A stretch of DNA of 64,000 nucleotides, taken from Planctomycetota bacterium (lineage in GTDB: Bacteria; Planctomycetota; UBA8108; UBA1146). Under the pieces are notes generated by a model. The model did not search any database. It worked only from the letters and a program-made list of their open reading frames with translations, and was not told where the DNA came from. Location of the stretch: contig CBFIET010000056.1 in NCBI GenBank assembly GCA_965661685.1, positions 19,465 through 83,464 of the forward strand, read 5' to 3'. Shown here piece by piece: positions 1 to 64,000 of the stretch (within the stretch, counting starts at the first letter, position 1; the number at the start of each line of letters is the position of its first letter). Made by a program: the position numbers and the translations under genes.

Positions 1-483
1 TGTTTGATCATGCTGCTGGCGAGGCTGTGGTCGTGGAGCGCACCGACCACAGCAACTGGAATCTGGTGTCACTCCCTCTACCGGGGGATCTTGCACGGGA
101 TCCCGCTGCTGAGCTACGAATGGACTGCGGACCTGTTCCTGTCGGGAATTCTCGGGGTAGGACTGTACTGGCACTTTTCGGGAAGAGTCTGGTGTCGATT
201 TGCCTGCCCACTGGCAGCTTTGATGAACATCTATGCCCGCTTCTCTCGATTTCGCATCATCTCCGACAAGAAACGATGCATCTCTTGCAATGTATGTACT
301 GAGATTTGCCATCAGGGAATCGACGTGATGGGATTCGCACGGCGCGGAATTCCGATGGAGGATCCCCAGTGCGTTCGATGCGGCGCTTGCGTCCATGATT
401 GCCCGACCAAGGTACTGCGCTTCGGGGAGGTGGATGGTGACGGGCGAGTGGTGAGATTCGATTCGCTGGAGGCGACGATCTGA
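1..483 (+). CDS. 4Fe-4S dicluster membrane protein (NapH/MauN-like polyferredoxin), 5' end outside window
   Basis: WCRFACP motif plus two CxxCxxCxxxCP/H clusters (CISCNVCTEICH, CVRCGACVHDCP); frame is open to position 1. Confidence 0.8.
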   Translation, partial: CLIMLLARLWSWSAPTTATGIWCHSLYRGILHGIPLLSYEWTADLFLSGILGVGLYWHFSGRVWCRFACPLAALMNIYARFSRFRIISDKKRCISCNVCTEICHQGIDVMGFARRGIPMEDPQCVRCGACVHDCPTKVLRFGEVDGDGRVVRFDSLEATI

Positions 484-487
484 TCGA

Positions 488-1408
488 TCAGTTGTGCTCT
501 TCAGGAGAGAGTTGTGCTCCCACGAAGGGAACAGGCAAACCGTCATCTCCGATGCCCCAGCCTGCCATCGGGTCGACCCGCCCGCTGCGAGTCATGCGCC
601 TGTGCTTTTTCAGATCATGTTCTTCGACCTTGGCGGAGATCTCCGAGAATGCCTGTTGTCGATCGCCCAGGATCTCGCCCTTGTCCCCCTCGAAAAATGC
701 CGCCAGTGCCCTGAATCGCATCGTAGAGGAGATGGTCGGAGGCAGGTGACCTACCTGCCCGAGAATCTCGATGATCCGTTCTCGCGATGGGCTGGGCCTG
801 ATCTCCGCATCGTCGAGGTCGACGATGCCAAAGTTCCATGGTCCACGGGGGGATCCGCTGACGAGAACATTGTGTGGAGCGAGATCGCCGGTGGTGAATC
901 CGCTCGAGAGCACCTCGTGGAGGCGAGTCCCGAACCAGCGGGCGAAGCGATACCGATCTGCCAGCTCCCAACCACCGATGTCGCTGCGGGCGTACCAGTG
1001 GTGGACCGGCTCCCCCTCCATCCAGGAACTGATGAGAACCGCATCCCGACCGGAGGTGTCGAGGATCAGCGGGGCTGGAAGGGGCAGTCCCATCTCGACA
1101 CCCCGTGCCATCGCCTGCCACGAGCGGAAGGCACGATCCCAGCGAAGTCGCCGGGGCATTCGCCGCGTCAGCCACTGCAATCGTCTGGGAGATGTCGGGT
1201 GGTAGACCTTGCGGGCGAAGTGGACGCCATCCCACTCGATCTTCTCGAGGCGTCCTCGTCTGCCACTGGCGATGATGGAATGCGCAGGCACCTGCAGCAG
1301 CGCCTGCCCCAGTTGAGCAGAGCAATTGCGGGCACGGCGAACAGCACCGTGGATGGTATCGGAATCCCGTGGCACCCTGTCTCCTTCCGGTGCTGGCCTC
1401 GGCGGCAT
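488..1408 (-). CDS. Kdo/WaaP (LPS kinase/InaA)-like protein kinase-fold enzyme
   Basis: ARKVY lysine motif, GDLAPHNVLV catalytic loop, IVDLDD metal-binding motif; start uncertain. Confidence 0.6.
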   Translation of the reverse strand: MPPRPAPEGDRVPRDSDTIHGAVRRARNCSAQLGQALLQVPAHSIIASGRRGRLEKIEWDGVHFARKVYHPTSPRRLQWLTRRMPRRLRWDRAFRSWQAMARGVEMGLPLPAPLILDTSGRDAVLISSWMEGEPVHHWYARSDIGGWELADRYRFARWFGTRLHEVLSSGFTTGDLAPHNVLVSGSPRGPWNFGIVDLDDAEIRPSPSRERIIEILGQVGHLPPTISSTMRFRALAAFFEGDKGEILGDRQQAFSEISAKVEEHDLKKHRRMTRSGRVDPMAGWGIGDDGLPVPFVGAQLSPEEHN

Positions 1409-1501
1409 CGATGGCTACCCCGGGGATGTTATCCCCCCCACGCCATTCGACAAGGGTAGCCTGGTACCGTGAGGAAGAGTGCAGGTGGGAAAGGGGATCG
1501 G

Positions 1502-1945
1502 TTGTTCATCGAAAAGGAACCGCATCCGTTGCTCGATGCCGTGGCGCTGCAAATCGAATTGCCGGCGCCACAGGGGGAGGAGAGTCCTGAGTGGTTGCAG
1601 CAACTGCTGCTTCCCGAGGCAGGTCCAGAGGAGGTGGATCCGCAGCGACGCCAGGCGATCCGCACTCTTCTCCGCCACGGCGGGTACCGCCCCGCAGGGA
1701 GGGGAAAGCCTTCCAGCGAGTGGTTGGTGCGTGCCGCAGCGAGCGGGAAACTGGCCTCCATCTTACCCCTGGTCGATGCGGGGAATGCCGCTTCCCGGGT
1801 GGAGGGGATCCCCCTCAGCGTCGTCGACCTGGACCGGGCGAGTGCGCCCTTCCGCATCGCTCTGGGCAAGCCGGGGGCAAATACATCTTCAACCGATCTC
1901 AGCAGGAGATCGACATCGAAGGGCTGCTGTGCCTCATCGACGGGG
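1502..1945 (+). pseudogene. B3/4 (PheRS-beta editing-like) domain gene, copy 1: frameshifted and 3'-truncated
   Basis: LLRHGGYRPAGRGKPSSEWL..ILPLVDAGN..GIPLSVVDLD; TTG start 1502 aligns to the copy 2 start; one base missing in the G5 run near 1873-1877; homology to copy 2 ends at 1945. Confidence 0.75.
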
Positions 1946-2112
1946 CGGTGGCGTTGCTCTTCTGCGGGTACATCGGCTACGACTGGGCGCGGGCCAATCA
2001 GATCCCAAAAACCGTCGACAATGCCATCGACAGCGCGGCGGCGCTCTACATGGATATCATCAACCTGTTTCTGCGGATTCTTCGGATCATGGGCAGATCG
2101 AGAAGGAGTTGA
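1936..2112 (+). pseudogene. 3' fragment of a Bax inhibitor-1/YccA family membrane protein gene
   Basis: ID(G)AVALLFCGYIGYDWARANQIPKTVDNAIDSAAALYMDIINLFLRILRIMG is a BI-1-type last two helices with both Asp residues; no N-terminal part is present. Confidence 0.7.
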
Positions 2113-2638
2113 TGGCAGGAGTTGGCCAGCGGCGGTAACGGTCAGTTTCTTGTTCTATTCATCCAGGTAGTTGCAACCGTTGTTGCAGGTCTCCTCGACG
2201 GTCACCTCTTGAAGTCCGCATGATTGCTGAGTTGGGCCAGATTAATCTGGAGGAAAAAGCCTCAGCCGGGAAAAGCGCCCCGGGCGTGTGTGGCGCTTTG
2301 CAACCAGAAGTCGATTTCGGCGGTGTTTTTGGCCTGTTGAGCCGGGGTATATCTTCAGGTAGGCTGCAAAGAGGATCGATTTGAGTGGTCCTTTGGTGTG
2401 TTTGAAAGTTGAAAGAGTCATGAATTTGGGAAAGCGTAGATAATGACGCCTATGACCTACTCCTCGTTATTGTTGGTGGAGACATGCGCTGTTGTCGTCG
2501 TCTCATCGATAGCAGTGAATACGTGATACCTCTTCTTCACTGCTGCTTCCGGGGATTTCTTCAACCAACTAAAGCATCACCAGTCACACTTCGAATCTGC
2601 TCTGCGTTGCCAGGTATCGCACCGGAAGGATACGGATC

Positions 2639-3226
2639 ATGGAAGAGTGGTTTGCAGGTTTAACGGGCCTCGCCAAGGCCTATTGGGCAGTTGCCATCGC
2701 CGGAACCACCTTGACGATGGTGATGCTGGTGATGAGCCTCGTCCATCTCGATGGCGACGGCGACATGGACATGGACGGACCCGATGGTCACCCATCGGGC
2801 CTGGGTCTGCTCTCAACCCGTGCCATCAGCGCTTTTCTGCTCGGCTTCGGCTGGGCGGGCATCATCGCCAACAACGAAGGCGCCTCCTACCTGGTGTCGC
2901 TGCTGATCGCCTCAACTTTTGGTGTCTTCTGGCTGTGGGTCATCCTCAAGTTGATGCGTTTCCTTTACAGCCTTCGGCAAGACGGAACGGTGCACTACGA
3001 CAACGCTATCGGCTCCACCGCTCAGGTCTACATTCCAATTCCCGCCGCCATGGAGGGCAATGGTCAGGTAGCCCTGAACGTGCAGGGTCGCTTTCGGGTG
3101 GTCGATGCGGTCACTCGCCACAGAGATGCCATCGAGAAGAACCATAGAGTACGCGTCACCGAAGTCCTCGATCCCAGCACCCTGGTCGTAGAACCCGACA
3201 CTAGCGAAGAAAAGGAAGGTGAATGA
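2639..3226 (+). CDS. NfeD/YuaF-like membrane protein with C-terminal OB fold
   Basis: Three hydrophobic segments, then AIGSTAQVYIPIP..GQVALNVQGR..VDA..VRV OB domain; stop overlaps the flotillin start. Confidence 0.8.
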   Translation: MEEWFAGLTGLAKAYWAVAIAGTTLTMVMLVMSLVHLDGDGDMDMDGPDGHPSGLGLLSTRAISAFLLGFGWAGIIANNEGASYLVSLLIASTFGVFWLWVILKLMRFLYSLRQDGTVHYDNAIGSTAQVYIPIPAAMEGNGQVALNVQGRFRVVDAVTRHRDAIEKNHRVRVTEVLDPSTLVVEPDTSEEKEGE

Positions 3227-4671
3227 TGCCGATTCTGATGCAATCTAGCACCGAAGGTCTTCAAAATATCATTGGCATTGTAGTTCTTGTTGTCTCGCTT
3301 TTCGGCTTATTGATCGCTTTCGCCAAGCGTTACCGCCGCTGTCCATCCGACAAGATCCTGGTGATCTACGGAAAATGGATCGGTAGCGGCGCGGTAGGTG
3401 CCTCGGCGAAGTGCATCCACGGCGGAGCCGCGTTCATCTTCCCCATCCTCCAGGATTACCAGTACCTCGATCTGACTCCGATTCCCATCGACATCAACCT
3501 GCAGGGAGCGCTCTCCCAGCAGAACATCCGCGTGAACACACCTTCGACCTTTACTGTCGGTATCTCTACCGAATCAGGCGTCATGGAAAATGCTGCCGAA
3601 CGCCTGCTCGGGCAGTCGCCGATGGAAGTGCAGGAACTGGCCAGGGACATCATCTTCGGTCAGATGCGTGTGGTCATCGCCACCATGCCGATCGAAGAGA
3701 TCAACGCCGACCGTGACAAACTGATCGACAACATCTCCAACGGCGTTGAGGTCGAACTGAAGAAGGTCGGCCTCAGGCTGATCAACGTCAATGTCCAGGA
3801 CATCACCGATGAATCGGGCTATATCGACGCCCTCGGCAAGGAAGCTGTGGCGCGGGCGATCAACGACGCCAAGATCAAGGTCGCAGAACAGACCCGCTCT
3901 GGTGAGATCGGAAAAGCCAATGCCGAACGGGACCAGCGCATCAGTGTCGCCGCTGCCACGGCGACAGCGGTCGAAGGCGAGAACACCGCCCAGATTACCA
4001 TCGCAAAATCGGACGCCCTCCGACGGGAAGCGCAGGCGGAAGCAGAACGTGTAGCGATAGCAGCCGAGAAGGTCAAGTCTGCCCAGGCGCTTCAAGAAGC
4101 CTACGCCTCCGAGCGCACCGCCGAGACGGAACGCGCCAACCGCGAGCAGGCCACCCAGTACGCCGACATCGTCGTCCCTGCCGAGATCGAGAAGCAACGC
4201 ATCGTGACCCTGGCAGAGGCCGAGGCAGAGAACATCCGTCGCGTCAAGAAGGGCGAAGCCGATGGCCTGAAGTTGATGCTGGTCGCCGAGGCTGATGGTA
4301 CACGTGCCATCCTCACTCAGAAGGCGGAAGGCTTCCGTGACCTGGTCGCCTCTGCCGACAACAATCCCGAGTACGCTTCGATGCTGATGATCACCGAGAA
4401 ACTGCCGGAACTGATCGCTGAACAGGTCAAGGCGATCCAGGGCATCCAGATCGACAAGGTCACCGTCTGGGACAACGGCTCCGGATCGAAGGCGAACGGC
4501 AAGACCGCGACCGCTGATTTCCTGAGCGGCATGGTCGGCTCGTTGCCGCCCCTCCACGCGGTCGCCAAGAGTGCCGGCCTCGAATTGCCCGGTTACCTCG
4601 GCAGCACCTCGAGCAGTGGCAACAGCGAGACTCCGAACAGCGAGACCCCGAGCGAGCCCCCGGAGGAATAA
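3223..4671 (+). CDS. Flotillin (SPFH/band 7) family protein, FloT-like
   Basis: N-terminal TM, SPFH domain (RYRRCPSDKILVIYG, EEINADRDK, GLRLINVNVQDITD), AE-rich coiled coil. Confidence 0.9.
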   Translation: MMPILMQSSTEGLQNIIGIVVLVVSLFGLLIAFAKRYRRCPSDKILVIYGKWIGSGAVGASAKCIHGGAAFIFPILQDYQYLDLTPIPIDINLQGALSQQNIRVNTPSTFTVGISTESGVMENAAERLLGQSPMEVQELARDIIFGQMRVVIATMPIEEINADRDKLIDNISNGVEVELKKVGLRLINVNVQDITDESGYIDALGKEAVARAINDAKIKVAEQTRSGEIGKANAERDQRISVAAATATAVEGENTAQITIAKSDALRREAQAEAERVAIAAEKVKSAQALQEAYASERTAETERANREQATQYADIVVPAEIEKQRIVTLAEAEAENIRRVKKGEADGLKLMLVAEADGTRAILTQKAEGFRDLVASADNNPEYASMLMITEKLPELIAEQVKAIQGIQIDKVTVWDNGSGSKANGKTATADFLSGMVGSLPPLHAVAKSAGLELPGYLGSTSSSGNSETPNSETPSEPPEE

Positions 4672-4819
4672 CCCCCCGCCGCTCGATGTAAGTCTCTCTA
4701 CTGCACCGCCAACCGAGTTTGTCCAGCGTCATTTTCCGCTGATCCCGATGCCGGGGACTCATCGGCTTCGTTGGCTCGATGGGACAAGGCAACCGAGTTA
4801 CCGCTGGGGCAGGAGCACG

Positions 4820-5482
4820 ATGATCATCGAGGTGGAATCTCATCCTCTGCTCGATCCGCTGGCGATCGGTGCGGAACTTGCCGGGCCACAGGGAGAGCAG
4901 AGTCCCGAGTGGTTAGAGCCACTGCTGACCGCCGCTGCTGGCCCTGAATCGGTCGATGAACAGTGTAAGAAGCATATTCGAGCTCTGTAGAGGCATGGTG
5001 GGTACCGTCCTGCGGGTCGTGGCAAACCCTCCAGCGAGTGGCTGGTGGCGGCGGCCGCGCGGGGGGCGTTGCCTTCGATCTTGCCGCTGGTCGATGTGGG
5101 GAATGCGGTCTCTCGCAGCGCGGGAATCCCACTCAGCGTGGTCGACCTCGATCGGCTGGAGGGGCCGCTGAAGATCTCGCTGGGAAGTGCCGGAGAGAGT
5201 TACATCTTCAACCGTTCCGATCAGCAGATCGATCTGGCCGGCCTGCTGTGCCTCATCGACGGGGAGGGGCCCTGTGCCAATGCGGTCAAGGATTCGCAGA
5301 GGACCAAGACCGATGAAAGCACCTCCAGGGTGCTGATCGTGGTGTGGGGGAGCCTCGAACTCCCCGGGGTCGCCGAGCAGCTGGCTGCCAGGGCCCGTGA
5401 GGTGATCGAGAGGCTGGGAGGGGCAGTCACCGGGGTGCAAATCCGCCCAGAGGAGGATCCGGAATCACTGCAAACCGGTTGA
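4820..5482 (+). pseudogene. B3/4 domain gene, copy 2, full length but with in-frame TAG at codon 57 (4988-4990)
   Basis: AGGAG SD and ATG 4820; IRAL*RHGG aligns to IRTLLRHGG of copy 1; the same frame continues to TGA 5482. Confidence 0.8.
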
Positions 5483-5560
5483 AAGAGGCACTAGAATAGT
5501 ACCTTGCCATTCGGTGACCGCTCACCGGATTCGCGGATCAGAGAAAGTCAGGAGGCTCCG

Positions 5561-6814
5561 TTGCCCTTCGCCACACCTCAGGAACTGATCGATGAGATCG
5601 CCCGTGGTGGGATGGTCATCCTCATCGACGATGAGAATCGTGAGAACGAGGGTGATCTCGTCGTGGCTGCGGAGTTGATCACCCCGGAGCAGGTGAACTT
5701 TCTCGCCACCCATGCCAGGGGATTGATCTGTGCGCCATTGGGGAGCGAAATCGTCGACCGACTCGATTTACCGCAGATGCTGGAAGAGCCGAGTGAGCCG
5801 GATGAGTGCGCCTTCACCATGTCGGTGGATGGTCGCGATGGGAACTCCACGGGGATCAGTGTCTTCGATCGTGCCAGGACACTTCGACTTCTTGCCGATC
5901 CAGGATCGGTTCCTGCAGATTTCAATCGACCGGGACACATCTTTCCACTCAAGGCGCATCCACAGGGGCTTGCCAGTCGCCAGGGGCATACCGAAGCATC
6001 GGTTCACCTGATGCGGTGTGCCGGCCTACAGCCGGCTGCGGTCATCTGCGAAGTGATGAATGAAGACGGATCGATGGCACGATCCCCCGATCTACTGCGA
6101 TTTGCCGACGAGCACGGCCTGCTCATCGGCACCATCGAGAGCCTGATCGAGGAGCACCGGGGTGGAGAGGTGATCGCCTCCCCGTCCACCGTTGAAAAGA
6201 CGCTCGCGGCCTGCGAGGTGAGATCTCTTTCCAGCGCTCAACTTCCCACTCCCTTCGGGATCTTCGAGATCGAGAGCTGGAGTGCCGGGAGTGGAGAACC
6301 GATCACCGTGTTGAGACAGGGCAACCTGGGTCACGTGGAGGGGGAAGAAGCTCCGCTGGTACGAGTTCACTCCGCGTGCTTTACCGGCGATGTACTCGGT
6401 TCTCTTCGGTGCGATTGTGGTGCGCAACTTCACATGGCGCTGGAGGCGATCGGTTCCCGGGAGCGAGGAGCCTTGCTGTACCTTCCACAGGAAGGTCGTG
6501 GAATCGGCCTGGCCAGCAAGATCGAGGCGTATCATCTGCAGCAGATGGAGGGTCTCGATACGGTGGAAGCGAATGAACGACTGGGATTCCCTCCCGACCT
6601 GCGGGAGTACCTGGAAGCGTCTCAGGTCCTGCTCAAGATGGGGGGAAGTCGCATCCGCCTGCTCACCAACAATCCAGCCAAGGTCGAAGGACTGGTGGCA
6701 GGAGGAGTGGAAGTGGTGGAACGCATTCCCATCGAACCGAAGCCAGGACCGGTGAATCTGTCGTACCTCCGGGCCAAGAAGGACAAGCTGGGACACCTCT
6801 TCGAGGCGATTTGA
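5561..6814 (+). CDS. ribBA: Bifunctional DHBP synthase / GTP cyclohydrolase II
   Basis: DDENRENEGD, RPGHIFPL, GHTEAS; RVHSACFTGDVLGSLRCDCG, QEGRGIGL, LLTNNP; start uncertain (5504 or 5561). Confidence 0.95.
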   Translation: MPFATPQELIDEIARGGMVILIDDENRENEGDLVVAAELITPEQVNFLATHARGLICAPLGSEIVDRLDLPQMLEEPSEPDECAFTMSVDGRDGNSTGISVFDRARTLRLLADPGSVPADFNRPGHIFPLKAHPQGLASRQGHTEASVHLMRCAGLQPAAVICEVMNEDGSMARSPDLLRFADEHGLLIGTIESLIEEHRGGEVIASPSTVEKTLAACEVRSLSSAQLPTPFGIFEIESWSAGSGEPITVLRQGNLGHVEGEEAPLVRVHSACFTGDVLGSLRCDCGAQLHMALEAIGSRERGALLYLPQEGRGIGLASKIEAYHLQQMEGLDTVEANERLGFPPDLREYLEASQVLLKMGGSRIRLLTNNPAKVEGLVAGGVEVVERIPIEPKPGPVNLSYLRAKKDKLGHLFEAI

Positions 6815-6865
6815 TTCGAGACGATCTGGAGTCCACTCCGATGGAGTGTTGCCTCGGGATGGAAA

Positions 6866-6898
6866 ACGGGCCCGCAGGGAAGATCCCTGCGGGCCCGT
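6866..6898. terminator. Probable bidirectional intrinsic terminator between convergent genes
   Basis: Perfect 15-bp stem ACGGGCCCGCAGGGA-aga-TCCCTGCGGGCCCGT with T-rich flank on + and short T run on -. Confidence 0.8.
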
Positions 6899-6920
6899 AT
6901 TTCTTTCTGAAGTCGTATGC

Positions 6921-8252
6921 CTAGTTACAACCTGCGGTGTCGTATCCCGGGCAGTCGAGGGTGTCGTCGGTCGGGTCGATGCCACATGTGCTGGGACCCG
7001 GCGCTGGAGGCTCGGTGCCACCGGCGAAGATGTAGTTGAGGACCGAGATCGCATCGGAGATGTCCACGCCACCGTCGTCATTGGTGTCGACGGCGTCGAG
7101 GCAGTCGGACGGAACTGCCTGGAACAGGTAGCTCAGGGTTCCGATGGCGTCGGAGATGTCCACCATGGTGTCGCCGTTGACATCGCCACGCTTGAAGCGC
7201 TCTGGCAGGCACATGCTGGTGCAACTGGCAGGGGCGAGGGCCTCACCACAGCCACCGGTTCCACCGATTTCCATCGTGTAGTTGACGAGTTCGGCGGGGA
7301 GAACGTAGGTGGTGGTGGTGGCGGTTCCGGGCATCGATGAGATCAGAGCGCCGTCGACGCTGAGGCTCAATCCCTGGTAGCCAGGATCGTTATTGGTCCA
7401 GCTGAGGGTGACGGTGCAGGTCTCGTGATCGATGGTGCAAGTCAGGTCAGAGGGTCCAGCGGAATCAGGAGTCTGCGAACAGGTTCCACTCCCGGAGGCA
7501 GTTGCTGAAGCCTGTCCGTTGCGAATCCCCACCACATCATAGCTGGCGGCAACTCCGTCGGAGAGGGAGATGGGCATGCTGCTATCGGTGCCGGCAAGGA
7601 CAACGGTGGAACCGTTGTGGGTCACCTCGAGGCTGTCGTAGGCGTCTCCGTTGGTCCAGGAAAGGGTGCCCGCACAGGTGCAAGCGTCATCGACGGTCAC
7701 CGTGACACCGGTCGGCGCAGGCGTTTCGATGGTGAGAGATCCGTGGTCGAGGATCGGCTGCTGGGAGATTCCACCCACCGAGATCACACAGTTGACCGTG
7801 GGGCTGCCAAGGCTGTTGACGAAGGTGAGACCAGTCGTGGTTCCGGGACTCGCGGTACCGGCGAGGCTGTACTGAATCTGCGCCACTTCACTGGTTCCGA
7901 CAGGAATCGATTCCAGGGGAGGAGCGAGACTGACGATGGCACCGACCACCACGCCGATTCCACCGGTCGGGGTGAGTTCGAAGTGGAAGTAGTCCGCTCC
8001 ACTGCCGGCGTTGCTGGAGGCGAGACCGCTTCCTTCCGACACGAGAACTGCCGTCAGCAGTGTCGAGTCGTGTGACAGACCCAGTTGGAATCCCTGCGCT
8101 GGGCTGGGAGTCTCTAACTGGACGGAAACGGTGACAGAGGAGCCTGGCAGTCCTGCAGTAGCAGGAGCATGGAGGGCATAATTTTGTCCCTGAAGTGTGT
8201 TAACTGTGCAAAGGAGACAAAATGCTCCCAACAATATCTTCCAGTTCAGCAT
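6921..8252 (-). CDS. Secreted protein with cohesin-like/Ig-like/FN3-like domains and C-terminal dockerin-like module
   Basis: SD GAGGAAGG before ATG 8252; signal peptide; FKRGDVNGDTMVDISDAI..DAVDTNDDGGVDISDAI paired Ca-loop repeats. Confidence 0.8.
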   Translation of the reverse strand: MLNWKILLGAFCLLCTVNTLQGQNYALHAPATAGLPGSSVTVSVQLETPSPAQGFQLGLSHDSTLLTAVLVSEGSGLASSNAGSGADYFHFELTPTGGIGVVVGAIVSLAPPLESIPVGTSEVAQIQYSLAGTASPGTTTGLTFVNSLGSPTVNCVISVGGISQQPILDHGSLTIETPAPTGVTVTVDDACTCAGTLSWTNGDAYDSLEVTHNGSTVVLAGTDSSMPISLSDGVAASYDVVGIRNGQASATASGSGTCSQTPDSAGPSDLTCTIDHETCTVTLSWTNNDPGYQGLSLSVDGALISSMPGTATTTTYVLPAELVNYTMEIGGTGGCGEALAPASCTSMCLPERFKRGDVNGDTMVDISDAIGTLSYLFQAVPSDCLDAVDTNDDGGVDISDAISVLNYIFAGGTEPPAPGPSTCGIDPTDDTLDCPGYDTAGCN

Positions 8253-8334
8253 CTGAAACTTTCCTTCCTCGCTGTGATTTCGGGATGTGCAGAGACCCGA
8301 GGTCCATCGATCACCGGAACGGCGACCTTGGTTA

Positions 8335-8385
8335 TTGACCATTCTATTGTCAACGGGTGCATTTACTAGCGTCTGCAATGTAAAT
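8335..8385. promoter_or_regulatory. AT-rich upstream region with two inverted repeats (possible operators) and a TTGACA hexamer
   Basis: TTGAC-N9-GTCAA (8335-8353) and ATTTAC-N13-GTAAAT (8361-8385); minus-strand TTGACA at 8353-8348; no convincing -10 found. Confidence 0.35.
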
Positions 8386-8581
8386 AAAAAAGGACTTACA
8401 GGCACTATTGACAGCCGTGGCGGTCAGGTCCGACAGAGGAAGATATCCGTCAGTGATGATCGGTGTCGTTGGACCGGTGAGTCGGAAAAATTTACCGGTA
8501 GAAGAGATGCGCAAGAGGAAGAGCAGGGGAGAAGCAGCTGGGGAGGATCATTCGAGGGGCCCCGAGGGGCCCCTCTCCACA

Positions 8582-9400
8582 TCAATTCGGGATCTGAATC
8601 GTCGAACCGACAGGCATCGCATTGATGTTGCCGATGGTTCCCTCGTTGGCGGAAGCGATGTCGCGCCAGCGTTGCCCGGTGCCATAGAAGCGCTCCGACA
8701 GGGACCACAGCGTGTCGCCCTGGCGCAGTCGATAGGTATTGGCCCCGGCATCGAGGGCGGACAAGGTCTCGATGGGATCGGCGGCAGGAGGAATCGAAGT
8801 CACCTCGGCATCATCGATCTCATCCCACCCGGACATCTCGTCGATGGATGCGGTCTCCGGTGCGATCGCCTCCAGTTGTGCATACTCCGACGGGTCCGCT
8901 CCACCCAGTGGGATAGGAATCACCATCAACGGGTACAGGGTTCGTTCTCCGTTGACCTCTTCGTAACGCCAGAAGGGAAAGAACCAGTTGCCATGACTCT
9001 CTTCTCCGGCGCTGGTGAGGGCGCGACTCTCGGTCGTGCCGGCGATCCACAGGGGACCGGCACTGACTCGCTCACGAGCGACGGCAACCCCTTCGACCTG
9101 CTGGGTGGTGGTCATGTCGTAGGCGAGTAATCCGCCGAGTACTGCCATCCCTTGCTGATCCTCGCCTCGCGATTGCCAGGTTCCCGCTGCCATCGCTGCG
9201 ATGTCGGCGGGACCCACTGCCGAGTCGATCGGTTGATTGCGATCGGAGGGTGCGGTGGCGCAGCCGACGACACTGATCAGCACCGCAGCGATGAGCAGCG
9301 GCAGTGGCCACCTTCTCGAGGATGTCGAAGGAAGAATTCGGGATGAGCCACGGCAGAAGTCCGCCGTGGACCGGTGATGAAGTTGCTGTTTTCTGTGCAC
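8582..9400 (-). CDS. LysM-domain lipoprotein
   Basis: Lipobox-like ISVVGC; C-terminal LysM YRLRQGDTLWSLSERFYGTGQRWRDIASAN..GSTIQIP; true start probably downstream of 9400. Confidence 0.8.
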   Translation of the reverse strand: MHRKQQLHHRSTADFCRGSSRILPSTSSRRWPLPLLIAAVLISVVGCATAPSDRNQPIDSAVGPADIAAMAAGTWQSRGEDQQGMAVLGGLLAYDMTTTQQVEGVAVARERVSAGPLWIAGTTESRALTSAGEESHGNWFFPFWRYEEVNGERTLYPLMVIPIPLGGADPSEYAQLEAIAPETASIDEMSGWDEIDDAEVTSIPPAADPIETLSALDAGANTYRLRQGDTLWSLSERFYGTGQRWRDIASANEGTIGNINAMPVGSTIQIPN

Positions 9401-9445
9401 GAAGCGCCCCTTCCGGGGGGAGGAATCGCGCGGCGTACCCGGATG

Positions 9446-10837
9446 CTATGGAATTCGGACTTTTCTGGCAAGGCCAGCTGAGATCAACAGCAGAGGTGCG
9501 ATCAAAAGAACTGCTGCAGCCCAGTAGGGGGCCGAGGAGCCGATTTTCCAGTAGAGGACCGCAGCCAGCAGCGGGCCCACTGCCCGGGCCAGGCTTCCCA
9601 GCGATCGGAAACAGCCGAGCACCTCGCCCTGTTCATCCTCGGGTACGGCCAGGCTGACGATGGTCGACAGCATCGGCATCACCAGCGCGCCTCCCATCGA
9701 CAGCGGTAGCAGCGAGGCCCACAACTGCCATGTCTCCCGGGTCAGCGCGATGCCGATCAGTCCCGCCATCACCAGCAGGAATCCGATGATCGATGTGAGA
9801 TGGGCACCCCAGCGACGGGACAGGGGACGCGATAGACCTCCCTGGACCAGCGCCAGCACCAGACCGATGCCCACGAACATCCAGGCGATGTCGATGCTTT
9901 GCCAGTCGAATCGCTGGCGCACAAGGAAGGCGAGGGTGAACTCCATGCCGCTGAATCCGATGAGGAAGATCATGTTGGCCAGTTGCACCCTCTTGACCCC
10001 CTTGCCCCAGCGTCCGCCGAGGGTGATCTGCAGGCGAACGGGCCGGGGAGGATGACCCTCGGGGCGGGTTTCAGGTAGGCGTAGCCACACCCACAGAACG
10101 TTGATGAGCGACAGCAGCGCCACCCCGAAGGCCGCAGCGGAGAAGGAGTGAGTGCGGAACAGATCTCCCGGGGCGCCGGCGGAGAGATCCAGGAAACTGA
10201 GGGCCCCGCCGATGGCGGGGCCGATGATGAAGCCGAGACCAAACGCGGCACCGACCATTCCCATGCCCCGGGCGCGCTCCTGTCCCGGGGTCAGATCTGC
10301 CACCGCTGCGGTGGCGGCGGAGATGTTACCCCCGGCGATTCCGGCGAGGATTCGCGACAGCACCAGCAGGGTGAAGGAACCGCTGACCGCCCACAGAATT
10401 GCCGCAATCAGGTTGCCGCTGATGGTGACCAGCAACACCGGTCGACGACCGATGCGGTCGGAGAGACTTCCCCAGAAGGGGCTCAGCAGGAACTGCAGAA
10501 ACGAGTACAACGACCCGAGCACTCCGCCGAAGAGGGTGATCATGCGCGGGTCGCTGGCATCCAGTTCGGGGGAAAGAGATCGCAGAATCTCGAGACACCA
10601 CTCGAGCCCCGGGTCACCCCGATAGGAGTCGAGGATTGCCGGGAACAGCGGAAAGATGACGGAAAAGGCGACCAGGTCGATGAACAGGGTCAGGAGTATC
10701 GGTCCGAGTGGTGCACGCGCCGGGGGTTGTCGGGGATCCTCAGGAGCGGAGGATTCGTTTTCCTGGGGTGACAAGTACAACTCGTTTCCGTGGTTCCGTG
10801 GTTCTGTTGGTGAGGAGCAGGGTGCAACCACCCGCAT
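9446..10837 (-). CDS. MFS transporter, TetA/DHA1-like
   Basis: Motif A GSLSDRIGRRPVLL, motif C GLGFIIGPAIGG, about 12 TM; start uncertain. Confidence 0.9.
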   Translation of the reverse strand: MRVVAPCSSPTEPRNHGNELYLSPQENESSAPEDPRQPPARAPLGPILLTLFIDLVAFSVIFPLFPAILDSYRGDPGLEWCLEILRSLSPELDASDPRMITLFGGVLGSLYSFLQFLLSPFWGSLSDRIGRRPVLLVTISGNLIAAILWAVSGSFTLLVLSRILAGIAGGNISAATAAVADLTPGQERARGMGMVGAAFGLGFIIGPAIGGALSFLDLSAGAPGDLFRTHSFSAAAFGVALLSLINVLWVWLRLPETRPEGHPPRPVRLQITLGGRWGKGVKRVQLANMIFLIGFSGMEFTLAFLVRQRFDWQSIDIAWMFVGIGLVLALVQGGLSRPLSRRWGAHLTSIIGFLLVMAGLIGIALTRETWQLWASLLPLSMGGALVMPMLSTIVSLAVPEDEQGEVLGCFRSLGSLARAVGPLLAAVLYWKIGSSAPYWAAAVLLIAPLLLISAGLARKVRIP

Positions 10838-10994
10838 CTCGTCGGCGGGTGGCTCGGCAGTTTCCGCACCTCCCGCTGGCGAAGATCCTCGCCAGACAGA
10901 GTTCTCCGGTCAAGGGTGGCATGGGGGACTGGTCGAGAACGGTCCTCCCGTCTATCCTCTGAGGGATCACGCCGTCTGCGAGGGAGGACCGGGA

Positions 10995-12068
10995 ATGATG
11001 ACGTCCCGAAACAAATCTGAAGATGCCGGGGAACCGCGGCAGACCGCTCCGGGGGTCAACGGTCGAGAGGATCGCCTCGGTGACGAGCAGATCCGTCCCC
11101 AGCGACTCGAGGAGTTCATCGGCCAGCATGCCGTGGTGGATAATCTCCGGGTCTTCCTCGGCGCGGCCAGGGAGCGGGGCGAGTCCCTCGACCATGTGCT
11201 CCTCTCCGGCATGCCGGGTCTCGGCAAGACGACCCTGGCGAGCCTGGTCGCAGGTCACATGGAGGTCGGCTTTCGTGCCACCAGCGGTCCAGTCCTCGAG
11301 AAGGCCAAGGATCTGGTCGGGCTGCTGACGGAACTGGAGGAGGGGGACATCCTCTTCATCGATGAGGTGCATCGGATCAGTCGTGTCGTCGAGGAGTATC
11401 TCTACACGGCGATGGAAGATTTCCAGATCGACATCATCATCGATTCGGGACCCAATGCCCGATCGATGCGAATCCACCTTCCCCGATTCACCTTGATCGC
11501 CGCCACCACCAGGGAGGGCAATCTCACCGCTCCCTTCCGTGCGCGCTTCGGAATCCAGGAGAAACTGGAACCGTACAGCGATGATGAGATCGTCAAGGTG
11601 TTGCAGCGCAGTGCCCGCATCTTCAAGCTCGATCTGACCACAACAGGAGCGCAGGTGCTGTCAGGTCGTTGCCGTGGGACACCTCGCATCGCCAACCGCT
11701 ACCTGCGTCGCATACGAGATTTCGTTCAGGTACAGGGATTGAATCAGATCGATGGGGAAGCTGCGAGTTCCGCTCTCGATCGACTCGGGGTCGATCCCGA
11801 TGGACTCGATGCTCTCGACCGCAGGATCTTGCAGACGGTTGCTCGCGCCGGAGGACAGGCGGTCGGGATCAAGACCATCGCAGTGACTGTCGGAGAAGAG
11901 GAACGGACCATCGAGGATGTCCACGAACCGTACCTGATCCGCGCAGGATTTCTCACCAAGACTCCGCGGGGGCGGGTCCTCGGACCGAGGATGTCATCGG
12001 ACTCCTCCTCGACGAACCGGGAACAGTCTCACCTCGACCTGGAAAATGCCGGGGGAGATTCACGGTGA
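10995..12068 (+). CDS. ruvB: Holliday junction branch migration helicase RuvB
   Basis: IRPQRLEEFIGQ, Walker A GMPGLGKTT, LFIDEVHR, CRGTPRIAN, KTPRGR; SD GGGAGGA. Confidence 0.97.
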   Translation: MMTSRNKSEDAGEPRQTAPGVNGREDRLGDEQIRPQRLEEFIGQHAVVDNLRVFLGAARERGESLDHVLLSGMPGLGKTTLASLVAGHMEVGFRATSGPVLEKAKDLVGLLTELEEGDILFIDEVHRISRVVEEYLYTAMEDFQIDIIIDSGPNARSMRIHLPRFTLIAATTREGNLTAPFRARFGIQEKLEPYSDDEIVKVLQRSARIFKLDLTTTGAQVLSGRCRGTPRIANRYLRRIRDFVQVQGLNQIDGEAASSALDRLGVDPDGLDALDRRILQTVARAGGQAVGIKTIAVTVGEEERTIEDVHEPYLIRAGFLTKTPRGRVLGPRMSSDSSSTNREQSHLDLENAGGDSR

Positions 12069-13270
12069 TCGAGCGGCGCACACTGCTGTGGCTCGGCCTC
12101 CTCGGGGCAACGTATCTACTGTCGGTGCCATCGGTGCGAGTTCACTCCGCGTCGGTAGCCAGCGACCTGCTCAAGGAGCCGGTGGTGCGTATCCTGCTCA
12201 CCGAGGGAAGCTATCGTCTCGAGGTGATCTCCAGCGGGGGCCCGCTACGAATCGAATGGAGAGGTGCCCCGGGAAAACCGGCGGGTGCAGCGACCGTGCC
12301 ATCCCCGCTGCAGGTGATCGCCGGCGATCAGCGACTACAGGTGGGGGAACACATCTTCGACGTTCCGGTGAGGATTCGATCGCTCGACGGCGAGATGCAG
12401 ATCGGCGATCGCTATCACGATGGCTGGATCGTCTGGTCCCCCGATACAGAGTCGGGTGGCTGGCGGATGATCGAGTGGGTTCCGATGGAGCGATATCTTC
12501 TGGGGGTCGTTTCCCGGGAGATGTCCGCCAGTAGTTTCCCCGCAGCGGCACTGGAAGCACAGGCCATCGCCGCTCGCAGTTATGCCACCTTTCAGATCCA
12601 GGCACGGGGACCGAAGAGGGCGTATCACCTGAGGGGAGATCCCCGCAGCCAGGCTTACGGCGGAACCGCTCGCATCCCGCAGGAGATCAAGGATGCGGTG
12701 GAACGGACTCGAGGGTCGATCCTCTTCACCGATGGTCTGCTATTCGAAAGCTTCTACCACTCGACCTGTGGAGGGCAGACCTGTTCCGCTGCGGATGGAT
12801 TCGGCATCGGTGAGATCCGTTCGATGCCGAGCGTCCCCTGCGTCGGATGCAAGAATAGCCGCTTCTATCGCTGGTCCACGGATGTCGCTGCAAACAAGTT
12901 GCAAGATGCACTGAAGGATGTCTGTGACGGGATGGGGATTCGCATCGGCGAGATCGAGAAGATGACCGTGGTGCAACCGACCGCCTCGGGATATGTCTCC
13001 TACCTGCGTGTCGAGCATCGACTCGGATCGTTCGAGGTCGATGTGGCGAGGCTGCGCTCCGCCCTCGGTCGCCAGGGGATTCACGGACTTCGTTCCCCCA
13101 GTTTCGAGGTACAGTCGCTCGGTGACGCTTTTCGATTCAGCGGTCGAGGTTGGGGGCACGGTGTTGGAATGTGTCAGGTGGGTGCCAAGGGCTACGCCAA
13201 ACTGGGAGCCAACCGCACGTGGATTCTCGAACATTACTATCCGGGGGTGCAGATCCGGAGGGAGTGGTGA
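12065..13270 (+). CDS. SpoIID/LytB-domain peptidoglycan lytic enzyme
   Basis: ERYLLGVVSREM, ALEAQAIAARSYA, SQAYGG, FYHSTCGG, GWGHGVGMCQVGA, ILEHYYPG; GTGA overlap with ruvB. Confidence 0.9.
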   Translation: MIERRTLLWLGLLGATYLLSVPSVRVHSASVASDLLKEPVVRILLTEGSYRLEVISSGGPLRIEWRGAPGKPAGAATVPSPLQVIAGDQRLQVGEHIFDVPVRIRSLDGEMQIGDRYHDGWIVWSPDTESGGWRMIEWVPMERYLLGVVSREMSASSFPAAALEAQAIAARSYATFQIQARGPKRAYHLRGDPRSQAYGGTARIPQEIKDAVERTRGSILFTDGLLFESFYHSTCGGQTCSAADGFGIGEIRSMPSVPCVGCKNSRFYRWSTDVAANKLQDALKDVCDGMGIRIGEIEKMTVVQPTASGYVSYLRVEHRLGSFEVDVARLRSALGRQGIHGLRSPSFEVQSLGDAFRFSGRGWGHGVGMCQVGAKGYAKLGANRTWILEHYYPGVQIRREW

Positions 13271-14433
13271 ACGAGGAGATCAGGGCCACACATCCGATGC
13301 AGGAGGGGTTCTCCTTCCAGGTCGAGGAGGGCTCGCAGGGAGGTCCGAGGGCGGCGACCCTCACCACTCCGCGGGGAACCATCTCGACACCCGCCTTCAT
13401 GCCGGTGGGTACTCAGGGAAGCGTCAAGGGGGTCACCCCCGAGCAATTGCTGGCGGTGGGGTCGCAGATCATCCTCTCCAACACGTACCATCTGGCGGTG
13501 CGACCCGGTGCGGACACGGTGCGGGAACTGGGAGGGCTACACCAGTTGATGGGGTGGGATCGACCGATCCTCACCGATTCCGGCGGATTTCAGGTCTTCT
13601 CCCTGGGGCATCGCAACCGGATCGATGAACAGGGAGTTCAGTTCCGCAATCACATCGACGGAGATGCGCTGCTGTTGACTCCCGAATCGGTACTCGACAT
13701 CCAGGCGCGACTGGGCAGCACCATCGCCATGGTCCTGGATGAATGCCCCCCTTCAGGCATCGACCGCGATGCGGTGGCGAAGTCGCTGGCCCGAACCGAA
13801 CGATGGGCGATGCGATCGGTGGAACACCGTCAACGACTGGAACTGTTCGAGCCGATGGCAATGTTCGGCATCTTGCAGGGAGGGGTCGAGGAGGACCTGC
13901 GCATCGAAGGAGCTCAACGATTGCGGGAACTTCCCTTCGACGGATATGCCGTAGGTGGGGTCAGCGTCGGGGAAGAGCGGGAGACGATGCTTGAAACCAT
14001 CTCGATGGGAGCACGCCATCTCCCCATCGATCGTCCCCGCTACCTGATGGGTGTGGGGGGACTGGAGGAGTTCCTGGTCGCCGTCGAGTCCGGCATCGAT
14101 CTGTTCGATTGCGTGATCCCGACCCGAAACGCCCGCAATGCCACCCTGTTCCTCTCCGATGGATCGACCCTCAACATGCGCAAGGCGATCCATCGGCGCG
14201 ATCGCTCGCCGGTGGAAGAGGGTTGCGATTGTCCCGCCTGTGAGCGCTTCAGTCGTGGAACCCTCCATCATCTCTATCAGCGCAAGGAGATGCTGGCCTG
14301 CACCCTCGGTTCCCTGCACAACCTACGGGTCTTTCATCGATTCCTCGAAAGGGCTCGTCAGGCGGTGCTGGAGGGGTCCTGGCAGCAGTTTCGTGCCTCC
14401 TTTCGGGACCGATTCCGACCCCGGTCCGGTTGA
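13267..14433 (+). CDS. tgt: Queuine tRNA-ribosyltransferase
   Basis: TPAFMPVGT, ILTDSGGFQVFSL, RPRYLMGVG, DLFDCVIPTRNAR, Zn site CDCPAC..HN. Confidence 0.97.
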   Translation: MNEEIRATHPMQEGFSFQVEEGSQGGPRAATLTTPRGTISTPAFMPVGTQGSVKGVTPEQLLAVGSQIILSNTYHLAVRPGADTVRELGGLHQLMGWDRPILTDSGGFQVFSLGHRNRIDEQGVQFRNHIDGDALLLTPESVLDIQARLGSTIAMVLDECPPSGIDRDAVAKSLARTERWAMRSVEHRQRLELFEPMAMFGILQGGVEEDLRIEGAQRLRELPFDGYAVGGVSVGEERETMLETISMGARHLPIDRPRYLMGVGGLEEFLVAVESGIDLFDCVIPTRNARNATLFLSDGSTLNMRKAIHRRDRSPVEEGCDCPACERFSRGTLHHLYQRKEMLACTLGSLHNLRVFHRFLERARQAVLEGSWQQFRASFRDRFRPRSG

Positions 14434-14553
14434 ATACTCGGTGACAGTCCACTAAGATTCGCAACTTCGCATGAATTCGCATCTTGTGTGCGATTTCGGG
14501 ATTTATCTGGTGTTCCAGGGCGTTTCTCGTGGCAACGATCGAAACCGCCTCGG

Positions 14554-14605
14554 CGCATCGAACGGAACCGCATCGAACGGAACCGCATCGAACGGAACCG
14601 CATCG
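14554..14605 (+). repeat. Tandem repeat, 15-bp unit CGCATCGAACGGAAC x3.5
   Basis: Three exact copies at 14554, 14569, 14584 plus a partial, ending 14 bp before the yajC ATG. Confidence 0.95.
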
Positions 14606-14618
14606 GAAAGGGATCGAA

Positions 14619-15008
14619 ATGAAGGCAGCGTTGTTGATGCTCCTGCAGGCGGGGGAAGTCCCGGCAGTGGCAGGCGAGTCATCGGGCCAATCGCCGGGAT
14701 TCATCGATATGTTGCCGATGTTTCTGATGATGGGCCTGGTCTTCTACTTCATGTTGATCCGCCCTCAGAAGCGTCAGGCGAAGGAACAAGAGCAGATGCT
14801 GGCCGGGATCAGCAAGCACGATCAGGTCAGAACCGCAGGAGGCATCATCGGCAAGGTTGCCCAGGTCGACACCGACAAGCAGATCGTGGTGCTGACCATC
14901 GATGATTCGAAAAATGTACGGATGCGAGTGGCGATACAGTCGATCGCAGCGGTACTCACCAAAGAAGAGAGCCTTTCCACGATGAAGGAAGAGGACGCGA
15001 TCAAATGA
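14619..15008 (+). CDS. yajC: Preprotein translocase subunit YajC
   Basis: FYFMLIRPQKRQ, DQVRTAGGIIGKV; tgt-yajC-secDF synteny. Confidence 0.93.
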   Translation: MKAALLMLLQAGEVPAVAGESSGQSPGFIDMLPMFLMMGLVFYFMLIRPQKRQAKEQEQMLAGISKHDQVRTAGGIIGKVAQVDTDKQIVVLTIDDSKNVRMRVAIQSIAAVLTKEESLSTMKEEDAIK

Positions 15009-17725
15009 GGATGTACTTTTTTACAAGATTCACACTTCTTGCACTGCTGGTGGCAGGCTGTCTCTTCTCGTTGCGAGATTATCAGTCCGACATCAAGAAG
15101 GGCATCGATCTGGAGGGGGGAACAGAACTCCTCTACGAGATTCCCCTGGAAGATGTTCCATCGGCTCAGAGATCGAGCGTCGCTGCCGATGTGAAGGACG
15201 TGATCGCCCGTCGATTTGATAGCTACGGTCTCAAGGAGATCAGCGTCGCCATCGCCGGATCCAATCGGTTGCAGATCCAGTTGCCCGGATTCGACAACGA
15301 GGAACTGGAGCGACTGAAGGGGCAGATCGAGAAGGCTGGAGAACTCAACATCCACCTCGTCTCGGCGGCGGAGTACTCCACGCAGGTGGTGATCACCGAG
15401 ATCGAGGCTGCCATGGTTACCCGCCAGCAGGCGGTGGTTGCCTACAACTCGTTACCCGCCGATCAGCAGGACCCCGAGGCGTTCCCGAAGGAACTCGATC
15501 GACTCGTCGTCTACAGGTCTGCCGGTGTCGACGGGGTTCGAGGTCAACCGGTGGTGGTGGAGAATGGCAAGGGACTGAAGGTCTCCGGCTCGTACATCCA
15601 GTCCGCTCAGAGCACCTTCGATCAACAGGGTGGCCCGGCGGTGGGCTTCACCTTTGGCGGAGCAGGCAGCACCCTGTTCGGGAACCTGACCGGTGAGAAC
15701 ATCAACAGCAGTCTCGCCATCGTACTCGATGGAGTTGCCGTGAGCGTGGCGACCATCAATGACGCCATCTACAGCACGGGAATCATCAGCGGTAGTTTTA
15801 CCAATGATGAAGTCGCTGACATCGTCACCATGCTGCGTGCCGGATCGTTGCCGACGAAGCCGGTACTCAAGAGCCAGCAGACGGTGGGATCGGTCCTCGG
15901 TAAGGAATCGATCGATCGAGGAACACAGTCGATGGTGGTCGGTTTCTTGCTGGTGGTCGTGTTCATGTTGATCTTCTACCGTGCCGCAGGCCTGGTGGCG
16001 AACCTGTCTCTGATGCTGAACCTGCTACTGGTCCTCACCTTGCTGGTGATCTTCCGCAACACCCTGACCTTCCCCGGAATGGCAGGATTGCTGTTGACGG
16101 TGGGTATGGCGGTCGATGCCAACATCCTCATCTTCGAGCGAATTCGTGAGGAACGAGATCGAGGCAAGGAATTGCCAGCGGCGTTCAAGGCCGGCTTCCA
16201 GAGGGCTTTCTGGACCATCTTCGACGCCAACCTGACCACACTGATCACGGCATTCATGCTGTTCCAGTTCGGTACCGGTGCGGTCAAGGGCTTCGCCATC
16301 GTCCTCTCCATCGGAATCTTTACCTCCTTCTTCTGCTCCATCTTTGTCAGTCGTCTTCTGATCTCGATGTTGATCCACTCCGGTGCGGTCAAAGAACTGT
16401 CGATGACACGACTGATCTCCAAGACCCGCATCGATTTCATGTCGAGGAGAGGGATCGCTCGAACCGCCTCCATCGTGCTGGTACTGGCGGGTATGACCTT
16501 CCTGGTCTGGCGTGGTGGACAGGCGATGGGAATCGACTTCACCGGTGGAACCAAGCTGGCAGTGAACCTGTCACAACCGACCTCCGAGGCGCTGCTTCGC
16601 GAGAAGATGGACATACTCGCCAACGAATCGAGTTCGCTGCGCTTCGAGGATTTACAGATCCAGGTTCTCGGAACCGCCGCTGAGGCTGGGGCCACTCGCT
16701 ACTCGTTGAAGACGAAGACCCTCGGTTCTGGAACAGAGGAGACCGAGGCGTTCAAGGATGCCGTGGAGGCACTGCTCCGATCGGAAGGCCTGCTGGCGCC
16801 CAACGGCATCAGCGAGGTTCGCATCGAGAAGATCGCAGGGGTGGACGGTGCGGCCGACACCCATCAGATGGTGGCGACCCTCAACGCAGTGCGGGGAGTG
16901 GGGGATGCGGCGCAGGCCGGTCTCACTGCCAGCAAGGTGGAGCAGGACATTCTCGCCAGTGGTTTCCCGGTGGCAGGAGTCACCGAGATCAGTGAGAGTG
17001 CCGGCATCGTCAGCTTCGAACTGCGCAGTGAGGCGCAGGCCGATAGCACCAGTGCCCTGGCGCTGCAGGGAGAGTTGACCCGCAAGTTGAGCACCTTCGA
17101 GGAGATCGATTTTTCCGAGCCATTCCCCGAGTTCAGCAGCATCGGCGGCAAGGTCGCTCAGGATATGCAGGGCAAGACCTTCGTGGCCCTGATGATCAGT
17201 TTCTTCGCCATCGTCTTCTACATCAGCATCCGCTTCGAACTGATCTTTGGTCTGGCGGCAATCGTCGCGCTCTTGCACGACATCCTCTTCACGCTCGGTG
17301 CCCTGGCGGTGGGAGATTTCCTCCTCGGGGACATGTTGAGCCTGAAGATCAACCTGCCGGTGGTGGCGGCACTGCTGACCGTGGTGGGATACTCCCTCAA
17401 CGACACCATCGTGATCTTCGACCGGATCCGTGAAAATCTGGTGGATGCGCGACGAGATGTTAACTATCCCGATATTGTCAACCAATCGATCAATCAGACC
17501 CTCGCAAGGACCCTGCTGACCTCGATGACCACCTTCCTGGTGGTGGCCATCCTGCTTTCATACGGCGGGGAAGGGCTTCACGCCTTCGCCTTCGCCCTTT
17601 GCGTCGGGGTGCTGGTGGGAACCTATTCATCGATCTTCGTGGCGAGCCCGACACTGATCCACTTGCAGGAGAAGGCACGGATTCGCAAGGAACAGGTGAT
17701 CGCCGAGGCTGCGATCAAGAAGTGA
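15005..17725 (+). CDS. secDF: Fused protein translocase subunit SecD/SecF
   Basis: GIDLEGG, LRAGSLP, GMAVDANILIFERIREE, GIDFTGG, GYSLNDTIVIFDRIRE, LVGTYSSIF. Confidence 0.97.
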   Translation: MRMYFFTRFTLLALLVAGCLFSLRDYQSDIKKGIDLEGGTELLYEIPLEDVPSAQRSSVAADVKDVIARRFDSYGLKEISVAIAGSNRLQIQLPGFDNEELERLKGQIEKAGELNIHLVSAAEYSTQVVITEIEAAMVTRQQAVVAYNSLPADQQDPEAFPKELDRLVVYRSAGVDGVRGQPVVVENGKGLKVSGSYIQSAQSTFDQQGGPAVGFTFGGAGSTLFGNLTGENINSSLAIVLDGVAVSVATINDAIYSTGIISGSFTNDEVADIVTMLRAGSLPTKPVLKSQQTVGSVLGKESIDRGTQSMVVGFLLVVVFMLIFYRAAGLVANLSLMLNLLLVLTLLVIFRNTLTFPGMAGLLLTVGMAVDANILIFERIREERDRGKELPAAFKAGFQRAFWTIFDANLTTLITAFMLFQFGTGAVKGFAIVLSIGIFTSFFCSIFVSRLLISMLIHSGAVKELSMTRLISKTRIDFMSRRGIARTASIVLVLAGMTFLVWRGGQAMGIDFTGGTKLAVNLSQPTSEALLREKMDILANESSSLRFEDLQIQVLGTAAEAGATRYSLKTKTLGSGTEETEAFKDAVEALLRSEGLLAPNGISEVRIEKIAGVDGAADTHQMVATLNAVRGVGDAAQAGLTASKVEQDILASGFPVAGVTEISESAGIVSFELRSEAQADSTSALALQGELTRKLSTFEEIDFSEPFPEFSSIGGKVAQDMQGKTFVALMISFFAIVFYISIRFELIFGLAAIVALLHDILFTLGALAVGDFLLGDMLSLKINLPVVAALLTVVGYSLNDTIVIFDRIRENLVDARRDVNYPDIVNQSINQTLARTLLTSMTTFLVVAILLSYGGEGLHAFAFALCVGVLVGTYSSIFVASPTLIHLQEKARIRKEQVIAEAAIKK

Positions 17726-17747
17726 TAGGACCTCCGAGGTTGTCCGG

Positions 17748-17785
17748 GAGAGGGGGGGCGGTTGCCAGCAACCGCCCCCCCTCTC
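17748..17785 (+). terminator. GC-rich hairpin after secDF (terminator or RNA-stabilising stem)
   Basis: Perfect 17-bp stem GAGAGGGGGGGCGGTTG-ccag-CAACCGCCCCCCCTCTC; weak U tract. Confidence 0.6.
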
Positions 17786-17932
17786 TTGCATCCAGCAGAG
17801 AACCGACGGAAGGTCGCTAGATCCTGCTCTCCGTTCAGGTTATCTTCGCCCCCGACGGTGGGGAGTTGATCCCCGCGGACAAACATCATCCCACCTCGGG
17901 GAAGCGAGAACCGCACTGGATCTCGCGAGGGA

Positions 17933-18784
17933 ATGGGGGTCTCCATGGGTACGGGAACGAAAATCGGCATCATCCTCATCTTGGTGCTGGTCGTTGTAGT
18001 CATCGCCAAGTTACTCGATAGCGAGGTTCAGAGCGGTCCCACCGCTGCGGAGCAGGTGACCGGTGTGTCCGGATCCAGTTCCGTGGGCAACCGAGTTGGT
18101 GAGACGGGACGTACCACCAACGTGGGGGAGAGGTCTACACCGATCCGTAGACCGGTCGTGGTAAAGACCCCCGATCCCGACAGAAAGCTCCCGGCGGTTG
18201 GCTCCCAGTCTCCTCTTGCCGGTCCCAGAAATGCACCACAAGTCGATCAGGCAGCTACCCGTAACGCCGTCGCCAAGGTCGACGAGGCGGAAGTGACCAC
18301 GGCGACCGGCGTGATTCGATCTGCAAGTGGCATCGAGCCGGTGGCGGTTGCCGTCAAGCCGGAACCGGAGCCAGTGGTTCCCGTCGTCCAGCAGAAGCCG
18401 AAGACCCGCGAGGTCACCGTCGCCAGCGGCGATAGTTTGTGGGTGATCGCCAGTCGTGAACTGGGATCGGGATTGGAGTGGCCCCGTCTTCTCGAGGTCA
18501 ATCCGGGCCTGACGGAGGGATCGACTCTGAGGGTGGGACGCAAGATCAAGATTCCAGGAGATTTCGCCAGGGCGGTCGCCAGCAGTAATGTCAGTCGATC
18601 CGATCGAGTTGCGGCTCCCTCCGCTGGAAATCGTCAGGTGACGGTTCGTGAGGGAGACACCCTCTACAACATCGCCAGGGATGAACTGGGTAACGGGGGC
18701 CGCTGGCTAGAGATCAAGAAGTTGAATGCGGGACTCGATGAAAGTGCTCTGCCAGTGGGTAAAAAGATCTGGCTTCCTCGCTAG
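17933..18784 (+). CDS. Membrane-anchored protein with two LysM domains
   Basis: N-terminal TM; VTVASGDSLWVIASRELG and VTVREGDTLYNIARDELG LysM repeats. Confidence 0.88.
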   Translation: MGVSMGTGTKIGIILILVLVVVVIAKLLDSEVQSGPTAAEQVTGVSGSSSVGNRVGETGRTTNVGERSTPIRRPVVVKTPDPDRKLPAVGSQSPLAGPRNAPQVDQAATRNAVAKVDEAEVTTATGVIRSASGIEPVAVAVKPEPEPVVPVVQQKPKTREVTVASGDSLWVIASRELGSGLEWPRLLEVNPGLTEGSTLRVGRKIKIPGDFARAVASSNVSRSDRVAAPSAGNRQVTVREGDTLYNIARDELGNGGRWLEIKKLNAGLDESALPVGKKIWLPR

Positions 18785-18853
18785 CAGCACACGGATTCGC
18801 AAATCCCTGGATCTCTTCAGCGGATGCGGTGCATCGGTTCCCCGATCGACGCT

Positions 18854-18916
18854 CATCTCTCATCTCTCATCTCCCATCTCTCATCTCTCATCTCCCATCT
18901 CTCATCTCCCATCTCT
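18854..18916 (+). repeat. Intergenic minisatellite, 7-bp unit CATCTC(T/C) x9
   Basis: Nine consecutive units, six CATCTCT and three CATCTCC, between convergent genes. Confidence 0.95.
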
Positions 18917-18959
18917 GAGATCAGGATGTGAATTCCACCATTGAGATCCTCAATCGAGA

Positions 18960-19298
18960 TCAGGGAGTGGGGGCGCCGCCGCTGGAGTCCTGCAACAGAT
19001 CTCGCAGGGGAACCTCGCCACGCAATCTCTGGCCGGTGATCTTGATCAGCGACTCCTTGCGGTAGAAGGGGTCCTTCTCGAGGGCATCTCGCTGCACCTG
19101 CACCTCGCTGATGCGCTCCTTCAGCAACTGCCCCTGGGCCTGCAGGGTGCCGAGGGAAGAGCGTAGATCGACGATCTCAGCCCTCCTCGACATATGCACA
19201 CGGGAAACGATGCATAGAGACACTCCCAGCAGCAGCACCAGGAACTGTGGCGTACTGAGCCGACAGAACTCGGTGACCGTTGAGGTGACACGGATCAC
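18960..19298 (-). CDS. FtsB/DivIC-like septum formation initiator family protein
   Basis: Single TM, then coiled coil ending LEKDPFY; directly downstream of eno as in eno-ftsB synteny; start uncertain. Confidence 0.55.
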   Translation of the reverse strand: MIRVTSTVTEFCRLSTPQFLVLLLGVSLCIVSRVHMSRRAEIVDLRSSLGTLQAQGQLLKERISEVQVQRDALEKDPFYRKESLIKITGQRLRGEVPLRDLLQDSSGGAPTP

Positions 19299-19439
19299 GG
19301 TTCTCCCCACGGGAGAAGAGGAGGTCAGAAGTTGCAGAGCCAGGTCGTCACTCCATTCCGAGAGGAGGAGATGAGCCACGCGGCGGGGTGTGGATCGGTA
19401 CCCGCGGCGAACGGGTGGCACGATTGAAACAATTTTGGC

Positions 19440-20708
19440 TCAGAACTGCAAGGGTCCGATGCGAGCGTTCTCACCCAACTCGGCGTGAATGCGCAGGAGA
19501 CGATTGTACTTGGCGTTTCGCTCCGATCTGCACGGAGCCCCGGTTTTGATCCAGCCGGCTCCGGTGGCCACGGCGAGGTCGGCGATGAAGTCGTCTTCCG
19601 TCTCCCCGGAGCGATGAGAGATGATGATCCTGAAGCCCGCTTCCGAGGCGACCCGAATCGCCTGGAGGGTCTCGGAGACGGTGCCGATCTGGTTCAACTT
19701 CACCAGCAGAGCATTGGCCGATGCTTCCTCGACGCCCCTGGAGATTCGCTCCGGATTGGTGGCGAAGAGGTCATCGCCGACGAGCCTGATGCCGGCAAGC
19801 CGAGCGGTCATCTTCTTCCAGCCGTCCCAGTCCTCTTCGTCGAGACCATCCTCGATGCTGGTGAAGGGATAGCGATTTCCCAGCTGCTCCCAGTGGTCGA
19901 TCATCTGATCGGAACTGAGAGGCTCCGGATGGGATCCGAGATGGTAACTGCCATCTCGGAACAGTTCACTGGCAGCGACATCGAGTGCAAAACTGAACTG
20001 CTGGTCGTGACCGACGGTGTATCCAGATTGCTCGACCGCCTCGACCAGCTCTTTCAAAACGAGATCATCACTGGCGAAGTTCGGTGCAAATCCACCTTCA
20101 TCTCCGACGGCGGTGACCAGGCCTTTCGACTTCAATCTTTTCTTGAGATGATGATAAACCTCGACCCCGGCCCTCAGAGCTGTGGGAAAGTCAGCGAAAC
20201 CGATCGGTGCCAGCATGAACTCCTGAACATCCACATCGTTGTCGGCATGAGCTCCACCATTGATCACGTTCATCAGAGGGATCGGCAGACGCATCGAGTC
20301 CGGTCCTCCGATGTATCGGTAGAGGGGTAGTCCGCACGATTGAGCAGCCGCGCGGCACACTGCCATCGAAACCGCCAGGATCGCATTGGCCCCCAGCCTC
20401 GACTTGTTGGGGGTGCCGTCCGCTTCGCAGAGACGACGATCGATCTCTTCCTGATCTCGTGCATCGCAACCCGCCATCAGATCGGCGATCTCACCGTTGA
20501 GGTTTGCGATGGCTCGATCGACCCCTTTACCCCCCCAGTCGGCGTCGCCATCCCTCATTTCGAGTGCTTCTGCCTCGCCGGTGGATGCCCCCGAGGGGAC
20601 CATCGCAGTGCCAGTACTGCCGTCCTCGAGCACGCATTGCCCCTCGATGGTGGGAAATCCACGGGAATCCAGCACCATTCGTCCCTGAATCTGTCGGATT
20701 GCTGTCAT
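19440..20708 (-). CDS. eno: Enolase
   Basis: [53 protein letters not shown]; GGAG SD before ATG 20708. Confidence 0.98.
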
Positions 20709-20783
20709 CGGAACTCCTTCGGGAGACCTTACTTTCGGGGCACATTGCTCCCGGGAGACGTTGCCTCTTGCTGCCTGATCGAT

Positions 20784-20813
20784 CACGATGTGGCCATTCA
20801 CGATGTGGCCATG
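20784..20813 (+). repeat. 15-bp tandem duplication in the eno/psd divergent intergenic region
   Basis: CACGATGTGGCCATT CACGATGTGGCCATG. Confidence 0.8.
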
Positions 20814-20873
20814 TGCCGATTGTCCGGCGCAGCGGTAGCATCTGTCAACCGATCGAGAGGCTGACTGACCCAG

Positions 20874-21584
20874 ATGACGACTTCCACGACTCCGTCTGCA
20901 GATTCCGGATTGATGGGAAATCTCCTGACTCGACATGGAACTCCGGTGATCCTGTGGTCGACTGCTCTGGCAGTCGTCTGCGCCTTGGGGATCGGTTTCG
21001 GGATCGAGCAGCCGATCCTGCGGTGGGGACTGATGCACGTGCCCCTGCTGCTATGGTTCTTCGTCCTCTCCTTCTTCAGGAACCCCCAGCGGATCCCCCC
21101 CGCGGGCGAGATGCTGATCTCCCCTGCGGACGGCAAGGTGATCGCCGTGGAAGAGGTCTCCGATGAGGTCTACATCGATGGCCCTGCAGTCCGGATCCAG
21201 ATCTTCCTGTCGGTATTCAACGTTCATGTGAATCGGGTTCCGGCGGAGGGAGTCGTGGAGCATCTACGGCACATCGATGGGGAGTACAGGAATGCCATCG
21301 GTGCCAGTTCCAGGGAGGTCAACGAGCGCCAGGAGATCGGTATTCGGACTCCCCAAGGCGTCCCCCTGCTGATCCGACAGATTGCAGGCCTGATTGCACG
21401 GCGCATCGTCTGTCCCCTGCAGGTCGGAGAAGAGGTAGAGCGAGGATTTGACTTCGGGATGATTCGATTCGGTTCACAGACCGAGATCGTCATCCCTCCC
21501 CGAGATGGCGTTCCATTTCAGGTTTCCGTGGCGGTCGGGCAAAAGGTACAGGGTGGCAAGACGATCCTGGGAGACTGGAAGTAA
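20874..21584 (+). CDS. psd: Phosphatidylserine decarboxylase (short type)
   Basis: [26 protein letters not shown], self-cleavage motif GMIRFGS. Confidence 0.93.
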
Positions 21585-21588
21585 CGAT

Positions 21589-22440
21589 ATGCCGAGACAC
21601 ATCGCAGTGATTCCCAACATCATCACGCTCTGTAATGCGGTCTGTGGCTTCGTGGCCCTGACCCTCATCGCAGGCAGCCTGGAGGGGGGCGATACCCAGC
21701 TGCTGGACAGGCTGCATAAAGCGGCCTGGTTCATCCTGGCAGGGATGCTCTTCGATGTCTTCGATGGAAAGGTCGCCAGGGCCACCGGCGGCGGCACGAC
21801 TCTGGGGGCGCAACTCGATTCCCTCTCCGATCTGGTGACCTTCGGCCTGGCTCCTGCTGGTCTGACCCTGGCTCTCTATCATCATGGAGCGGAGGGAGAG
21901 CATCCCCTTCGCCATCTGATGTGGGTCTTCTGTCTCGCATACTTCCTCGGTGCATTGCTGCGGCTGGCCCGCTTCAACTCCGTAAGGGATGGCCACGAAT
22001 CGGAGGAACACCTCGCATTCGACGGTCTACCGACCCCGGGTGCGGCGGGAGTGGTCGCCAGCCTGGTGCTGATCTACTTCACACTCGGTGACTGGAACGT
22101 CTGGTACCTGGAGTACTTCTCGAAGACGCGACCGGAAGGGGTCGAGCAGGCCATCGGTATGATCCCGGAGTTTCTTCCGGTGTGTTGCTTCATCCTCGGA
22201 TATCTGATGGTTTCAAACCGCATCGTATATCCTCATGTCGCTTCGCAGATGTTCTCCGATGGGATGCACTTCGACCGATTTGCCAGTTTCGTCTTCGGCT
22301 GCACCCTGGTGGTGTTTTTCAAGGAACCGATGCTGTGCATCGTCTTCTTCACGTATGGGCTGTGGCCCGCCATCCGTCTGATTCTGAAGCCATTTCGCGG
22401 TTCACGAGATGAACCGAAATCGGGGATCGAACAGGAGTGA
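21589..22440 (+). CDS. pssA: CDP-diacylglycerol--serine O-phosphatidyltransferase
   Basis: PNIITL, DVFDGKVAR..GAQLDSLSDLVTFG, RLARFN, FDGLPTP; follows psd. Confidence 0.9.
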   Translation: MPRHIAVIPNIITLCNAVCGFVALTLIAGSLEGGDTQLLDRLHKAAWFILAGMLFDVFDGKVARATGGGTTLGAQLDSLSDLVTFGLAPAGLTLALYHHGAEGEHPLRHLMWVFCLAYFLGALLRLARFNSVRDGHESEEHLAFDGLPTPGAAGVVASLVLIYFTLGDWNVWYLEYFSKTRPEGVEQAIGMIPEFLPVCCFILGYLMVSNRIVYPHVASQMFSDGMHFDRFASFVFGCTLVVFFKEPMLCIVFFTYGLWPAIRLILKPFRGSRDEPKSGIEQE

Positions 22441-22928
22441 CGATGCAACCGGAGGTCAGACTGGCACTCGGTTCGAATCTGGGAGACCGACACGATCACC
22501 TCGCTCGTGCCCGGGAGTCGCTGATGATGCACTGCCTGCGAGATATGCATGTATCGCCGATCCTCGAGACGGTTGCGATCGGCCCGGTCCAGGGAGCCTA
22601 CTTGAATCAGGTGGTACGTGGCTGGTGCCGCTTCGATGATGCACGGACCCTGCTGGAACGCTGCCTCGCCATCGAGAAGGAACTGGGTAGGGTGCGAGGG
22701 GAAAGATGGGGACCGAGAACCATCGACATCGATCTTCTCACCTTCGGTGAAGAGGTGATCGAGGAAGAGGGCCTGATCGTTCCTCATCCACGGATCGGCG
22801 AGAGAGAGTTCGTACTTGCGCCGTGGGCGCAACTGGAACCGGGATACATGATTCCTCCCGGTACCGCCACCGTGCTGCAACAACTGGACCAGTTGCGCTC
22901 CCACAGCGGTCATGGGGGAGTCGTATGA
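22437..22928 (+). CDS. folK: 2-amino-4-hydroxy-6-hydroxymethyldihydropteridine diphosphokinase
   Basis: LALGSNLGDR, YLNQV, RWGPRTIDIDLL, PHPRIGEREFVLAP. Confidence 0.95.
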   Translation: MTMQPEVRLALGSNLGDRHDHLARARESLMMHCLRDMHVSPILETVAIGPVQGAYLNQVVRGWCRFDDARTLLERCLAIEKELGRVRGERWGPRTIDIDLLTFGEEVIEEEGLIVPHPRIGEREFVLAPWAQLEPGYMIPPGTATVLQQLDQLRSHSGHGGVV

Positions 22929-23800
22929 GAATCATCTCCAGTTCCAGTGCGGAGCAGAAGGGAATCGACTCCATCGAGGAGGTGCGCCGCTGGCGTCGTG
23001 CCCTCTCTCCCGATGAGACGGTGGGTCTGGTTCCGACGATGGGTGCTCTTCACGAGGGACACCGCAGTCTGATTCGCATCGCTCGCCGCCAGTGTCAGCA
23101 GGTGATCCTCACCATCTTCGTCAACCCGACTCAATTTGCCGAGGGTGAAGATCTCGATACCTACCCGAGAACCCTTCAGCAGGACCTGGATGTCGCGAGG
23201 GAGGAGGGGGTCGATCTGGTTTCGATCGGAGACGCGCAGGAACTGTACCCGGAGGGTTTTGCGACGCAGATCGAACTGCCATCGCTTGCGCAACGGCTGT
23301 GTGGAGCCTCTCGTCCGCAGTTTTTCGGGGGAGTCTGCCTCATCGTTCTCAAACTGTTTCACATCTTCACACCGCATCGCTCCTATTTCGGCGAAAAGGA
23401 CTACCAGCAGCTGACCATCATCCGTCGCATGGTAGCGGACCTGGATCTCGATCTTGAGGTGGTGCCCTGCCCACTGATCCGCGAAGCGGATGGTCTGGCT
23501 CTCTCCAGTCGAAATGTTCGACTCGACGATGCCGCTCGAAGGAAGGCACTTTCTCTGTCGGCCGCACTGTTCCGGGCGCGAGATGCCTGGACGGCAGGGG
23601 AGCTCTCGGTAGAGAGCTTGAAGGCTGAGGCGAGCAGGTGGATCGCTGACGATGTCGAGGTGGATTACCTGGAAGTGCTCGACCGATCGGACCTCTCGTC
23701 ACTGTCGACCGTCAGCGCGGCGAGAGGTGCCGTGATGTGCGTGGCAGCGACCGTCGATGGGGTGAGACTGATCGACAACATCCAGCTGGAGTCCCGTTGA
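22925..23800 (+). CDS. panC: Pantoate--beta-alanine ligase
   Basis: VPTMGALHEGH, IFVNPTQF, FGEKDYQQL, READGLALSSRN, RLIDN. Confidence 0.97.
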   Translation: MRIISSSSAEQKGIDSIEEVRRWRRALSPDETVGLVPTMGALHEGHRSLIRIARRQCQQVILTIFVNPTQFAEGEDLDTYPRTLQQDLDVAREEGVDLVSIGDAQELYPEGFATQIELPSLAQRLCGASRPQFFGGVCLIVLKLFHIFTPHRSYFGEKDYQQLTIIRRMVADLDLDLEVVPCPLIREADGLALSSRNVRLDDAARRKALSLSAALFRARDAWTAGELSVESLKAEASRWIADDVEVDYLEVLDRSDLSSLSTVSAARGAVMCVAATVDGVRLIDNIQLESR

Positions 23801-24750
23801 CACGATATCCCCTCATCCAGCGAAGTATCACGACCGACGGAGCGGTGGCCAGTGCACCTGCCAAGCTCAACCTGTGGCTAGAAGTTCTTCATCGTCGAGC
23901 CGATGCGTTCCATGAGATCGAGACGCTGATGGTTCCCGTCGGCCTCTTCGATCGCCTCGAGATCAGGGTTCGCGGCGATCGCGATCACCTGCAAGTGGTC
24001 GGAGGAGATGCTCCCAGCGACGGTGACAATCTGGTGATGAAAGCGCTCGCTCAGGCTCGTACCACACGGTCGATCCCACCCCTCGAGATCGTCCTGGGAA
24101 AGGTGATCCCATCGCGGGCCGGCCTGGGCGGAGGCAGCAGCGATGCCGCTGCCATGCTGGTGCTTCTCGATCAGTTGTTCAGTGCCCCAGGAGGGGGGGC
24201 AGAACTGGTCGATCACGCAGCGGTTCTCGGCTCCGATGTGCCCTTCTTTCTGGGCTCGGGAGCGGCACTGGCGAGGGGCCGGGGAGAACTTTTGAGCCCC
24301 GCACCGGAACCACTTCTGGGAGGAGATCGGGCCCATTTCAATCTGCTTCTCCCCGACATCGGTGTGGACACCGCCGTTGCATACGCATCTCTGAGTGACT
24401 ACTTGACTTCCGCCGATTCCCATCGCAATTTCCAGGGGTGCGATTTCATCGAGAAGTCTGCTTGGACCGGATCGATGTACAATCGGCTTCTCGATGGGGT
24501 TCGGCAGATCGAGCCCTCTCTCGATGAGATCGCCAATCTTCTGAACCGGGTATTCCCTGGTCGCTGGACGATGACAGGCAGTGGGTCTTGCTTCGTCGTG
24601 GCCGCACCCGATCAGGCGATGGCGAGACGGGATTCGGCTCTTCTGCGCGCAAATTTAGGTGATTCGGGGAAGGGTTCCTCAGGACCCTGTCCGCTGGAAA
24701 TCCTGGAAGTCCCTCTGTGGAGCGGCCCCGCAGTTGGAGCAGGTGAGTAG
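23797..24750 (+). CDS. ispE: 4-diphosphocytidyl-2-C-methyl-D-erythritol kinase
   Basis: APAKLNLWL, KVIPSRAGLGGGSSDAAA, LGSDVPFFL, MTGSGS; start uncertain. Confidence 0.93.
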   Translation: MTRYPLIQRSITTDGAVASAPAKLNLWLEVLHRRADAFHEIETLMVPVGLFDRLEIRVRGDRDHLQVVGGDAPSDGDNLVMKALAQARTTRSIPPLEIVLGKVIPSRAGLGGGSSDAAAMLVLLDQLFSAPGGGAELVDHAAVLGSDVPFFLGSGAALARGRGELLSPAPEPLLGGDRAHFNLLLPDIGVDTAVAYASLSDYLTSADSHRNFQGCDFIEKSAWTGSMYNRLLDGVRQIEPSLDEIANLLNRVFPGRWTMTGSGSCFVVAAPDQAMARRDSALLRANLGDSGKGSSGPCPLEILEVPLWSGPAVGAGE

Positions 24751-24872
24751 ATCAGTTCCTCGAGTGTTGCGCTCGAGGGCTGGGCAGGGCCGGCGGCGAG
24801 TTGGCCACAGCGGCAGGCAAGAGAAGAGTTCTTCTATCGAACAGAATGGTGCGACGGAAGTGGAGCGTTGAG

Positions 24873-25529
24873 ATGGACATCACTGAAGTTCGGATCAGTC
24901 CAGTTGGCGGCAGGGACGATAAGTTGCGTGCCTTCTGTAGCGTGACTTTTGACGACTGCTTTGTCGTGAGGGACATCCGTCTCATCGAGGGGAACAAGGG
25001 GCTCTTCATCGCAATGCCGAGCCGCAAGTTGACGATTCGCTGTCCCCGCTGCCATTTCAAGAACGCCGTTCGAAGCCAGTACTGCAATGAATGTGGAAAT
25101 TCGATCCCCCGTGCCCTTTCCGATGACGTCGAGCAGGGTAGGACCAAGCTCCATGCCGACATCGCCCATCCCATCCTCACTTCCTTCCGTGAAGAGATCC
25201 AGGATCGGGTACTCGATGCCTATGAAGAGCACCACGACGGGGAGAGTGAGCAGAGATCTGCGCGCAGGGAGGCGGTTCCCGTAGGAGCAGAGGAGGAAGA
25301 GGAATCTCCACCTCGCAATCAGTACAGGGCTCGTGGGCCGGCAGAAGAGCCACAAGAGGTTGCGTCGATTCCAGCTGAAGAACCTGAATCGCCGGGAACA
25401 GAATCTGCGGAAGCGGAATTCCTGGGAAAGAACCAGGTCGAAGCGGATGAGTGGGAAGAAGAAGATGAAGAAGAAGATTCGGTGGACATTCCGCCTCCGG
25501 ATGACAATTTCAGTTCGGGCCTTTTCTAG
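24873..25529 (+). CDS. spoVG: SpoVG family protein with Zn-ribbon insert and acidic tail
   Basis: MDITEVRI, LRAFCSVTFD, GLFIAMPSRK, DIAHPI; insert CPRC..CNEC. Confidence 0.88.
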   Translation: MDITEVRISPVGGRDDKLRAFCSVTFDDCFVVRDIRLIEGNKGLFIAMPSRKLTIRCPRCHFKNAVRSQYCNECGNSIPRALSDDVEQGRTKLHADIAHPILTSFREEIQDRVLDAYEEHHDGESEQRSARREAVPVGAEEEEESPPRNQYRARGPAEEPQEVASIPAEEPESPGTESAEAEFLGKNQVEADEWEEEDEEEDSVDIPPPDDNFSSGLF

Positions 25530-25599
25530 GGGTACTGAGAACTTCACGGACATACATCGAGCCTCCACGGCTCCGGGGATTTGGTCGGGGATTACAGAT

Positions 25600-28206
25600 A
25601 TGCGGGGTCGTTCAGTTCAGGGGCTAGCGTCAGCGAGCGAGATGGGTCTTGTCGAAGATCATCATCTTCTCCAGCCCGTTTGTGATTCCAACTCGACCTC
25701 AGCTCTGTTGCAGATTCTTGCTCCCCCGAGATTTGCCATCGTCACCACCTGCTCGCTACTGGTGAGTTTGTTCCTGCTGGTCCCGGTATCGGGGTTGGCA
25801 CAGGAGGTTGCTCCCGAAGCGGCTCTGATTGGTGAGGCGGACGACAACACGCTTTCACAGGATGTTGATCCTGAACAGGATCCTGAGGATCCGCCGGCGA
25901 AGCCACACCCCGATGAACAGTTGCGGCAAGACGTCAATCGCTACTTCAACTCCAGTGACTCCGCCGACTGGGTCAGGGCCTTGACCTTGCTCGGAGCAAG
26001 AATCGATACGGGCACTCCTCCGCAGTGGAGTGCTCCTCTGCTCCTCGATCTCCTCACCGAGAGGGCGGAGCAGTTTCCTCAGCGCACCCGCATCATCTTG
26101 CAGGATCGATTGATGCGACGCAGCGTGACAGGGATTCCGGTTCTACTGGTGCTACTGCGCCTCGATGGTAACTGGCCCTTTCTCGCCGAGGTGGAGGATA
26201 ACTTCCGCGCCTGGTCCGCGGACGACGAGATCCGAGCGCGCCTGCTCACCGATCTGTCCGCCGAGAAGGATCCACTGCTGATCTCCAGATTGCTTCCGAT
26301 CGTGGCGGAAAGAGATCCCCGAGGCACCATCGACGTGGCAGTGGGGCGCCTCTCCTCCGAGCAGGAGGTCGCATCCGATGCGCTGATGGCGGCGTTGTCC
26401 GGATTCCTGGAACAGGAACTGACCCGTCCGCAGTGGATCCGCTGGTGGGGTGAGAATCGAGACAAGCCGATCCTGACCGGGATCCTGGAGCGCAAGGAGA
26501 TCTCCTCCCTCACCCAGCAACTGCGGATCTGGGAGCGGGCCAATCGTCTACTCCGAGAAGTTCCACCGCTGCGTTTCCGCGCATGGCTCCTCGAATCTCT
26601 CGCCGATTCGGAACCGTTCACCCTGCGACGAGCGACCCTCGAGGAGAGCAGTCGATTCGCAAGGGAGATGCAGGCGGAAGGTGTCGAGTTGACGATGCAG
26701 GAGCAAGAAGATCTGCTGGCACCGCTGCGAATCCGCTGCGTCGATCTGGTCTCTGCCTACGATGATGACTCGGGAAGCGGGTCTCGTAGCGAGAGGCAGG
26801 AACTGGCCATCGGAGCGATGGGGGTACTCTCGCAGATGATCATCTTCCGTGAGGATGAATCGCTGGTGAATTTGTTGCAGCGAAGGATCAGCACCCTGGT
26901 GCCCGGCCTTTCCAATGGAGATCGACGGATCGCCCGTGAGTCCTTGAAGATGGCCACTGCACTTCGCGCTCCCGTCGCCAGTGCCATCGACGATGCCATC
27001 GACAGATTCATGCCGGTGCTGGGCTCGGAGGCGGACGTCCCGGAACTGAAGAGATTGATCGCCGCATCTCGAGCGGTGGGGAGCACCCTTCGAACGGTGG
27101 AACTGTTGAAGGCTCTCTCCTTGACGGTGCCGGAACTCCAGGAGGATATCCTGGAAGCGATGGTGTTTGGAGAAGTCCCCGCCGCCGGGGTTCCGGTGGT
27201 GCTGGAGTACTACGGCGATCTTCTCGACTCCTCATCCGATGCGAACATCCGAGCCCTTGCCATCAACGGGATCGGGCGTCTCGGTGTGGAAGAGGCGATT
27301 CCGCTGCTGATACCGCTGGTACTCCGGGGAGAAAGTGGAGCCGAGATGGAGCGTCGCTCCTCGTTGCAGATGATCCGCACCATCGGCGGCATCGGCTCCC
27401 TCGATGGCATGATCGAGATTCTCGGCAAGATGCCGACTTCGGATGGACTGTACCAGGCGTGCCTGACGGAGGCGCAGCAGGTCGCTTCTTCCGATGCGTC
27501 CCTCGGCTTCCTCTCGAAACTGATGCTCGACGAGGATCAGCAGCAACGCCCCTGGTTCGATCAATTGATCGCCATGGATGAAGTTGTGGGGATGCTCAAG
27601 GCAGAGTTCCAGCCGACCGATCTGAGGACCAGGATACCCGGACGATTTGAGCAGTGGATTCGATTGCAGCGGCTGCGCTTTCAGTCGCAAGTCGTGGTGC
27701 TGGAGAAGGACGGAGTTCTCGAACCTGGAGCTCGCAGGGAGCAGTTGCTGACCGAGGTGCAGAGGACGATTCTGCTCTTCGGCGACCAACCGTTGCCAGT
27801 CTCCATCGAGGGGGTCGGTCGACAGATCCGTGGGGTGGAGGCGGAGATCCAGGGGATCTCTGCGGTGGAACTCGCCCTGGAAAAGGATGCGGAAGAGGTG
27901 ATCCAGACCTTTACCGAGCACCTCGATCAGATCGCAAGGTACTCCGGAGGGGATGCGGATGATCAGCGTATCTTCTCGATAGATCCCTGGGACTGGCTTC
28001 TGGGCAACCTCGAGGGCAGAACCGCCCGGTCGGAGGATCTGGCCCTGATTCGTGCGATGAGAACACTAGCGGAGGGCCGGTTTACACGGGACGATGTAAG
28101 GGAACGCCTCGATCGACTCGAGGCGCGAGTAGATGTACCAGAGAAGGAACGATCCCCGGCACCACCCCCTTCCGATTCCCCGGAGGAGGCTGACGGCAGG
28201 GGCTAG
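25600..28206 (+). CDS. Large secreted alpha-helical (HEAT/ARM-like) hypothetical protein
   Basis: Long open frame, signal-peptide-like segment, HEAT-like IRALAINGIGRLGVEEAIPLL; start uncertain. Confidence 0.55.
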   Translation: MRGRSVQGLASASEMGLVEDHHLLQPVCDSNSTSALLQILAPPRFAIVTTCSLLVSLFLLVPVSGLAQEVAPEAALIGEADDNTLSQDVDPEQDPEDPPAKPHPDEQLRQDVNRYFNSSDSADWVRALTLLGARIDTGTPPQWSAPLLLDLLTERAEQFPQRTRIILQDRLMRRSVTGIPVLLVLLRLDGNWPFLAEVEDNFRAWSADDEIRARLLTDLSAEKDPLLISRLLPIVAERDPRGTIDVAVGRLSSEQEVASDALMAALSGFLEQELTRPQWIRWWGENRDKPILTGILERKEISSLTQQLRIWERANRLLREVPPLRFRAWLLESLADSEPFTLRRATLEESSRFAREMQAEGVELTMQEQEDLLAPLRIRCVDLVSAYDDDSGSGSRSERQELAIGAMGVLSQMIIFREDESLVNLLQRRISTLVPGLSNGDRRIARESLKMATALRAPVASAIDDAIDRFMPVLGSEADVPELKRLIAASRAVGSTLRTVELLKALSLTVPELQEDILEAMVFGEVPAAGVPVVLEYYGDLLDSSSDANIRALAINGIGRLGVEEAIPLLIPLVLRGESGAEMERRSSLQMIRTIGGIGSLDGMIEILGKMPTSDGLYQACLTEAQQVASSDASLGFLSKLMLDEDQQQRPWFDQLIAMDEVVGMLKAEFQPTDLRTRIPGRFEQWIRLQRLRFQSQVVVLEKDGVLEPGARREQLLTEVQRTILLFGDQPLPVSIEGVGRQIRGVEAEIQGISAVELALEKDAEEVIQTFTEHLDQIARYSGGDADDQRIFSIDPWDWLLGNLEGRTARSEDLALIRAMRTLAEGRFTRDDVRERLDRLEARVDVPEKERSPAPPPSDSPEEADGRG

Positions 28207-28225
28207 CCCTTGACCGGAGGCCGCC

Positions 28226-29302
28226 TTGAGCGGGTCATTTATCGAATCTCTCAAGACCAGTATCGGTAGGGGATCCCACGAGGAATCCCACCATCTCGCC
28301 GTGGCAGTTGCTGCGCCGCTGGAGGGGCCGAGGATCCAGTTCGGCCAGGAGGATCCTGGAACTTACATGAGATCGGTGGCGAAGCCGTTCCAGGCGCTGG
28401 CGATGCTCCGTGAGGGGATCGCCGAGACCTTCTCCCTGACCCCGAGGGAGCTGGCGGTGATCTGCTCCAGCCATGCCGGGGAAAGGACTCATCGCGATCT
28501 GGTCAGGGGGCTGCTTGCCAGGGGAGGACTCTCGAAATCTCATCTCGACTGCGGCATTCACCCTCCCTTCTCTCGCAGTGCTCGACATCGGTTGATCGCC
28601 AGCGGTGAACTGCCCGATGAGACCTGTAGCAACTGTTCGGGAAAGCACTCGGCGATGCTGTTGACCTGTGTCGCTCGCGGCTATCCGGTCGAGGGCTACC
28701 TCGAACCGGATCATCCGCTGCAGAAGTCGATCCGCGCGCTGCTGGAACTTTTCTCGGGGGAGTCGCTCGACCAGTCAAGTACTGGAATCGATGGCTGCGG
28801 TGCGCCTACCTACTTCATGCCCCTGGCATCGATCGCGCGTGCCTTTCAGCGCCTACACGACTCCGAATTCTTGCAACGAAGTGGACTCGATGATCGAGTC
28901 TCCCAGATTCACGATGCCATCGATAGCCATCCGAAAGCGTTCAGCGGTGAGGGACGTCTGCCGCTGCGGTGGAGTCGCTTCTTTCGTGGCAGGATGCGTG
29001 CCAAGGAGGGCGCGGAAGGAGTCATGTCGATCTGGGGTTCCCAGGGATCGCTCATCATCAAATCCTTCGATGGAGATGATCGTGGGCTGGTCCACACCAT
29101 CCCACAGTTACTTCACCGATTGCACTGGATCGATGATTCGACCCTCGAGCAATGGAAATTGGATCAGCCCGCACTGGTGAGAAATGTCGCAGGAAGAATC
29201 GTTGGCAAGATCCGCGTCGAGATTCCCGAGCCGGTGATCGTGTCACAGGACTACATCTCGCGGGAACGCCCGGGGAGCGGTGTTTCGAGGTACAACTTCT
29301 GA
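28226..29302 (+). CDS. L-asparaginase II family (Rhizobium AnsA-type, class 3)
   Basis: RSVAKPFQA, CSSHAGE, NCSGKH, DGCGAP, AKEGAEG motifs. Confidence 0.88.
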   Translation: MSGSFIESLKTSIGRGSHEESHHLAVAVAAPLEGPRIQFGQEDPGTYMRSVAKPFQALAMLREGIAETFSLTPRELAVICSSHAGERTHRDLVRGLLARGGLSKSHLDCGIHPPFSRSARHRLIASGELPDETCSNCSGKHSAMLLTCVARGYPVEGYLEPDHPLQKSIRALLELFSGESLDQSSTGIDGCGAPTYFMPLASIARAFQRLHDSEFLQRSGLDDRVSQIHDAIDSHPKAFSGEGRLPLRWSRFFRGRMRAKEGAEGVMSIWGSQGSLIIKSFDGDDRGLVHTIPQLLHRLHWIDDSTLEQWKLDQPALVRNVAGRIVGKIRVEIPEPVIVSQDYISRERPGSGVSRYNF

Positions 29303-29541
29303 CACGGAGGGCACAGGTCAAAGTTGAACTCGCGATGGACCTGATCCTGAGCCTCTTTTTCCGAGAGGTGTTCGACCTTCTTGAGGAGATCGGACCATTC
29401 TCCGTCCCCCGACCGCTTCAGATCATCCCGTGAAATCTCCATCGGGTCGTAGGCCGCCTGTACCACGATCTTGACGGTGTAGCGGACCTCCTCGTCGATG
29501 AGAAGACTCTTGCTGCAGCGATCGCACGAGATTCCATCCAA
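29251..29541 (-). CDS. Small conserved hypothetical protein with two CxxC motifs (probable Zn binding)
   Basis: CDRC at the N-terminus, FDLCPPC at the C-terminus; contiguous with the glycosyltransferase operon. Confidence 0.7.
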   Translation of the reverse strand: MDGISCDRCSKSLLIDEEVRYTVKIVVQAAYDPMEISRDDLKRSGDGEWSDLLKKVEHLSEKEAQDQVHREFNFDLCPPCQKLYLETPLPGRSREM

Positions 29542-29545
29542 CGAT

Positions 29546-30334
29546 CTACCCCTTTTCGTGCTGGCAGCATGACGGATGTTTGGTAGCGCGTCGAGATCCG
29601 AGCAGTCCTTCGAAAAGGATGATCGACATGATCTTGTAGCCTGCTCGAATCGAACCGATGAGGGTGCCGGAGATCTTCGAACGCCCGATGCGTCGCCGGT
29701 AGGGTACGGCGATCTCGTGGACCGGCCAGCCCAGTCGTGCCGCCTTGACCTGCATCTCCACCGTCCAGCCGAAATCGGGATCCTGCATCTGCAGCGCCTT
29801 CAGCTGGTCGCGACGGATGGCACGGAAGGGGCCCAGATCCCGATAGCGGACCCCGAAGAGCCAGCGGATCAGGGTGGTGGCGATGGCGTTTCCGATCCGC
29901 TGCTGCACAGTCAGCGCTCCCCGTTCTCGATCCCCATCGACGCGACTCCCCAGGACCAGGGGGGTCTCTCCTCGCACGATGGGATCGATCAGTCGTGGCA
30001 GTTGAGATGGATCGTCGGAGGCATCCCCATCGAGAAAGACGATGATCTGTCGATCTTCAGTGGAATCGAACGATTCTTCCGAATCGAGCTCATCGATGTC
30101 TGCCAGGGCAGCGAGACAGGCGGAGCCGTATCCTCGACGGGGAGCATCGACGACCCGGGCTCCCCGCAGTCGCGCGATCTGTGCGGTGCGGTCGACGGAG
30201 CCATTGTCGCCGACATGGATCGAGTCGACCCATCGGGCTGGAATGGTATCGAGGACGGTACCGATCGCCTGCTCCTCATCGAGGGCAGGGATCACCACCC
30301 TCACCTTCCAGGAGGGAACCTCCTGAGGGCTCAA
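29546..30334 (-). CDS. Glycosyltransferase family 2
   Basis: VVIPALDEE, DNGSVD, GYGSAC, FLDGD, DLGPFRAI, GWTVEMQ, GRSKISG. Confidence 0.92.
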   Translation of the reverse strand: MSPQEVPSWKVRVVIPALDEEQAIGTVLDTIPARWVDSIHVGDNGSVDRTAQIARLRGARVVDAPRRGYGSACLAALADIDELDSEESFDSTEDRQIIVFLDGDASDDPSQLPRLIDPIVRGETPLVLGSRVDGDRERGALTVQQRIGNAIATTLIRWLFGVRYRDLGPFRAIRRDQLKALQMQDPDFGWTVEMQVKAARLGWPVHEIAVPYRRRIGRSKISGTLIGSIRAGYKIMSIILFEGLLGSRRATKHPSCCQHEKG

Positions 30335-31179
30335 AGATCGAGTTCCGGAATCTCCCGGACGCAGCGGATCAGCGGCAGCAGGTGCTCGATGAAATCCTCG
30401 AGGCGGTTCAGTGGTAGGGCGTTGGGTCCATCGCAGAGAGCGTTGTCCGGATCGGGGTGAACTTCCAGGAAGAAACCGTCGGCACCGGCAGCAGCCGCAG
30501 CTCTGGCCAGGACCGGGATGAAGTGTCGCTCACCGCCGGAAACTCCTTCCGGTCCACCGGGGGTCTGGACGCTGTGGGTGGCATCGAAGATCAATGCAGC
30601 TCCCGTCGCCTGGCTCTGGGGGATGGCTCTGAAGTCGTTGACGAGACGGTGATATCCGAAGGAGGATCCTCGTTCGGTGACCCACACATCGGAGGCCCCT
30701 GCATCTTGCAGTACCTGGACGCGGGCGGCGATGTCCCAGGGTGACAGGAACTGTCCCTTCTTCAGATTGATCACCTTGCCGGTGGCGGCAGCGACCTCCA
30801 GCAGCGAGTTCTGACGGCACAGAAACGCCGGAATCTGGATCACATCCACCACTTCGCCAGCGATCCGTGCCTGTTCCTCGCTGTGAACATCGGTGGTCAG
30901 GGGAAGACCGGTTTCCTCGGCGATTCTCGCCAGCGTCTCGAGTCCCTTTTCCAGGCCGGGACCACGAAATGAGGAGGAACTCGATCGATTCGCCTTCTCG
31001 TAACTCGCCTTGTAGATCACCGACAGGTTGCGGGCATCGGCGACGCTTGCGATGGTCTGGGCGACCTCCATGGCGAATCCAGCATCCTCGATCACGTCCG
31101 GTCCGAGGATCCAGACCGGTGCATCGACGCTTCCATCCGCCACGGAGAAGTGATCCCGGAGAAGTTGCACGACTACCAC
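30331..31179 (-). CDS. kdsA: KDO-8-phosphate synthase
   Basis: KASYEKANRSS, QIPAFLCRQ, NLKKGQF, ERGSSFGY, FDATHSVQ, EVHPDPDNALCDG. Confidence 0.96.
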   Translation of the reverse strand: MVVVQLLRDHFSVADGSVDAPVWILGPDVIEDAGFAMEVAQTIASVADARNLSVIYKASYEKANRSSSSSFRGPGLEKGLETLARIAEETGLPLTTDVHSEEQARIAGEVVDVIQIPAFLCRQNSLLEVAAATGKVINLKKGQFLSPWDIAARVQVLQDAGASDVWVTERGSSFGYHRLVNDFRAIPQSQATGAALIFDATHSVQTPGGPEGVSGGERHFIPVLARAAAAAGADGFFLEVHPDPDNALCDGPNALPLNRLEDFIEHLLPLIRCVREIPELDL

Positions 31180-31312
31180 CCTTCCGTGGTCTGACCCGGG
31201 GAACTCCTCAGGTCGTCAGATCGTAGGATATCCGTCAGGGGAGCCTGCATCCAAGCAAGGCGTGTCGCACCCCCGATTCTGTCATGATAAGATTTCGCCG
31301 CAGGAGGGCCAG

Positions 31313-31588
31313 ATGTCCGAAAAGCCGTCGATATTGCTGTACAGTGCCACCTGGTGCCCCGATTGCACCCGGGCGATTCGATTTCTCGAGGAGCACTCCG
31401 TCCACTTCCAGAAGGTCGATATCTCCGAGGATCCGCAGGCCGCTCAACTTCTCGAGGAGAAGACGGGCAAGCGTGGGATACCGTTCCTGGTGGCGGGGGA
31501 TCAGTGGGTTCGAGCGTACACCCCAGGTGGGGGCCCCTTCCCCGCCGATGAAATTCTAGAAGCGGTTCGCTCCTACCAGGAGGACTGA
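31313..31588 (+). CDS. Glutaredoxin/NrdH-like redoxin
   Basis: YSATWCPDC active site, RGIPFL cis-Pro motif; AGGAGG SD. Confidence 0.9.
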   Translation: MSEKPSILLYSATWCPDCTRAIRFLEEHSVHFQKVDISEDPQAAQLLEEKTGKRGIPFLVAGDQWVRAYTPGGGPFPADEILEAVRSYQED

Positions 31589-31592
31589 GCCG

Positions 31593-34466
31593 ATGAGGAG
31601 CCCGTCGATGCACAGGATGTTCGCCCTCTTCTCGCTGATTCTGTTGCTCAGCGCGTTTCCGTTCGTGACCGGCACCTCGACGGTGTTCAGTCAGGATCCC
31701 TTCGATTTTGATGCGATCGGCTTCGATGATGATGCTCCCGTTACTTTTTCCGCCGAGGAGGTGAAGGGAGCAACCGCAGGTTCCGATGTGGTGGTCAAAC
31801 TGGTCGCCACCATCGAACGTGGGTGGCACATCTTCTCCTTCGACAGCGATCCGGAACTGGGGATTCCCACATCGGTGGTGCTGGTCGGTGCCGGAGATCT
31901 CCAGGCTCTCGAGCCGATTCGCGAGCCGAAACCTCACGAGCGTGAGGATCCTCTCGTCGGTGGTTCCATCCTGGAACATGTCGGTCGTGCCCAGTTCGAG
32001 ATTCCACTCAAGGTTCCTGCCGATGCGAAAGAGGGGCCGAGGAAGATCCTCATCGACATCACTTACCAGGCGTGTGATGCCAAGCAGTGTCTTGCGCCCA
32101 CCGTCGCCACGGTGGAAACCACCGTCACCGTCGGAGCGATGGTAGAGGAGCCACAACAACCGGCGGTGAAGACGCTGGTGGTCAGTACCACTGCAGAAGG
32201 TTCACCGGTGAAGTGGACGGCAACCGGAGTGTCGGAGATCGAAGCGGGGCAGACTGTCGAGGTAGAGATCGTGGCTGCCATAGAACGTGGCTGGCACATC
32301 TACGGTGTCGATCTCGATCCGCAGGTGTCGGGGGATCCCACCACCTTCTCGATTCCGCAGGACCACCCCTTCACCATCGGCAAGGTGGTGGAGGTGACCC
32401 CCGCCAGACCGAGGAACGACCCTGTCGCCGGGGGCCTGATCGTCGAACACATTCGCAAGGCGGTTTTCCGCCTGCCCGTGACGATTCCGGCGACGATCCC
32501 CGAAGGGATCGAGCGACTGCCGGTGACGGTGGCGTACAACGTGTGTGATGCGCAGATCTGTCTTCCTCCCGAACGGGTGACGCTGGAGATTCCACTGCTA
32601 CAGGAATCGCTGACCGATTCAACTCCCACGGCGCACCAGGGAGCGGTCGAGGTCTCGCTGATGCAGGAGGTGGATGATGGAGATCTCCGCATCGAGGCGG
32701 GATTCACCGCCCTCAAGGTGCGGGCAGGGGATCCGATCGGCTTCTCGCTACAGGGATCGGTGCAGGAGGGGAAGAGAATCCCCGCCATCCGCAACGACAC
32801 CCGCGGTGCCGCCGAGCAGGCGGGACTGCTCGGAATCATCGTGCTCTCCTTCGGTGGCGCACTGGTGGCACTGCTGACCCCCTGTGTCTATCCGATGATC
32901 CCCATCACCGTCAGTGTCTTCACCAAGCAGGCCCACGAGAGCCGTTCGAGGGTGCTGTGGCTGGCGGGATTGTTTGGCGGAGGGATCGTCGCATCGTTCA
33001 CGGCACTGGGCTTCCTCCTGTCCGCCTTGCTGGGGGAAGAGGGGGCCAACTTCATGGCCACCAACGGATACGTGAACCTGGCCATCGGTCTCCTCTTCGT
33101 CATCTTCGGATTCAGTCTCTTCGGCTACTACGACATCCAGTTGCCGGCGTGGCTGCGCAACCGGGTCGGTGGTGGCGGAGGTGGTGGAGCCGCCAGCGTG
33201 CTGGTGATGGGACTCGTCTTCAGCGTTACCACCTTCACCTGTGTCGGCCCCATCGTCGCCTTCCTGCTGGCACTGGCAGCGGGGGAGGGCCCCGGCTTTG
33301 CTGCGGTGGGAATGCTCGCATTCAGTACCACCCTGGCGATTCCGTTCGTGATGCTGGCTCTCTTCCCCAAGGCGTTGACCGGTTTACCACGATCCGGTGG
33401 CTGGCTGTCGACGGTGAAGGTGATCCTCGGATTCATCGAACTGCTGGCGGCCTGGAAGTTCTTCAGTGCGGTGGCCACCTACTGGAAGTTCGGAGAAGTG
33501 GTCAACCGCGAGGTGATCATGGCGATCTGGGGTCTGACGCTGGTCGCACTGGCACTGAACCTCGTCGGGAAATTACGATTCCCGCACGATTCCCCGGTCA
33601 CGTCGATCTCCTTCGGCCGTGGATTTCTGCTGGCACTGACGGTGACCAGCGCATTCAGTTGCTTCTATGCCACCACCGGCTGGCGTCTCAACGAGAACCT
33701 GGAGGCGCAGCTGCTGGTCCCGAGTGTCCATGCAAAACAACACCTTCCGTGGACGATTCTGGATCGGGATCATCCCCTCGACTTCCGCGAGCAACTGACC
33801 TTGCTGAAGGAAAAATCGCAGGAGGGGAGCAGTACCCCGAGACCGATCTTTCTCAACTTCACCGGCCACACCTGACAGAACTGCAGGCTGATGGAAAATG
33901 GAATTTTCCTGGAGCCGGAAGTCGAGCAGTTGCTCGGCCAGTTCGAACTACTCGAGATTTACAGTGACGATGCCACCAGTGAGGTGGAGGAGAAGTACCG
34001 TGCTCATCAGATCGAGTACTCCGGCTATTACGCAAACCCCACCTACATCGTGCTGGACAGTGCTGACCATCTGGAAGTGGCGAGAGGATCGTTCACCAAC
34101 AGTTCCACCGAGTTCGCCGACTTCCTGAAGGAGGGACTCCTCGATCGTCCCGCCTTCGAGAGTCGTATCCAGCTCGATGGGCTCACCTTCGAGGAAGAGG
34201 GTCATGAGGTGGAGGTGCTGTCCCGGATCAAACCGTGGTCCTTCGCTGGACAGGTCGATAGTCGCTACCGCGACGAGGAGGTGAAGGAACTCGCCTCTAC
34301 CTTCGAGGCCTCTACCACGTTCCGCGTCGGTGACGAACTGGAGGCGGGGGATTACTTCATCCGTCTCCGTTTCGTCGGTGGACTGTACCGGGGAGACGAG
34401 CGGATTCGCACCTTCTCCCTCCCCCTCAAGTTGAAGCTGCAGGTCGAGGCACCACCGAAGATCTGA
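31593..34466 (+). CDS. dsbD: DsbD-like thiol:disulfide interchange protein, candidate selenoprotein (U761 from TGA 33873-33875)
   Basis: Signal peptide; two N-terminal Ig-like domains (YQACDAKQC, YNVCDAQIC); TM domain LTPCVYPMIP/FTCVGP; Trx domain FLNFTGHT-TGA-QNC-RLMEN continuing in frame to TGA 34466; hairpin follows the TGA. Confidence 0.88.
33886..33916 (+). promoter_or_regulatory. Putative bacterial SECIS element of the dsbD-like gene
   Basis: GGCU-gau-GGAAAAU[GGA]AUUUUCC-ugg-AGCC; apical loop starts with G, 24 nt after the UGA. Confidence 0.7.
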
Positions 34467-34621
34467 TCACTCGACTTCGGGGTGCCGATCGATCGTTGCC
34501 AGGTCCGCATCATCTGGCATCTTCCTCCCATCCTGTCCGTAGTCGGTCGCCGTGAACCACCTCTCGATGGCAATCGCTCTCCAACTGCCGACACTATCCG
34601 CGGCGAGGCGCGCGGAGAGGA

Positions 34622-35212
34622 GTGCAGATGCGAGAGATGGAGATCGATGGAGAGGGTTGCCGGGGGAGCGAGCGACAACCACGAAACAGAAGATGGCCCT
34701 GGCAACGGATGACGATGGTGCTGCTCCTGGGAGGGGCATTACTGATCAGTGTCACGATGCGGGAGATGTTGCACGGCCAGGCGGGCGGCGGCGGGGTCCC
34801 GGCGGACCTCGGTTGCGAAGCGGAATGTCCCGGGGTCGGAACCGATGTGAGGGGGATGCGACAGACCCTCTCTCCGGTGTCGAACTCCTGTGAAGGAACG
34901 GCGCTGCAACTGCTGCTCGACCAGCTTGATATCGAGGTGGATCTGCCAGCGGATTCATGTCCCGCCTGGGTTGTCATCGAGCCGGAGCGACGGCTCCCGA
35001 CACAGATCGATGGTTGCTGTCTGATCTCCCGCGAGGACCTTCCGGTGTTTCAGCAGAAGATGCGGTGTCGCTGCACCCGTCGCTTCCTCGTCTGCTGGGA
35101 TCAGGATTGCCTCCCCGATGGAGAAGCGGTGCAGTTGACGTCGCTGGCCAGCTGGGTCGCATCCCCCTGTGCCGGTGGTCAGGGCATCCTTCCCTGCAAC
35201 CGGGGGAGGTAA
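34622..35212 (+). CDS. Cys-rich secreted or membrane-anchored hypothetical protein
   Basis: Hydrophobic segment VLLLGGALLISV, then 12 Cys; stop lies 1 nt before the next ATG; start uncertain. Confidence 0.55.
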   Translation: MQMREMEIDGEGCRGSERQPRNRRWPWQRMTMVLLLGGALLISVTMREMLHGQAGGGGVPADLGCEAECPGVGTDVRGMRQTLSPVSNSCEGTALQLLLDQLDIEVDLPADSCPAWVVIEPERRLPTQIDGCCLISREDLPVFQQKMRCRCTRRFLVCWDQDCLPDGEAVQLTSLASWVASPCAGGQGILPCNRGR

Positions 35213-35213
35213 C

Positions 35214-36638
35214 ATGACGATGGAAAAGCTACATCCTGAGAGGGTGTCGTGGCGCACCAGCGGGCGGTGGAGGTGGCTGCTGCCGCTGTTCCTGGTGGCG
35301 ACACTGCTGAGTGGGCTGATACTGAGTGGGCTGATGCTGAGTGGGGTGCTGCTGAATCGATGGTCACCTCCCCCGGAAAGGCTCACTGCGGGGGATTCGA
35401 TCACCGCTGATCGCGGCGAAGAGGAGATCGATCAACCATCGACAGTGAGGCCGATGGCCTCAGCGCTGCTCTTCCCTCCCGATCGGTCTCCGGTGGTGGC
35501 GCCGACTGCATCCGGCGACGGGGAAGCGGTGGGCGAACCGTGGCGACCGCCCCTCGATGCTCTGGTGGCGGCGGGCTACAGCGGGCACGATCCCTCGGCG
35601 GCCATCATCGATCTGCTCACGGCGCAGCCGGGGATGGGAGATCTTCTTCTGACACTGCTCCTCGAATCGACAGCGGATCAGGATGAGCTGGATGCACTCA
35701 CCGTGGCTCTGGCCAGTGCATTGAATCCGCGATTGTCGGGGGGTGTCGCCTCCGACACCGACGTGCTGTTGCCTGCACAGCTGCAATCGCTGTGGGTCGA
35801 TCGAGATGGCACCATGATGCTGATGGCGGAGTTGTACATCCTCGGGGAGGAGCGTGCCCGTTACTTTCCCCGGTTGCTGGCGGGAGAAGGGATTCTCACG
35901 CCGTGGCACGCCATCGACCTGGCCGCATTGATGGAGCCGGGCTATTTTCGCGAGGCACTGGTCCCCGATCAAAGGCAGCGTTGGTTGCAACTACTGCAAC
36001 TGTGCCTCGATGAGACCAGTGCCGAGGCGGTGGCGGTGGCAGCGGCCTGGACCGACTCTCAGCTCCCTCCCCTGAGGGAACTCGCATTGCAGACAACGGT
36101 CGCCTCCATGGCAGATCGGCCACGGATGGCGTGGGATCGAATCGGGCAAGCTCCCCAGCAGCATCGGATGGCGATGGTGGAATCGGTGTGGCAGCACATC
36201 GACTCGCAACGGTTCGTCGAGTGGCTCGATCTTTCAGCGGATCTGATGCTGGCGCAGGAGTACAGGGGAACTGCACTGCTCGGTGGATTCTCCCGGGTTC
36301 CTCAGCTCGATCTGGAGGATCTGGTTTACTCCCGGGGAGATGAAGGGGATTCGGAGGAGTTTCGAAATCTCGTCATCGAGGCCAGTCAGGGTGCGCTCGG
36401 TGTCGGCGACACCTTTCCTCAGCGGTGGAGAGGGGCCCTGGAATGGATCGCAGTTTCCGACCCGGCCCGGTCGGTCCGGGGACACGCCCTGCGAGTCTGT
36501 GCCCTCAGCTGGCCGGTACACGATCGGGTGCAGTTTGAAAATCTGATCCAGCGCAGTGATGTTGATCTTCGTAGTGCACAAATCGCAGCTTCGATACTCG
36601 ATGCCCGGGGATCGACAGGTTGGAGTCGCGGTGATTGA
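35214..36638 (+). CDS. Membrane-anchored helical hypothetical protein
   Basis: GGGAGG SD, ATG 35214, N-terminal TM, long open frame. Confidence 0.6.
   Translation: MTMEKLHPERVSWRTSGRWRWLLPLFLVATLLSGLILSGLMLSGVLLNRWSPPPERLTAGDSITADRGEEEIDQPSTVRPMASALLFPPDRSPVVAPTASGDGEAVGEPWRPPLDALVAAGYSGHDPSAAIIDLLTAQPGMGDLLLTLLLESTADQDELDALTVALASALNPRLSGGVASDTDVLLPAQLQSLWVDRDGTMMLMAELYILGEERARYFPRLLAGEGILTPWHAIDLAALMEPGYFREALVPDQRQRWLQLLQLCLDETSAEAVAVAAAWTDSQLPPLRELALQTTVASMADRPRMAWDRIGQAPQQHRMAMVESVWQHIDSQRFVEWLDLSADLMLAQEYRGTALLGGFSRVPQLDLEDLVYSRGDEGDSEEFRNLVIEASQGALGVGDTFPQRWRGALEWIAVSDPARSVRGHALRVCALSWPVHDRVQFENLIQRSDVDLRSAQIAASILDARGSTGWSRGD
35307..35351 (+). repeat. In-frame 15-bp tandem repeat x3 lengthening a TM segment (LSGLI LSGLM LSGVL)
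   Basis: CTGAGTGGGCTGATA CTGAGTGGGCTGATG CTGAGTGGGGTGCTG. Confidence 0.8.
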
Positions 36639-36688
36639 GAGCAGGACGAATCAAGACCCGATCTCTCGCTGGAGATGGCGATCACCTG

Positions 36689-38395
36689 TCATTCGCTCTC
36701 GCGCGGCCTCTTGGTCACATTCACGTAGTAGAGGTCGGTCGCCACCGCGAAGCGTTCCTGACCCAGCTCGGTCGCCAATGTTTGCCACTCGGTGGTGGGG
36801 GAGAGCTGCTGCCAGCTCGCTTTCTCTCCCGCCAGGAGCTGCCCATCCAAACCGGGGCCGACCAGGATCGGCATGGCGAAACCGGGTACGTCCGTTTTCC
36901 AGCGGTAGGAAACGCTGTTCTTGGCGTCATCGAAAACCAGCTCGAGAAGCGGTAGATTCGCGTGGCGCAGGTACTGATCGAACACCGGTTGGAGGTCCAT
37001 CCCGAATCGTTTGTTGAAGAGCTTCAGGATGTCGTCGGTCTCGATGCTCTGGTACTTGAAGGTATCGTAGACCTCGCGCACCAGCGCCCACCACTTGTCA
37101 TCGTCTCTCAAAACGTTGCGCAGGGTGTGTAGAAACAACGCACCCTTGAAGTACTGATCCCCAGGAGGTTCTCGATGCGTCCCCTTTTGCGTGATGATCG
37201 GTCGCCGATTGGCAACCTTTCCCTGATAACCGTTGATGTACTTCAGGGCGTCTGAGTATCCGAACAGTTTCTCGACGTACATGCATTCGAGGTAGGTGGT
37301 CCATCCCTCGTGAATCCACATGTCGCACACATCGGCAGCGGTAACCGCGTTGCCGAACCACTCATGGCCGCTCTCGTGGATGATGATGAAGTCGAACTTC
37401 ATGCTCACGCCAACGCCGGTCCAGTCGTTGCCGAGGTAGCCGTTGGTGAATCGGTTGCCGTAGGTCACGGCGGATTGGTGCTCCATCCCCGAATAGGGGA
37501 CCTGTATCAGCTTGTAGCCATCCTTGATGAAGGGGTACTCGCCGAAGTAGTGCAGGAACGCCTCCATCATCGGCTTTGCCTGGGCGAATTGCTTCTTGGC
37601 CTTCTCGAGGTCTTCCGGCAAGGCGTAGTAGTCGAGGGTCAACTCACCGAGTTGATCAGAAAAGTGCTCGTAGGCCGCAATGTTGATGGAAACGTTGTAG
37701 GAGTTGATCGGATAATGGACTCGCCACTTCCAGCGTGTGAACCCGTCTCCCAGATCTTCCTTACCGATGAACCGACCATTGGAAACATCGGTCAACCCGT
37801 TGGGGACTGCCACGCTGATGTCCATACTCTCGACCTCGTCGCGCCACTGGTCCTTACAGGGCCACCAGTAACTCGATCCTGGTCCTTCGCACGCCGTGTA
37901 AATCCACGGGCGACCGGCCGGATCCTCATCGAAACTGATACCGCCGAAGCGACTACTGCTCTTCGGAGCACCCGAGTAGTGGAAGTCGATGCTGTAGTTT
38001 TCTCCCGCTTTGAACCCTTCGGGGTTGTCGACGAATACCGCATTGAACTCGCGCTCGAAGGGAAGTTCCCTGGAACCGAGCACGATCTTGTCGACGGCGA
38101 GCTCGCTGTTCAGGTCGAGCTGGATACGATCGTCGTCGGACAGCATCCGAAAACCGATGGTCACCTTGCCACCAATCGTCTTGCTCTCCGGTGACACGCG
38201 GATGTCGAGGTGGTAATAGGTGAGATCGTTGTTGGCGCGATAGCGCCCGTACTCACCACGCAACTGTCGCTTACGCAATTGCGCTTCCGATTCCGGATCC
38301 TGGACCCCGGACAATGGCTCCGATCCAGGGCTGGCAGCGACCCCCATTCCTGGAGATGTACAGAGCAGCATCAGTGCAAGTAGGATCGTGTTCAT
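36689..38395 (-). CDS. M1 family zinc aminopeptidase, secreted
   Basis: Signal peptide; YSGMEHQ exopeptidase motif; HESGHEW and WIHEG (HExxH-x18-E); YFKGA. Confidence 0.93.
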   Translation of the reverse strand: MNTILLALMLLCTSPGMGVAASPGSEPLSGVQDPESEAQLRKRQLRGEYGRYRANNDLTYYHLDIRVSPESKTIGGKVTIGFRMLSDDDRIQLDLNSELAVDKIVLGSRELPFEREFNAVFVDNPEGFKAGENYSIDFHYSGAPKSSSRFGGISFDEDPAGRPWIYTACEGPGSSYWWPCKDQWRDEVESMDISVAVPNGLTDVSNGRFIGKEDLGDGFTRWKWRVHYPINSYNVSINIAAYEHFSDQLGELTLDYYALPEDLEKAKKQFAQAKPMMEAFLHYFGEYPFIKDGYKLIQVPYSGMEHQSAVTYGNRFTNGYLGNDWTGVGVSMKFDFIIIHESGHEWFGNAVTAADVCDMWIHEGWTTYLECMYVEKLFGYSDALKYINGYQGKVANRRPIITQKGTHREPPGDQYFKGALFLHTLRNVLRDDDKWWALVREVYDTFKYQSIETDDILKLFNKRFGMDLQPVFDQYLRHANLPLLELVFDDAKNSVSYRWKTDVPGFAMPILVGPGLDGQLLAGEKASWQQLSPTTEWQTLATELGQERFAVATDLYYVNVTKRPRESE

Positions 38396-38417
38396 CGGTT
38401 TCCCTTCCTCCGAGGGG

Positions 38418-38744
38418 TCATTTTAGTCGAAGTCCGCAGTCGCTGCAGGTCTCCGATTCACCCGCGATGGTTCCGCAGGCGGGACAGGCATCTTCGGCGG
38501 CGTTGTCGTCCGATGCGTCTGCCGTCGATTCCCACTCCCGTGCCGCCTTCTCCTGCAATAAGGCCATTGCCGCCGGTGCTTCTTCCTTCGCGACCGCGAG
38601 GATCAACTTGGTTCCTCAGCCACCCGGTACCGGTGTGACCCGGGGAGAGACCCCGGTAGATTCCAGCAATCGGGCAGCTTCCCGGATGCCGTCGAGAGGT
38701 CCCTGGAGGAGGTCGACCCAGTCATCGTCATGATCTTCGTTCAT
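38418..38744 (-). CDS. 108-aa candidate selenoprotein (U43 from TGA 38618-38616) with C-terminal zinc ribbon
   Basis: ATG overlaps the nfo stop (TGATG); MNEDHDDDWVDLLQGPLDGIREAARLLESTGVSPRVTPVPGG-TGA-GTKLILAVAKEE..CPACGTIAGESETCSDCGLRLK; hairpin follows the TGA. Confidence 0.75.
38584..38602 (-). promoter_or_regulatory. Putative bacterial SECIS element of the small UGA-containing gene
   Basis: mRNA UCCU-CGC[GGUC]GCG-a-AGGA; starts 13 nt after the UGA, apical loop at 20 nt; GGUC core as in the E. coli fdhF SECIS loop. Confidence 0.65.
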
Positions 38745-39661
38745 CAGGAAAGTACCTTCTTCTTGCCCAGTTTGCGCAGCAAGGCGAGGTTCTTGCTGTC
38801 CATGTCATCTTCCTTGGCGGTTTCCAGCATCTTGGGGATGCCACCGAAGCGATCGTCGTTGATCAGCAATTCGAAGCCCTTTTTGCCGATCAGGCCATCT
38901 CCGATGTGCATGTGTCGATCGAGGTGACTGCCGAGATCTCCCTTGCTGTCATTGAGATGCAGTGCGAAGACTCTTGCTGCGCCGATGGTCTTGTCGAGTT
39001 GCTTCATCGTCTGCTGGTATCCCTCGGCATCTCGAAGTTCGTACCCGGCGGCAAACATGTGACAGCTATCGAGGCAGGTTCCGGTTCGATCGGGATCATC
39101 GATGGCAGCCAGAAGGTCACGGAGTTCCTCGAAGGATCGACCCATCGTCGTTCCACCACCGGCGGTGTTCTCGAGGAGCACTCGCGTCGTGACCTGTGGG
39201 ACCCTGCGGAAGCACTCCTGCATTCCAGCAGCGATTCGTTCGATGGCGGCGTCGACTCCGCTTCCCACATGAGCCCCTGGATGCATCACCAGGTAGTCGA
39301 GACCGAGCATCTCGGCGCGCTGCAGTTCATCGGTGAAAGCATCGATGGACTTTTGAAACAGTTCTTCCTTGGGAGATGCGAGATTGATCAGGTAGGAATC
39401 GTGGCTGGTGACCGGATGAGATCCCCACTCCGCCACCGCTTCACGAAAGCGAACAGCTTCCTTCTCCTCGATCGGTCTCTGGATCCAGCGGCTGGCATTC
39501 TTGGTGAAGATTTGCAGCGAGCGTAGCTTCAACTGCATCGCTTCCGCCACCGCCTTCCAGCTGCCGCCGGAGACGGACAGGTGGCTACCCAGGCACAGGC
39601 GATCGGCATCGTCTTCGAAGGTCTTGCGTACAGTTCGCTTTCCCGGTGCAGCGGGACTCAT
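38744..39661 (-). CDS. nfo: Endonuclease IV (AP endonuclease)
   Basis: LGSHLSVSG, QIFTKN, HDSYLINL, MHPGAH, LLENTAG, CLDSCHMFAAG, HLNDSK, DRHMHIGDG, LETAK. Confidence 0.96.
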   Translation of the reverse strand: MSPAAPGKRTVRKTFEDDADRLCLGSHLSVSGGSWKAVAEAMQLKLRSLQIFTKNASRWIQRPIEEKEAVRFREAVAEWGSHPVTSHDSYLINLASPKEELFQKSIDAFTDELQRAEMLGLDYLVMHPGAHVGSGVDAAIERIAAGMQECFRRVPQVTTRVLLENTAGGGTTMGRSFEELRDLLAAIDDPDRTGTCLDSCHMFAAGYELRDAEGYQQTMKQLDKTIGAARVFALHLNDSKGDLGSHLDRHMHIGDGLIGKKGFELLINDDRFGGIPKMLETAKEDDMDSKNLALLRKLGKKKVLS

Positions 39662-39678
39662 CGTGCTCCTCGTTTCCT

Positions 39679-40344
39679 TCAGTCAGCGATCAATTGATCG
39701 AGCTGGTCGACCCACAGGTCAGGTTCCGGTGGAGATGCCGTGCCGTAGCCACCGCGTCGCCCGATGGTGCGAACTCCCGCAGCGATTCCGGTCGAAAAAT
39801 CGACGGCAGAATCTCCCACCATGACAGCATCCCGTGGGGCACATCGTAATCGTTCGAGGATTCCGAGCAATCCGCTCGGATCCGGTTTTGGTATCCCGAC
39901 GTCCTCGGGTGAGACCACCTCTGCCCAGGGACCGTGTAGATCGAGGCGAGGACGCAGCGTTGCGGTGACGCGGCGAGGCTTGTTGGTGAGGATCGCTACC
40001 GGTGTCTGACGATTCCGTAGATGGTCGAGGAGTTCTATCGATCCCGGCAGCCAGCGGATATCCCTGGAGGAATCCTCTGCGATCTGACAGTAGATCGCCA
40101 TGAACTGCTGGTACTGATGCTCGACACTCTCTCCATCCTCGAGGATGTCGGAGAGGATTCTCTGGCACAGTACCCTGGCACCATCTCCCACCGCAGCCCG
40201 CACCGTATCCGTGGAATGTAGCGTGGCGGATCGAGATTCCCGTAGCCGATTGACCGCCTCTGCGATGTCGCCGATGGAGTCAATCAGCGTTCCATCGAGA
40301 TCAAAAACGATGCAGCCGCTCGGGAGGGGGAGTGGATTGTTCAT
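39679..40344 (-). CDS. HAD-superfamily phosphatase (phosphoglycolate phosphatase-like)
   Basis: FDLDGTLIDS, LTNKP, KPDP, MVGDS; ATG 40344 overlaps the upstream stop. Confidence 0.9.
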   Translation of the reverse strand: MNNPLPLPSGCIVFDLDGTLIDSIGDIAEAVNRLRESRSATLHSTDTVRAAVGDGARVLCQRILSDILEDGESVEHQYQQFMAIYCQIAEDSSRDIRWLPGSIELLDHLRNRQTPVAILTNKPRRVTATLRPRLDLHGPWAEVVSPEDVGIPKPDPSGLLGILERLRCAPRDAVMVGDSAVDFSTGIAAGVRTIGRRGGYGTASPPEPDLWVDQLDQLIAD

Positions 40345-42347
40345 ACTGCGGTAGGTGATTGCCCCGAGGGTCGTGTGTACGAATCCTTGTCGAAGTAACG
40401 GTGAAGAAGAGAGATGACGATGATGACCGTCTCCAGCGCATAGAAGATGTAAAGGATGCTCTGAATGCCATCGGTGAAGCCATAACTGTGCAGCCCGACG
40501 CCGAGGAGATTTACACCCCACCAGGAAAAGGCCACGATGATGGCATTGATGAGGACCAGGATGTGGAGACCCTGCTCGCGGATGAACCCACTCATGCGGG
40601 CGTGAAGGATCACCAGTTCTGCGAGACAGATCATCAGGGCGCCATTCTCCTTTGGATCCCATCCCCAGAATCTGCCCCAGGAGTAGTTGGCCCAGATCCC
40701 TCCCAGGATGGTGCCGACGATGCTGAAGAAGAGCCCGAAGCAGATGGTTCCGTAGACCATGCGAGTGATGCTCCGATAGAAATCACCATCGCCTTTGCGG
40801 AATCCGGTCAACTTCCCCAGCAGCCACACGTGCGAGATGGCCGCAGCCAGCAAACCTGCGGAGTATCCAAGGGTTACCGAGGTGACGTGGGTGGAGAGCC
40901 AGAAGTTTGTGTCGAGTACCGCGACCAGGCTCGGCATGGTGTCTCCCGCGGTGACCGCCTCCTTCATCTCGTACTTGATGGAAAGGAAACAGCCGATCGA
41001 TCCGAGCACCGTGGCCATCGTCAGGGCGATCTGGCGTCGATCGAAACGCTCGATGAAGAGCGCTGTCAGGACACAGCAGGCGGTGATGAAGAGGATCGTC
41101 TCGTAAAGGGTCGTGACCGGGGGACGTCCCTGGATGACACAGCGAATCGTCACTCCGACCACCAACAGGATCAGTCCCAGCAGGCTGAAGGTCCAGCTTC
41201 CCCGGCTGGAGAGAGGTGAATCGGGTTTCATCCAGCCGAGACAACTGATCACGAAGGCGAGCATGAAGCAGATCAGTGCCTTGAAGAAGAAGTCCCACCG
41301 ATAAAAGGTGGTTTCCAGTGAGACGTACTCTCCCTGGCCATGGTTGGTTGCCAGTGCCATCAACATCGATTGAACCTGGATCGCCTTTTCCTTGAAAGCA
41401 GGTCGATCGTCACGTAGTGCGACCATCTCTTCGATAGCCTGCAGAGCTTCCGACTGACGTGGCTGGGCATTCATCGTCAGGGCAGATTCGAGAATCCCAT
41501 CGGTGCGGCTCCAGATGGGGGGAGGCGCATCCTTTCCCGTCTGGACCTGCTCGGGAGCGAACCATGCGATTCCCCTGCGAGCGATCTGCAACTGGACCAC
41601 CAGTTGGGAGCGAAGGTCATCGAGAATGGCGATCACCTCGGTCTGACGCTCTTCTGGTAACTCCCGTAACTTCTCTGGATCGGTCAGGTTGGCGAGACGA
41701 TCGACTCCGGCGATCAACGGTGAGAATCCTGGTCGGGGTTCGACCCCGAACACCTCCTGAAACTCGGGTGCCGTGAACAGTGGAAGCTGATTTCGGGCAG
41801 AATCGAACCCGTACAGCAACTCCTCCAGACTGCCGAGATTCTGTGCGAGTTGCACCGTCTGTCTTTCGACGACACTCCAGGTCTTTGAATCCTTGCTGTT
41901 CTGGATACGACTGGCACTGCTGAAGATCTCATCGAGAACCGGGGCCAGCTGATCGTAACTCCAGCGAGAACTTCTCTTTCGCCCCGAGACATCGAGCCCG
42001 ACCGAGGTGAGAACTTCTGCGTTGGAAACCAGAATGCACGGGTAGGTACGGGCAATTTCGGGGTACAGCAAGAAATCGAGGGCCCAGGCGGTTGGCCCCA
42101 GCTTGTCTCCGGCGATGGTCACCGAACGCTTGCCGTTGATCTTCAGCATGGTGAAGCCGGCGAAGGTGCCGAACGGCTTCACTCGACCCCCGTGTTGAAG
42201 GGGCCAGCGAGCGATGCAGTCGAGCGTTTCTGTATCCCAGGAGGCTCGACTCCTGGCAGTGTTTTCTTCGACTGCCGCGTCTTGACCCTCCACCGCAGCA
42301 GGGATGACCAGAAGCAGCATGGCGAGAAGAGAAACAAGACACCTCAT
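40341..42347 (-). CDS. ccsA: System II cytochrome c synthase, CcsA/ResC family, with large periplasmic N-terminal domain
   Basis: STHVTSVTLGY, GGIWANYSWGRFWGWDPKEN (WWD domain), LHAR, GVGLHSYG. Confidence 0.92.
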   Translation of the reverse strand: MRCLVSLLAMLLLVIPAAVEGQDAAVEENTARSRASWDTETLDCIARWPLQHGGRVKPFGTFAGFTMLKINGKRSVTIAGDKLGPTAWALDFLLYPEIARTYPCILVSNAEVLTSVGLDVSGRKRSSRWSYDQLAPVLDEIFSSASRIQNSKDSKTWSVVERQTVQLAQNLGSLEELLYGFDSARNQLPLFTAPEFQEVFGVEPRPGFSPLIAGVDRLANLTDPEKLRELPEERQTEVIAILDDLRSQLVVQLQIARRGIAWFAPEQVQTGKDAPPPIWSRTDGILESALTMNAQPRQSEALQAIEEMVALRDDRPAFKEKAIQVQSMLMALATNHGQGEYVSLETTFYRWDFFFKALICFMLAFVISCLGWMKPDSPLSSRGSWTFSLLGLILLVVGVTIRCVIQGRPPVTTLYETILFITACCVLTALFIERFDRRQIALTMATVLGSIGCFLSIKYEMKEAVTAGDTMPSLVAVLDTNFWLSTHVTSVTLGYSAGLLAAAISHVWLLGKLTGFRKGDGDFYRSITRMVYGTICFGLFFSIVGTILGGIWANYSWGRFWGWDPKENGALMICLAELVILHARMSGFIREQGLHILVLINAIIVAFSWWGVNLLGVGLHSYGFTDGIQSILYIFYALETVIIVISLLHRYFDKDSYTRPSGQSPTAV

Positions 42348-43549
42348 CGTGCACTCTCCTTCACTTTGCTCGTTTGCTTCTTGCTGTAGGCGAGAAACTT
42401 CTGGATGAATGTGATGGCCATACCGACAGCGATGACGATGCATGAATAGAGTGGCCACTGGTCTGATGGATTGCGAACCACCGAGAAGACACTGAACAGT
42501 TCATCCTCCGGGGCGGCATTGGATGGTCCCCAGCTAGACTGGAACAGGATGAGCCCCTGATCTCGTAACGGATCGTTCATCTCGATGCGGATCTTGCGCT
42601 GGTCCCCATCCTTGACCTGGGTCACATCGCTGCGGAATTCCTTCGCCATGGCGATTCCCGGGTGATCGACCTTTTCGAAGTTGTCGAGGCGGATCGAGTA
42701 GGGCATCGAGTAGCGAACTTTCCTCAGTGCTACGGCATAGATCTCGTCGTCGAGGGAGAAGGTCCACGGGAATTTCTCCCCACCCCAGAGAAGTGCAGTT
42801 TTCTTGAGTCCAGCATCGTTGGAGACCTCCACCACCATGCCGGGGAGGTTCTGCTCATTTTCAGGATTGAGTTGCGATTCGAGCAGGGCCCACCCATCCA
42901 CCTCTTCCGAGGAAGGAGTCCATCGAGGTCCGACAGGCTGGGGGGAGCAGTTGATCAGGGGCGTTCTCACCTGCAACTGGAAAGGGGTCTCGGTGGTGGA
43001 ATCGATGGTCAGTGGAGCACCATTCAACCAGCGAGATTGGTGAACACGATGCTCGTGGATCTCGGCCTGATCGGGATTGGTCTTGAAGACGGCCAGTTCC
43101 CAGTGGTGGTGACTGATATATTCCGCCGCCTGCTGAGTTTCCCACAACCTGAGGTAACCCTCATCGGAAGCCTTCAACTTCACAAGGCCCGCCAGCATCA
43201 TGATGGCGATTCCAACATGGATGATGAAGATGCCGATGGTTCTACGGTTGACCCTCAGCCGCAAGACACCGCCGACCAGCAGGTTGATGGTGAAGCAGAC
43301 CATGCACAGAAGACCCCCGGGGAGTGGGACCGGAATCTGCAGTGAGAAGACGTTGAAGGTGTGGATCAATCCCCACGATTCGAAGTATGTTTTCTGGACC
43401 TTGTAGAGGCCGTGTTGCGCCTGCTCAAGTGTTCCGAGAAAGGTCAGCAGGAGCAGCAAGGCCATCAGCACCGCTGCCACCTTCTGGCTTCCCAGAAACT
43501 TCAGGAATCTATCGATCAATCGGGTGAGATCGTCTCTGTCCTTGCTCAC
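42344..43549 (-). CDS. ResB/CcsB-like cytochrome c biogenesis protein
   Basis: FLGTLEQ, three TM with conserved His (IIHVGI), PYSIRLDNF, MNDPLRDQG; coupled to ccsA. Confidence 0.85.
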   Translation of the reverse strand: MSKDRDDLTRLIDRFLKFLGSQKVAAVLMALLLLLTFLGTLEQAQHGLYKVQKTYFESWGLIHTFNVFSLQIPVPLPGGLLCMVCFTINLLVGGVLRLRVNRRTIGIFIIHVGIAIMMLAGLVKLKASDEGYLRLWETQQAAEYISHHHWELAVFKTNPDQAEIHEHRVHQSRWLNGAPLTIDSTTETPFQLQVRTPLINCSPQPVGPRWTPSSEEVDGWALLESQLNPENEQNLPGMVVEVSNDAGLKKTALLWGGEKFPWTFSLDDEIYAVALRKVRYSMPYSIRLDNFEKVDHPGIAMAKEFRSDVTQVKDGDQRKIRIEMNDPLRDQGLILFQSSWGPSNAAPEDELFSVFSVVRNPSDQWPLYSCIVIAVGMAITFIQKFLAYSKKQTSKVKESAR

Positions 43550-44703
43550 CGGACCACCTCCAGCGAAGTGGCCAGTTGCATCATCAACGGTCGTGCGGTT
43601 TCCATCTCATCGATGGGGCCGACCATCTTCACGAAGACTGCGCGGTCGGGAAGGATCCGGATGAGACCTATCATCTTCCAGTTCTCCTTCGGTGTACTCC
43701 CCATGCTGGAGTAGGGACCGACCCCTTCGATCACCAGGGCGTCGTCACCCAGCATCGGTTCGGTGGCGAGTTGTGCGAGTTGCTCCTCTTCGAGGGGGTC
43801 TAGGCTCAACTCCTTTCGCCAGCGGTTGGCGTTGGCCAGTGCCCCGCCTCCATCTCCGCCCAGCACCGTGATCCAGCAACGGGTTTCCTCGCCGGCGACA
43901 AAGGTCACTTCGCGCATCGGCTTCGGAGGGTCGATGGTCCAGCCCTCGGGTACCTGCCAGGAGAGGGACGAGGATGGCGTTGGAGATTGCTCTGGTGCCG
44001 CCGCTTTTCTTTCGAGCCGGATGGAGGAGGTGAAGTTGGAGAGCGCATCGCTCTGCTCCGTTAGTAGCGATCGGGGACCGATCGCTTTCAGGAACAGGGT
44101 GCTCTCTCCAATAGGCAGAAGATGAACTACCATGCGCGCATCTTCGACTCTCCTGCCAGTGAAGGAATCGGTGTAGGTGCCGTCGACCTGGAAGAGAGAG
44201 GAGAGTGCCCCCAGAAGTGGAACCTTGGGAAGGGCGGTCAACTCTTCATCGGTCGGTGGAGTCGCTTCCATCTGCTTGCACCAACGATCGATGTTGTCCC
44301 GTAGCGAACCTCCCCCGGGAATCACGGTGAGATAGCACTCCGCAGAGCGATCGCCAGCGATCAGCAGATTGATGTGGCGCATCGAGGTGGGTGCGACTTC
44401 AACCCAGCCTTCGGGCAGTTGATATTCCAGGGTCGGGGGAGCTTGAGCGGTATCCTGAGACGGTGGCTGTTCACGACCGAATCTGCGGGCGTCGGTGGCT
44501 CCTGGAAGAATCGGATGGACAACCTCGGGAATGATCCGGACGTCGTCATAACTTCCGTCTGATTTTCTGGTTCCATCACAGGAGCAGAGACAGAGGCAAC
44601 TGGTGATGAGCAAGAAGAGGCTGGCGAAGAAATTCTTCGAGCAGTCGATGGAATCACCACCGACTGCCGAGAATCTCCGTGTACTGCGTAGTCCGCAATT
44701 CAT
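43546..44703 (-). CDS. Lipoprotein with duplicated domain, upstream of resB-ccsA
   Basis: Lipobox-like CLCSC; two repeats of P.GW..MR..C.(L/I)T..GG...N..RW; start 44703 or 44763. Confidence 0.7.
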   Translation of the reverse strand: MNCGLRSTRRFSAVGGDSIDCSKNFFASLFLLITSCLCLCSCDGTRKSDGSYDDVRIIPEVVHPILPGATDARRFGREQPPSQDTAQAPPTLEYQLPEGWVEVAPTSMRHINLLIAGDRSAECYLTVIPGGGSLRDNIDRWCKQMEATPPTDEELTALPKVPLLGALSSLFQVDGTYTDSFTGRRVEDARMVVHLLPIGESTLFLKAIGPRSLLTEQSDALSNFTSSIRLERKAAAPEQSPTPSSSLSWQVPEGWTIDPPKPMREVTFVAGEETRCWITVLGGDGGGALANANRWRKELSLDPLEEEQLAQLATEPMLGDDALVIEGVGPYSSMGSTPKENWKMIGLIRILPDRAVFVKMVGPIDEMETARPLMMQLATSLEVVR

Positions 44704-44710
44704 CGTCTGA

Positions 44711-45037
44711 TCATCCCTCGAGAGAAGTGAGTTTTTCCTCGATGGATGGCTTGGGGTGGGCACCCGATAACTTGTCTACTACTTCGCCATCTTTGAAGAA
44801 GAGCAGCGTGGGTACTCCCTGGATGCCGAATTTCACCGCCAGACCCTGCGCCTGATCGATGTCGACCTTGCCAACCTTGATCCCTTTTTCGGCGAATTCG
44901 TCTGCCAGTTGCTCCACGACAGGTGCGATCGTCTTGCAGGGTCCACACCAGGTGGCGTAGAAATCGAGCATTGCGGCTCCCTTGCTGATCTCCGAGTCGA
45001 AGTTGCTGTCATCGATGGTCAATAAGTTCCCGGTCAT
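44711..45037 (-). CDS. trxA: Thioredoxin
   Basis: DFYATWCGPC, GIQGVPTL; AAGGAG SD. Confidence 0.97.
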   Translation of the reverse strand: MTGNLLTIDDSNFDSEISKGAAMLDFYATWCGPCKTIAPVVEQLADEFAEKGIKVGKVDIDQAQGLAVKFGIQGVPTLLFFKDGEVVDKLSGAHPKPSIEEKLTSLEG

Positions 45038-45096
45038 CTCAATCTCCTTCTGGTTCCAGGGGCCTCGCGCAATACCAGACCCTTGCAGGCTCAATT

Positions 45097-45564
45097 TCAA
45101 TCGATCTCTTCAGTGAACTCTCGGTCTCGATTCCCGCCATCGGAGGAGGGAAGGGTGTGACCGGGCAGAGCGAGACGTTCGCTCTTGTCGCCGTGTAATG
45201 GTCTCCAGGCACGGATGATCTGGTCTCCAGGTCGCCACGAGAGCCATGCCATGCAATCGTTGACTTCACAGAGAAACTCGATGGTTGCGGTAGATAGATC
45301 CCTGAAATGGCCACCCACCTCGAGAATCTCCACCTGCAGCGAGTCTAACTCCTCCTTGAGTTTCCGGAAGCCCTCTCGCAGCGTCAACTGACTGGCGATC
45401 TCTCCACTGGAGTCATCGCGCCGAGTTCCCTGCATCTGAATCAGGTCCTGCTTGCGATCATTGAGTCGCACCAGATCCGCGCCGATCTTCTCGAGAAGTG
45501 GAATCCGGTCGTTGACCTCTTGTACGGTGAAGATTGGCGAAGCGTTCGTGGTTGATTCTGGCAT
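45097..45564 (-). CDS. DUF2203-like protein
   Basis: FTVQEVNDRIPLL..coiled coil..RDL..IEF..LSWRPGD..W pattern recalled for this family. Confidence 0.6.
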   Translation of the reverse strand: MPESTTNASPIFTVQEVNDRIPLLEKIGADLVRLNDRKQDLIQMQGTRRDDSSGEIASQLTLREGFRKLKEELDSLQVEILEVGGHFRDLSTATIEFLCEVNDCMAWLSWRPGDQIIRAWRPLHGDKSERLALPGHTLPSSDGGNRDREFTEEID

Positions 45565-45829
45565 GGTGCAACTTTCTCGATCTCTCCGAACGGGATCGGA
45601 ACGGTATCGGTTTCGCCTCCAGGGGAGTCTTGCTCCCACCGAGAGGTGTATTCCCTGTTCCGGAGGTGGTCCCGAGGGCGGTCGAGAGCTCGCTTCCGGT
45701 GTCATTTCCTGGGTCTATACTAGACATCCCATCCTCGTGGTGCAACGAAGGGAGCACTTTTCGTGTTCCCCACCTGGATTTCAAAGTGGCCTCGAATGGG
45801 TAGAATTTTCTTGCATGGAGGGAGTGGGG

Positions 45830-46696
45830 ATGGACGGGTCAGTTGATCTGGGTCGTTGGCGTGCCAGGACCATCGACGGGGGCGGTCTACACCTCGATGG
45901 GGGATCGATGTTTGGCTCGGTTCCACGGGTCGTTTGGCAACGTTGTATCGCTCCTGACTCCCAGCACCGGATTCCCCTGGCGACCCGGCTGCTACTCCTC
46001 GAGGACTCCGAGTCGCAGCGTATCGTCGTCATCGACGCGGGAGTGGGGGACAAGGAAGACGCAGGGTTCCGGGAACGCTTCGATATCCGCTTGCCTGCAG
46101 GGAGCGACGAGGCACCACTGAGGCGGTCGATCCGTGCCGCCGGGATCGATCCTGAGCGGGTTACCGATCTCATCCTGACCCATCTTCACTTCGATCATGT
46201 CGGGGGAGCCACCCAGCTCGACGGGGCAGGCGACTCGACGGCGGTGTTGCCGGCGGCGAGGCACTGGATCCAGGATTCCAACTGGCTCAACGGCCTCTCG
46301 CCGGGGGTACGGGAGAAGGCGTCCTATCTACCCGGAAACATCGAGCCGCTGGAGGGGGCGTCTGCCCTGGAACGGGTCGATGGGGACTGTGAGATTCTCC
46401 CCGGCATCTCGGTCGAGAGAGTCGACGGTCACACTGCTGGAATGCAGATCGTGAGGATCGAGGGAGGGGGAAAGGTGCTGCGATACCTCGCAGATCTGGC
46501 TCCTACTCGACACCACCTGAGAGTCCCCTGGACGATGGGGTACGACATCTGTGCCCACACGGTGGTGGAGGAGAAGGAGCGCATCTTACGGGCGGCGCTG
46601 GAGGAGGAGGCGTTGCTGGTACTGGAACACGATCCCCACTTCGCCTTTGCCGAGGTGGAAGAGGTCAACGGCCGTATAGGACCCCGCGACAGCTGA
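45830..46696 (+). CDS. Metallo-beta-lactamase fold hydrolase (YtnP-like)
   Basis: LDGGSMFGSVPR, THLHFDHVGG, GHTAG, ADLAPT, GYD, EHDP. Confidence 0.9.
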   Translation: MDGSVDLGRWRARTIDGGGLHLDGGSMFGSVPRVVWQRCIAPDSQHRIPLATRLLLLEDSESQRIVVIDAGVGDKEDAGFRERFDIRLPAGSDEAPLRRSIRAAGIDPERVTDLILTHLHFDHVGGATQLDGAGDSTAVLPAARHWIQDSNWLNGLSPGVREKASYLPGNIEPLEGASALERVDGDCEILPGISVERVDGHTAGMQIVRIEGGGKVLRYLADLAPTRHHLRVPWTMGYDICAHTVVEEKERILRAALEEEALLVLEHDPHFAFAEVEEVNGRIGPRDS

Positions 46697-46712
46697 AATC
46701 AACATCTCCACC

Positions 46713-47534
46713 TCAGAGGCCGAGGCGGGATCCTCCGCTGTAGCAGTTGAGCCCACTGCTTCCGGCAAATCCGCACAGAATCATGCCGGTGGCGCGCGCG
46801 GTCTCGATGGCCAGTGAAGAGGGTGCGCCCACCGCGACGAGGGCACTGAAGCCGGCGACCGCTGCCTTCTGTACCAGTTCGAAACTGGCGCGTCCGCTCA
46901 CGGCACAGACCAGTTCGCTGGCGGGAAGAAGAGTGCGACTGGACAGCCCTCCGATCAACTTGTCGAGGGCGTTGTGGCGTCCCACATCTTCTCGAACCAG
47001 TAACGGCTCTCCATCCAGTTGCCAGGCTCCAGCGGCGTGGACACCACCGGTACTTTCGAAGAGACCCTGGGAGGCGCGGAGTTGATCGGGGAGGGAACTG
47101 AGCCAGTCGGGATCGATCTGCTGCTCACCGCGGGTTTCGGGAATCTTCCCCACCACATCCTGGATGCGGGTCCGTCCGCAGATTCCACAGGCACTGGTGC
47201 CGGCACTACTCCTGGAGTAGGCATCGATGTCGACGACGGCACCTTCCTTGAGGATCACCGTCACGACATTCAGGGGTTCCTCTGCACTTCCATCGGTGCA
47301 ATGAGTGACACCTGCCGGGGACTCGTCAGAAGCGAGGATTCCCTCCGCCACCAGGAATCCGATGGCGAGGTCGAAATCGTTGCCTGGGGTTCTCATGGTG
47401 CTGGTGATCTGTTCGTCGCGACTGGCTCCACCTTCAGTCCAGCGTACCCTCACCTCCAGCGGTTCTTCCACGGCGATCTCGTCGAGACCTCGAGGGGGAC
47501 GACCGGGACGGGTTCGACGTACCGGTAGCCTCAT
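46713..47534 (-). CDS. fdhD: Formate dehydrogenase accessory sulfurtransferase FdhD
   Basis: EEPLEV, MRTPGNDFDLAIGFL, SACGICG, TGGVHAA, EDVGRHNALDK, SGRASFELVQK; start 47534 or 47582. Confidence 0.93.
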   Translation of the reverse strand: MRLPVRRTRPGRPPRGLDEIAVEEPLEVRVRWTEGGASRDEQITSTMRTPGNDFDLAIGFLVAEGILASDESPAGVTHCTDGSAEEPLNVVTVILKEGAVVDIDAYSRSSAGTSACGICGRTRIQDVVGKIPETRGEQQIDPDWLSSLPDQLRASQGLFESTGGVHAAGAWQLDGEPLLVREDVGRHNALDKLIGGLSSRTLLPASELVCAVSGRASFELVQKAAVAGFSALVAVGAPSSLAIETARATGMILCGFAGSSGLNCYSGGSRLGL

Positions 47535-47652
47535 CGATGGCCGACCAGGCGGCGAAGAGGAAGGTGGTTGTGCGTCAGTCATTCCGGTTCCATCCCGTCG
47601 GAGTCGCCAAGCTGACGACTTCCGGCAGGATAACGGTCAGGAGGGCACTCTC

Positions 47653-49506
47653 CTACTGGACTCCCGGCATCAGTGGCTCGCCTTCATCCCACACAAGTCG
47701 GTCGATGCTGACCGCCTGAGGGAAGAGATCGCGCAGGGCACTGGAATCGAGCAGGTCGTCGTCGAAGAGCCAGTTACGAATCGGTGGCCTGTAGACCCCC
47801 GATTTCCCCCATCTCTCGGTGGCAACCCGACTCTGGAACAGGTTGATGAAGGCACCGTTGATGTTGGCCTTCTTGTTGGACCACTTCTCGTGAAAGCGAG
47901 GGAGGTTTTCCAGTCCACCGGAGTAGTTTCCACCGCCATCGGGAGTTCTCACGTTGCCGGTGATGATCGCCATGTTGTAGGTGGTCTCGGCGGCGGAGGA
48001 GATGTCGGAGTAACTGTCACCGGGCTCCCGGTCGTCGTCCCAGTTGTTGGAGAGCAGGTTTACCGCATCGCTGACGACAGCAGCCGTTTTCTTGTCGGTG
48101 CTGTTGAAATCCCCCTCGACGTAGATCGGGTCCTCGCTGACAAAGAGCAGATCGTCAGGAAGCAACGATCCATTCTTGAGGCGAATTCCCTCGAGCCATC
48201 CACCCAGAAGTCCTGGATCCCAGTTGACCGGTTCAGGGTCGGGGGAGCGATAGGCATACACCTGATGGATGTCATTGGTGGGATCTGCGTCCGAGTTGAC
48301 TCCTGTGATGTAGTTCTGGAAGTTACTGTCGGAGAGATCGATTTCGGTCATGGGAACGTAGGTTTCTTCCCTCGCATCGTACATGTCGGAACTGCTCTCG
48401 CTGATGGCACCCGGCATCTGTGAGGTGACATCGACCTCTACTCCATCCTGGGTGTGGTAGATCCGGTCATTCCGGATGACGAGATCTGCGGTGTTTCGAT
48501 AGTGGCCGTCGTTCGCGATGGATCCGATGTCGGGGGCATTCTGATTCAGCACTCCGTGGCTTCCCGTCTGAACCGTGCCGCCCCAGCGATCGTCGGCGAA
48601 ATCGATCCACTGCTGAGGATCGGAGAACGCCTCGAAATCTTCACTGGATCCGAGTGTCTGGAAGTTCCCTTCGGAGTCCTTGATGCTGACCGTTCCGTAG
48701 GTGGTGCTGCCGTTGTTCTTTCGTTCCCGGTAGATCTCTCCGGTGCAGCGGAAGTAATCGGAATCGATGGTGAGGGTTTTGGACCCGCCGACGCCGACAT
48801 AGATGTCGCCATTGGCGTGAACCTTGCCAGCGAAGGTCATGCTCGGCCCGGGGAGAAGTTCCAGGTCGTCGTCATAGAAGATCGCGAAGTCGAAGAGTGG
48901 ATTCCTCTGTACCTCGATGGTCCGGCGCAGATGGCTGGAGGCGAGATCGAGCACCACTCCCGAATCAGGAGAGGTACCCGGATAGAGTTGAACGACTCTG
49001 GTGAAGATCTCCTGGGTGGGGCCGGAGATATCAGTGGAATCGTAGAGGACGCTGATCTTTCTCCAGCCATTGGGCTCCATGCTGTCGGGATATACGGAGG
49101 GGGTCAGGTCCACTGCATTCCATGCGTAACTGGTTCCGCCGATCACCACCGATCCGGCGGTGGTTTCGGAGAGAGCGAAGGGATCATCGAAATTTGCGGT
49201 TCGGATGAGGATGTCTCGTTGCGCCGCATCGAGGATCGCTTCTGCCAGTGATCTCGCCTTCAAGCGATCGAGCTGGAATCGAGAATCCTTGCTTCGAGTC
49301 ATCGTCGTGGCGACGGTCGCTGCGGAGAGCATCCCCAGGACCAGGGTCATGAAGACGGCGACAAGCATTGCGGTTCCCGCCTGAGAGGGGTTCCGAATGA
49401 TCTTGTTGCAGGGAGGTGGATTTTGATCAGCCATGAACATCATCTTCTTTCCGGAGGAGCGATCCAGTGAAGGAGTTGAGGTAGGTGTAGTGGAGGTGGA
49501 AATCAC
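47653..49506 (-). CDS. PilX-like minor pilin with large C-terminal domain
   Basis: QAG/TAMLVAVFMTLVL class III-like signal; LFDFAIF..GKVHANG; SGGLENLPRFHEKW; YRPPIRNWLFD. Confidence 0.65.
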   Translation of the reverse strand: MISTSTTPTSTPSLDRSSGKKMMFMADQNPPPCNKIIRNPSQAGTAMLVAVFMTLVLGMLSAATVATTMTRSKDSRFQLDRLKARSLAEAILDAAQRDILIRTANFDDPFALSETTAGSVVIGGTSYAWNAVDLTPSVYPDSMEPNGWRKISVLYDSTDISGPTQEIFTRVVQLYPGTSPDSGVVLDLASSHLRRTIEVQRNPLFDFAIFYDDDLELLPGPSMTFAGKVHANGDIYVGVGGSKTLTIDSDYFRCTGEIYRERKNNGSTTYGTVSIKDSEGNFQTLGSSEDFEAFSDPQQWIDFADDRWGGTVQTGSHGVLNQNAPDIGSIANDGHYRNTADLVIRNDRIYHTQDGVEVDVTSQMPGAISESSSDMYDAREETYVPMTEIDLSDSNFQNYITGVNSDADPTNDIHQVYAYRSPDPEPVNWDPGLLGGWLEGIRLKNGSLLPDDLLFVSEDPIYVEGDFNSTDKKTAAVVSDAVNLLSNNWDDDREPGDSYSDISSAAETTYNMAIITGNVRTPDGGGNYSGGLENLPRFHEKWSNKKANINGAFINLFQSRVATERWGKSGVYRPPIRNWLFDDDLLDSSALRDLFPQAVSIDRLVWDEGEPLMPGVQ

Positions 49507-50201
49507 TGGGAGTCCTCGAGGTAGTTTCGCCTCTTCACGAGACTACGTACCTTGTAAGGGATATCGGTTTCTTTTCTTTGCAGGTTCAGTTCGACCTGGA
49601 TCGAGATGCCCTGGAGCTGAAATGTGAGCCCCTGAAGCCTGGTGATCCCGTCGTCGGCGAGTTGATGGGTGCCGATCCGACTTGCCATCAGCCACTCACT
49701 CTGGTTACCGATGTCGTCGGCGAGTTCGCAGGTCACATCTCCGAAGTGGTAGTCCTCACTTGAAGGATCGGAGGAGGAGCGGATCCATTCGATGGTACAG
49801 GTCACCACCGGAAGGGAAAAACCGTCGGCATCCGTGAAGTAGTAAGATCCTGCTGCCAGATCGTATTCACGTCGCCAGGTGGCTGGATCGACCCGTTGCC
49901 AGTTGTCGGCGACCGGATCCCACGAATACCCCAGAACATCCACGGTCAACGATTCTCCGTCAGCGGCGATGATCGGCGTGCTCCAGCCCTGACGCAGAAC
50001 CGATTCGACCCTGCTGTAGGTCAGGTGAGCATCGAGTTGTGCAGCAGAGTCCGCATCGGCCTCCTGGCCGAACTGGGTGAAACTGGTTGCTACGGCAAGG
50101 CTCAATCCCAGCACCACGATCAAGACGATCGTTGCGATTAGAATTTCAAGAAGGGTTGCTCCCTCTTCCCGTCCTCCATACATCGTTTTCTTCATCGTCA
50201 C
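49503..50201 (-). CDS. PilW-like prepilin
   Basis: EEG/ATLLEILIATIVL with Glu at +5. Confidence 0.75.
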   Translation of the reverse strand: MTMKKTMYGGREEGATLLEILIATIVLIVVLGLSLAVATSFTQFGQEADADSAAQLDAHLTYSRVESVLRQGWSTPIIAADGESLTVDVLGYSWDPVADNWQRVDPATWRREYDLAAGSYYFTDADGFSLPVVTCTIEWIRSSSDPSSEDYHFGDVTCELADDIGNQSEWLMASRIGTHQLADDGITRLQGLTFQLQGISIQVELNLQRKETDIPYKVRSLVKRRNYLEDSQ

Positions 50202-50203
50202 TC

Positions 50204-50686
50204 CTAGCGGGTTCTGACGACCCAGAATTGATGTTCGGAGACATCACCTTCGCGGCTTTGCCAGGTGACGGTCACGAGAATTTCCAGCGGGTCCGCCTCC
50301 ATGTCGGAGACGGCGACATCGAGGGTCGGGATCGTCAGGTCATTGAGTTCTTCGAAGGTCGGGGATTCTTCGAAGACCTGGCGCCCCTTCTTGGGCCAGT
50401 TGGAAGGGAGGAGATATCCATCCTGATCGTTGGTCAGGTCTTCCAGTGTTCTCGAGTACATCTCTTCCAGAACTGCCCTGGTATGGCCGGTGGCCCGGGT
50501 CACCTCGCGGGTGTAGTTCTGTTCGTCGAGAACGGGGAGCAGTACCAGTGCGGCACTGAGACTCACCAACAATAGCAGGGCGATGGCGATCATCACTTCC
50601 AGCAGGGTCAAGCCCGCCTGCGAGGATCTCGTACCGGTTCCCGAAGACATCTCAGTTCCTATTCCTGGGCGCCGATCCGTATTCAT
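50204..50686 (-). CDS. PilV-like prepilin
   Basis: QAG/LTLLEVMIAIALL with Glu at +5. Confidence 0.8.
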   Translation of the reverse strand: MNTDRRPGIGTEMSSGTGTRSSQAGLTLLEVMIAIALLLLVSLSAALVLLPVLDEQNYTREVTRATGHTRAVLEEMYSRTLEDLTNDQDGYLLPSNWPKKGRQVFEESPTFEELNDLTIPTLDVAVSDMEADPLEILVTVTWQSREGDVSEHQFWVVRTR

Positions 50687-50823
50687 CGAATTGATGAAGA
50701 GTGTCCGGGGTCCTGAGAAGAGTACGACGAGAATGTCATCCCCGGCAAATCAGGTCCCACGGATGCTGACCAGGAACGGGTAGAAGAGGGCGTGGATGCC
50801 GGAAGGAATGACCGGATCGGTGA

Positions 50824-52302
50824 TTATCCGCCAAATTCCAGCATCAAGCGGATGCTGTTGGCGTCGTCTTCCGGGTAGATCCCCGCCGATTCCTCGGTGG
50901 AGATCCAGGCCCCCTCCAGGAGGCAGCGGAGCCACGGTCTGGGGCGGATTCCCAGCCCTACCTTGAGGATCTGGACGGTACCGGAGGCGGAGCCTGCCGC
51001 CAGCAACCCCTCATGCTGCAACTGCTCTGCCAGGTTCGCCCGCTCGTACTCCAGGAGCATCTCCACTCCTTGTGCATCGTACTGGCCAGGAGCGTCGTAT
51101 CTGGCCGGAGGAAGATCGGGTCCGTAACGGGTTTTCAGCGAATGCGTTCCCGGCAGAAGGGTGCGGATTCCAAATCTCCATCCGGTGAACTCACCGGGAA
51201 GGTCGATACGGTCGGTACCCATCTCGACACCGTGAAGTCCCTGTCGCATCCACTCATTCTCGAGGTGAAGCCAGTGACGGACTGGCCATCTCCAGCCTGC
51301 CTGGACCCACCGAACACTCCTGGCAGACAGATGTTGAGTGTTGAGAAGAGAGGTGTTTCCCGGCGATCGCACCTGGATGCGACCCGCGACGTCATGATCG
51401 ATTCGTCCCGCCACGAACATCGAGAATCCGCTCCCGGGGGTGTCGGCGGCACCAGGGCCTCCAAACAGCAGTGGACTGAATGGTTCGATGCTCAGCCTGC
51501 CAGAGATGCCAGAACCACCGAAGTACTCTCCACCAGGATCTGCCGCACCACCGAAGCGAGCCTGCAGATCGGAGATCACCGCATCTTCAACCCAGCGGCC
51601 GCCGGTTCGCAGCGACCAGCTGGAGCCTTCCGAGAGCCAGTCGAGAACTCCCGAACTGAAGGAGAGCCGGTCTTCTCGAGGCAAGCCAGCCTTCAGACCG
51701 AAGAAGTTGGGAATCCTACCCCCCGAAAGGTGGAAGAGTCCGGAGACACGCCGGTCCACCCATGCCTCCGAGAAGAGTCCTGGGGAGTCGGTTCCATCCA
51801 GATCGAGACGGAATCGGTAGTGATTGTCATCGAGGGCACTCCCTTCCAATCGCAAGTCACTACCCCTGAACTGTGCCGACTGTTGCGACGACTCCGTCTC
51901 TGATTGCAAATCGACTTCGACCCGAAGGGTTGCGACCATGCTCAGATTGGGGACGTTGTTGGGACCACTGACGTGGATGCGGCCACCGTGGATCACATCG
52001 ATGGATGCACCGCTGTTGGAATCGCCGGGAGAGAGAAGATCTTCTGCCGTGTCGAGGATTGAGGTGGATTCTTCGAAGGGGTCTTCGAAGGGATCCTGCG
52101 CCTGGATGAGCCGGTTCGAGGAGATTCCGCAGGTGAAAAAACAGGGGATCAGGAGCAACAGGGTGATTCCGTTGAGACGATGTCTTGCCCTCGCCGAGGC
52201 ACCATTGACCTGGAGCGGCAGGAAGTGATCAGTGACCCCGATGAGGTCTGGATGCTCAGCGATCCAGTTGCGCAATGGTATCTCTCCCCCTGGAGAGATC
52301 AT
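50824..52302 (-). CDS. Outer-membrane beta-barrel, OprO/OprP porin-like
   Basis: Signal-like segment; alternating beta strands; R..LEG..YRF.LD..LFSEAWVD..GRIPNFFG pattern; ends MLEFGG; start uncertain. Confidence 0.5.
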   Translation of the reverse strand: MISPGGEIPLRNWIAEHPDLIGVTDHFLPLQVNGASARARHRLNGITLLLLIPCFFTCGISSNRLIQAQDPFEDPFEESTSILDTAEDLLSPGDSNSGASIDVIHGGRIHVSGPNNVPNLSMVATLRVEVDLQSETESSQQSAQFRGSDLRLEGSALDDNHYRFRLDLDGTDSPGLFSEAWVDRRVSGLFHLSGGRIPNFFGLKAGLPREDRLSFSSGVLDWLSEGSSWSLRTGGRWVEDAVISDLQARFGGAADPGGEYFGGSGISGRLSIEPFSPLLFGGPGAADTPGSGFSMFVAGRIDHDVAGRIQVRSPGNTSLLNTQHLSARSVRWVQAGWRWPVRHWLHLENEWMRQGLHGVEMGTDRIDLPGEFTGWRFGIRTLLPGTHSLKTRYGPDLPPARYDAPGQYDAQGVEMLLEYERANLAEQLQHEGLLAAGSASGTVQILKVGLGIRPRPWLRCLLEGAWISTEESAGIYPEDDANSIRLMLEFGG

Positions 52303-52334
52303 CCAGAACTGACGCTATTGGACAAGGAGAATCC

Positions 52335-53447
52335 CTAAGGCTTCTCCAGGCGGACGTCGTCGATCATGATGAGGCTATCGGGACCGCCGGTGAAGACGAT
52401 TCGGAACGCCTCGACCATGTCCCAGTCCACCTCACCCTTGCGTGTGAATTTTTTCAGGTCGAGCCGGAGATCCTGCCACCGACCCTTGGGGACCAGGGCT
52501 GAATTGTACCCGTTTCGTTGAAACGCTCGGCTGGCACCACGGCGCCCTCCTCCTCGTGGAGGATTGACCTGGCCTCCCTCTGCATCGAAGAGGAACAGCA
52601 GTTGCGGTCTTGCCTTGGGATCTTCGCAACGGATGGAGATTCGAAGGTATCGGTAGTCGGTGAGACTGATCCCTTCATCGACCATCTTCCCGAACACTTC
52701 ATCGCCAATATTCACCCAGCTGAGATTGTCGCCGGTTTGCCAGTGCATGGCGAACTTGCCGTTGCGGACATCTCCATCCTCCCGGCTTCCTCCGATGATC
52801 TTGTAGTTTCTACCCTGCTGGCCGCCTCGCCCTCTTCGATCAGGGCCTTCCCCTTCACCCTCGTCATCTTCTTCCGGTTCCTCGGTGGAAGCAGTCGATT
52901 TCTCGAAATCTGACAGCAGCAGATAAACATCTTCAAATGCCGTCTGACGCATCTCTGCGACTTCTTCTCCGAGGAGGGAGCCTTCAAATGCAGTACCGGT
53001 AGGGTCTTCTTTTTCGATGATGGCGAGTGCTTGCTTCATCCGCCCCTTGTCGAAGTATCGGGTCGCCTTGTCGAGCACGACTCCAGCCTGGGCTTCCTTG
53101 AAGCAGCGTTCGAGAACTTCGGAGATGGGGGGCTGTGCCTTCCTCATCTTGCTCTTGAGTCGCTTGATGCTGGCGAGAGCTTTGGAAAACTTGCGCTCTT
53201 CGAGTTCTCGATGGAAGCGTTCCAGATCGGAATTGAGGGACTCATCGCCCAGATCTACCGTGGGGACCGGCCCGATGCTGGAGTCCTTCTCCTCGACCTC
53301 TTCAGGAGATGGATCCACCTGTGCCTGTGCGGGGGGGGTGCTACTCGTGAGGTGCCAGGCGCAGATCCACATCACGAGGAGTAGGATCTTTCCTGTGGAT
53401 GGGAAGTTCATATCTCGCCTCTCGCCTTGGGTGTTCATGTAAGCCAT
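52335..53447 (-). CDS. Secreted hypothetical protein: helical N-terminal part, possible CBM-like beta-sandwich C-terminal domain
   Basis: Signal peptide; LTDYRYLRISIR..WQDLRLDL..VDWDMV..IMIDDVRL resembles galactose-binding-like folds. Confidence 0.55.
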   Translation of the reverse strand: MAYMNTQGERRDMNFPSTGKILLLVMWICAWHLTSSTPPAQAQVDPSPEEVEEKDSSIGPVPTVDLGDESLNSDLERFHRELEERKFSKALASIKRLKSKMRKAQPPISEVLERCFKEAQAGVVLDKATRYFDKGRMKQALAIIEKEDPTGTAFEGSLLGEEVAEMRQTAFEDVYLLLSDFEKSTASTEEPEEDDEGEGEGPDRRGRGGQQGRNYKIIGGSREDGDVRNGKFAMHWQTGDNLSWVNIGDEVFGKMVDEGISLTDYRYLRISIRCEDPKARPQLLFLFDAEGGQVNPPRGGGRRGASRAFQRNGYNSALVPKGRWQDLRLDLKKFTRKGEVDWDMVEAFRIVFTGGPDSLIMIDDVRLEKP

Positions 53448-53748
53448 TTACTGGAAACATTTTATGTCATTGTCGCGAGGCTGCAACCGGGTACTCTCGC
53501 CTCGACGACGCCTCTCCCGGGTGATTGCAACCGATCGAGGAAACAGGTTCTTCAAGGAAAACCCCGCTACCCCTCGATGGGATCACTCCATCCTCAAAAT
53601 TAGATGATTGAAATTGTCCTGGGATGCCAGGAATTACAGCGGGATTCAGGTGATAATCCGCAACTTCGTGGCTCTTTCAAGGGGGCCTGAATCGGTTTTG
53701 CTGCCCGTCATGTCCGGGCAACTCCATGTCGCGGAATGAGGTGACTCG

Positions 53749-54672
53749 ATGGCTCGTGATGTTGTGATCATCGGATCTGGACCTGCTGGATACACGTCGG
53801 CGATCTACACCGGTAGGGCACAGTTGAATCCGCTCGTCTTTGCAGGCTCTCTCAGTGGTGGTCAGTTGATGCTCACCACCGATGTTGAAAATTACCCGGG
53901 GTTTCCTGAAGGCGTGATGGGGCCAGACCTCATGGAGAACTTCAGGAAGCAGGCGGAGCGATTCGGTGCCGAGGTGGTCTATGAAGACGTGATCGAGGTC
54001 GACTTCTCCAGTCACCCCTTCAAGATCAAGAGTACCGCCCAGGAGATCGAGGCGAAAACCGTCATCATCTCCACCGGAGCCAGTGCCAAGATGCTAGGAC
54101 TTGAATCAGAAAGTCGCTTGATGGGGCATGGGGTCAGCACCTGTGCCACCTGTGACGGGTTCTTCTTCAGGGATCAGGAGATCGCCATCGTCGGTGGCGG
54201 GGATTCCGCCATGGAGGAGGCCACATTCCTCACCAGGTTTGCAAGTAAGGTGACGGTGATTCACCGCCGAGATTCCCTGCGAGCTTCCAAGATCATGCAG
54301 CAGAAGGCGATGGACAATCCCAAGATCGAGTTCATGTTCGACTCTGCAGTCACGGAAGTCCTCGACAGCGATGACAAGGTGAGTGGTGTCGTCGTCGAGA
54401 ATTTGAAGTCGGGCGAGAAGAGTACTGTGGACCTCAGTGGCCTGTTTGTTGCCATCGGGCACACCCCCAACACGCAACTGTTCGAGGGAAAGGTAGACCT
54501 TCATGACAACGGATACATCCGCTGTCAGGAGGGGGCCAAGACCAGCGTAGAGGGTGTTTTTGCCTGTGGGGACGTGCAGGATTTCACCTATCGTCAGGCG
54601 ATCACTGCGGCGGGGAGCGGGTGCATGGCGGCGATCGATGCAGAGCGCTGGCTGGAGCATCACCTCTCCTGA
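53749..54672 (+). CDS. trxB: Thioredoxin reductase
   Basis: IIGSGPAG, GGQLMLTTDVENYPG, CATCDG, VGGGDSA, RQAITAAG. Confidence 0.98.
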   Translation: MARDVVIIGSGPAGYTSAIYTGRAQLNPLVFAGSLSGGQLMLTTDVENYPGFPEGVMGPDLMENFRKQAERFGAEVVYEDVIEVDFSSHPFKIKSTAQEIEAKTVIISTGASAKMLGLESESRLMGHGVSTCATCDGFFFRDQEIAIVGGGDSAMEEATFLTRFASKVTVIHRRDSLRASKIMQQKAMDNPKIEFMFDSAVTEVLDSDDKVSGVVVENLKSGEKSTVDLSGLFVAIGHTPNTQLFEGKVDLHDNGYIRCQEGAKTSVEGVFACGDVQDFTYRQAITAAGSGCMAAIDAERWLEHHLS

Positions 54673-54832
54673 AGGACCGATATACCGCAGATTCTGTCCT
54701 CATTGACGCCGAAGGCCTCGGGCACTGAACTGGTCCGAGCAGCGGTGGGAGCACTTCCCAAGGCCTGAATTCATGCGGTACCATGTTGAATCAACCCGAT
54801 TCGATACGTCGCAATCGGAGGAAAGGTATTCG

Positions 54833-55642
54833 ATGCGTATTTTTGATCCACATAGCCACATGATTTCCAGGATCACCGATGACTACGAGAAGATGGCGGT
54901 GGCAGGGGTCGTGGCCATCACCGAGCCATCGTTCTGGCTTGGCGAGCCGCGTAAGCACGCCGGAACCTTCTATGACTACTTTGACCACATCACCAATTTC
55001 GAGGCGGAACGTGCTGCCCAGTATGGCATCAAGCACTACTGCACCATCGGTGTGAATCCTCGAGAAGCCAATGATCTGACCCTCGCCAATGAAGTCCTGA
55101 CCCGGATGGAAGAGTGGTTCGAGCGTCCGTCGGTGGTGGCGGTGGGGGAACTCGGATTCGATCTGATCACTGATGATGAAGAAACGATTCTCCGCAAGCA
55201 GCTGGAGATGGCGTTCAATGCCGGTCTCCCCGTGATGATCCACACTCCCCATCGAAACAAACTCGAGGGAACCCTGAGGACCATCAAGGTGATTCAGGAT
55301 ATGGATCTCGATCCGTCGAGGATTTTGATGGATCACAACACCGAGGAGACGATCGAGGCGAGCCTCGATAATGGGTTCTGGTGCGGGCATACCGTTTACC
55401 CCGTCACCAAGCTCTCTCCCGAACGCGCAGCAGCGATCTTTGAACGACATGGTCCAGAGAGGATGATGGTGAACTCGTCCTGCGACTGGGGGCCGTCAGA
55501 TCCGCTCAGCGTCCCACGCACGGTGTGGAGGATGCGCAGGGAAGGTTTCTCCGAGGATGTGATTCGCAAGATCGTCTGGGACAATCCGATAGCTTTCTAC
55601 TCACTTTCCGGTCGAGTGGATCTTCAGCCAGGGTGGGAGTGA
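54833..55642 (+). CDS. TatD-family metallohydrolase (EboB-like subfamily)
   Basis: DPHSHM..TDDYE, VGELG, IHTPH, DHNTEET, NSSCDWG.SDPL. Confidence 0.85.
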
Positions 55643-55646
55643 TTTC

Positions 55647-56243
55647 TTGCAAGGCAATGGTGATGAATCTCCAGATCAGTTCGACGGAGAAAAAATTCGT
55701 GAAGGTGTTCGACTGATTCTCGAAGGAGTCGGTGAGGATCCTCAACGTGAAGGATTGCTGAACACCCCCGATCGAGTGGCACGGATGTACGGAGAAATTT
55801 TCTCTGGCTTACACGAGCCCAGTTCTGGCGTACTCAATACCGTGTTTCATGAAAACTACGACGAGATCGTTCTTCTCAAGGACATCGAGTTCTACTCCGT
55901 TTGCGAACATCACCTGATGCCATTCACGGGCAAAGCACACGTTGCATACCTTCCAGGTGGCAAGATCGTCGGCCTTTCCAAGCTGGCTCGAGCGGTCGAG
56001 CATTTTGCTCGCAGGCCGCAGGTCCAGGAGAGATTGACTGCACAGATCGCAGATCTGATCAGCCAGACACTCGAGCCCAAGGGTGTAGCGGTGGTCCTCG
56101 AGGCGAGTCACACCTGCATGACGATGCGAGGGGTCAAGAAGCCAGGGAGCGTGATGACAACTTCGGCGATGCGTGGAGTGATACGAGAAAACCTGGCCAC
56201 TCGTAACGAGGTTCTCGGTCTCATCTACGGAAGGATGAAGTAG
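55647..56243 (+). CDS. folE: GTP cyclohydrolase I
   Basis: [46 protein letters not shown]. Confidence 0.97.
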
Positions 56244-56552
56244 ATGAGCGGGCGCCCCGACGGACTCTTCGAGGTCGATTGTCCCTGCTGTGATACCAAA
56301 TTGACGATTGATCCGCGCGCACGGCGAATCTTTCACGTGGTCACCAAGGGGAAGGACGGACAACAGAAGTCCTTCGAGGAAGCGGTCAAGGACGCCACCA
56401 GCGGGGTGGACCGGGCCAAGGAGAAGTTCAAGAAGGCCCTCGATTCTGAAGAGGGCAAGAAGGAACGTCTCGAAGATATGTTCGAGGAAGGTCTCAAGAA
56501 GGCAGACGAAGACCCCGACAAGAAACCCCCATCCATCTTCGACTTCGATTAG
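56244..56552 (+). CDS. Small hypothetical protein with CPCC motif and coiled coil
   Basis: FEVDCPCCDTKLTID, then charged helix; abuts folE. Confidence 0.7.
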   Translation: MSGRPDGLFEVDCPCCDTKLTIDPRARRIFHVVTKGKDGQQKSFEEAVKDATSGVDRAKEKFKKALDSEEGKKERLEDMFEEGLKKADEDPDKKPPSIFDFD

Positions 56553-56561
56553 CAGGTTCCC

Positions 56562-57053
56562 GTGACGATATGGATCATCGACGGTAATAATCTGATCCAC
56601 TCCGACCCCCGGTTACGCCAGAGGATGGAGGAGAGCGGCCTCGAATCCGCTCGAAAACTGCTCGATCATGATCTGGGTCGAGTGAAGAGTTCCGGTGAGA
56701 AAATTCATGTCGTCTACGACGGCGGAGCCTCATCGGGGGATCGCCATGGCGTCCACACTTCCATCGCAAGACGCGGAACCTCGGCGGATGATCAGATCCT
56801 GTCTTTGGCGCGCAAGAAGAGTGCTGATGGCAAGATAAAGATCGTGACGGATGATCACTCCGACATCGGCAGTCGTCTTGGAGGAGCCGGTATCGAATGG
56901 GTGTCCTGTGCCGAGTTCAGGCAGCAGGTGTTGAAGGCCGGTTCCGGCAGGAAGATCCAGGGATCAGAGTCTGACAAGCCTGCTCCTCCCCGGAGCAAGA
57001 AACAGATCGATCACTGGTTGCGCGAGTTCGGGGTCTCGGGAGAAGAAGAGTGA
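56562..57053 (+). CDS. NYN/PIN-domain (YacP-like) putative RNase
   Basis: IIDGNNL, VVYDG, SADDQI, VTDD acidic motifs. Confidence 0.8.
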   Translation: MTIWIIDGNNLIHSDPRLRQRMEESGLESARKLLDHDLGRVKSSGEKIHVVYDGGASSGDRHGVHTSIARRGTSADDQILSLARKKSADGKIKIVTDDHSDIGSRLGGAGIEWVSCAEFRQQVLKAGSGRKIQGSESDKPAPPRSKKQIDHWLREFGVSGEEE

Positions 57054-57655
57054 GCCATCGAGAACGAGAACTGAAACTGGTGCTTGCTGACAAGGGTGAC
57101 CATACCCGCATGTGTGCAGCACTCTCTGGATTCCAGGAAGAGATCGCTCAGGCAAACATTTACTTCGATCAGCAAAGGATCCTGGCAGATCGAGGGATGA
57201 TGTTGCGCCTCCGTGTCGAAGCGACCAGGTCTTTACTCACCTTGAAGATCAAGAAATCCAGCGACCGAGGAGTCTTTGACTCGGAGGAGATCGAGCAAGA
57301 GATCGATCAGACTCTGGCACGAGACATCGAGGATGACCGGCACGATGTAGGTTCACTCGAAGCGACCCCACTGATCGATGCAAGATCGAGGTGCGGCAAT
57401 CCTCTGCTCCACCTGCAGGAGTGGGGAAGGGTTCACAACACCAGGCGGGTGTATCTGGTGGCACCGGACTGGCGAATCGAGGTCGATGAAACCGAGTTTC
57501 CCGGCGCTGTATATCGCTGGGAGATCGAGGTGGAGTGTGAAGAAGAGGTGGCGGTTCGAAAGTACCTCGAAGAGGTCGCCAGCGATGCAGGGGTGAAGTT
57601 ACACGATCAAACCGTCACCAAGGCACAGTTCCTCGATCAGATCGTGCGAAGCTGA
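57050..57655 (+). CDS. CYTH-domain (triphosphate tunnel) protein
   Basis: ERELK, QANIYFD, LRLR, LTLK, EIE, EIEVE. Confidence 0.85.
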   Translation: MSHRERELKLVLADKGDHTRMCAALSGFQEEIAQANIYFDQQRILADRGMMLRLRVEATRSLLTLKIKKSSDRGVFDSEEIEQEIDQTLARDIEDDRHDVGSLEATPLIDARSRCGNPLLHLQEWGRVHNTRRVYLVAPDWRIEVDETEFPGAVYRWEIEVECEEEVAVRKYLEEVASDAGVKLHDQTVTKAQFLDQIVRS

Positions 57656-57660
57656 GAGGT

Positions 57661-58239
57661 TCAGGAGTCGTTTTCTTGCTTCCATGGCCTGTCCTCGACT
57701 CCCATCGCCTGATTCGCTGCTCGCGCCTGAAGAAACAGCAGGTCAGAGAATCGGTTGAGAATCACGATGACATCGACGCCCTCTCCGCAAGTGCGTGAAA
57801 ATTCAACCACCCGTCGCTCTGCTCGCCGACAGGTAGTTCTCGCTCGGTGCAACTGTGCGCTGATGGCGTCGCCCCCCGGTAGGATGAACTGTTTCAGAGG
57901 AGGTAGTTCTCCCTCCCAGGTGTGAATCCAGCCGGTGACGAGATCGACGTGGGCTTGCTCGATTCTGGGCTTGCTGCCACCTTCGAGCCCGCAATCCTGC
58001 TGGGCAAGGTCGGCACCGATGGAGAAGAGCATCGATTGCATCTGTTCCAGCTGGGTAGCGATTGATTCGGGAAGTGGAGAACCGGTGTTCGATCGCATCG
58101 CCAGGCACACTCCCAGTTCGGAGTTCAGCTCATCGACGCAGCCATAGGCTTCAATTCTCGGATGATGCTTGTCGAGACGGGCAGCCCCGAGGATGCCGGT
58201 ATCTCCCTGATCACCGTTGCCGGTCGCGATCGAGTCCAT
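57661..58239 (-). CDS. PduO-type ATP:cob(I)alamin adenosyltransferase
   Basis: IATGNGDQGDT, RIEAYGCVDELNS, FILPGG, RTTCRRAERR, LNRFSDLLF. Confidence 0.92.
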   Translation of the reverse strand: MDSIATGNGDQGDTGILGAARLDKHHPRIEAYGCVDELNSELGVCLAMRSNTGSPLPESIATQLEQMQSMLFSIGADLAQQDCGLEGGSKPRIEQAHVDLVTGWIHTWEGELPPLKQFILPGGDAISAQLHRARTTCRRAERRVVEFSRTCGEGVDVIVILNRFSDLLFLQARAANQAMGVEDRPWKQENDS

Positions 58240-58251
58240 CTCGAGTCCTTC

Positions 58252-59064
58252 CTAGAGAACCACTGCGGCAGCACCGACCAGTTGGTCGTTCGATTCGACC
58301 ACCGAGTGCTCCAGCAAGAAGCCTCGCTGTCGTCCTCGTTCCACCGCATGAGATGTCGCCAGAACCAGTGGAGTTCCACCAGTGATCTGGTGATTCTCCG
58401 TTACCGCGCTTGCCAGGTCTGCAACTGCAGGATCGAGAAGGTACTTGAGGATCGAGGCATCGCCACTGATCCCATCCGATGATGGACCTGATCGATTCTC
58501 CCTGGGCAGCAATGTGCAGGCAGCAACGAGGCTGCACCCTACATCGGTGTTCAGCTGACGTCCCAGCTCCTGTCCGACACCGATGGGATCGAAATTCTCC
58601 GAATGTACCTCGGGAATCTCTATCGGTACGATTCGGCATCCAGGAATCAACACGTGGGCGATCAGGGGAGTGATGCGATGAAGCCCGGGCAGGGAATCCT
58701 CATCTTCGCCCTCGGGGATGATGTCCAGATCGCCAGGCCAGAAGGAGGCAATCCTGGCGGCCAGACGTTCATCGATGGGGGAGTCCCCGAGACTGGTGGA
58801 GAGAACACCGACAGCACGAATCCGCGGCACATCGATGGCACTGCTGCTGACGAGGACCAGGGTTCTGGGGCGAGCTCTGAGCACCACGGTATGCAGCGTT
58901 CGAGCCAGCAGTCTCACTCCATCGAGGCATTCGGTTCCAGGGACGACAGCGGTGCAGATCCCCTGGGGGATCACCTCGGGAATCGTCCAGCCCGAGACGA
59001 GTGCTTCAGTAGCTCGAGCTACTTCCTCACGGTCACGGGTAGGATCGATCAGTGGACCGCTCAA
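58252..59064 (-). CDS. Degenerate MEMO1/AmmeMemoRadiSam protein B-like protein
   Basis: [18 protein letters not shown], overall length and order match the MEMO fold; canonical His motifs are missing. Confidence 0.5.
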
Positions 59065-60233
59065 ATCGTCTCTCCAGAAGTTGAAGTAGAGGTTGGAACC
59101 GGTCGACTCGCCAGTCGCTGGTAGCCGGCGTTGCGCAGAGCCGGAATGAATCCAGCTTCCTCGATGGTATTTCTCAGCAGGTTTTCGGTAGCGGTATGGT
59201 TGGCTCCGGCAACGGAGATGACATTTTCTTCCATCATCACGGAACCGAGATCATTGGCCCCGCGCCGAAGACCCTCTCGGCCTTCATCGAGACCCACCGT
59301 CAGCCACGAAACCTGAAGATTCTTGATGTTGTCGAGGTAAATTCGGGAAACTGCAAGCCACCGTGCGTACTCCCTGGCGGAGACGCGCTCGGTGATCTTC
59401 CGGCCCAGCGGTGTGTTGTCGGGCTGGAAGGTCCAGGGGATGAAGGAGATGAATCCCTCCGTATCATCCTGCACCTCACGAACACGCTGCAGGTGCTCCG
59501 CTCTCATCCAATCCGCCTCACCCAGCCCGATCATCATCGTGGCGGTTGTCGGGATTCCCAGCCGGTGAGCGGTAGCACTGATGTCGAGCCAGTCATCGGC
59601 TCCACAGGAAGAGCGCCTTCTCTTGCGGATGACGTCGACGAGAATTTCTCCGCCGCCGCCAGGGATCGAATCGAGCCCCGCTTCCTTCAACTGGACGAGT
59701 AGAGATTCGTGATCGATTCCGGTGACGCCGGAGAGCGCGTGAATCTCGGTGGGAGAGAAACAGTGCAGGTAGAAATCAGGATGTCGATCTTTGATGCTCC
59801 TGAGCATATCGGTGTACCAGGAGAGTGGCAGATCAGGGTGCAGGCCTCCCTGCATCAGGGTTCCACTACCACCATTTGCAATCGTCTCCTCGACCTTGTC
59901 GTGGATCTCCTCGAGGCTCAGAAGATAGCCCTCTGCATCTCCAGGTTTCCGGTAAAAAGCACAGAAGGAACAGACTGAGGTGCAGATGTTGCTGTAGTTG
60001 ATATTTCGATCGACGACGTAGGTGACCGAAGAGTCGGGGTGGAACCTGGCGCGGATCGCATCCGCGGTGGCGAAAAGGGCGTCCTCCTCGGCGTGGAGGG
60101 CGAGGGCCAGGGCGTCCGCTGTCGAGATACGAATTCCGTCGCGAGCTCGATCCAGAATCTGCTGGCACTCCGATGCGGAATTGCAGGAGGGGATTACCCT
60201 CGCCTCGTCTGAATTATGAGACTCTTCGCTCAC
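59061..60233 (-). CDS. mqnC: Cyclic dehypoxanthinyl futalosine synthase (CofH-like radical SAM)
   Basis: [62 protein letters not shown]. Confidence 0.88.
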
Positions 60234-60317
60234 GGTGATCCCCTTCTTTCCGGGTTATCAGGGGGGTTCCCTGTCCGGATCGTAAGGTCCGTACCGGTGT
60301 CATGCCACCGGTCCCGA

Positions 60318-60902
60318 TCACATCCGGGGAGGATTGATCCCCGTCTGCCCCTGATACTTCCCTCCACGATCACCATAGGAGGTTTCGCACTCCTCATCGC
60401 TCTCGAAGAAGAGTACCTGCGCCAGGCCCTCCTTGGCGTACACCCTTGCCGGAAGGGGAGTGGTGTTGGAAATCTCCAGGGTCACGTGTCCCTCCCATTC
60501 TGGTTCGAAGGGCGTGACATTTACGATGATCCCGCAGCGCGCATAGGTGGACTTGCCGAGGCACACGGTGATGACATTTCTTGGAATCCGGAAGTACTCG
60601 ACACTCCTTGCCAGTGCGAAGGAGTTGGGCGGGATGATGCAGCAGTCGGTGGTGATGTCGACAAAGGAGCGGTCGTCAAACGACTTCGGATCGACTACCG
60701 AGCCGTGCACATTGGTGAAGACCTTGAACTCATTGGAGACGCGGAGGTCGTAGCCGTAGGAGGAGATTCCGTATGAAATCACCCTCTGGGACTGACCATT
60801 CTCATCGGTTTTCTCTCGCACCTGGGTGGGAGAGAACGGTTCGATCATGCCATGCTCGACAGCCATTCTTCGAATCCAGCGATCAGCCTTTACTGCCACC
60901 AC
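60318..60902 (-). CDS. dcd: dCTP deaminase
   Basis: [48 protein letters not shown]. Confidence 0.95.
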
Positions 60903-60953
60903 ACACCTCCTCTGTTTCTCTCTTCTTGAATAAGTAAACCAACTGCGACTCGT

Positions 60954-63900
60954 TCAGGAGCAGCCGGTCGTCGATCCACAGGTGTCACAGCGAAGACAGG
61001 TACCATTTCGAACCATCGTCAACGCTCCACACTCCTGACATGGGTCGCCGGTATAACCCTTGGCACGCGATTCTTGCCGGTCCGACAGGGTCGCAACTGA
61101 CGCAGGCTCGGCTTCGAACTTTCTTCCCGCATCGAAAGACCCCGAGGGAGAAGTGTGGAATCCGCTACTGACGTCGTCACTGGAGACGGAGACCTCTTCC
61201 TCATCGGTGAACTCCGGTGGAGGCGAGGATCCAATCGCGCTGGAACGGAGATCGTCTTCTTGCACCTGGGCGAGGTCATTGCGGCCCAGGTAGTTGATGG
61301 CGAGCTCCCGGAAGATGTAATCGAGTACGCTGGTCGACATCTTGATCTTCTGATTTCCGGCGACGATCCCGTTCGGTTCGAATCGGGTGAAGGTGAACGC
61401 CTCCACGAACTCCTCCAGCGGAACTCCATGCTGCAAGCCCAGGGAGATGCAGATGGCGAAGTTGTTCATCAAGCTACGGAAGGCGGCACCTTCCTTGTGC
61501 ATGTCGAGGAAGATCTCGCCGAGCGAGCCGTCGTCGTACTCGCCGGTCCTCAGGTAAACCTTGTGTCCGCCGACGATCGCCTTCTGCGTGTAACCACTGC
61601 GACGATCGGGGAGGCGTCTCCTGCGAGCGAGGTAACGATAGACTACCTTCTCGACATTCGCTGGCATCGAGGAGGGGATCTCGGGGAGTTCCGATTCTTC
61701 CAGTTCCTCGCCCCACGATGAGAGTGGCTGCGACAACTTGCTGCCATCGCGGTACAGCGCCACTGCTTTCAGCATCGATTCCCAGCCGAGGGTGTAGGAC
61801 TGGGCGACCTCCTCCACCGAAGCTTCGGTAGGCATATTGATGGTCTTCGAGATGGCTCCCGAGATGAAGGGCTGCGCCGCAGCCATCATCAAGATGTGCG
61901 CATCCGATCGGATGAAACGCTTGCCGAGACGGCCGCACCGATTGGCGCAATCGAAGATTGCCAGGTGCTTATCCGCCAGATGTGGAGCGCCCTCGATGGT
62001 CATGGTTCCACACACGTACAGGTTTGCCGCCTCGATCTGCTGCTTGGTGAAGCCGAGGGCCTGGAGCGGATTCACCGCCCACATCGCCAGCTTGTCGCCG
62101 GTCAATCCCAGGGTGTTCTCGGCGTATCCCTCTCCGAGGAGATAATCATTGAAGGCATAACTGAGGTCGAATGCGCTCTCGAGTGTGGTCTCGATCTTCG
62201 CGATGGCCGCTTCGTCGAATCCGGCCACCCGCAGTGCAGCGTGATCGATCTCCGCTGCCCCTCGGAGACTCCTGTGCCCGGTGGCATGGTGAATGATGTC
62301 TTCGACCTGTTCCCTCGTGTAGCCAAGGATCTCCAGTGCTGGAGGCAAACTCTGGTTGATGATCTTGAAGTAGCCACCACCAGCGAGTTTCTTGAACTTG
62401 ACCAGCGCAAAGTCCGGCTCGATTCCGGTGGTGTCGCAATCCATCACCAATCCGATGGTTCCGGTAGGAGCGATCACGGTGGCCTGGGCGTTACGGAATC
62501 CGTACTTCTCGCCCATATCGAGGGCGCGGGTCCAGCATTCCCGAGCCGCCTCGGTGAGGGTCGTCGGGCAGTGGGCCGTGTCGAGAGCCCTGGGGAAGAC
62601 TGTCAGTCCCTCGTATTCCGCCACCGGAACATCGAAGGCAGCATTCTTGTGATTGCGAATCACCCTCAGCATCCCCTCGCGATTGCGTTCGAATGCCGGG
62701 AACGGACCGAGTTCCTTCGCCATCTCCGCACTGGCGGCATAGGACTCTCCGGTCAGGATGGCGGTGATCGCTCCGCAGATGCTGCGACCCTCGTCGCTAT
62801 CGTAGGGGATCCCCATGCGCATCAGGACGGTGCCCAGATTGGCGTATCCGAGGCCAAGTGTGCGGTACTCGTAGGAGCGTCTTGCGATCTCTTCACTGGG
62901 GAAGGATGCCATCAAGACACTGATCTCCAGAACGATCGTCCAGATCCGGGTGGCGTGCTGGAACGAATCGATGTCGAAGTTGCCGTCTTCGTCGATGAAC
63001 TTGACGAGGTTCAAGGAGGCGAGGTTGCAAGCGGTGTCGTCGAGGAACATGTATTCGGAGCAAGGATTGGAGGCATTGATCCGCCCATCCTGAGGGCAGG
63101 TGTGCCACTCGTTGATGGTGGTGTCGTACTGCACTCCCGGGTCGGCGCAGGACCATGCCGAGTTGGCGATGTCATTCCACAACTTACGAGCGGGAATCGA
63201 GCGGAAGACCTCTCCATCGGTGCGCTTGAGGAGGTCCCAGTCGGCGTCATTATTCAATGCTTCGAAGAAGGCATTCGGTACCCGGATGCTGTTGTTGGCA
63301 TTCTGGCCGCTGACCGTCTGGTATGCCTTTGACTCCCACCCCGTATCGAACTCCTCGAACTCGATGGAGACGATTCCCTGCTTGGCAAGCTGCAGGATGC
63401 GCTGAATCGATGGCTCCGGTACCGAGTGTGCACGCGCTTCGCGGATGGCGGCGGTCAGTCCGTTGTTGCTGGCAGGATCGACGTCGGTGGTGCGTTCCTC
63501 TCCGCTACCTTGATGGCAACTGGCGAGGACCTTGGTCAGGTAGCGGGCACAGATCCTGGAACCCGCGACCAGGGCGGCGACCTTCTGCTCCTCTTTCATC
63601 TTCCAGGTGACGAACTCCTCGATGTCCGGGTGGTCGAGATCGAGGCTGACCATCTTCGCAGCCCTGCGGGTCGTTCCTCCCGATTTGATCGCTCCCGCAG
63701 CGGCATCGCCGATCTTCAGGAACGACATCAGGCCCGAGGACTTTCCTCCTCCTGACAGCGGTTCACCTTCTCCTCGCAGGGAGGAGAAGTTGGAGCCGGT
63801 TCCCGATCCGTACTTGAAGAGCCTCGCTTCTCGGGTCCACAGGTCCATGATCCCGCCATCCCCGACGAGGTCGTCGCGGATACTCTGGATGAAACAGGCA

Positions 63901-64000
63901 TGAGGTTGCGGACGCTGGTAAGCGCTGGTGGCCTGGGTGACCTCGCCACTGCTGGGGTCGACAAAGTGGTGACCTTGTGGTGGCCCATCGATTCCGTAGG
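60954..64000 (-). CDS. nrdJ: Adenosylcobalamin-dependent (class II) ribonucleotide reductase, 5' end outside window
   Basis: Frame is open from the window end (..QPHACFIQ..); SNPCSE, TACNLAS, IAPTGTI, SKTIN, TSCPD domain, C-terminal Zn ribbon ..TTGCS. Confidence 0.96.

Follow-up and report, generated by a model that had tools for sequence, protein, structure and literature searches.

In a marine planctomycete, two very probable selenocysteine genes adjoin a cytochrome c maturation operon, which raises the question of whether they form one selenium-dependent system for envelope reduction and cytochrome c maturation, as a sequence-only reading had proposed. We analysed the surrounding stretch of 64 kb (the window) together with related loci. 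The selenocysteine genes and the DsbD parts of that proposal have stood up, but the role given to a lipoprotein and the wider linkage to the ccs genes have not. On balance, we favour three units that are adjacent by descent over one dedicated system. Most likely, the DsbD is a general selenium-dependent conduit of reductant into the periplasm, with cytochrome c maturation as one presumed client.

Gene organisation

All the genes that had been named are found in the window in the expected order, and nine of them form a tight run on the minus strand, as had been described:

45564-45097, minus: DUF2203 protein, at the head of the run (Pfam DUF2203, E=3e-13)
45037-44711, minus: TrxA thioredoxin, WCGPC (TIGR01068, 105 bits, cut-off 96.8)
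44703-43546, minus: lipoprotein with two PsbP/Mog1/LpqN-fold repeats (alignment, AF2, Foldseek)
43549-42344, minus: short ResB/CcsB-like protein, 401 aa, 4 TM (Pfam ResB, 49.2 bits, cut-off 24.6)
42347-40341, minus: long CcsA, 668 aa (Pfam Cytochrom_C_asm, E=8.6e-22; TIGR03144, 119 bits, cut-off 187.6)
40344-39679, minus: HAD-family phosphatase, phosphoglycolate-phosphatase-like (Pfam HAD_2, E=2e-28)
39661-38744, minus: nfo, endonuclease IV (TIGR00587, 272 bits; Pfam AP_endonuc_2)
38744-38418, minus: small selenoprotein, 108 aa (NCBIfam NF049953, E=1.3e-14, 54.5 bits, cut-off 130)
38395-36689, minus: M1-family aminopeptidase with signal peptide, at the end of the run (Pfam Peptidase_M1, E=3e-20; Peptidase_M1_N)

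About four to five junctions overlap (GTGA at lipoprotein/resB, ATGA at resB/ccsA, ATGA at ccsA/HAD, where the HAD start codon overlaps the ccsA stop, and TGATG at nfo/small selenoprotein), and the remaining gaps are 7-60 nt. Judged by spacing alone, the nine genes are probably co-transcribed; promoter and terminator scans gave results at chance level. The HAD protein matches NCBIfam PGP models with scores under their cut-offs, and the M1 peptidase gene is missing from its position in clade loci L099-L106.

Two further genes, which had been named alongside the run, are present but lie outside it:

47582-46713, minus: FdhD sulfurtransferase (NF001943, 242 bits)
53749-54672, plus: TrxB, thioredoxin reductase, 8 kb from the run (TIGR01292, 408.8 bits, cut-off 343)

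The DNA separating them from the run holds a divergent MBL-fold gene (45830-46696, between fdhD and the run), pseudopilin-like genes and unknown genes. We regard fdhD and trxB as housekeeping genes that are not linked to the run.

The selenoprotein DsbD and its neighbours

The plus strand carries the dsbD gene and its co-directional neighbours:

31313-31588, plus: glutaredoxin/NrdH-like redoxin, WCPDC (Pfam Glutaredoxin, E=3.7e-15; TIGR02196, YruB family, E=8.5e-16)
31593-34466, plus: DsbD selenoprotein, 957 aa on readthrough (Pfam DsbD_TM, E=2.7e-23; DsbD_N twice)
33873-33875, plus: in-frame TGA, very likely selenocysteine, replacing the first Cys of the gamma-domain CxxC (FTGHT-U-QNC)
33886-33916, plus: SECIS-like hairpin, GGCU..GGAAAAU-GGA-AUUUUCC..AGCC
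34709-35212, plus: 12-Cys protein (12 conserved Cys), secreted or membrane-anchored, encoded after dsbD
35214-36638, plus: hyp489, membrane-anchored protein of about 475 aa, no Pfam or NCBIfam match

Following its signal peptide, DsbD has two DsbD_N alpha domains (CX4C at 161/166 and 318/323), a beta domain of eight TM segments with C431 and C550, a thioredoxin-like gamma domain (U761-Q-N-C764) and an extra C-terminal domain of ~90 aa; the alignment to NCBIfam PRK00293 covers residues 289-789. System II can be served by DsbD or CcdA, in either case together with CcsX (PMC4222556). The proposal that this DsbD may fill the CcdA step is borne out as far as the parts go, namely a DsbD_TM domain with both Cys, the two alpha domains and the UxxC gamma domain.

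The redoxin gene ends 4 nt upstream of dsbD. The 12-Cys protein, which gave no match in the NCBIfam search, is present in all clade loci with an invariant Cys pattern. The hyp489 gene starts 1 nt past it and has 28-85% identity among clade loci. Their shared orientation with dsbD hints at another, more specific DsbD client.

Assignment of the in-frame TGA codons

Both in-frame TGA codons very likely encode selenocysteine. In each gene, the TGA and the coding sequence on both sides are conserved, Cys homologues align and a hairpin follows the UGA, which upholds the original assignment. The dsbD TGA is kept in 26/26 readable related loci within a conserved NFTGH[TV]-U-[QA]NC. In an exhaustive HMMER search, the 12 best matches are all fragments (122-195 aa), most of which begin at a Met directly after the TGA; the first full-length relatives, P0166 FTGDQCTNCRLME, P0168 and P0172, have Cys at the site, and the nearest full-length relatives have the same architecture (two alpha domains, TM, Trx). 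The hairpin begins 13 nt past the U of UGA, and all lineages have a hairpin with a small G-containing apical loop at this distance, although the stem sequences differ. Its stability is moderate (median percentile 0.06 when ranked among windows of that gene, and 0.21 for the hairpin described here), and RNAalifold found no consensus structure in the dsbD alignment.

The small protein consists of a beta-alpha-beta-beta-alpha domain and a C-terminal zinc ribbon (AF2 model, pLDDT 70) and is distantly related to the 'DG' zinc-ribbon (seleno)protein. A Cys form (P0001) is nearly identical to its orthologue in locus L098. Two features of its gene bear on decoding:

38618-38616, minus: in-frame TGA, very likely selenocysteine, in VPGG-U-GTK
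38602-38585, minus: SECIS-like hairpin, UCCUCGC-GGUC-GCGAAGG, 16-33 nt past the U of UGA

This TGA is kept in 14/14 distinct related loci. The hairpin core CGC-GGUC-GCG is invariant among 15 distinct sequences, and the flanking pairs show compensatory changes (CCUCGCG..CGCGAAGG versus UUCUCGCG..CGCGAGAA). Its median stability percentile is 0.09 (0.15 in this window), and both hairpins in the window are only moderately stabler than background. Since none of selA, selB, selD and tRNA-Sec was found in the window or in the fetched loci, selenocysteine decoding by this host is something that we infer.

The ccs module and the redoxins

CcsA comprises a signal or anchor segment, a periplasmic domain of ~330 aa and the CcsA core, in which the WWD motif is WGRFWGWDPKENGAL. 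The ResB-like protein has a His in the TM segment FIIHVG, and an NCBIfam search with it gave no match. The two lipoprotein repeats share a GGG..AN.NRWR.QM motif and have a single conserved Cys each (C123, C276); the predicted structure (AF2, pLDDT 85) matches PsbP, LpqN and DcrB in Foldseek with probability 1.0. There are 163 homologues; wherever a source names one, the name is 'hypothetical protein', and 118/120 among those listed have no Pfam match. The gene lies immediately upstream of ResB in 56/59 loci from many phyla, and we conclude that the lipoprotein is a conserved partner of ResB and CcsA. It had also been offered as a stand-in for ResA/CcsX. The tandem PsbP/Mog1-like fold has neither a thioredoxin fold nor a CxxC, and the protein is therefore ruled out as a substitute.

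The window indeed encodes no ResA/TlpA-type protein and no separate CcdA. Its only WCxxC motifs are those of the redoxin next to dsbD and of TrxA, neither of which has a predicted signal peptide or membrane segment. As it lacks a signal peptide, the redoxin is presumably cytoplasmic, and TrxA presumably is as well. The trxA gene is 7 nt upstream of the lipoprotein gene, a position kept only within the clade. Among 80 CcsA-centred loci, just two have a thioredoxin-like or DsbD gene within 10 kb (L006, from the same clade, with trxA and DsbD, and L083, with a DsbD). A neighbouring resA or ccdA is thus normally lacking in modules of this type, and its absence here, which had been taken as a clue, is uninformative. 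The thiol reductase for the apocytochrome (ResA/CcsX) is presumably encoded elsewhere.

Linkage across genomes and proposed function

The arrangement recurs in about 15 species-level genomes of one marine Planctomycetota clade, and only there do DsbD, DG, trxA, HAD and nfo adjoin ccs; the full layout is confined to this clade (DsbD identity of 57% or more). Lineages L107-L112, whose Sec-DsbD is more distant, keep the upstream synteny and have lost ccs (grx is found in L108 and L110), and one of them (L110/L005) has CcmE-CcmF in its place. The grx-dsbD pair is kept in the distant loci L004, L005, L108 and L110. The suggested tie between the selenocysteine genes and ccs is thus a feature of one clade and is broken beyond it.

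We suggest that the first unit is grx-dsbD, in which DsbD would be an obligate selenoenzyme. By the established mechanism, DsbD passes electrons from NADPH through TrxB and a cytoplasmic redoxin to the two membrane Cys of the beta domain, then to the periplasmic gamma domain and finally to the alpha domain. Here, the cytoplasmic redoxin would be TrxA and/or the adjacent Grx/NrdH-like protein, Sec761 would stand in for the attacking Cys of the gamma-domain CxxC, and the two alpha domains may pass electrons to periplasmic clients. The second unit would be a widespread, three-gene form of the system II cytochrome c synthase (tandem PsbP-like lipoprotein, short ResB, long CcsA), which in this clade has trxA and DUF2203 ahead of it and the unrelated HAD phosphatase, endonuclease IV and M1 peptidase behind. 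The third would be the small DG-like zinc-ribbon selenoprotein, with translational coupling of its gene to nfo. The Sec-DsbD probably counts cytochrome c maturation among its clients; if so, the process would depend on selenium in this host.

It is possible, though unlikely, that the Sec-DsbD is instead dedicated to other clients (candidates are its neighbours, hyp489 and the 12-Cys protein, or enzymes of the periplasm such as isomerases, peroxidases and Msr), with a separate CcdA elsewhere doing the cytochrome job. Many bacteria have both DsbD and CcdA, and throughout the clade grx and dsbD are conserved along with the co-directional genes for the 12-Cys protein and hyp489. Anammox planctomycete genomes have one or two DsbD or a CcdA (PMC4222556), which we also count in its favour. 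However, the distant Sec-DsbD lineages keep only grx-dsbD, without the 12-Cys protein and hyp489, and no second CcdA or DsbD was seen in the 64 kb.

We find it distinctly improbable that the locus encodes a dedicated, co-evolved system in which Sec-DsbD stands in for CcdA, its alpha domains or the lipoprotein do the work of ResA/CcsX, and the small selenoprotein is a functional component. In the clade species, a stretch of 14 kb does hold DsbD, trxA, the DG-like gene and the ccs genes, trxA immediately precedes the ccs module, no ResA-type gene occurs in the window, and the two alpha domains could in principle serve different clients. Yet two to three unrelated genes separate Sec-DsbD from ccs, which is encoded on the other strand, their linkage is lost in L107-L112 (one with system I genes), no ccs trio outside the clade comes with the DG-like gene, HAD, nfo or M1, and neither the PsbP-like lipoprotein nor the missing resA/ccdA lends support. 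That both TGAs are true stops (a split or decaying dsbD and two short ORFs, with no selenoproteins) is scarcely credible: the window has no Sec machinery, TGA is also an ordinary stop here (nfo, the small gene itself) and the hairpin energies from the window alone are unremarkable, but the dsbD TGA falls exactly on the catalytic Cys, both codons persist at 37-94% protein identity with strongly conserved downstream sequence, the downstream parts have no signal peptide of their own, and Cys homologues of both proteins are known.

Comparison with known systems

The ccs module shares with ResBC/CcsBA plus CcdA and ResA (Bacillus subtilis, Bordetella, Helicobacter) the ResB and CcsA families, the WWD motif, overlapping genes and an upstream thioredoxin gene. 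It differs in its short ResB, its long CcsA that scores under the TIGR03144 cut-off, the tandem PsbP-fold lipoprotein as a constant third gene, and an operon without ResA/CcsX or CcdA. Each lipoprotein repeat resembles the PsbP/Mog1/LpqN/DcrB fold (target-normalised TM-score 0.48-0.57), but here the fold is in tandem with an invariant Cys and the GGG motif in each repeat, the gene sits upstream of resB-ccsA, and there is no sequence-level family assignment.

'Hypothetical protein DG' (NF049953) is a zinc ribbon-containing (seleno)protein (deep-Sep, PMC12013277). The small selenoprotein likewise has a C-terminal zinc ribbon, Sec beside Gly residues, and Cys and Sec forms, but it scores well below the model cut-off, lacks ~55 N-terminal model residues, has GGUGT instead of the published GUxG, and comes from Planctomycetota rather than Desulfosediminicola.

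With the Escherichia coli-type DsbD (DipZ), which can support cytochrome c maturation both in system I and in the system II of Bordetella or anammox bacteria, the window DsbD shares the alpha (DsbD_N), beta (DsbD_TM, two Cys) and thioredoxin-like gamma domains and eight predicted TM segments that leave both soluble ends in the periplasm. In contrast, it has selenocysteine as the first residue of the gamma CxxC, two alpha domains with CX4C instead of CX5C, the extra C-terminal domain, a PRK00293 score of 139 (cut-off 330) and a Grx/NrdH-like gene joined into its operon. TsoB (NF045694; Haft & Tolstoy 2025), listed in PMC13188914 as a rhodanese/DsbD fusion-like selenoprotein, also places a DsbD-type membrane domain in a selenoprotein, and NF045694 matches the TM domain of the window DsbD (120.6 bits, cut-off 805). 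However, TsoB has two Sec in UxxxxU, a rhodanese domain and a Tso operon, whereas the window DsbD has a single Sec in its gamma UxxC and no rhodanese domain. Selenocysteine thioredoxin-fold oxidoreductases with UGC include Trx, Grx, DsbA-like, DsbG-like and TlpA/ResA-like proteins (table in PMC13188914). Like the window DsbD, they carry a UxxC on a thioredoxin fold and share its marine or metagenomic distribution, but they are soluble or single-anchor proteins, whereas the Sec described here belongs to a polytopic electron transporter, in its gamma domain.

Gene organisation

The genes named in the sequence-only reading are all present, in the order claimed, as judged by the window gene calls and domain matches. 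They are listed below, where "run" denotes the nine tightly spaced minus-strand genes from DUF2203 to the M1 aminopeptidase.

31313-31588, + strand: glutaredoxin (grx)/NrdH-like protein with a WCPDC motif; its 3' end lies 4 nt ahead of the DsbD gene
31593-34466, + strand: DsbD gene, its frame broken only by the TGA at 33873-33875
45564-45097 (within 45097-45705), - strand: DUF2203 (run)
45037-44711, - strand: trxA (run)
44703-43546, - strand: lipoprotein (run)
43549-42344, - strand: ResB-like protein (run)
42347-40341, - strand: CcsA (run)
40344-39679, - strand: HAD phosphatase (run)
39661-38744, - strand: endonuclease IV, nfo (run)
38744-38418, - strand: small ORF with an in-frame TGA at 38618-38616 (run)
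38395-36689, - strand: M1 aminopeptidase (run)
47582-46713, - strand: fdhD, a genuine gene outside the run
53749-54672, + strand: trxB, a genuine gene outside the run

Start and stop codons overlap at four junctions of the run (GTGA, ATGA, ATGA and TGATG) and the remaining gaps are 7-60 nt, so that co-transcription of the nine genes is plausible; simple promoter and terminator scans of the run gave results at chance level. The earlier inclusion of fdhD and trxB in the cluster did not hold, since both sit outside the run, with a divergent MBL-fold gene and a stretch of pseudopilin-like or unknown genes in between. We note that positions 47653-50686 carry three co-directional minus-strand genes encoding proteins of 617, 232 and 160 residues, the last with a prepilin-type N-terminal methylation motif (PF07963) and the other two with no family match; they may constitute a set related to pseudopilins or to type II secretion. 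The remainder of the 64-kb window is housekeeping in character (riboflavin synthesis, TGT, YajC-SecDF, enolase, PanC, DAHP synthase, class II RNR and others). Neither sel genes nor tRNA or Rfam matches turned up in the window, which encodes no CcdA or periplasmic thioredoxin-like protein; the only two WCxxC motifs are those of the grx-like protein and TrxA. Scanning under permissive settings for additional in-frame TGA candidates yielded no useful information, the sequence being GC-rich.

The DsbD selenoprotein

Read through the TGA, the DsbD gene encodes a protein of 957 residues (hereafter Sec-DsbD) that starts with a signal peptide. Two DsbD_N (PF11412) stretches form the α domains, with CX4C pairs at 161/166 and 318/323, and are followed by a β domain (DsbD_TM, PF02683, E=2.7e-23) with C431 in TPCVYP and C550 in FTCVGP. 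There are about eight transmembrane segments, seven identified after the signal peptide by hydropathy and the eighth assigned by eye. The γ domain is thioredoxin-like (Thioredoxin_7, 26 bits against a cut-off of 27) and carries U761-Q-N-C764. The alignment to the generic DsbD model PRK00293 reaches residue 789, and an extra domain of about 90 residues ends the protein. Within NCBIfam, none of the selenoprotein models covers Sec-DsbD; the best matches are PRK00293, at 138.9 bits and under the curated cut-off of 330, and TsoB, at 121 bits against a cut-off of 805. By this measure the protein is a divergent member of the DsbD family and not one of the E. coli type.

The TGA lies in the context FLNFTGHT-U-QNC-RLME, at the first position of the γ-domain CxxC. 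When the C-terminal part was searched against 5.8 billion proteins, 22 homologues of about 190 residues (185-193) were returned, each beginning just past the TGA, and no full-length close relative was among them. A similar picture emerged when 1.84 billion representatives were searched exhaustively with HMMER: the top 12 matches were fragments of 122-195 residues, mostly starting right after the TGA. The first full-length relatives in that search, P0166 (944 residues), P0168 (818 residues) and P0172, have Cys at the TGA site (FTGDQ-C-TNC-RLME, FTGYL-C-TNC and FTGYT-C-TNC, respectively), their CxxC aligning to UxxC; P0166 and P0168 also have the double-α architecture. At the DNA level, the TGA codon is found in all 26 GTDB species-level loci that could be read, almost all of which are labelled marine Planctomycetota MAGs. 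Their C-terminal part is 37-94% identical, and they keep NFTGH[TV]-U-[QA]NC in frame together with the sequence that follows it. Reassignment of TGA can be dismissed, as ordinary genes here also end in TGA.

A hairpin with a small G-containing apical loop starts 13-20 nt past the UGA in every dsbD lineage, with differing stems (for example GGAAAAU/AUUUUCC, GAGCAGG/CCUGCUC and GGAGGGUCCC/GGGAUCCUC). RNAalifold found no consensus structure in an alignment of 18 post-UGA segments, probably because the register of the hairpin shifts between lineages; hairpins were then folded sequence by sequence and compared with a background drawn from the same gene. The median stability percentile against same-gene windows is 0.06, and the value for the present gene is 0.21. 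The hairpin evidence is only moderate, so what mainly carries the case for selenocysteine in DsbD is conservation, together with the Cys/Sec pairing. A tRNA scan covering 32 related loci returned no tRNA-Sec, and none of selA, selB, selC or selD occurs in the window or in those loci. Across 27 species-level marine genomes, selenocysteine is predicted to be obligatory in DsbD.

Two Planctomycetota-type loci with grx and Sec-DsbD carry other labels, L090 (QNYK01000104.1, Bacillota, 74% identity) and L109 (JAFMMO010000271.1, Proteobacteria, 46% identity); both contigs are probably mis-binned. P0034, an ENA entry of 308 residues, is mostly an aminotransferase, its C-terminal end being the pre-TGA segment of DsbD (...FLNFTGHT), and probably reflects a chimera introduced at assembly or gene calling.

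The small selenoprotein

The ORF at 38744-38418 reads MNEDHDDDWVDLLQG...VPGG-U-GTKLILAVAKEE...CPACG...CSDCGLRLK. It matches NF049953, the zinc ribbon-containing (seleno)protein DG that was defined by deep-Sep in Desulfosediminicola (PMC12013277) and also appears in the table of the 2026 review (PMC13188914). The match (E=1.3e-14, 54.5 bits) does not reach the curated cut-off of 130 and covers positions 55-171 of 172, about 55 N-terminal model positions being missing from our protein. We therefore describe it as related to NF049953 and not a member by the NCBI criterion, and refer to it as DG-like. Its C-terminal zinc ribbon has two CxxC pairs (CPACG...CSDCG; Zn_ribbon_3, E=1.5e-4, below the Pfam cut-off). 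The selenocysteine sits beside glycine (GGUGT), and its correspondence to the GUxG site of the family is putative.

The window and all 14 distinct related loci carry the TGA, within an invariant VPGG-U-GT[KQ]LILAVA, and a full-length Cys form (P0001) is near-identical to the Sec orthologue of locus L098. Positions 16-33 nt past the U of UGA form a hairpin with a GGUC loop; the core of this hairpin does not vary, and its outer pairs are compensatory between sub-clades. As with dsbD, its stability exceeds the background of the gene only moderately. In-frame TGA codons are conserved, as is the coding sequence on either side of them, and Cys homologues align at both sites, which bears out the original proposal of selenocysteine in DsbD and in the small protein. 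The AlphaFold2 model (pLDDT 70) has a β-α-β-β-α domain with the Sec in the β2-β3 turn, a linker and the zinc ribbon; Foldseek found no significant PDB match for it, only generic β-α-β-β-α folds (ACT/PII-like) with E > 0.04. Among the loci compared, the DG-like gene always follows nfo, and outside the clade of marine Planctomycetota that shares the window's layout it never occurs with ccs genes.

Both selenoproteins are broken up in public gene calls. Sec-DsbD is split into a DsbD/CcdA protein of about 767 residues and a 190-residue hypothetical protein (for example, at 7682-9985 and 10001-10573 of the related locus L001), and the small protein, in related loci, into ORFs of 41 and 62 residues. 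In the public annotations examined, this is a systematic error across the clade.

The ccs module and its lipoprotein

CcsA has 668 residues, the WWD motif WGRFWGWDPKENGAL and a Cytochrom_C_asm domain (PF01578, E=8.6e-22), and scores 119 bits against TIGR03144 (cut-off 187.6). The stop codon of the ResB-like gene overlaps the ccsA start; the ResB-like protein has 401 residues, four transmembrane segments and a PF05140 match of 49.2 bits (cut-off 24.6). No dedicated periplasmic thiol reductase of the ResA/CcsX kind is encoded within the 64-kb window, and the lipoprotein upstream of ResB had been put forward to fill that step. It has no match in Pfam or NCBIfam, and its 163 homologues are all named "hypothetical protein" by their sources. 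An alignment of 50 members reveals two repeats, each with a GGG..AN.NRWR.QM motif and one conserved Cys, of which C123 is invariant and C276 nearly so. Both repeats are assigned to the PsbP/Mog1/LpqN/DcrB fold (AlphaFold pLDDT 85; Foldseek probability 1.0, E 2e-5 to 1e-3). Since the fold is PsbP-like and not that of thioredoxin, and there is no CxxC, we reject the lipoprotein as a ResA/CcsX equivalent in the usual sense.

The genomic context of the lipoprotein was judged in a set of 80 CcsA-centred loci (L006-L085) from Planctomycetota, Hydrogenedentota, Verrucomicrobiota, Nitrospirota, Elusimicrobia, Marinimicrobia, Acidobacteria, Myxococcota and others, 59 of which have enough upstream DNA. 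A homologue lies directly upstream of ResB, some 1.5 kb ahead of the ResB match, in 56 of these 59, spanning at least eight phyla. Lipoprotein, ResB and CcsA are an unannotated, widespread module. A thioredoxin-like or DsbD/CcdA gene occurs within 10 kb of CcsA at only two of the 80 loci, L006 (from the window's clade) and L083, so the missing resA and ccdA beside the window's ccs genes are normal for the module and give no evidence that these genes are absent from the genome. Within the clade the run is headed by a DUF2203-trxA pair (L006, L100, L101, L103 and L106); in other phyla, DUF2203 is not beside ccs.

Linkage of Sec-DsbD to the ccs genes

The full layout is found in the clade of loci L086-L106, where the C-terminal part of DsbD is at least 57% identical: grx-dsbD, a 12-Cys protein, a hypothetical protein of about 475 residues, sometimes M1, and then DG-nfo-HAD-ccsA-resB-lipoprotein-trxA-DUF2203. 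The 12-Cys protein (34709-35212, + strand), directly downstream of Sec-DsbD, is membrane-anchored or secreted and its 12 Cys are invariant; the gene for the membrane-anchored protein of about 475 residues (35214-36638, + strand) follows 1 nt later. Both are conserved in every clade locus, neither has an NCBIfam match and the larger has none in Pfam. They could be partners of Sec-DsbD or clients specific to it.

In the distant Sec-DsbD lineages (L003/L107, L004/L108, L005/L110, L111 and L112), ccs genes were found near dsbD at none of the loci. The upstream neighbours DAHP synthase, GT2 and asparaginase II are retained at least in L003-L005, grx is retained in L004/L108 and L005/L110, and the downstream genes are different ones in L003 and L005 (Rieske oxygenase, PAS kinase). 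In L005/L110, which are the same contig, nfo and HAD adjoin CcmE-CcmF, that is, system I (L005, 17089-20561), whereas in the window the same nfo-HAD pair follows the system II protein CcsA (38744-42347). Judged by gene order, one cytochrome c maturation system seems to have been exchanged for the other at a syntenic locus. Sec-DsbD is found with either maturation system and is therefore not tied to this ccs operon; its adjacency to ccs appears to be synteny that related genomes share by descent.

Proposed mechanism and significance

In DsbD, electrons pass from NADPH through TrxB and a cytoplasmic redoxin to the β-domain Cys pair, and from there by way of γ and α to periplasmic clients. We suggest that Sec-DsbD would be fed by TrxA, by the co-encoded Grx/NrdH-like protein or by both, that Sec761 would be the attacking nucleophile of γ, forming a selenenylsulfide with an α-domain Cys, and that the two α domains could serve clients including an apocytochrome-reducing branch. 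System II requires DsbD or CcdA as membrane electron conduit, and DsbD serves several clients as a housekeeping reductase (PMC4222556). Of the earlier interpretation, then, both selenoproteins stand and DsbD in place of CcdA for ccs is reasonable; the lipoprotein in place of ResA falls, and support for a single system ends at synteny within the clade. A bolder combination would make the lipoprotein an indispensable third subunit in a separate and widespread class of system II cytochrome c synthase, with the whole reductive branch of the clade running through an obligate selenoenzyme DsbD whose duplicated α domains reduce apocytochrome directly, without ResA/CcsX. We consider this improbable; were it true, respiration would be selenium-dependent.

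If selenocysteine is obligatory in DsbD, all periplasmic reducing power delivered through Sec-DsbD would depend on a trace element, a point relevant to selenium limitation in the ocean and to why Sec is preferred to Cys in thiol-disulfide relays. The PsbP-like lipoprotein is a concrete candidate accessory factor for cytochrome c biogenesis.

The only DsbD-related selenoprotein in the table of the 2026 review is TsoB, an unrelated fusion, and Sec at the γ-domain attacking position of DsbD is absent from that catalogue of prokaryotic selenoproteins (PMC13188914). A full-text literature search for selenoprotein and DsbD gave nothing else relevant. Sec-DsbD joins two known kinds of protein, DsbD and the UxxC selenoproteins.

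Follow-up and report, generated by a model that had tools for sequence, protein, structure and literature searches.

In DsbD, electrons cross the membrane by a cascade of thiol–disulfide exchanges. The commonest kind of bacterial selenoprotein, for its part, carries selenocysteine (Sec, U) in a UxxC motif within a thioredoxin fold, and a selenoprotein family named 'thiol:disulfide interchange protein' was reportedly described by Kryukov and Gladyshev in 2004. The conserved-domain entry cd02953 is, we presume, the one that CDD calls 'DsbD gamma'. The representative of the interchange-protein family, Geobacter metallireducens WP_011366075.1, belongs to PF13098 and has the UxxC motif (2026 review, PMC13188914). 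'Trx-like 2, cd02953' of the GOS survey (PMC2398784) is a probable marine counterpart of this Geobacter-type family, whose sequences we took from the supplement of PMC1794560. The Geobacter protein is a small soluble one of about 190 aa, made up of a thioredoxin (Trx)-like domain and a TPR-like tail; it has neither DsbD_N nor DsbD_TM.

One DsbD-related selenoprotein, TsoB, stands in the 2026 catalogue of 119 families, and it is the only one there; it resembles a rhodanese/DsbD fusion and has an NCBIfam model of its own, NF045694. A full-length DsbD selenoprotein is not listed in that catalogue, and we found no earlier description of the architecture presented here in the literature on DsbD, CcdA, DipZ or Planctomycetota selenoproteins.

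Comparison with known systems

Positions 31593–34466 (forward strand) of the window—the whole 64-kb stretch of DNA that was analyzed—are in all likelihood a single 957-codon gene for a transmembrane protein-disulfide reductase of the DsbD family, in which Sec would replace the exposed, nucleophilic cysteine of the gamma domain. With the Geobacter type, the protein shares a Trx-like domain of the Thioredoxin_2/Thioredoxin_7/DsbH group and a UxxC motif that opens with Sec and leads into [KR]-x-M-[DE]: LLDFFNPGUIGCKQMD in Geobacter, FLNFTGHTUQNCRLME in the window. BLASTP aligns U with U (23% identity over 92 residues, E = 0.003), and both proteins match PF13098, PF13899 and PF03190. The active-site domain is all that the two have in common, however; the window protein is a 957-aa alpha–alpha–beta–gamma membrane protein without TPR. 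The sequence-only reading had stated that Sec-containing thiol:disulfide proteins are known in general, and so they are: UxxC with a Trx-like domain of this kind has been catalogued since 2004.

With E. coli-type DsbD the window protein shares the order of domains and the cysteine pairs of the membrane core and the alpha domain; an even number of membrane helices would place its gamma and alpha domains on one side of the membrane. It differs in having Sec for the first gamma cysteine, two alpha domains rather than one, and an additional beta-rich domain of about 100 aa at the C-terminus. The nearest homologs with cysteine are proteins of a Cys-type 'DsbD family' found in Bacteroidota, Acidobacteriota and others, 27–35% identical over the whole protein. 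These agree with the window protein in the surroundings of the active site and in their Pfam domains, and the gamma-like domain of one has been solved (PDB 3F9U, Bacteroides), but their codon is TGY rather than one for Sec, the RNA behind it has no surplus structure, and they are shorter. TsoB has the same DsbD membrane core, but differs in its rhodanese domain, its UxxxxU motif and its two Sec residues. That the window protein might itself be a TsoB was considered and rejected: NF045694 has a cut-off of 805 bits and scores 120.6 here, over residues 401–629 only, in the membrane core.

A DsbD with Sec (Sec-DsbD) is real and unannotated, and it is no surprise in principle, since it follows the commonest of bacterial selenoprotein patterns. 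A dedicated family model would correct many records, those of at least 64 species-level genomes, one cultured strain included.

Gene and reading frame

The gene opens with a Shine–Dalgarno sequence, AGGAGG (31578–31583, forward strand), and an ATG 9 nt further on, at 31593. From this ATG the frame runs for 760 sense codons to a TGA at 33873–33875 in the middle of the active site (...PIFLNFTGHT-stop-QNCRLMENGIF...), and then for another 196 sense codons to a second TGA, at 34464–34466; these coordinates agree with those reported by the sequence-only reading. If the in-frame UGA is read as Sec, as homologs suggest, it specifies residue 761, and the complete CDS (31593–34466) codes for 957 residues, followed by the stop. 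TGA is the usual terminator in the window, closing about 40 of the 55 called ORFs, so UGA has not been reassigned in this code. Among other candidates for read-through thrown up by a GC3-based scan of the window, none was convincing; the DsbD gene was.

The sequence-only reading had predicted that standard annotation would break the gene in two. This has literally happened: public records carry one entry of about 750 aa, named 'cytochrome c biogenesis protein CcdA', and a separate one of about 190 aa, named 'hypothetical protein'. The exact 760-aa product of the window itself matched no identical sequence on record.

Domain architecture

By its domains—two copies of DsbD_N, DsbD_TM and a Trx-like UxxC gamma—the predicted protein is a member of the DsbD family. 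It begins with a signal peptide or N-terminal hydrophobic segment (residues 1–27, 31593–31673; hydropathy peak at residues 9–27). The first alpha-type DsbD_N domain, matched by PF11412 in two stretches and with approximate limits of 31740–32132, contains C161 and C166, both invariant among 21 homologs. The second (residues 216–330, 32238–32582) includes the best PF11412 stretch (44.5 bits, cut-off 25); its C318 is invariant and its C323 nearly so in the same 21 homologs. The DsbD_TM membrane core follows (residues 415–625, 32835–33467; PF02683, 82.3 bits, cut-off 27.1), and here C431 (in TPCVYPMIP) and C550 (in TFTCVGPI) are invariant. Beyond the Pfam match, hydrophobic segments extend as far as residue 697 or so; simple hydropathy distinguishes seven clear ones and a weaker eighth (approximately 676–697), which would suit an 8-TM layout.

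The Trx-like gamma domain, with U761-Q-N-C764, occupies residues 740–860 or so (33810–34172). Its Thioredoxin_7 score, 23.9–26 bits, is slightly below the 27-bit cut-off, but the Trx-like match runs across the UGA both with Pfam and with PDB 3F9U. The latter is matched at E = 1.3e-6, with U761 aligned to the first cysteine of DFTGYGCVNCRKME, and the Cys homologs match PF13899 and PF13098, which supports the assignment. The last 100 aa or so (34173–34463) form a C-terminal extension, predicted to be all-beta; of the 56 Sec loci with a readable gene end, 25 have it. The extension matches no Pfam family, and a Foldseek search of the PDB with the model of the post-Met fragment—a poor one, pLDDT 53, built on 22 homologs—gave no match at E ≤ 0.001.

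None of the NCBIfam models recognizes the window protein. The DsbD model, NF001419, has a cut-off of 330 bits and reaches 138.9 here, and since this is below cut-off we assign the protein to the broad DsbD family and not to the E. coli-type subfamily.

Conservation of the UGA and exchange with cysteine

A search of a database of 5.8e9 proteins returned 27 best matches, 95% down to 37% identical, and every one of them is without the Trx domain. The 20 of these that were retrieved all stop at the same residue, within ...F[LIV]NFTGH[TVNI]. At the four closest loci, which were found by protein similarity alone (L001–L003 and L006), the DNA continues with TGA and then xNCRxME. A pattern scan of DNA from species representatives extended this to at least 64 species-level genomes with TGA at the same codon, nearly all of them Planctomycetota; the search pattern itself required TGA, Asn and Cys, so that their constancy among these loci is partly built in. 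The cultured strain Engelhardtia mirabilis Pla133 is among the 64, with its gene on NZ_CP036287.1 (locus L101) and NFTGHT-U-VNCR as the predicted active-site sequence. In those relatives whose loci reach the gene end, between 85 and 209 sense codons follow the TGA.

The sequence-only reading had proposed a search for homologs with either TGA or TGY at this codon, and had stated that related DsbD proteins read DFTG..CxNCR.ME there. Both kinds exist: besides the TGA forms, at least 32 distant homologs, spread over Bacteroidota and further phyla, carry TGY (Cys) in the UGA column, within DFTGxxCxNCRxME.

Two positions that lay outside the search pattern show how the sequence beyond the UGA behaves. 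Arginine occupies codon +4, upstream of the sole downstream AUG, in 54 of 55 sequences, by way of five synonymous codons; glutamate occupies codon +7, right behind the AUG, in all 55, divided between GAA (28) and GAG (27). Because the two residues are kept through synonymous codons, selection must be acting on translation past the UGA, and the sequence beyond it is, on this comparative evidence, selected as protein.

The hairpin downstream of the UGA

A bSECIS-like hairpin, GGCU-GAU-GGAAAAU-[GGA]-AUUUUCC-UGG-AGCC, lies at 33886–33916 (forward strand). It is 31 nt long, begins 10 nt past the UGA, and comprises a lower stem of 4 bp, a 3 × 3 internal loop, an upper stem of 7 bp and an apical loop, GGA. 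The sequence-only reading had drawn it so, and so it folds: the minimum free energy (MFE) is –11.3 kcal/mol, and of 200 dinucleotide shuffles 1 is equally stable (z = –3.14). The published bSECIS model calls for a loop of 3–9 nt, an upper stem of 4–16 bp, an MFE of –7.5 kcal/mol or lower, a G within the first two loop positions, and 16–37 nt between UGA and loop (PMC13188914, Fig. 2). The window hairpin, with its 3-nt GGA loop, 7-bp upper stem, distance of 24 nt and –11.3 kcal/mol, falls within every one of these limits, and the apical-loop G, which the sequence-only reading had named as a mark of bacterial Sec-insertion hairpins just 3' of the UGA, is where the model places it.

Does the family need so much structure merely to encode its peptide? 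Against mononucleotide shuffles, the mean z is –2.25 for the Sec forms (n = 60) and –0.07 for the Cys forms (n = 32; p = 6.6e-9). Against a synonymous-codon null, the means are –1.42 and –0.29, respectively, and the share at or below the 5% level is 23 of 51 among the Sec forms and 4 of 32 among the Cys forms. RNA structure thus exceeds coding needs in the Sec forms and not in the Cys forms, and it does so significantly only family-wide. The locus identical to the window (L137) falls at the 16th percentile of the synonymous-codon null, which is non-significant on its own; much of this hairpin is dictated by the peptide M-E-N-G-I-F.

Covariation is found at three pairs, counted on a given structure and by subfamily: 18–40 (GC/CG), 25–33 (GC/AU) and 15–43 (GC/AU). 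For the full set of 55 distinct sequences RNAalifold gave no consensus structure, since subfamilies differ in the register of their lower stem. Scans of the window with Rfam at the gathering threshold and for tRNAs came back empty.

Selenocysteine machinery

Complete sets of Sec genes are on record for four Planctomycetes (PMC4807772). In the 64-kb window itself, a tRNA scan, NCBIfam and tblastn found no selA, selB, selD or tRNA-Sec. The tblastn queries were E. coli SelA, SelB and SelD, and they proved valid: SelA matched 119 of 120 SelA-pattern loci among those listed, and SelD was 57% identical to real SelD. Local tblastn with the same three queries found no sel gene beside any UGA-DsbD locus; the sole match in L104, a sel candidate at first, turned out to be FeoB.

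Elsewhere in the lineage, parts of the machinery are present. Planctomycetota-type SelA forms about 90 clusters, and a Planctomycetales MAG (L267) has selA, selD and tRNA-Sec(UCA) in one cluster; no SelB was found among the Planctomycetota loci retrieved. SelA and a UGA homolog occur together in one MAG in three cases among the SelA loci listed: CAYFGE01 (L103 and L268), JACNJP01 (L125 and L290) and CAZWVI01 (L130 and L303). These co-occurrences, from 11 contigs checked, depend on MAG binning and all belong to the short-tailed subfamily B, whereas the window belongs to subfamily A, as do MAGs such as CAYPPQ01, PAIH01, NHDG01 and JADHSM01. The sequences indicate that Sec machinery exists in the Planctomycetota lineage, in MAGs other than the window genome. 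The proposal in the sequence-only reading that Sec genes should accompany the DsbD gene thereby gains support as regards SelA in three MAGs with the UGA gene; it found none within the 64 kb of the window.

Alternative readings of the UGA

When a single sequence is seen, a lone in-frame stop within a long gene looks like a nonsense mutation in a pseudogene, or like a sequencing or assembly error in the contig. The same TGA recurs, however: 64 genomes, each assembled independently, have it, as do dozens of protein clusters from metagenomes, 37–95% identical, and the frame downstream shows no decay in the TGA loci. The comparative data, by showing that the TGA is conserved, refute mutation or error, to which we give practically no chance. 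The UGA could, alternatively, be a true stop. The gene would then encode a DsbD without gamma (alpha–alpha–beta only), and the remainder would be an ORF of about 190 codons, started from AUG 33891 or not translated at all. Gene callers everywhere divide the sequence in just this way, an AUG does lie 5 codons beyond the UGA, and CcdA-type proteins without a gamma domain occur naturally. But that AUG encodes the internal Met that is conserved in NCRxME, in the Cys forms too; the Asn-Cys-Arg between UGA and AUG is kept by way of synonymous changes, unlike an untranslated spacer; a product begun at the internal Met would be a thioredoxin fold minus its first strand and minus both active-site residues; and a SECIS-type hairpin with compensatory changes occupies the exact spot. 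Termination at residue 760 seems, on balance, very improbable.

It might be, instead, that the UGA is read through but not as Sec, either by a near-cognate tRNA (Cys or Trp) or by some other programmed read-through that the hairpin stimulates. Downstream hairpins can stimulate read-through generally, and the evidence for Sec machinery comes from other genomes, with none in the 64-kb window. The site, however, is the catalytic cysteine of CxxC, the classic position of Sec/Cys exchange; the hairpin matches SelB-type bSECIS geometry, with its apical-loop G at 24 nt; and SelA is found alongside the gene in three MAGs. Inefficient decoding of an essential relay residue is, moreover, unlikely to have been kept in at least 64 species when TGY is one mutation away. 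We think that there is only a slim chance of this, and Sec at residue 761 is the reading that we adopt in what follows.

Proposed mechanism and neighboring genes

If UGA761 specifies Sec, then the hairpin would recruit SelB–GTP–Sec-tRNA(Sec) to the ribosome paused there, Sec would be inserted, and termination would be avoided. Our model for the electron route is the E. coli DsbD system. By analogy with it, thioredoxin reductase would take electrons from cytoplasmic NADPH and hand them to a small redoxin of the cytoplasm; they would then go to the membrane pair C431/C550, on to U761/C764 of gamma, and from there to the alpha-domain pairs C161/C166 and C318/C323. The last acceptors would be client proteins in the periplasm, for example the cytochrome c maturation machinery of System II, whose genes lie 6–10 kb from the DsbD gene. 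Selenocysteine has a low pKa, and is a stronger nucleophile and a better leaving group than cysteine; it might well speed both exchanges in which gamma takes part, that with the membrane domain and that with alpha. A Sec residue at a relay position, reacting with both of its neighbors, would be a natural probe of the rate-limiting step in the cascade, and of the advantage of Sec over Cys, too. The selenium requirement of marine Planctomycetota would gain a function in envelope redox chemistry.

The obvious candidate for the redoxin is encoded immediately upstream, by a glutaredoxin/NrdH-like gene (31313–31588, forward strand; 91 aa, active site CPDC) that matches Pfam Glutaredoxin at 56.3 bits and a YruB-family model in NCBIfam. 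It ends 4 nt before the DsbD gene, an adjacency kept in 14 subfamily-A loci, and the two genes are probably co-translated. Its product has no signal peptide, and is a candidate for the cytoplasmic electron donor. Downstream, at 34622–35212 (forward strand), a conserved ORF of 196 aa encodes a protein with one N-terminal hydrophobic segment and 13 cysteines; it follows the UGA gene in 21 loci and matches nothing in Pfam or NCBIfam. This protein, whose membership of the system we infer from synteny only, may be an exported partner or substrate of Sec-DsbD.

It is conceivable, though we rather doubt it, that the conserved block of subfamily A, which has no Cys form, is not a general DsbD but a dedicated reducing pathway in the periplasm of marine Planctomycetota, one that cannot work without selenium. 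Were that so, envelope redox homeostasis, or cytochrome c maturation, would be tied to the supply of selenium. As proposed, the block comprises the glutaredoxin-like gene, the Sec-DsbD with its unique beta-rich C-terminal domain, and the exported 13-Cys protein—a system that would bring its own donor and client.

An in-frame UGA in a DsbD gene

The DsbD-family gene (31593–34466, + strand) has AGGAGG (31578–31583) ahead of its ATG at 31593, which comes only 4 nt after a small glutaredoxin-like gene ends. After 760 codons it runs into TGA 33873–33875, where PRPIFLNFTGHT is followed by the TGA and then by QNCRLMENGIF, and the same frame stays open for another 196 codons, to TGA 34464–34466. Most genes in this window (G+C 59%) stop at TGA, so the genetic code is the standard one; the proteins encoded around the gene are 86–98% identical to those of L137, a metagenome-assembled genome (MAG) labelled uncultured Planctomycetia. 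Start, mid-motif TGA, open frame and hairpin were all reproduced on the window sequence, coordinates included, and every element of what the sequence-only reading observed is therefore correct. Its interpretation, that UGA 33873–33875 encodes selenocysteine (Sec761), is very probably right as well. It is supported by conservation of the TGA, the pairing of Sec with Cys forms, the geometry of the bacterial SECIS hairpin and the co-occurrence of SelA, all of which, like the gene structure, are established observations.

Conservation of the codon

When 5.8 billion proteins were searched, none of the best 27 matches, which are 95–37% identical and come from Planctomycetota wherever a name is given, had the thioredoxin domain, and 20 of the 20 sequences examined among them ended at F[LIV]NFTGH[TVNI]. 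The domain appears in matches that fall below ~35% identity, which belong to Bacteroidota, Acidobacteriota and other groups. With the post-UGA part as query, the matches were only Planctomycetota ‘hypothetical proteins’ of ~190 aa that start at an internal Met, with no full-length Cys form among them. Annotation has thus split the relatives in two at NFTGH[TVNI], just as the sequence-only reading supposed it would.

In the nucleotide sequences of the loci retrieved by protein similarity, the codon is TGA, with xNCRxME behind it, in the four closest, and TGC or TGT in the rest. When a single genome of each species was scanned for the pattern N-F-T-G-H-x-TGA-x-N-C, 65 loci matched. In 64 of these, which are true homologues, the frame past the TGA is open and conserved; one of them comes from the cultured Engelhardtia mirabilis Pla133, whose genome is complete. 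Homologues with TGA and with TGY at this codon, the comparison proposed at the outset, therefore both exist: TGA at these 64 loci, TGC/TGT in distant relatives. That TGA, Asn and Cys never vary among the loci of the scan is partly due to the pattern itself, but residues outside it are free to vary. Among these, Glu at +7 is present in 55/55 sequences (GAA/GAG 28/27) and Arg at +4 in 54 of 55, specified by five different codons. That Arg codon comes after the UGA but ahead of the first AUG downstream, so the stretch from UGA to AUG is translated.

Two contigs with UGA-DsbD genes of the Planctomycetota type carry other submitter labels: ‘Bacillota bacterium’ (L089, QNYK01000104.1) and ‘Proteobacteria bacterium’ (L119, JAFMMO010000271.1). 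L089 looks like a mislabelled bin, given its synteny and its gene's 74% identity to that of the window.

The hairpin

The hairpin RNA (33886–33916, +) comprises a lower stem, GGCU/AGCC, a 3x3 internal loop, an upper stem, GGAAAAU/AUUUUCC, and the loop GGA (MFE -11.3 kcal/mol, z = -3.14). The published bacterial SECIS model (PMC13188914) specifies an apical loop of 3–9 nt (3 nt here), an upper stem of 4–16 bp (7 bp), a G within the first two loop positions (present), a distance from UGA to apical loop of 16–37 nt (24 nt) and an MFE of -7.5 kcal/mol or below; the window falls within all of these, and the SECIS-like character and loop G seen at first reading hold up.

Over the 55 nt after the codon, Sec forms fold better than their shuffles (mean z = -2.25, n=60) and Cys forms do not (-0.07, n=32; p = 6.6e-9). 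A stricter, synonymous null preserves the peptide and the codon usage of the individual gene; against it z is -1.42 for Sec forms, of which 23 of 51 reach the 5% level or lower, and -0.29 for Cys forms, of which 4 of 32 do. By this measure the window hairpin alone sits at the 16th percentile, being largely dictated by its peptide. Numbering columns from the U of UGA, the upper stem (21–27 with 31–37) is paired in nearly every sequence, and two-sided changes occur at pairs 18–40 (GC or CG), 25–33 (GC or AU) and 15–43 (GC or AU). The short-tailed subfamily B has an extra, long lower stem that begins directly after the UGA, and no single consensus structure was found to fit all subfamilies.

Selenocysteine machinery

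The 64-kb window contains no sel genes or tRNAs. SelA genes were retrieved by their pyridoxal-phosphate motif, using a pattern biased towards GC, and one SelA from a Planctomycetota MAG was among the matches listed; used as query, it led to further Planctomycetota SelA loci, and a profile of these to ~90 Planctomycetota-type clusters. SelA and a UGA-DsbD gene share a MAG in three cases: L268 (CAYFGE010000001.1) with L103 (CAYFGE010000010.1) and, by contig look-up, L290 with L125 in JACNJP01 and L303 with L130 in CAZWVI01. All three pairs (3/3) belong to subfamily B, and their co-occurrence depends on binning. In L267, a SelA contig, selA, selD and tRNA-Sec (anticodon UCA, 5466–5563) lie in a row at 3001–5563, and complete Sec gene sets have been reported in four Planctomycetes (PMC4807772). 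Together with the SelA loci, these establish that the lineage decodes Sec.

A recurrent gene order accompanies SelA in the Planctomycetota loci L267, L273, L274, L283 and L284, with PolA, a VTT-domain protein and RecJ on one strand and SelA plus SelD (AIRS/AIRS_C), then NfeD, on the other; no SelB adjoins SelA/SelD in these loci. In a Bacteroidia MAG (L056), selD (8118–9146; product 57% identical to E. coli SelD) lies within ~500 bp after a Cys-type DsbD homologue. FeoB of another Planctomycetota contig, L104 (2114–4319, -), occupies two overlapping ORFs in different frames (2784–4319 and 2114–3082), which could reflect a frameshift or an assembly error.

Domains and relation to known selenoproteins

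With UGA translated as Cys, Pfam recognizes in the read-through protein two DsbD_N (alpha) domains, a DsbD/CcdA membrane core (82 bits) and, spanning the UGA, a Thioredoxin_7 match of 23.9 bits, slightly under the 27-bit cut-off. The thioredoxin assignment is supported also by the gamma region's match (E = 1.3e-6) to PDB 3F9U, a Trx-like domain from Bacteroides described as ‘exported cytochrome c biogenesis-related’, with U opposite the first Cys of DFTGYGCVNCRKME, and by matches of the Cys homologues to PF13899, PF13098 and PF03190. The DsbD relay cysteines C161/C166, C318/C323, C431 and C550 are invariant or nearly so in 21 homologues, and hydropathy indicates a signal peptide, followed by a membrane region that could hold eight helices. 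A tail of ~100 residues (34173–34463, +), predicted to be all-beta, follows the Trx-like domain; neither Pfam nor a fold search matched it. Two architectures occur among the 56 Sec loci with a readable gene end: 25, the window included, have ~190–210 residues past Sec (Trx domain plus tail), and 31 have 63–107, a plain gamma domain without the tail.

In the 2026 catalogue (PMC13188914), TsoB is the sole DsbD-related entry, and the window protein resembles it in the membrane core only, far below the TsoB cut-off. The Geobacter proteins (PMC1794560, sequences from its supplement) are ~190 aa, soluble and Trx-like with TPR, and contain LLDFFNPGUIGCKQMD. They align with the window gamma domain U on U, at 23% identity over 92 residues, but lack the DsbD_N and membrane domains that the window protein has. 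The window protein therefore lies outside both the catalogued Geobacter-type family and TsoB. No NCBIfam model claims it, and we found no description of a full-length DsbD selenoprotein in the literature searched. DsbD-like in its working but a familiar UxxC thioredoxin-fold selenoprotein in kind, it is widely conserved, unannotated and of some mechanistic appeal; a specialist would expect such a type, and we rate its novelty as moderate.

Possible function and gene surroundings

SelB bound to the hairpin would bring Sec-tRNA(Sec) to UGA761. We infer that in the full-length protein electrons would then pass from a cytoplasmic redoxin to C431/C550 in the membrane, on to U761/C764 of gamma, from there to the Cys pairs of the alpha domains, and finally to periplasmic clients. 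In thioredoxin folds the first motif position is the exposed nucleophile. The gamma active site would react with both of its neighbours, and Sec should speed both exchanges.

The surroundings fit the usual role of DsbD, supplying periplasmic reducing power. The glutaredoxin/NrdH-like gene upstream (31313–31588, +; 91 aa, CPDC, without signal peptide) occupies that place in 14 loci of subfamily A, the window's own; its product has weak matches to the NCBIfam models of ‘Uxx-star’ glutaredoxin-like selenoproteins, yet has Cys and an ordinary C-terminus. Directly downstream, and next after the selenoprotein gene in 21 loci, is a 196-aa ORF (34622–35212, +) with one hydrophobic N-terminal segment, 13 Cys and no Pfam or NCBIfam match; its product could be exported and act as a client or partner. 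Genes for System II cytochrome c biogenesis are found 6–10 kb from the DsbD gene: a CcsA/CcsB-like Cytochrom_C_asm gene (40341–42458, -) and a ResB-like gene (42344–43549, -), beside a 405-aa ORF assigned to no family (43546–44763, -). Thioredoxin reductase (thioredoxin-disulfide reductase) is encoded at 53749–54672 (+), and FdhD, the formate dehydrogenase accessory sulfurtransferase, at 46713–47582 (-). The latter hints at a formate dehydrogenase elsewhere in the genome, an enzyme that is often a selenoprotein.

Follow-up and report, generated by a model that had tools for sequence, protein, structure and literature searches.

In E. coli, the SECIS element of fdhF is a hairpin bound by SelB, with a bulged U on the 5′ side of its stem and a GGUC tetraloop that lies 18 nt after the UGA. 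Among protein families, the closest described system comes from Desulfosediminicola, in which deep-Sep predicted nine selenoprotein families in 2025, "hypothetical protein DG" among them (PMC12013277). DG is a computational prediction in Desulfosediminicola ganghwensis and D. flagellatus, and its published sequence reads ...GCAKGUGGPDLQLVVR...CPACN...CPECGLRFG (PMC12013277). A 2026 review lists DG with the motif GUxG and gives a consensus for bacterial SECIS elements (bSECIS), namely a loop of 3–9 nt with a G within the first two positions, an upper stem of 4–16 bp, a UGA-to-loop distance of 16–37 nt and a minimum free energy (MFE) of −7.5 kcal/mol or lower (PMC13188914). The "thiol:disulfide interchange protein, UxxC" is likewise an established type of predicted selenoprotein (PMC13188914), and some Planctomycetes are documented to carry the full set of Sec genes (PMC4807772).

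We analyzed a stretch of 64,000 nucleotides from a Planctomycetota bacterium, referred to here as the window. One of its genes, 108 codons long, very probably encodes a Sec-containing zinc-ribbon protein of deep-sea Planctomycetota, as judged from sequence comparison. The gene, its internal TGA and the gene upstream are located as follows.

38418..38744, minus strand: complete coding sequence of the predicted selenoprotein, 108 residues, with ATG at 38744-38742, a Sec-TGA and the stop TGA at 38420-38418

38616..38618, minus strand: in-frame TGA, the predicted Sec at residue 43 in the motif VPGG-U-GTK, backed by 13 TGA orthologues and by TGT in orthologue L001

38744..39661, minus strand: nfo (deoxyribonuclease IV), matching TIGR00587 (272 bits, cut-off 130) and Pfam AP_endonuc_2

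The ATG shares bases with the nfo stop codon as TGATG and opens 42 sense codons, which are followed by the TGA (38618-38616) and 65 further codons. Translation of 38744-38418 on the minus strand gives MNEDHDDDWVDLLQGPLDGIREAARLLESTGVSPRVTPVPGG, the TGA, then GTKLILAVAKEEAPAAMALLQEKAAREWESTADASDDNAAEDACPACGTIAGESETCSDCGLRLK and the terminal stop; the C-terminal end reads ...CPACGTIAGESETCSDCGLRLK. The protein has an acidic N-terminus and an acidic linker, and no signal peptide was found in it. The list of open reading frames (ORFs) holds the gene in two pieces, one of 42 aa (38616..38744) and one of 62 aa from a TTG (38418..38606). The original prediction, which was made from the letters of the window, had already said that the ORF track misses the full frame, and its description of the ATG overlap, of the 42 codons, TGA and 65 codons, and of the position of a downstream hairpin was correct throughout on re-reading. 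TGA is a normal stop in the source genome, as both nfo and the selenoprotein gene terminate with it. Therefore, any reading of codon 43 must be a site-specific recoding event.

Orthologous genes were collected in several ways. The protein sequence was searched with Cys in the place of U, GTDB was scanned with one genome for each species, metagenomes were scanned as well, and further genes came from an HMMER search and from two look-ups of fragment proteins. The first protein search, which was word-indexed, returned three relatives: a full-length protein of 110 aa (P0001) and two fragments of 62 aa. P0001 carries Cys at the TGA column (...AVPGGCGTKLILAVAKE...), and the codon in its contig is TGT. 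The contigs of both 62-aa fragments hold the N-terminal 42–44 codons in frame, followed by TGA. In all, 14 distinct orthologous genes were obtained, 13 with TGA and one with TGT (L001, which encodes P0001). The TGA orthologues span at least seven GTDB species-level metagenome-assembled genomes (MAGs) as well as metagenome contigs. Taken over all orthologues, the sources are marine metagenomes and MAGs of Planctomycetota, which include the UBA1146 group and "uncultured Planctomycetia". One orthologue record is labelled Bacillota, which is probably a binning or labelling error.

These genes display what is looked for in a bacterial selenoprotein, namely a conserved in-frame TGA with coding sequence on both sides. 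The ratio dN/dS is below 0.6 on each side (0.33–0.54 upstream of the TGA and 0.16–0.56 downstream), and indels upstream of the TGA are exclusively in frame among the orthologues. The loop is VPGGU in 14/14 orthologues, and outside the ribbon there is no further Cys. Homologues with Cys at the Sec column exist at two levels: in the close orthologue L001/P0001, with its TGT codon, and in 25 of 36 distant homologues, the other 11 of which have loops without any Cys. These comparisons establish the structure of the gene and the Sec/Cys relationship at codon 43. The original prediction had named as evidence against itself a lack of conservation of the 42 N-terminal codons and, in homologues, a residue other than Cys at codon 43. 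The N-terminal codons proved to be conserved in the orthologues, and the search with U replaced by C, which it had called for, did find Cys (in P0001 and in 25/36 distant homologues) and TGT in L001. Relatives with both the TGA and the hairpin, which it had also proposed to look for, were found as well, with TGA in 13 orthologues.

The same data bear on the idea that the TGA is a nonsense mutation in a Cys-type gene, either in a pseudogene or as an assembly or sequencing artefact. A change from TGT to TGA requires a single base, and L001 (TGT) and L010 (TGA) differ at just 5/333 nt, at this base and four others. However, this TGA is shared by 13 distinct sequences, which derive from independent samples, assemblers and species, and both halves of the gene are under purifying selection and free of frameshifts. 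The conservation thus effectively refutes this explanation, to which we assign a negligible probability.

Another explanation takes the TGA as a true stop between two small genes. The first would encode an acidic peptide of 42 aa and be coupled to nfo, and the second, with TTG as its start, a zinc-ribbon protein of 62 aa. Such an arrangement matches the annotation by gene callers, and in the databases P0002, P0003, P0004, P0005, P0008 and P0026 are each a fragment with one of its ends at the TGA; P0004 and P0026, from the same clade, end exactly at ...PGG. It would also be in line with the fact that no Sec machinery was seen in the window or in the fetched loci. However, the TTG used as a start by the ORF callers is CTG in 8/14 orthologues, which leaves the C-terminal half without a conserved start codon. 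Furthermore, the pieces are always in the same frame with exactly one TGA between them, and one orthologue and 25/36 distant homologues are continuous proteins with Cys at this position. The fold of the protein adds to the case against two genes.

38550..38720, minus strand: N-terminal beta-alpha-beta-beta-alpha domain, residues ~9-65, with the Sec loop between strands 2 and 3 (AlphaFold2 model)

38433..38486, minus strand: C-terminal Cys4 zinc ribbon, CPACG-x9-CSDCG (Pfam Zn_ribbon_3)

AlphaFold2 was run on the Cys orthologue P0001, in place of the Sec form, with a 37-sequence alignment and gave a pLDDT of 86. In this model, strands at residues 10-16, 36-40 and 47-53 and helices at 18-30 and 54-80 surround the loop PGGCGT, which lies between the second and third strands; the linker and ribbon after helix 54-80 are less confident. 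The TGA falls in this tight loop within one domain, a position incompatible with two independent genes, as a split there would cut the beta-hairpin inside one folded domain. Taken together, these observations make the two-gene explanation very unlikely, and we proceed with a single gene that is read through its UGA. The model also agrees with the original prediction that Sec would sit in a flexible Gly-rich loop, away from any thioredoxin motif, the loop being PGG-U-GT between two strands.

The order of strands and helices in the model shows the fold class, a small alpha-beta domain. Searches for known domains with Pfam, over the window protein and about 40 homologues, matched zinc-ribbon models alone; in the window protein, Zn_ribbon_3 gave E = 1.5e-4, which is below the cut-off, and the CPAC, C and CG of the ribbon are invariant in 40 homologues. 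The domain had been likened at the outset to DUF2007 and to PII-like proteins. No Pfam match to DUF2007 was obtained with the window protein (E ≤ 10) or with about 40 homologues (E ≤ 0.01), and the only DUF2007 trace was NF040569 ("DUF2007-related") at E = 0.086 for one distant homologue. The PII-like part of the comparison is weaker than proposed: the order of strands and helices is shared, and Foldseek gives a weak fold-class match with E ≥ 0.03. In the Foldseek comparison with the PDB, the best E was 0.03 (PrgK ring motif) with query TM-scores of at most 0.45. The top list includes ACT domains of aspartate kinase and the PII-like proteins PstA, GlnK and SbtB, and these ACT and PII-like matches are weak (E 0.05–0.2, query TM-score 0.3–0.45). 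A sequence profile search of the PDB returned zinc-ribbon fragments alone. "PII/DUF2007-like" is, on the model, a loose description at most.

A SECIS-like hairpin is present downstream of the UGA.

38584..38602, minus strand: SECIS-like hairpin UCCUCGC [GGUC] GCG-a-AGGA, with its loop at 38595-38592 and a bulged A at 38588

The hairpin begins 13 nt after the UGA, and its loop begins 20 nt after the UGA. It passes all four criteria of the bSECIS consensus, which is a permissive one: the loop is GGUC, the stem has 7 bp with one bulged A, the distance is 20 nt and the energy is −8.4 kcal/mol. The original prediction had called the GGUC loop and the spacing SECIS-like, and both indeed fit the bacterial consensus. 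On its own, the hairpin has z = −1.7. In contexts of 54–66 nt, z ranges from −0.2 to +1.1, which is not significant, and the MFE fold takes other pairings; a rival helix, GAGGA/UCCUC, which covers part of the UGA, is preferred in the longer contexts. As the folding energy is not significant, support for the element comes from the consensus criteria and from constraint at synonymous sites. Among the 14 orthologues, 35 degenerate codon columns are invariant in amino acid, and synonymous variation is seen in 30 of them and in none of the other five. Four of these five codons are consecutive (CTC GCG GTC GCG), correspond to the upper stem and loop, and are invariant in 14/14; the chance of such a four-codon run is 961/324632 = 0.003. 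The hairpin core is the sole run of synonymously invariant codons in the gene.

The whole hairpin is invariant in 13/14 orthologues, and hence covariation offers no proof of it. The sole variant, L012 (ATT...AAA GAA), keeps the upper stem and allows a lower stem, UUCU/AGAA, that is shifted in register and weaker (−3.9 kcal/mol). Rfam contained no match to a SECIS or other relevant family in the whole window at the gathering threshold or in the interval 33.5–39 kb at E ≤ 10. The hairpin is a probable SECIS, short of proven. Comparison of the orthologues nevertheless indicates that the TGA arrangement is more than chance, with the TGA, the frame and its flanks kept in 13 orthologues and the hairpin core free of synonymous variation.

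When every pair of window ORFs split by a TGA was screened, about 40 candidates emerged, and one of them alone had a recognizable motif.

31593..34466, plus strand: second candidate selenoprotein, DsbD-like, with an in-frame TGA at 33873-33875 in FLNFTGHT-U-QNC-RLMENG

The frame of this gene, 31593-33875, runs through the TGA into the next ORF, of 191 codons. The TGA occupies the UxxC position of a C-terminal thioredoxin-like domain, and the Thioredoxin_7 match spans it. Both the TGA and its flanks are conserved in three related genomes (L004, L009 and L010), and the structure after the TGA has an energy of −19.4 kcal/mol with z = −2.8, none of 200 shuffled sequences being as good. If the lineage did not decode Sec, it would be hard to account for two independent conserved TGAs at Cys-equivalent sites. 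On alignment, the second conserved UxxC TGA thus supports Sec decoding in this lineage.

These observations also address the explanation that the UGA is read through without Sec, by a near-cognate Trp or Cys tRNA or by other recoding, giving a full-length, selenium-free protein. The window has 56 ORFs with a length of 100 aa or more, and Pfam was applied to about 47 of them (a set excluding six at 57050-63848 and three short ORFs overlapping annotated genes); no SelA, SelB or SelD was found. No tRNA genes were found in the 64-kb window or in the fetched orthologue loci, and hence there is no tRNA-Sec there. Selenium-free read-through would account for this lack of sel genes and tRNA-Sec in the window and fetched loci and for the weak thermodynamics of the hairpin, and a structure 3′ of a stop codon can stimulate generic read-through. 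However, homologues carry Cys at this position, and Sec is predicted at the homologous site of DG. The G-first apical loop and its spacing are typical of SelB-dependent elements, and the second TGA lies exactly at a thioredoxin-fold UxxC, a hallmark of Sec use. In addition, the TGA has been stably kept across species where a sense codon could stand, which speaks for a specific benefit. We therefore judge read-through without Sec to be improbable and retain Sec insertion as the preferred reading.

An exhaustive HMMER search of 1.8 billion representatives found 52 proteins. Many of the distant homologues are continuous proteins of 115–200 aa, which combine the alpha/beta domain and a Cys loop with an invariant C-terminal CPACG...C-x-x-CGL zinc ribbon. 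Their loop is typically C-x3/4-C (e.g., PGCKAGECGTT or SCGKGCCGPE), and many possess an extra N-terminal zinc ribbon as well. The comparison with curated models that had been suggested at the start was run, and the NCBIfam model NF049953, "zinc ribbon-containing (seleno)protein DG", matched the window protein with E = 1.3e-14 and 54.5 bits over model positions 55-171 of 172. The same model matches every homologue tested. Its cut-off of 130 bits is not reached by the window protein (54.5) or by P0001 (63.2); P0013, at 215 bits, is thereby a true DG member. In BLASTP, G42-U43-G44 of the window protein aligns with the G-U-G of the D. ganghwensis DG, and the ribbons align too. Thus, Sec stands at a site whose counterpart in DG had already been predicted to be Sec. 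The suggestion in the original prediction that the protein may represent a new family was overstated, as it is a clear sub-threshold homologue of NF049953 with Sec at the homologous G-U-G. By its sequence relationships, the protein can be described as a short, divergent, Planctomycetota-specific relative of the protein DG family.

The gene is part of a string on the minus strand, in the order ResB-like and CcsA-like cytochrome c biogenesis genes, HAD hydrolase, nfo, selenoprotein and a secreted M1 peptidase.

39679..40344, minus strand: HAD hydrolase, phosphoglycolate-phosphatase-like (Pfam HAD_2)

The ATG of the HAD hydrolase overlaps the CcsA stop, and in NCBIfam this protein comes closest to phosphoglycolate phosphatase models, none of which it matches above the cut-off. 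The overlap of its start with the stop of nfo places the selenoprotein on one mRNA with nfo. This coupling recurs in the orthologues: the selenoprotein start abuts or overlaps the upstream stop (TGATG, ATGA or GTGA) in every orthologue read upstream, the upstream gene being called AP_endonuc_2 in L002, L003 and L011, while in L001 and L012 an upstream ORF ends at the selenoprotein start. The neighborhood is not conserved in the distant homologues examined, whose contexts are unrelated (CHAT, M23 peptidase, DsrE).

With good confidence, we interpret the locus as encoding one cytoplasmic relative of DG, 108 residues long, in which UGA 43 is recoded to Sec through SelB, tRNA-Sec and the hairpin, so that the protein displays a selenol loop, and whose gene is coupled to nfo. 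The original claim of one 108-codon gene read through a Sec-UGA is very probably correct, given the Cys homologues, the conserved N-terminal codons and the relatives with TGA plus hairpin. The proposed mechanism would involve several steps. First, the selenoprotein would be translated from the nfo mRNA, with the HAD hydrolase upstream in the same gene string. Second, SelB and tRNA-Sec would recode the UGA at codon 43, with the hairpin 13 nt further downstream as their guide. Third, the small domain would display one selenol on an exposed loop joining strands 2 and 3, to be followed by a long helix, the acidic linker and the Cys4 zinc ribbon.

The role of the selenol can be approached from the conserved Cys/Sec loop and general Sec chemistry, which together lead us to infer either redox activity or metal binding. 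It may act in redox chemistry as a nucleophile, with a selenenylsulfide formed to a partner protein or to a thiol of low molecular weight, a tentative assignment that we place just short of an even chance. It is possible, at a lower level of belief, that the selenol serves as a ligand for a soft metal. The equivalent loop is a C-x3/4-C pair in most relatives. As the loop here contains no partner Cys, redox cycling would depend on an external thiol or on dimerization. The operon also suggests the hypothesis of a link to Nfo and phosphoglycolate metabolism, i.e., to the repair of oxidative DNA damage. A more specific and doubtful version of this idea is that the short form acts as a functionally distinct accessory of endonuclease IV in deep-sea Planctomycetota. 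It might then be a selenium-dependent switch of redox state, or a chaperone for zinc or another metal, and guard or load the tri-zinc active site of Nfo while oxidative DNA damage is repaired. If this accessory role were true, it would tie selenium to bacterial DNA repair.

The gene has been systematically mis-annotated, in that every database entry of the clade is a fragment of 43–62 aa, including one NCBI genome call. The corrected annotation adds a predicted selenoprotein to Planctomycetota and extends the DG family to a second phylum and to a minimal architecture with one ribbon. Since Sec is the sole redox- or metal-active residue of the loop, the protein provides a clean system for asking what the loop does. 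Together with the candidate Sec-type DsbD-like gene, it marks an uncultured deep-ocean lineage as a probable user of Sec, which bears on estimates of selenium use in the sea.

Compared to the fdhF SECIS of E. coli, the hairpin described here has several features in common. It lies within the coding sequence just 3′ of the UGA, carries a GGUC apical tetraloop and has a single bulged nucleotide in the stem under the loop. The two differ in the bulge, which our hairpin carries three pairs down from the loop as an A on the 3′ strand, and fdhF as a U on the 5′ strand; in the distance from the UGA to the loop start (20 nt versus 18 nt); and in the stem, which is shorter here (7 bp) and without an extended lower helix.

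Compared to DUF2007, PII-like and ACT domains, the N-terminal domain shares the beta-alpha-beta-beta-alpha order, but unlike DUF2007 proteins the window protein has no match to the Pfam DUF2007 model (PF09413). Its nearest counterparts in length and architecture are short Cys-type homologues of about 115 aa (P0010, P0012 and P0040, unannotated metagenome proteins), which also have no N-terminal ribbon. Some of these have a single loop Cys in a ...CG[TP]K-hydrophobic strand context, P0010 having PSCGTKFQLAVA. In contrast to the window protein, they carry Cys and not Sec, are 35–45% identical to it and stand in other gene neighborhoods; in none of the distant homologues examined was coupling to nfo seen.

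With DG itself, the window protein shares the central alpha/beta domain and, at the C-terminus, the CPAC...C-x-x-CGL zinc ribbon. The Sec/Cys loop precedes the third strand, as in DG, and Sec is placed in the same loop in a G-U-G context with residue-for-residue alignment, both being computational predictions; strictly, the motif here is GUGT and not GUxG. Several differences set the two apart. First, the window protein begins 8 residues before strand 1 and has neither the N-terminal zinc ribbon (CPxC-x(10-12)-CxxC) nor about 60 further residues. Second, the partner Cys of the C-x3-U motif is absent, with V-P-G-G-U in place of the C-A-K-G-U of DG. Third, it occurs in Planctomycetota, whereas DG was predicted in Desulfobacterota. 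The recoding mechanism and the protein superfamily were already known, the superfamily and its Sec position having been described in 2025, and no new class of biology is involved. What is new is an unannotated, sub-threshold form with a single ribbon and a single selenol, in a different phylum and in a new gene context.

In the homologous proteins, Cys is missing from the Sec-aligned column in 11 of the 36 distant homologues of alignment A2, in which that column corresponds to TGA codon 43 of the window selenoprotein (P0009, P0019, P0020, P0027, P0029, P0031, P0034, P0039, P0043, P0048, and P0054). The loop between strands 2 and 3, which holds Sec in the AlphaFold2 model of a Cys orthologue, is entirely free of Cys in 10 of these proteins; the exception, P0039, has one loop Cys two residues from the Sec-aligned column. 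As the zinc ribbon is nevertheless retained in all 11, loop chemistry seems, from these sequences, to be dispensable for part of the superfamily.

At the RNA level, the SECIS-like hairpin (38602–38584, minus strand) has a competitor, an alternative helix pairing GAGGA (38617–38613) with UCCUC (38602–38598), which spans 38598–38617 on the minus strand and includes two bases of the selenoprotein UGA. Minimum-energy folds in 54–66 nt contexts favored this helix over the hairpin in several orthologues.

The selenoprotein gene lies within a close-set string:

36689–42458, minus strand: close-set or overlapping CcsA-like, HAD/phosphoglycolate-phosphatase-like, nfo, selenoprotein, and M1 peptidase genes, in that order

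The CcsA-like stop overlaps the ATG of the HAD/phosphoglycolate-phosphatase-like gene (ATGA), nfo and the selenoprotein gene overlap at TGATG, and the terminal M1 peptidase has a signal peptide. The string looks like a single operon in which a peptidase gene accompanies genes for DNA repair and for cytochrome c biogenesis. The same nfo–selenoprotein locus as in Planctomycetota MAGs, with 68% protein identity to the window, occurs in QNYK01000060.1 (locus L006), a record titled "Bacillota bacterium MAG 7"; mis-binning of the contig or mislabelling of the MAG is the likely explanation.

Two other genes are interrupted or followed by TGA:

31593–34466, plus strand: DsbD-like protein, in-frame TGA (33873–33875) at a UxxC motif, FLNFTGHT-U-QNC
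19440–21038, minus strand: enolase ORF, 532 aa as listed

The DsbD-like protein is a probable second selenoprotein: its TGA, within the C-terminal thioredoxin-like domain, is conserved in the window and three orthologous loci (L004, L009, and L010), and is followed 3′ by a stable hairpin (z = −2.8). Gene callers cut the gene into ORFs of 760 and 191 aa. In the enolase ORF, enolase domains start only at residue 114; the true start is probably internal, or else the N terminus is unusually extended. Beyond a TGA, the frame of this ORF continues into another of 153 aa, which contains no recognizable motif.

One further gene concerns formate dehydrogenase (FDH):

46713–47582, minus strand: FdhD/NarQ-family gene

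No FDH gene adjoins it in the window, and this lone gene hints that FDH is encoded at another place in the genome. The FdhD/NarQ family is a sulfur-transfer chaperone for FDH, which is itself often a selenoprotein.
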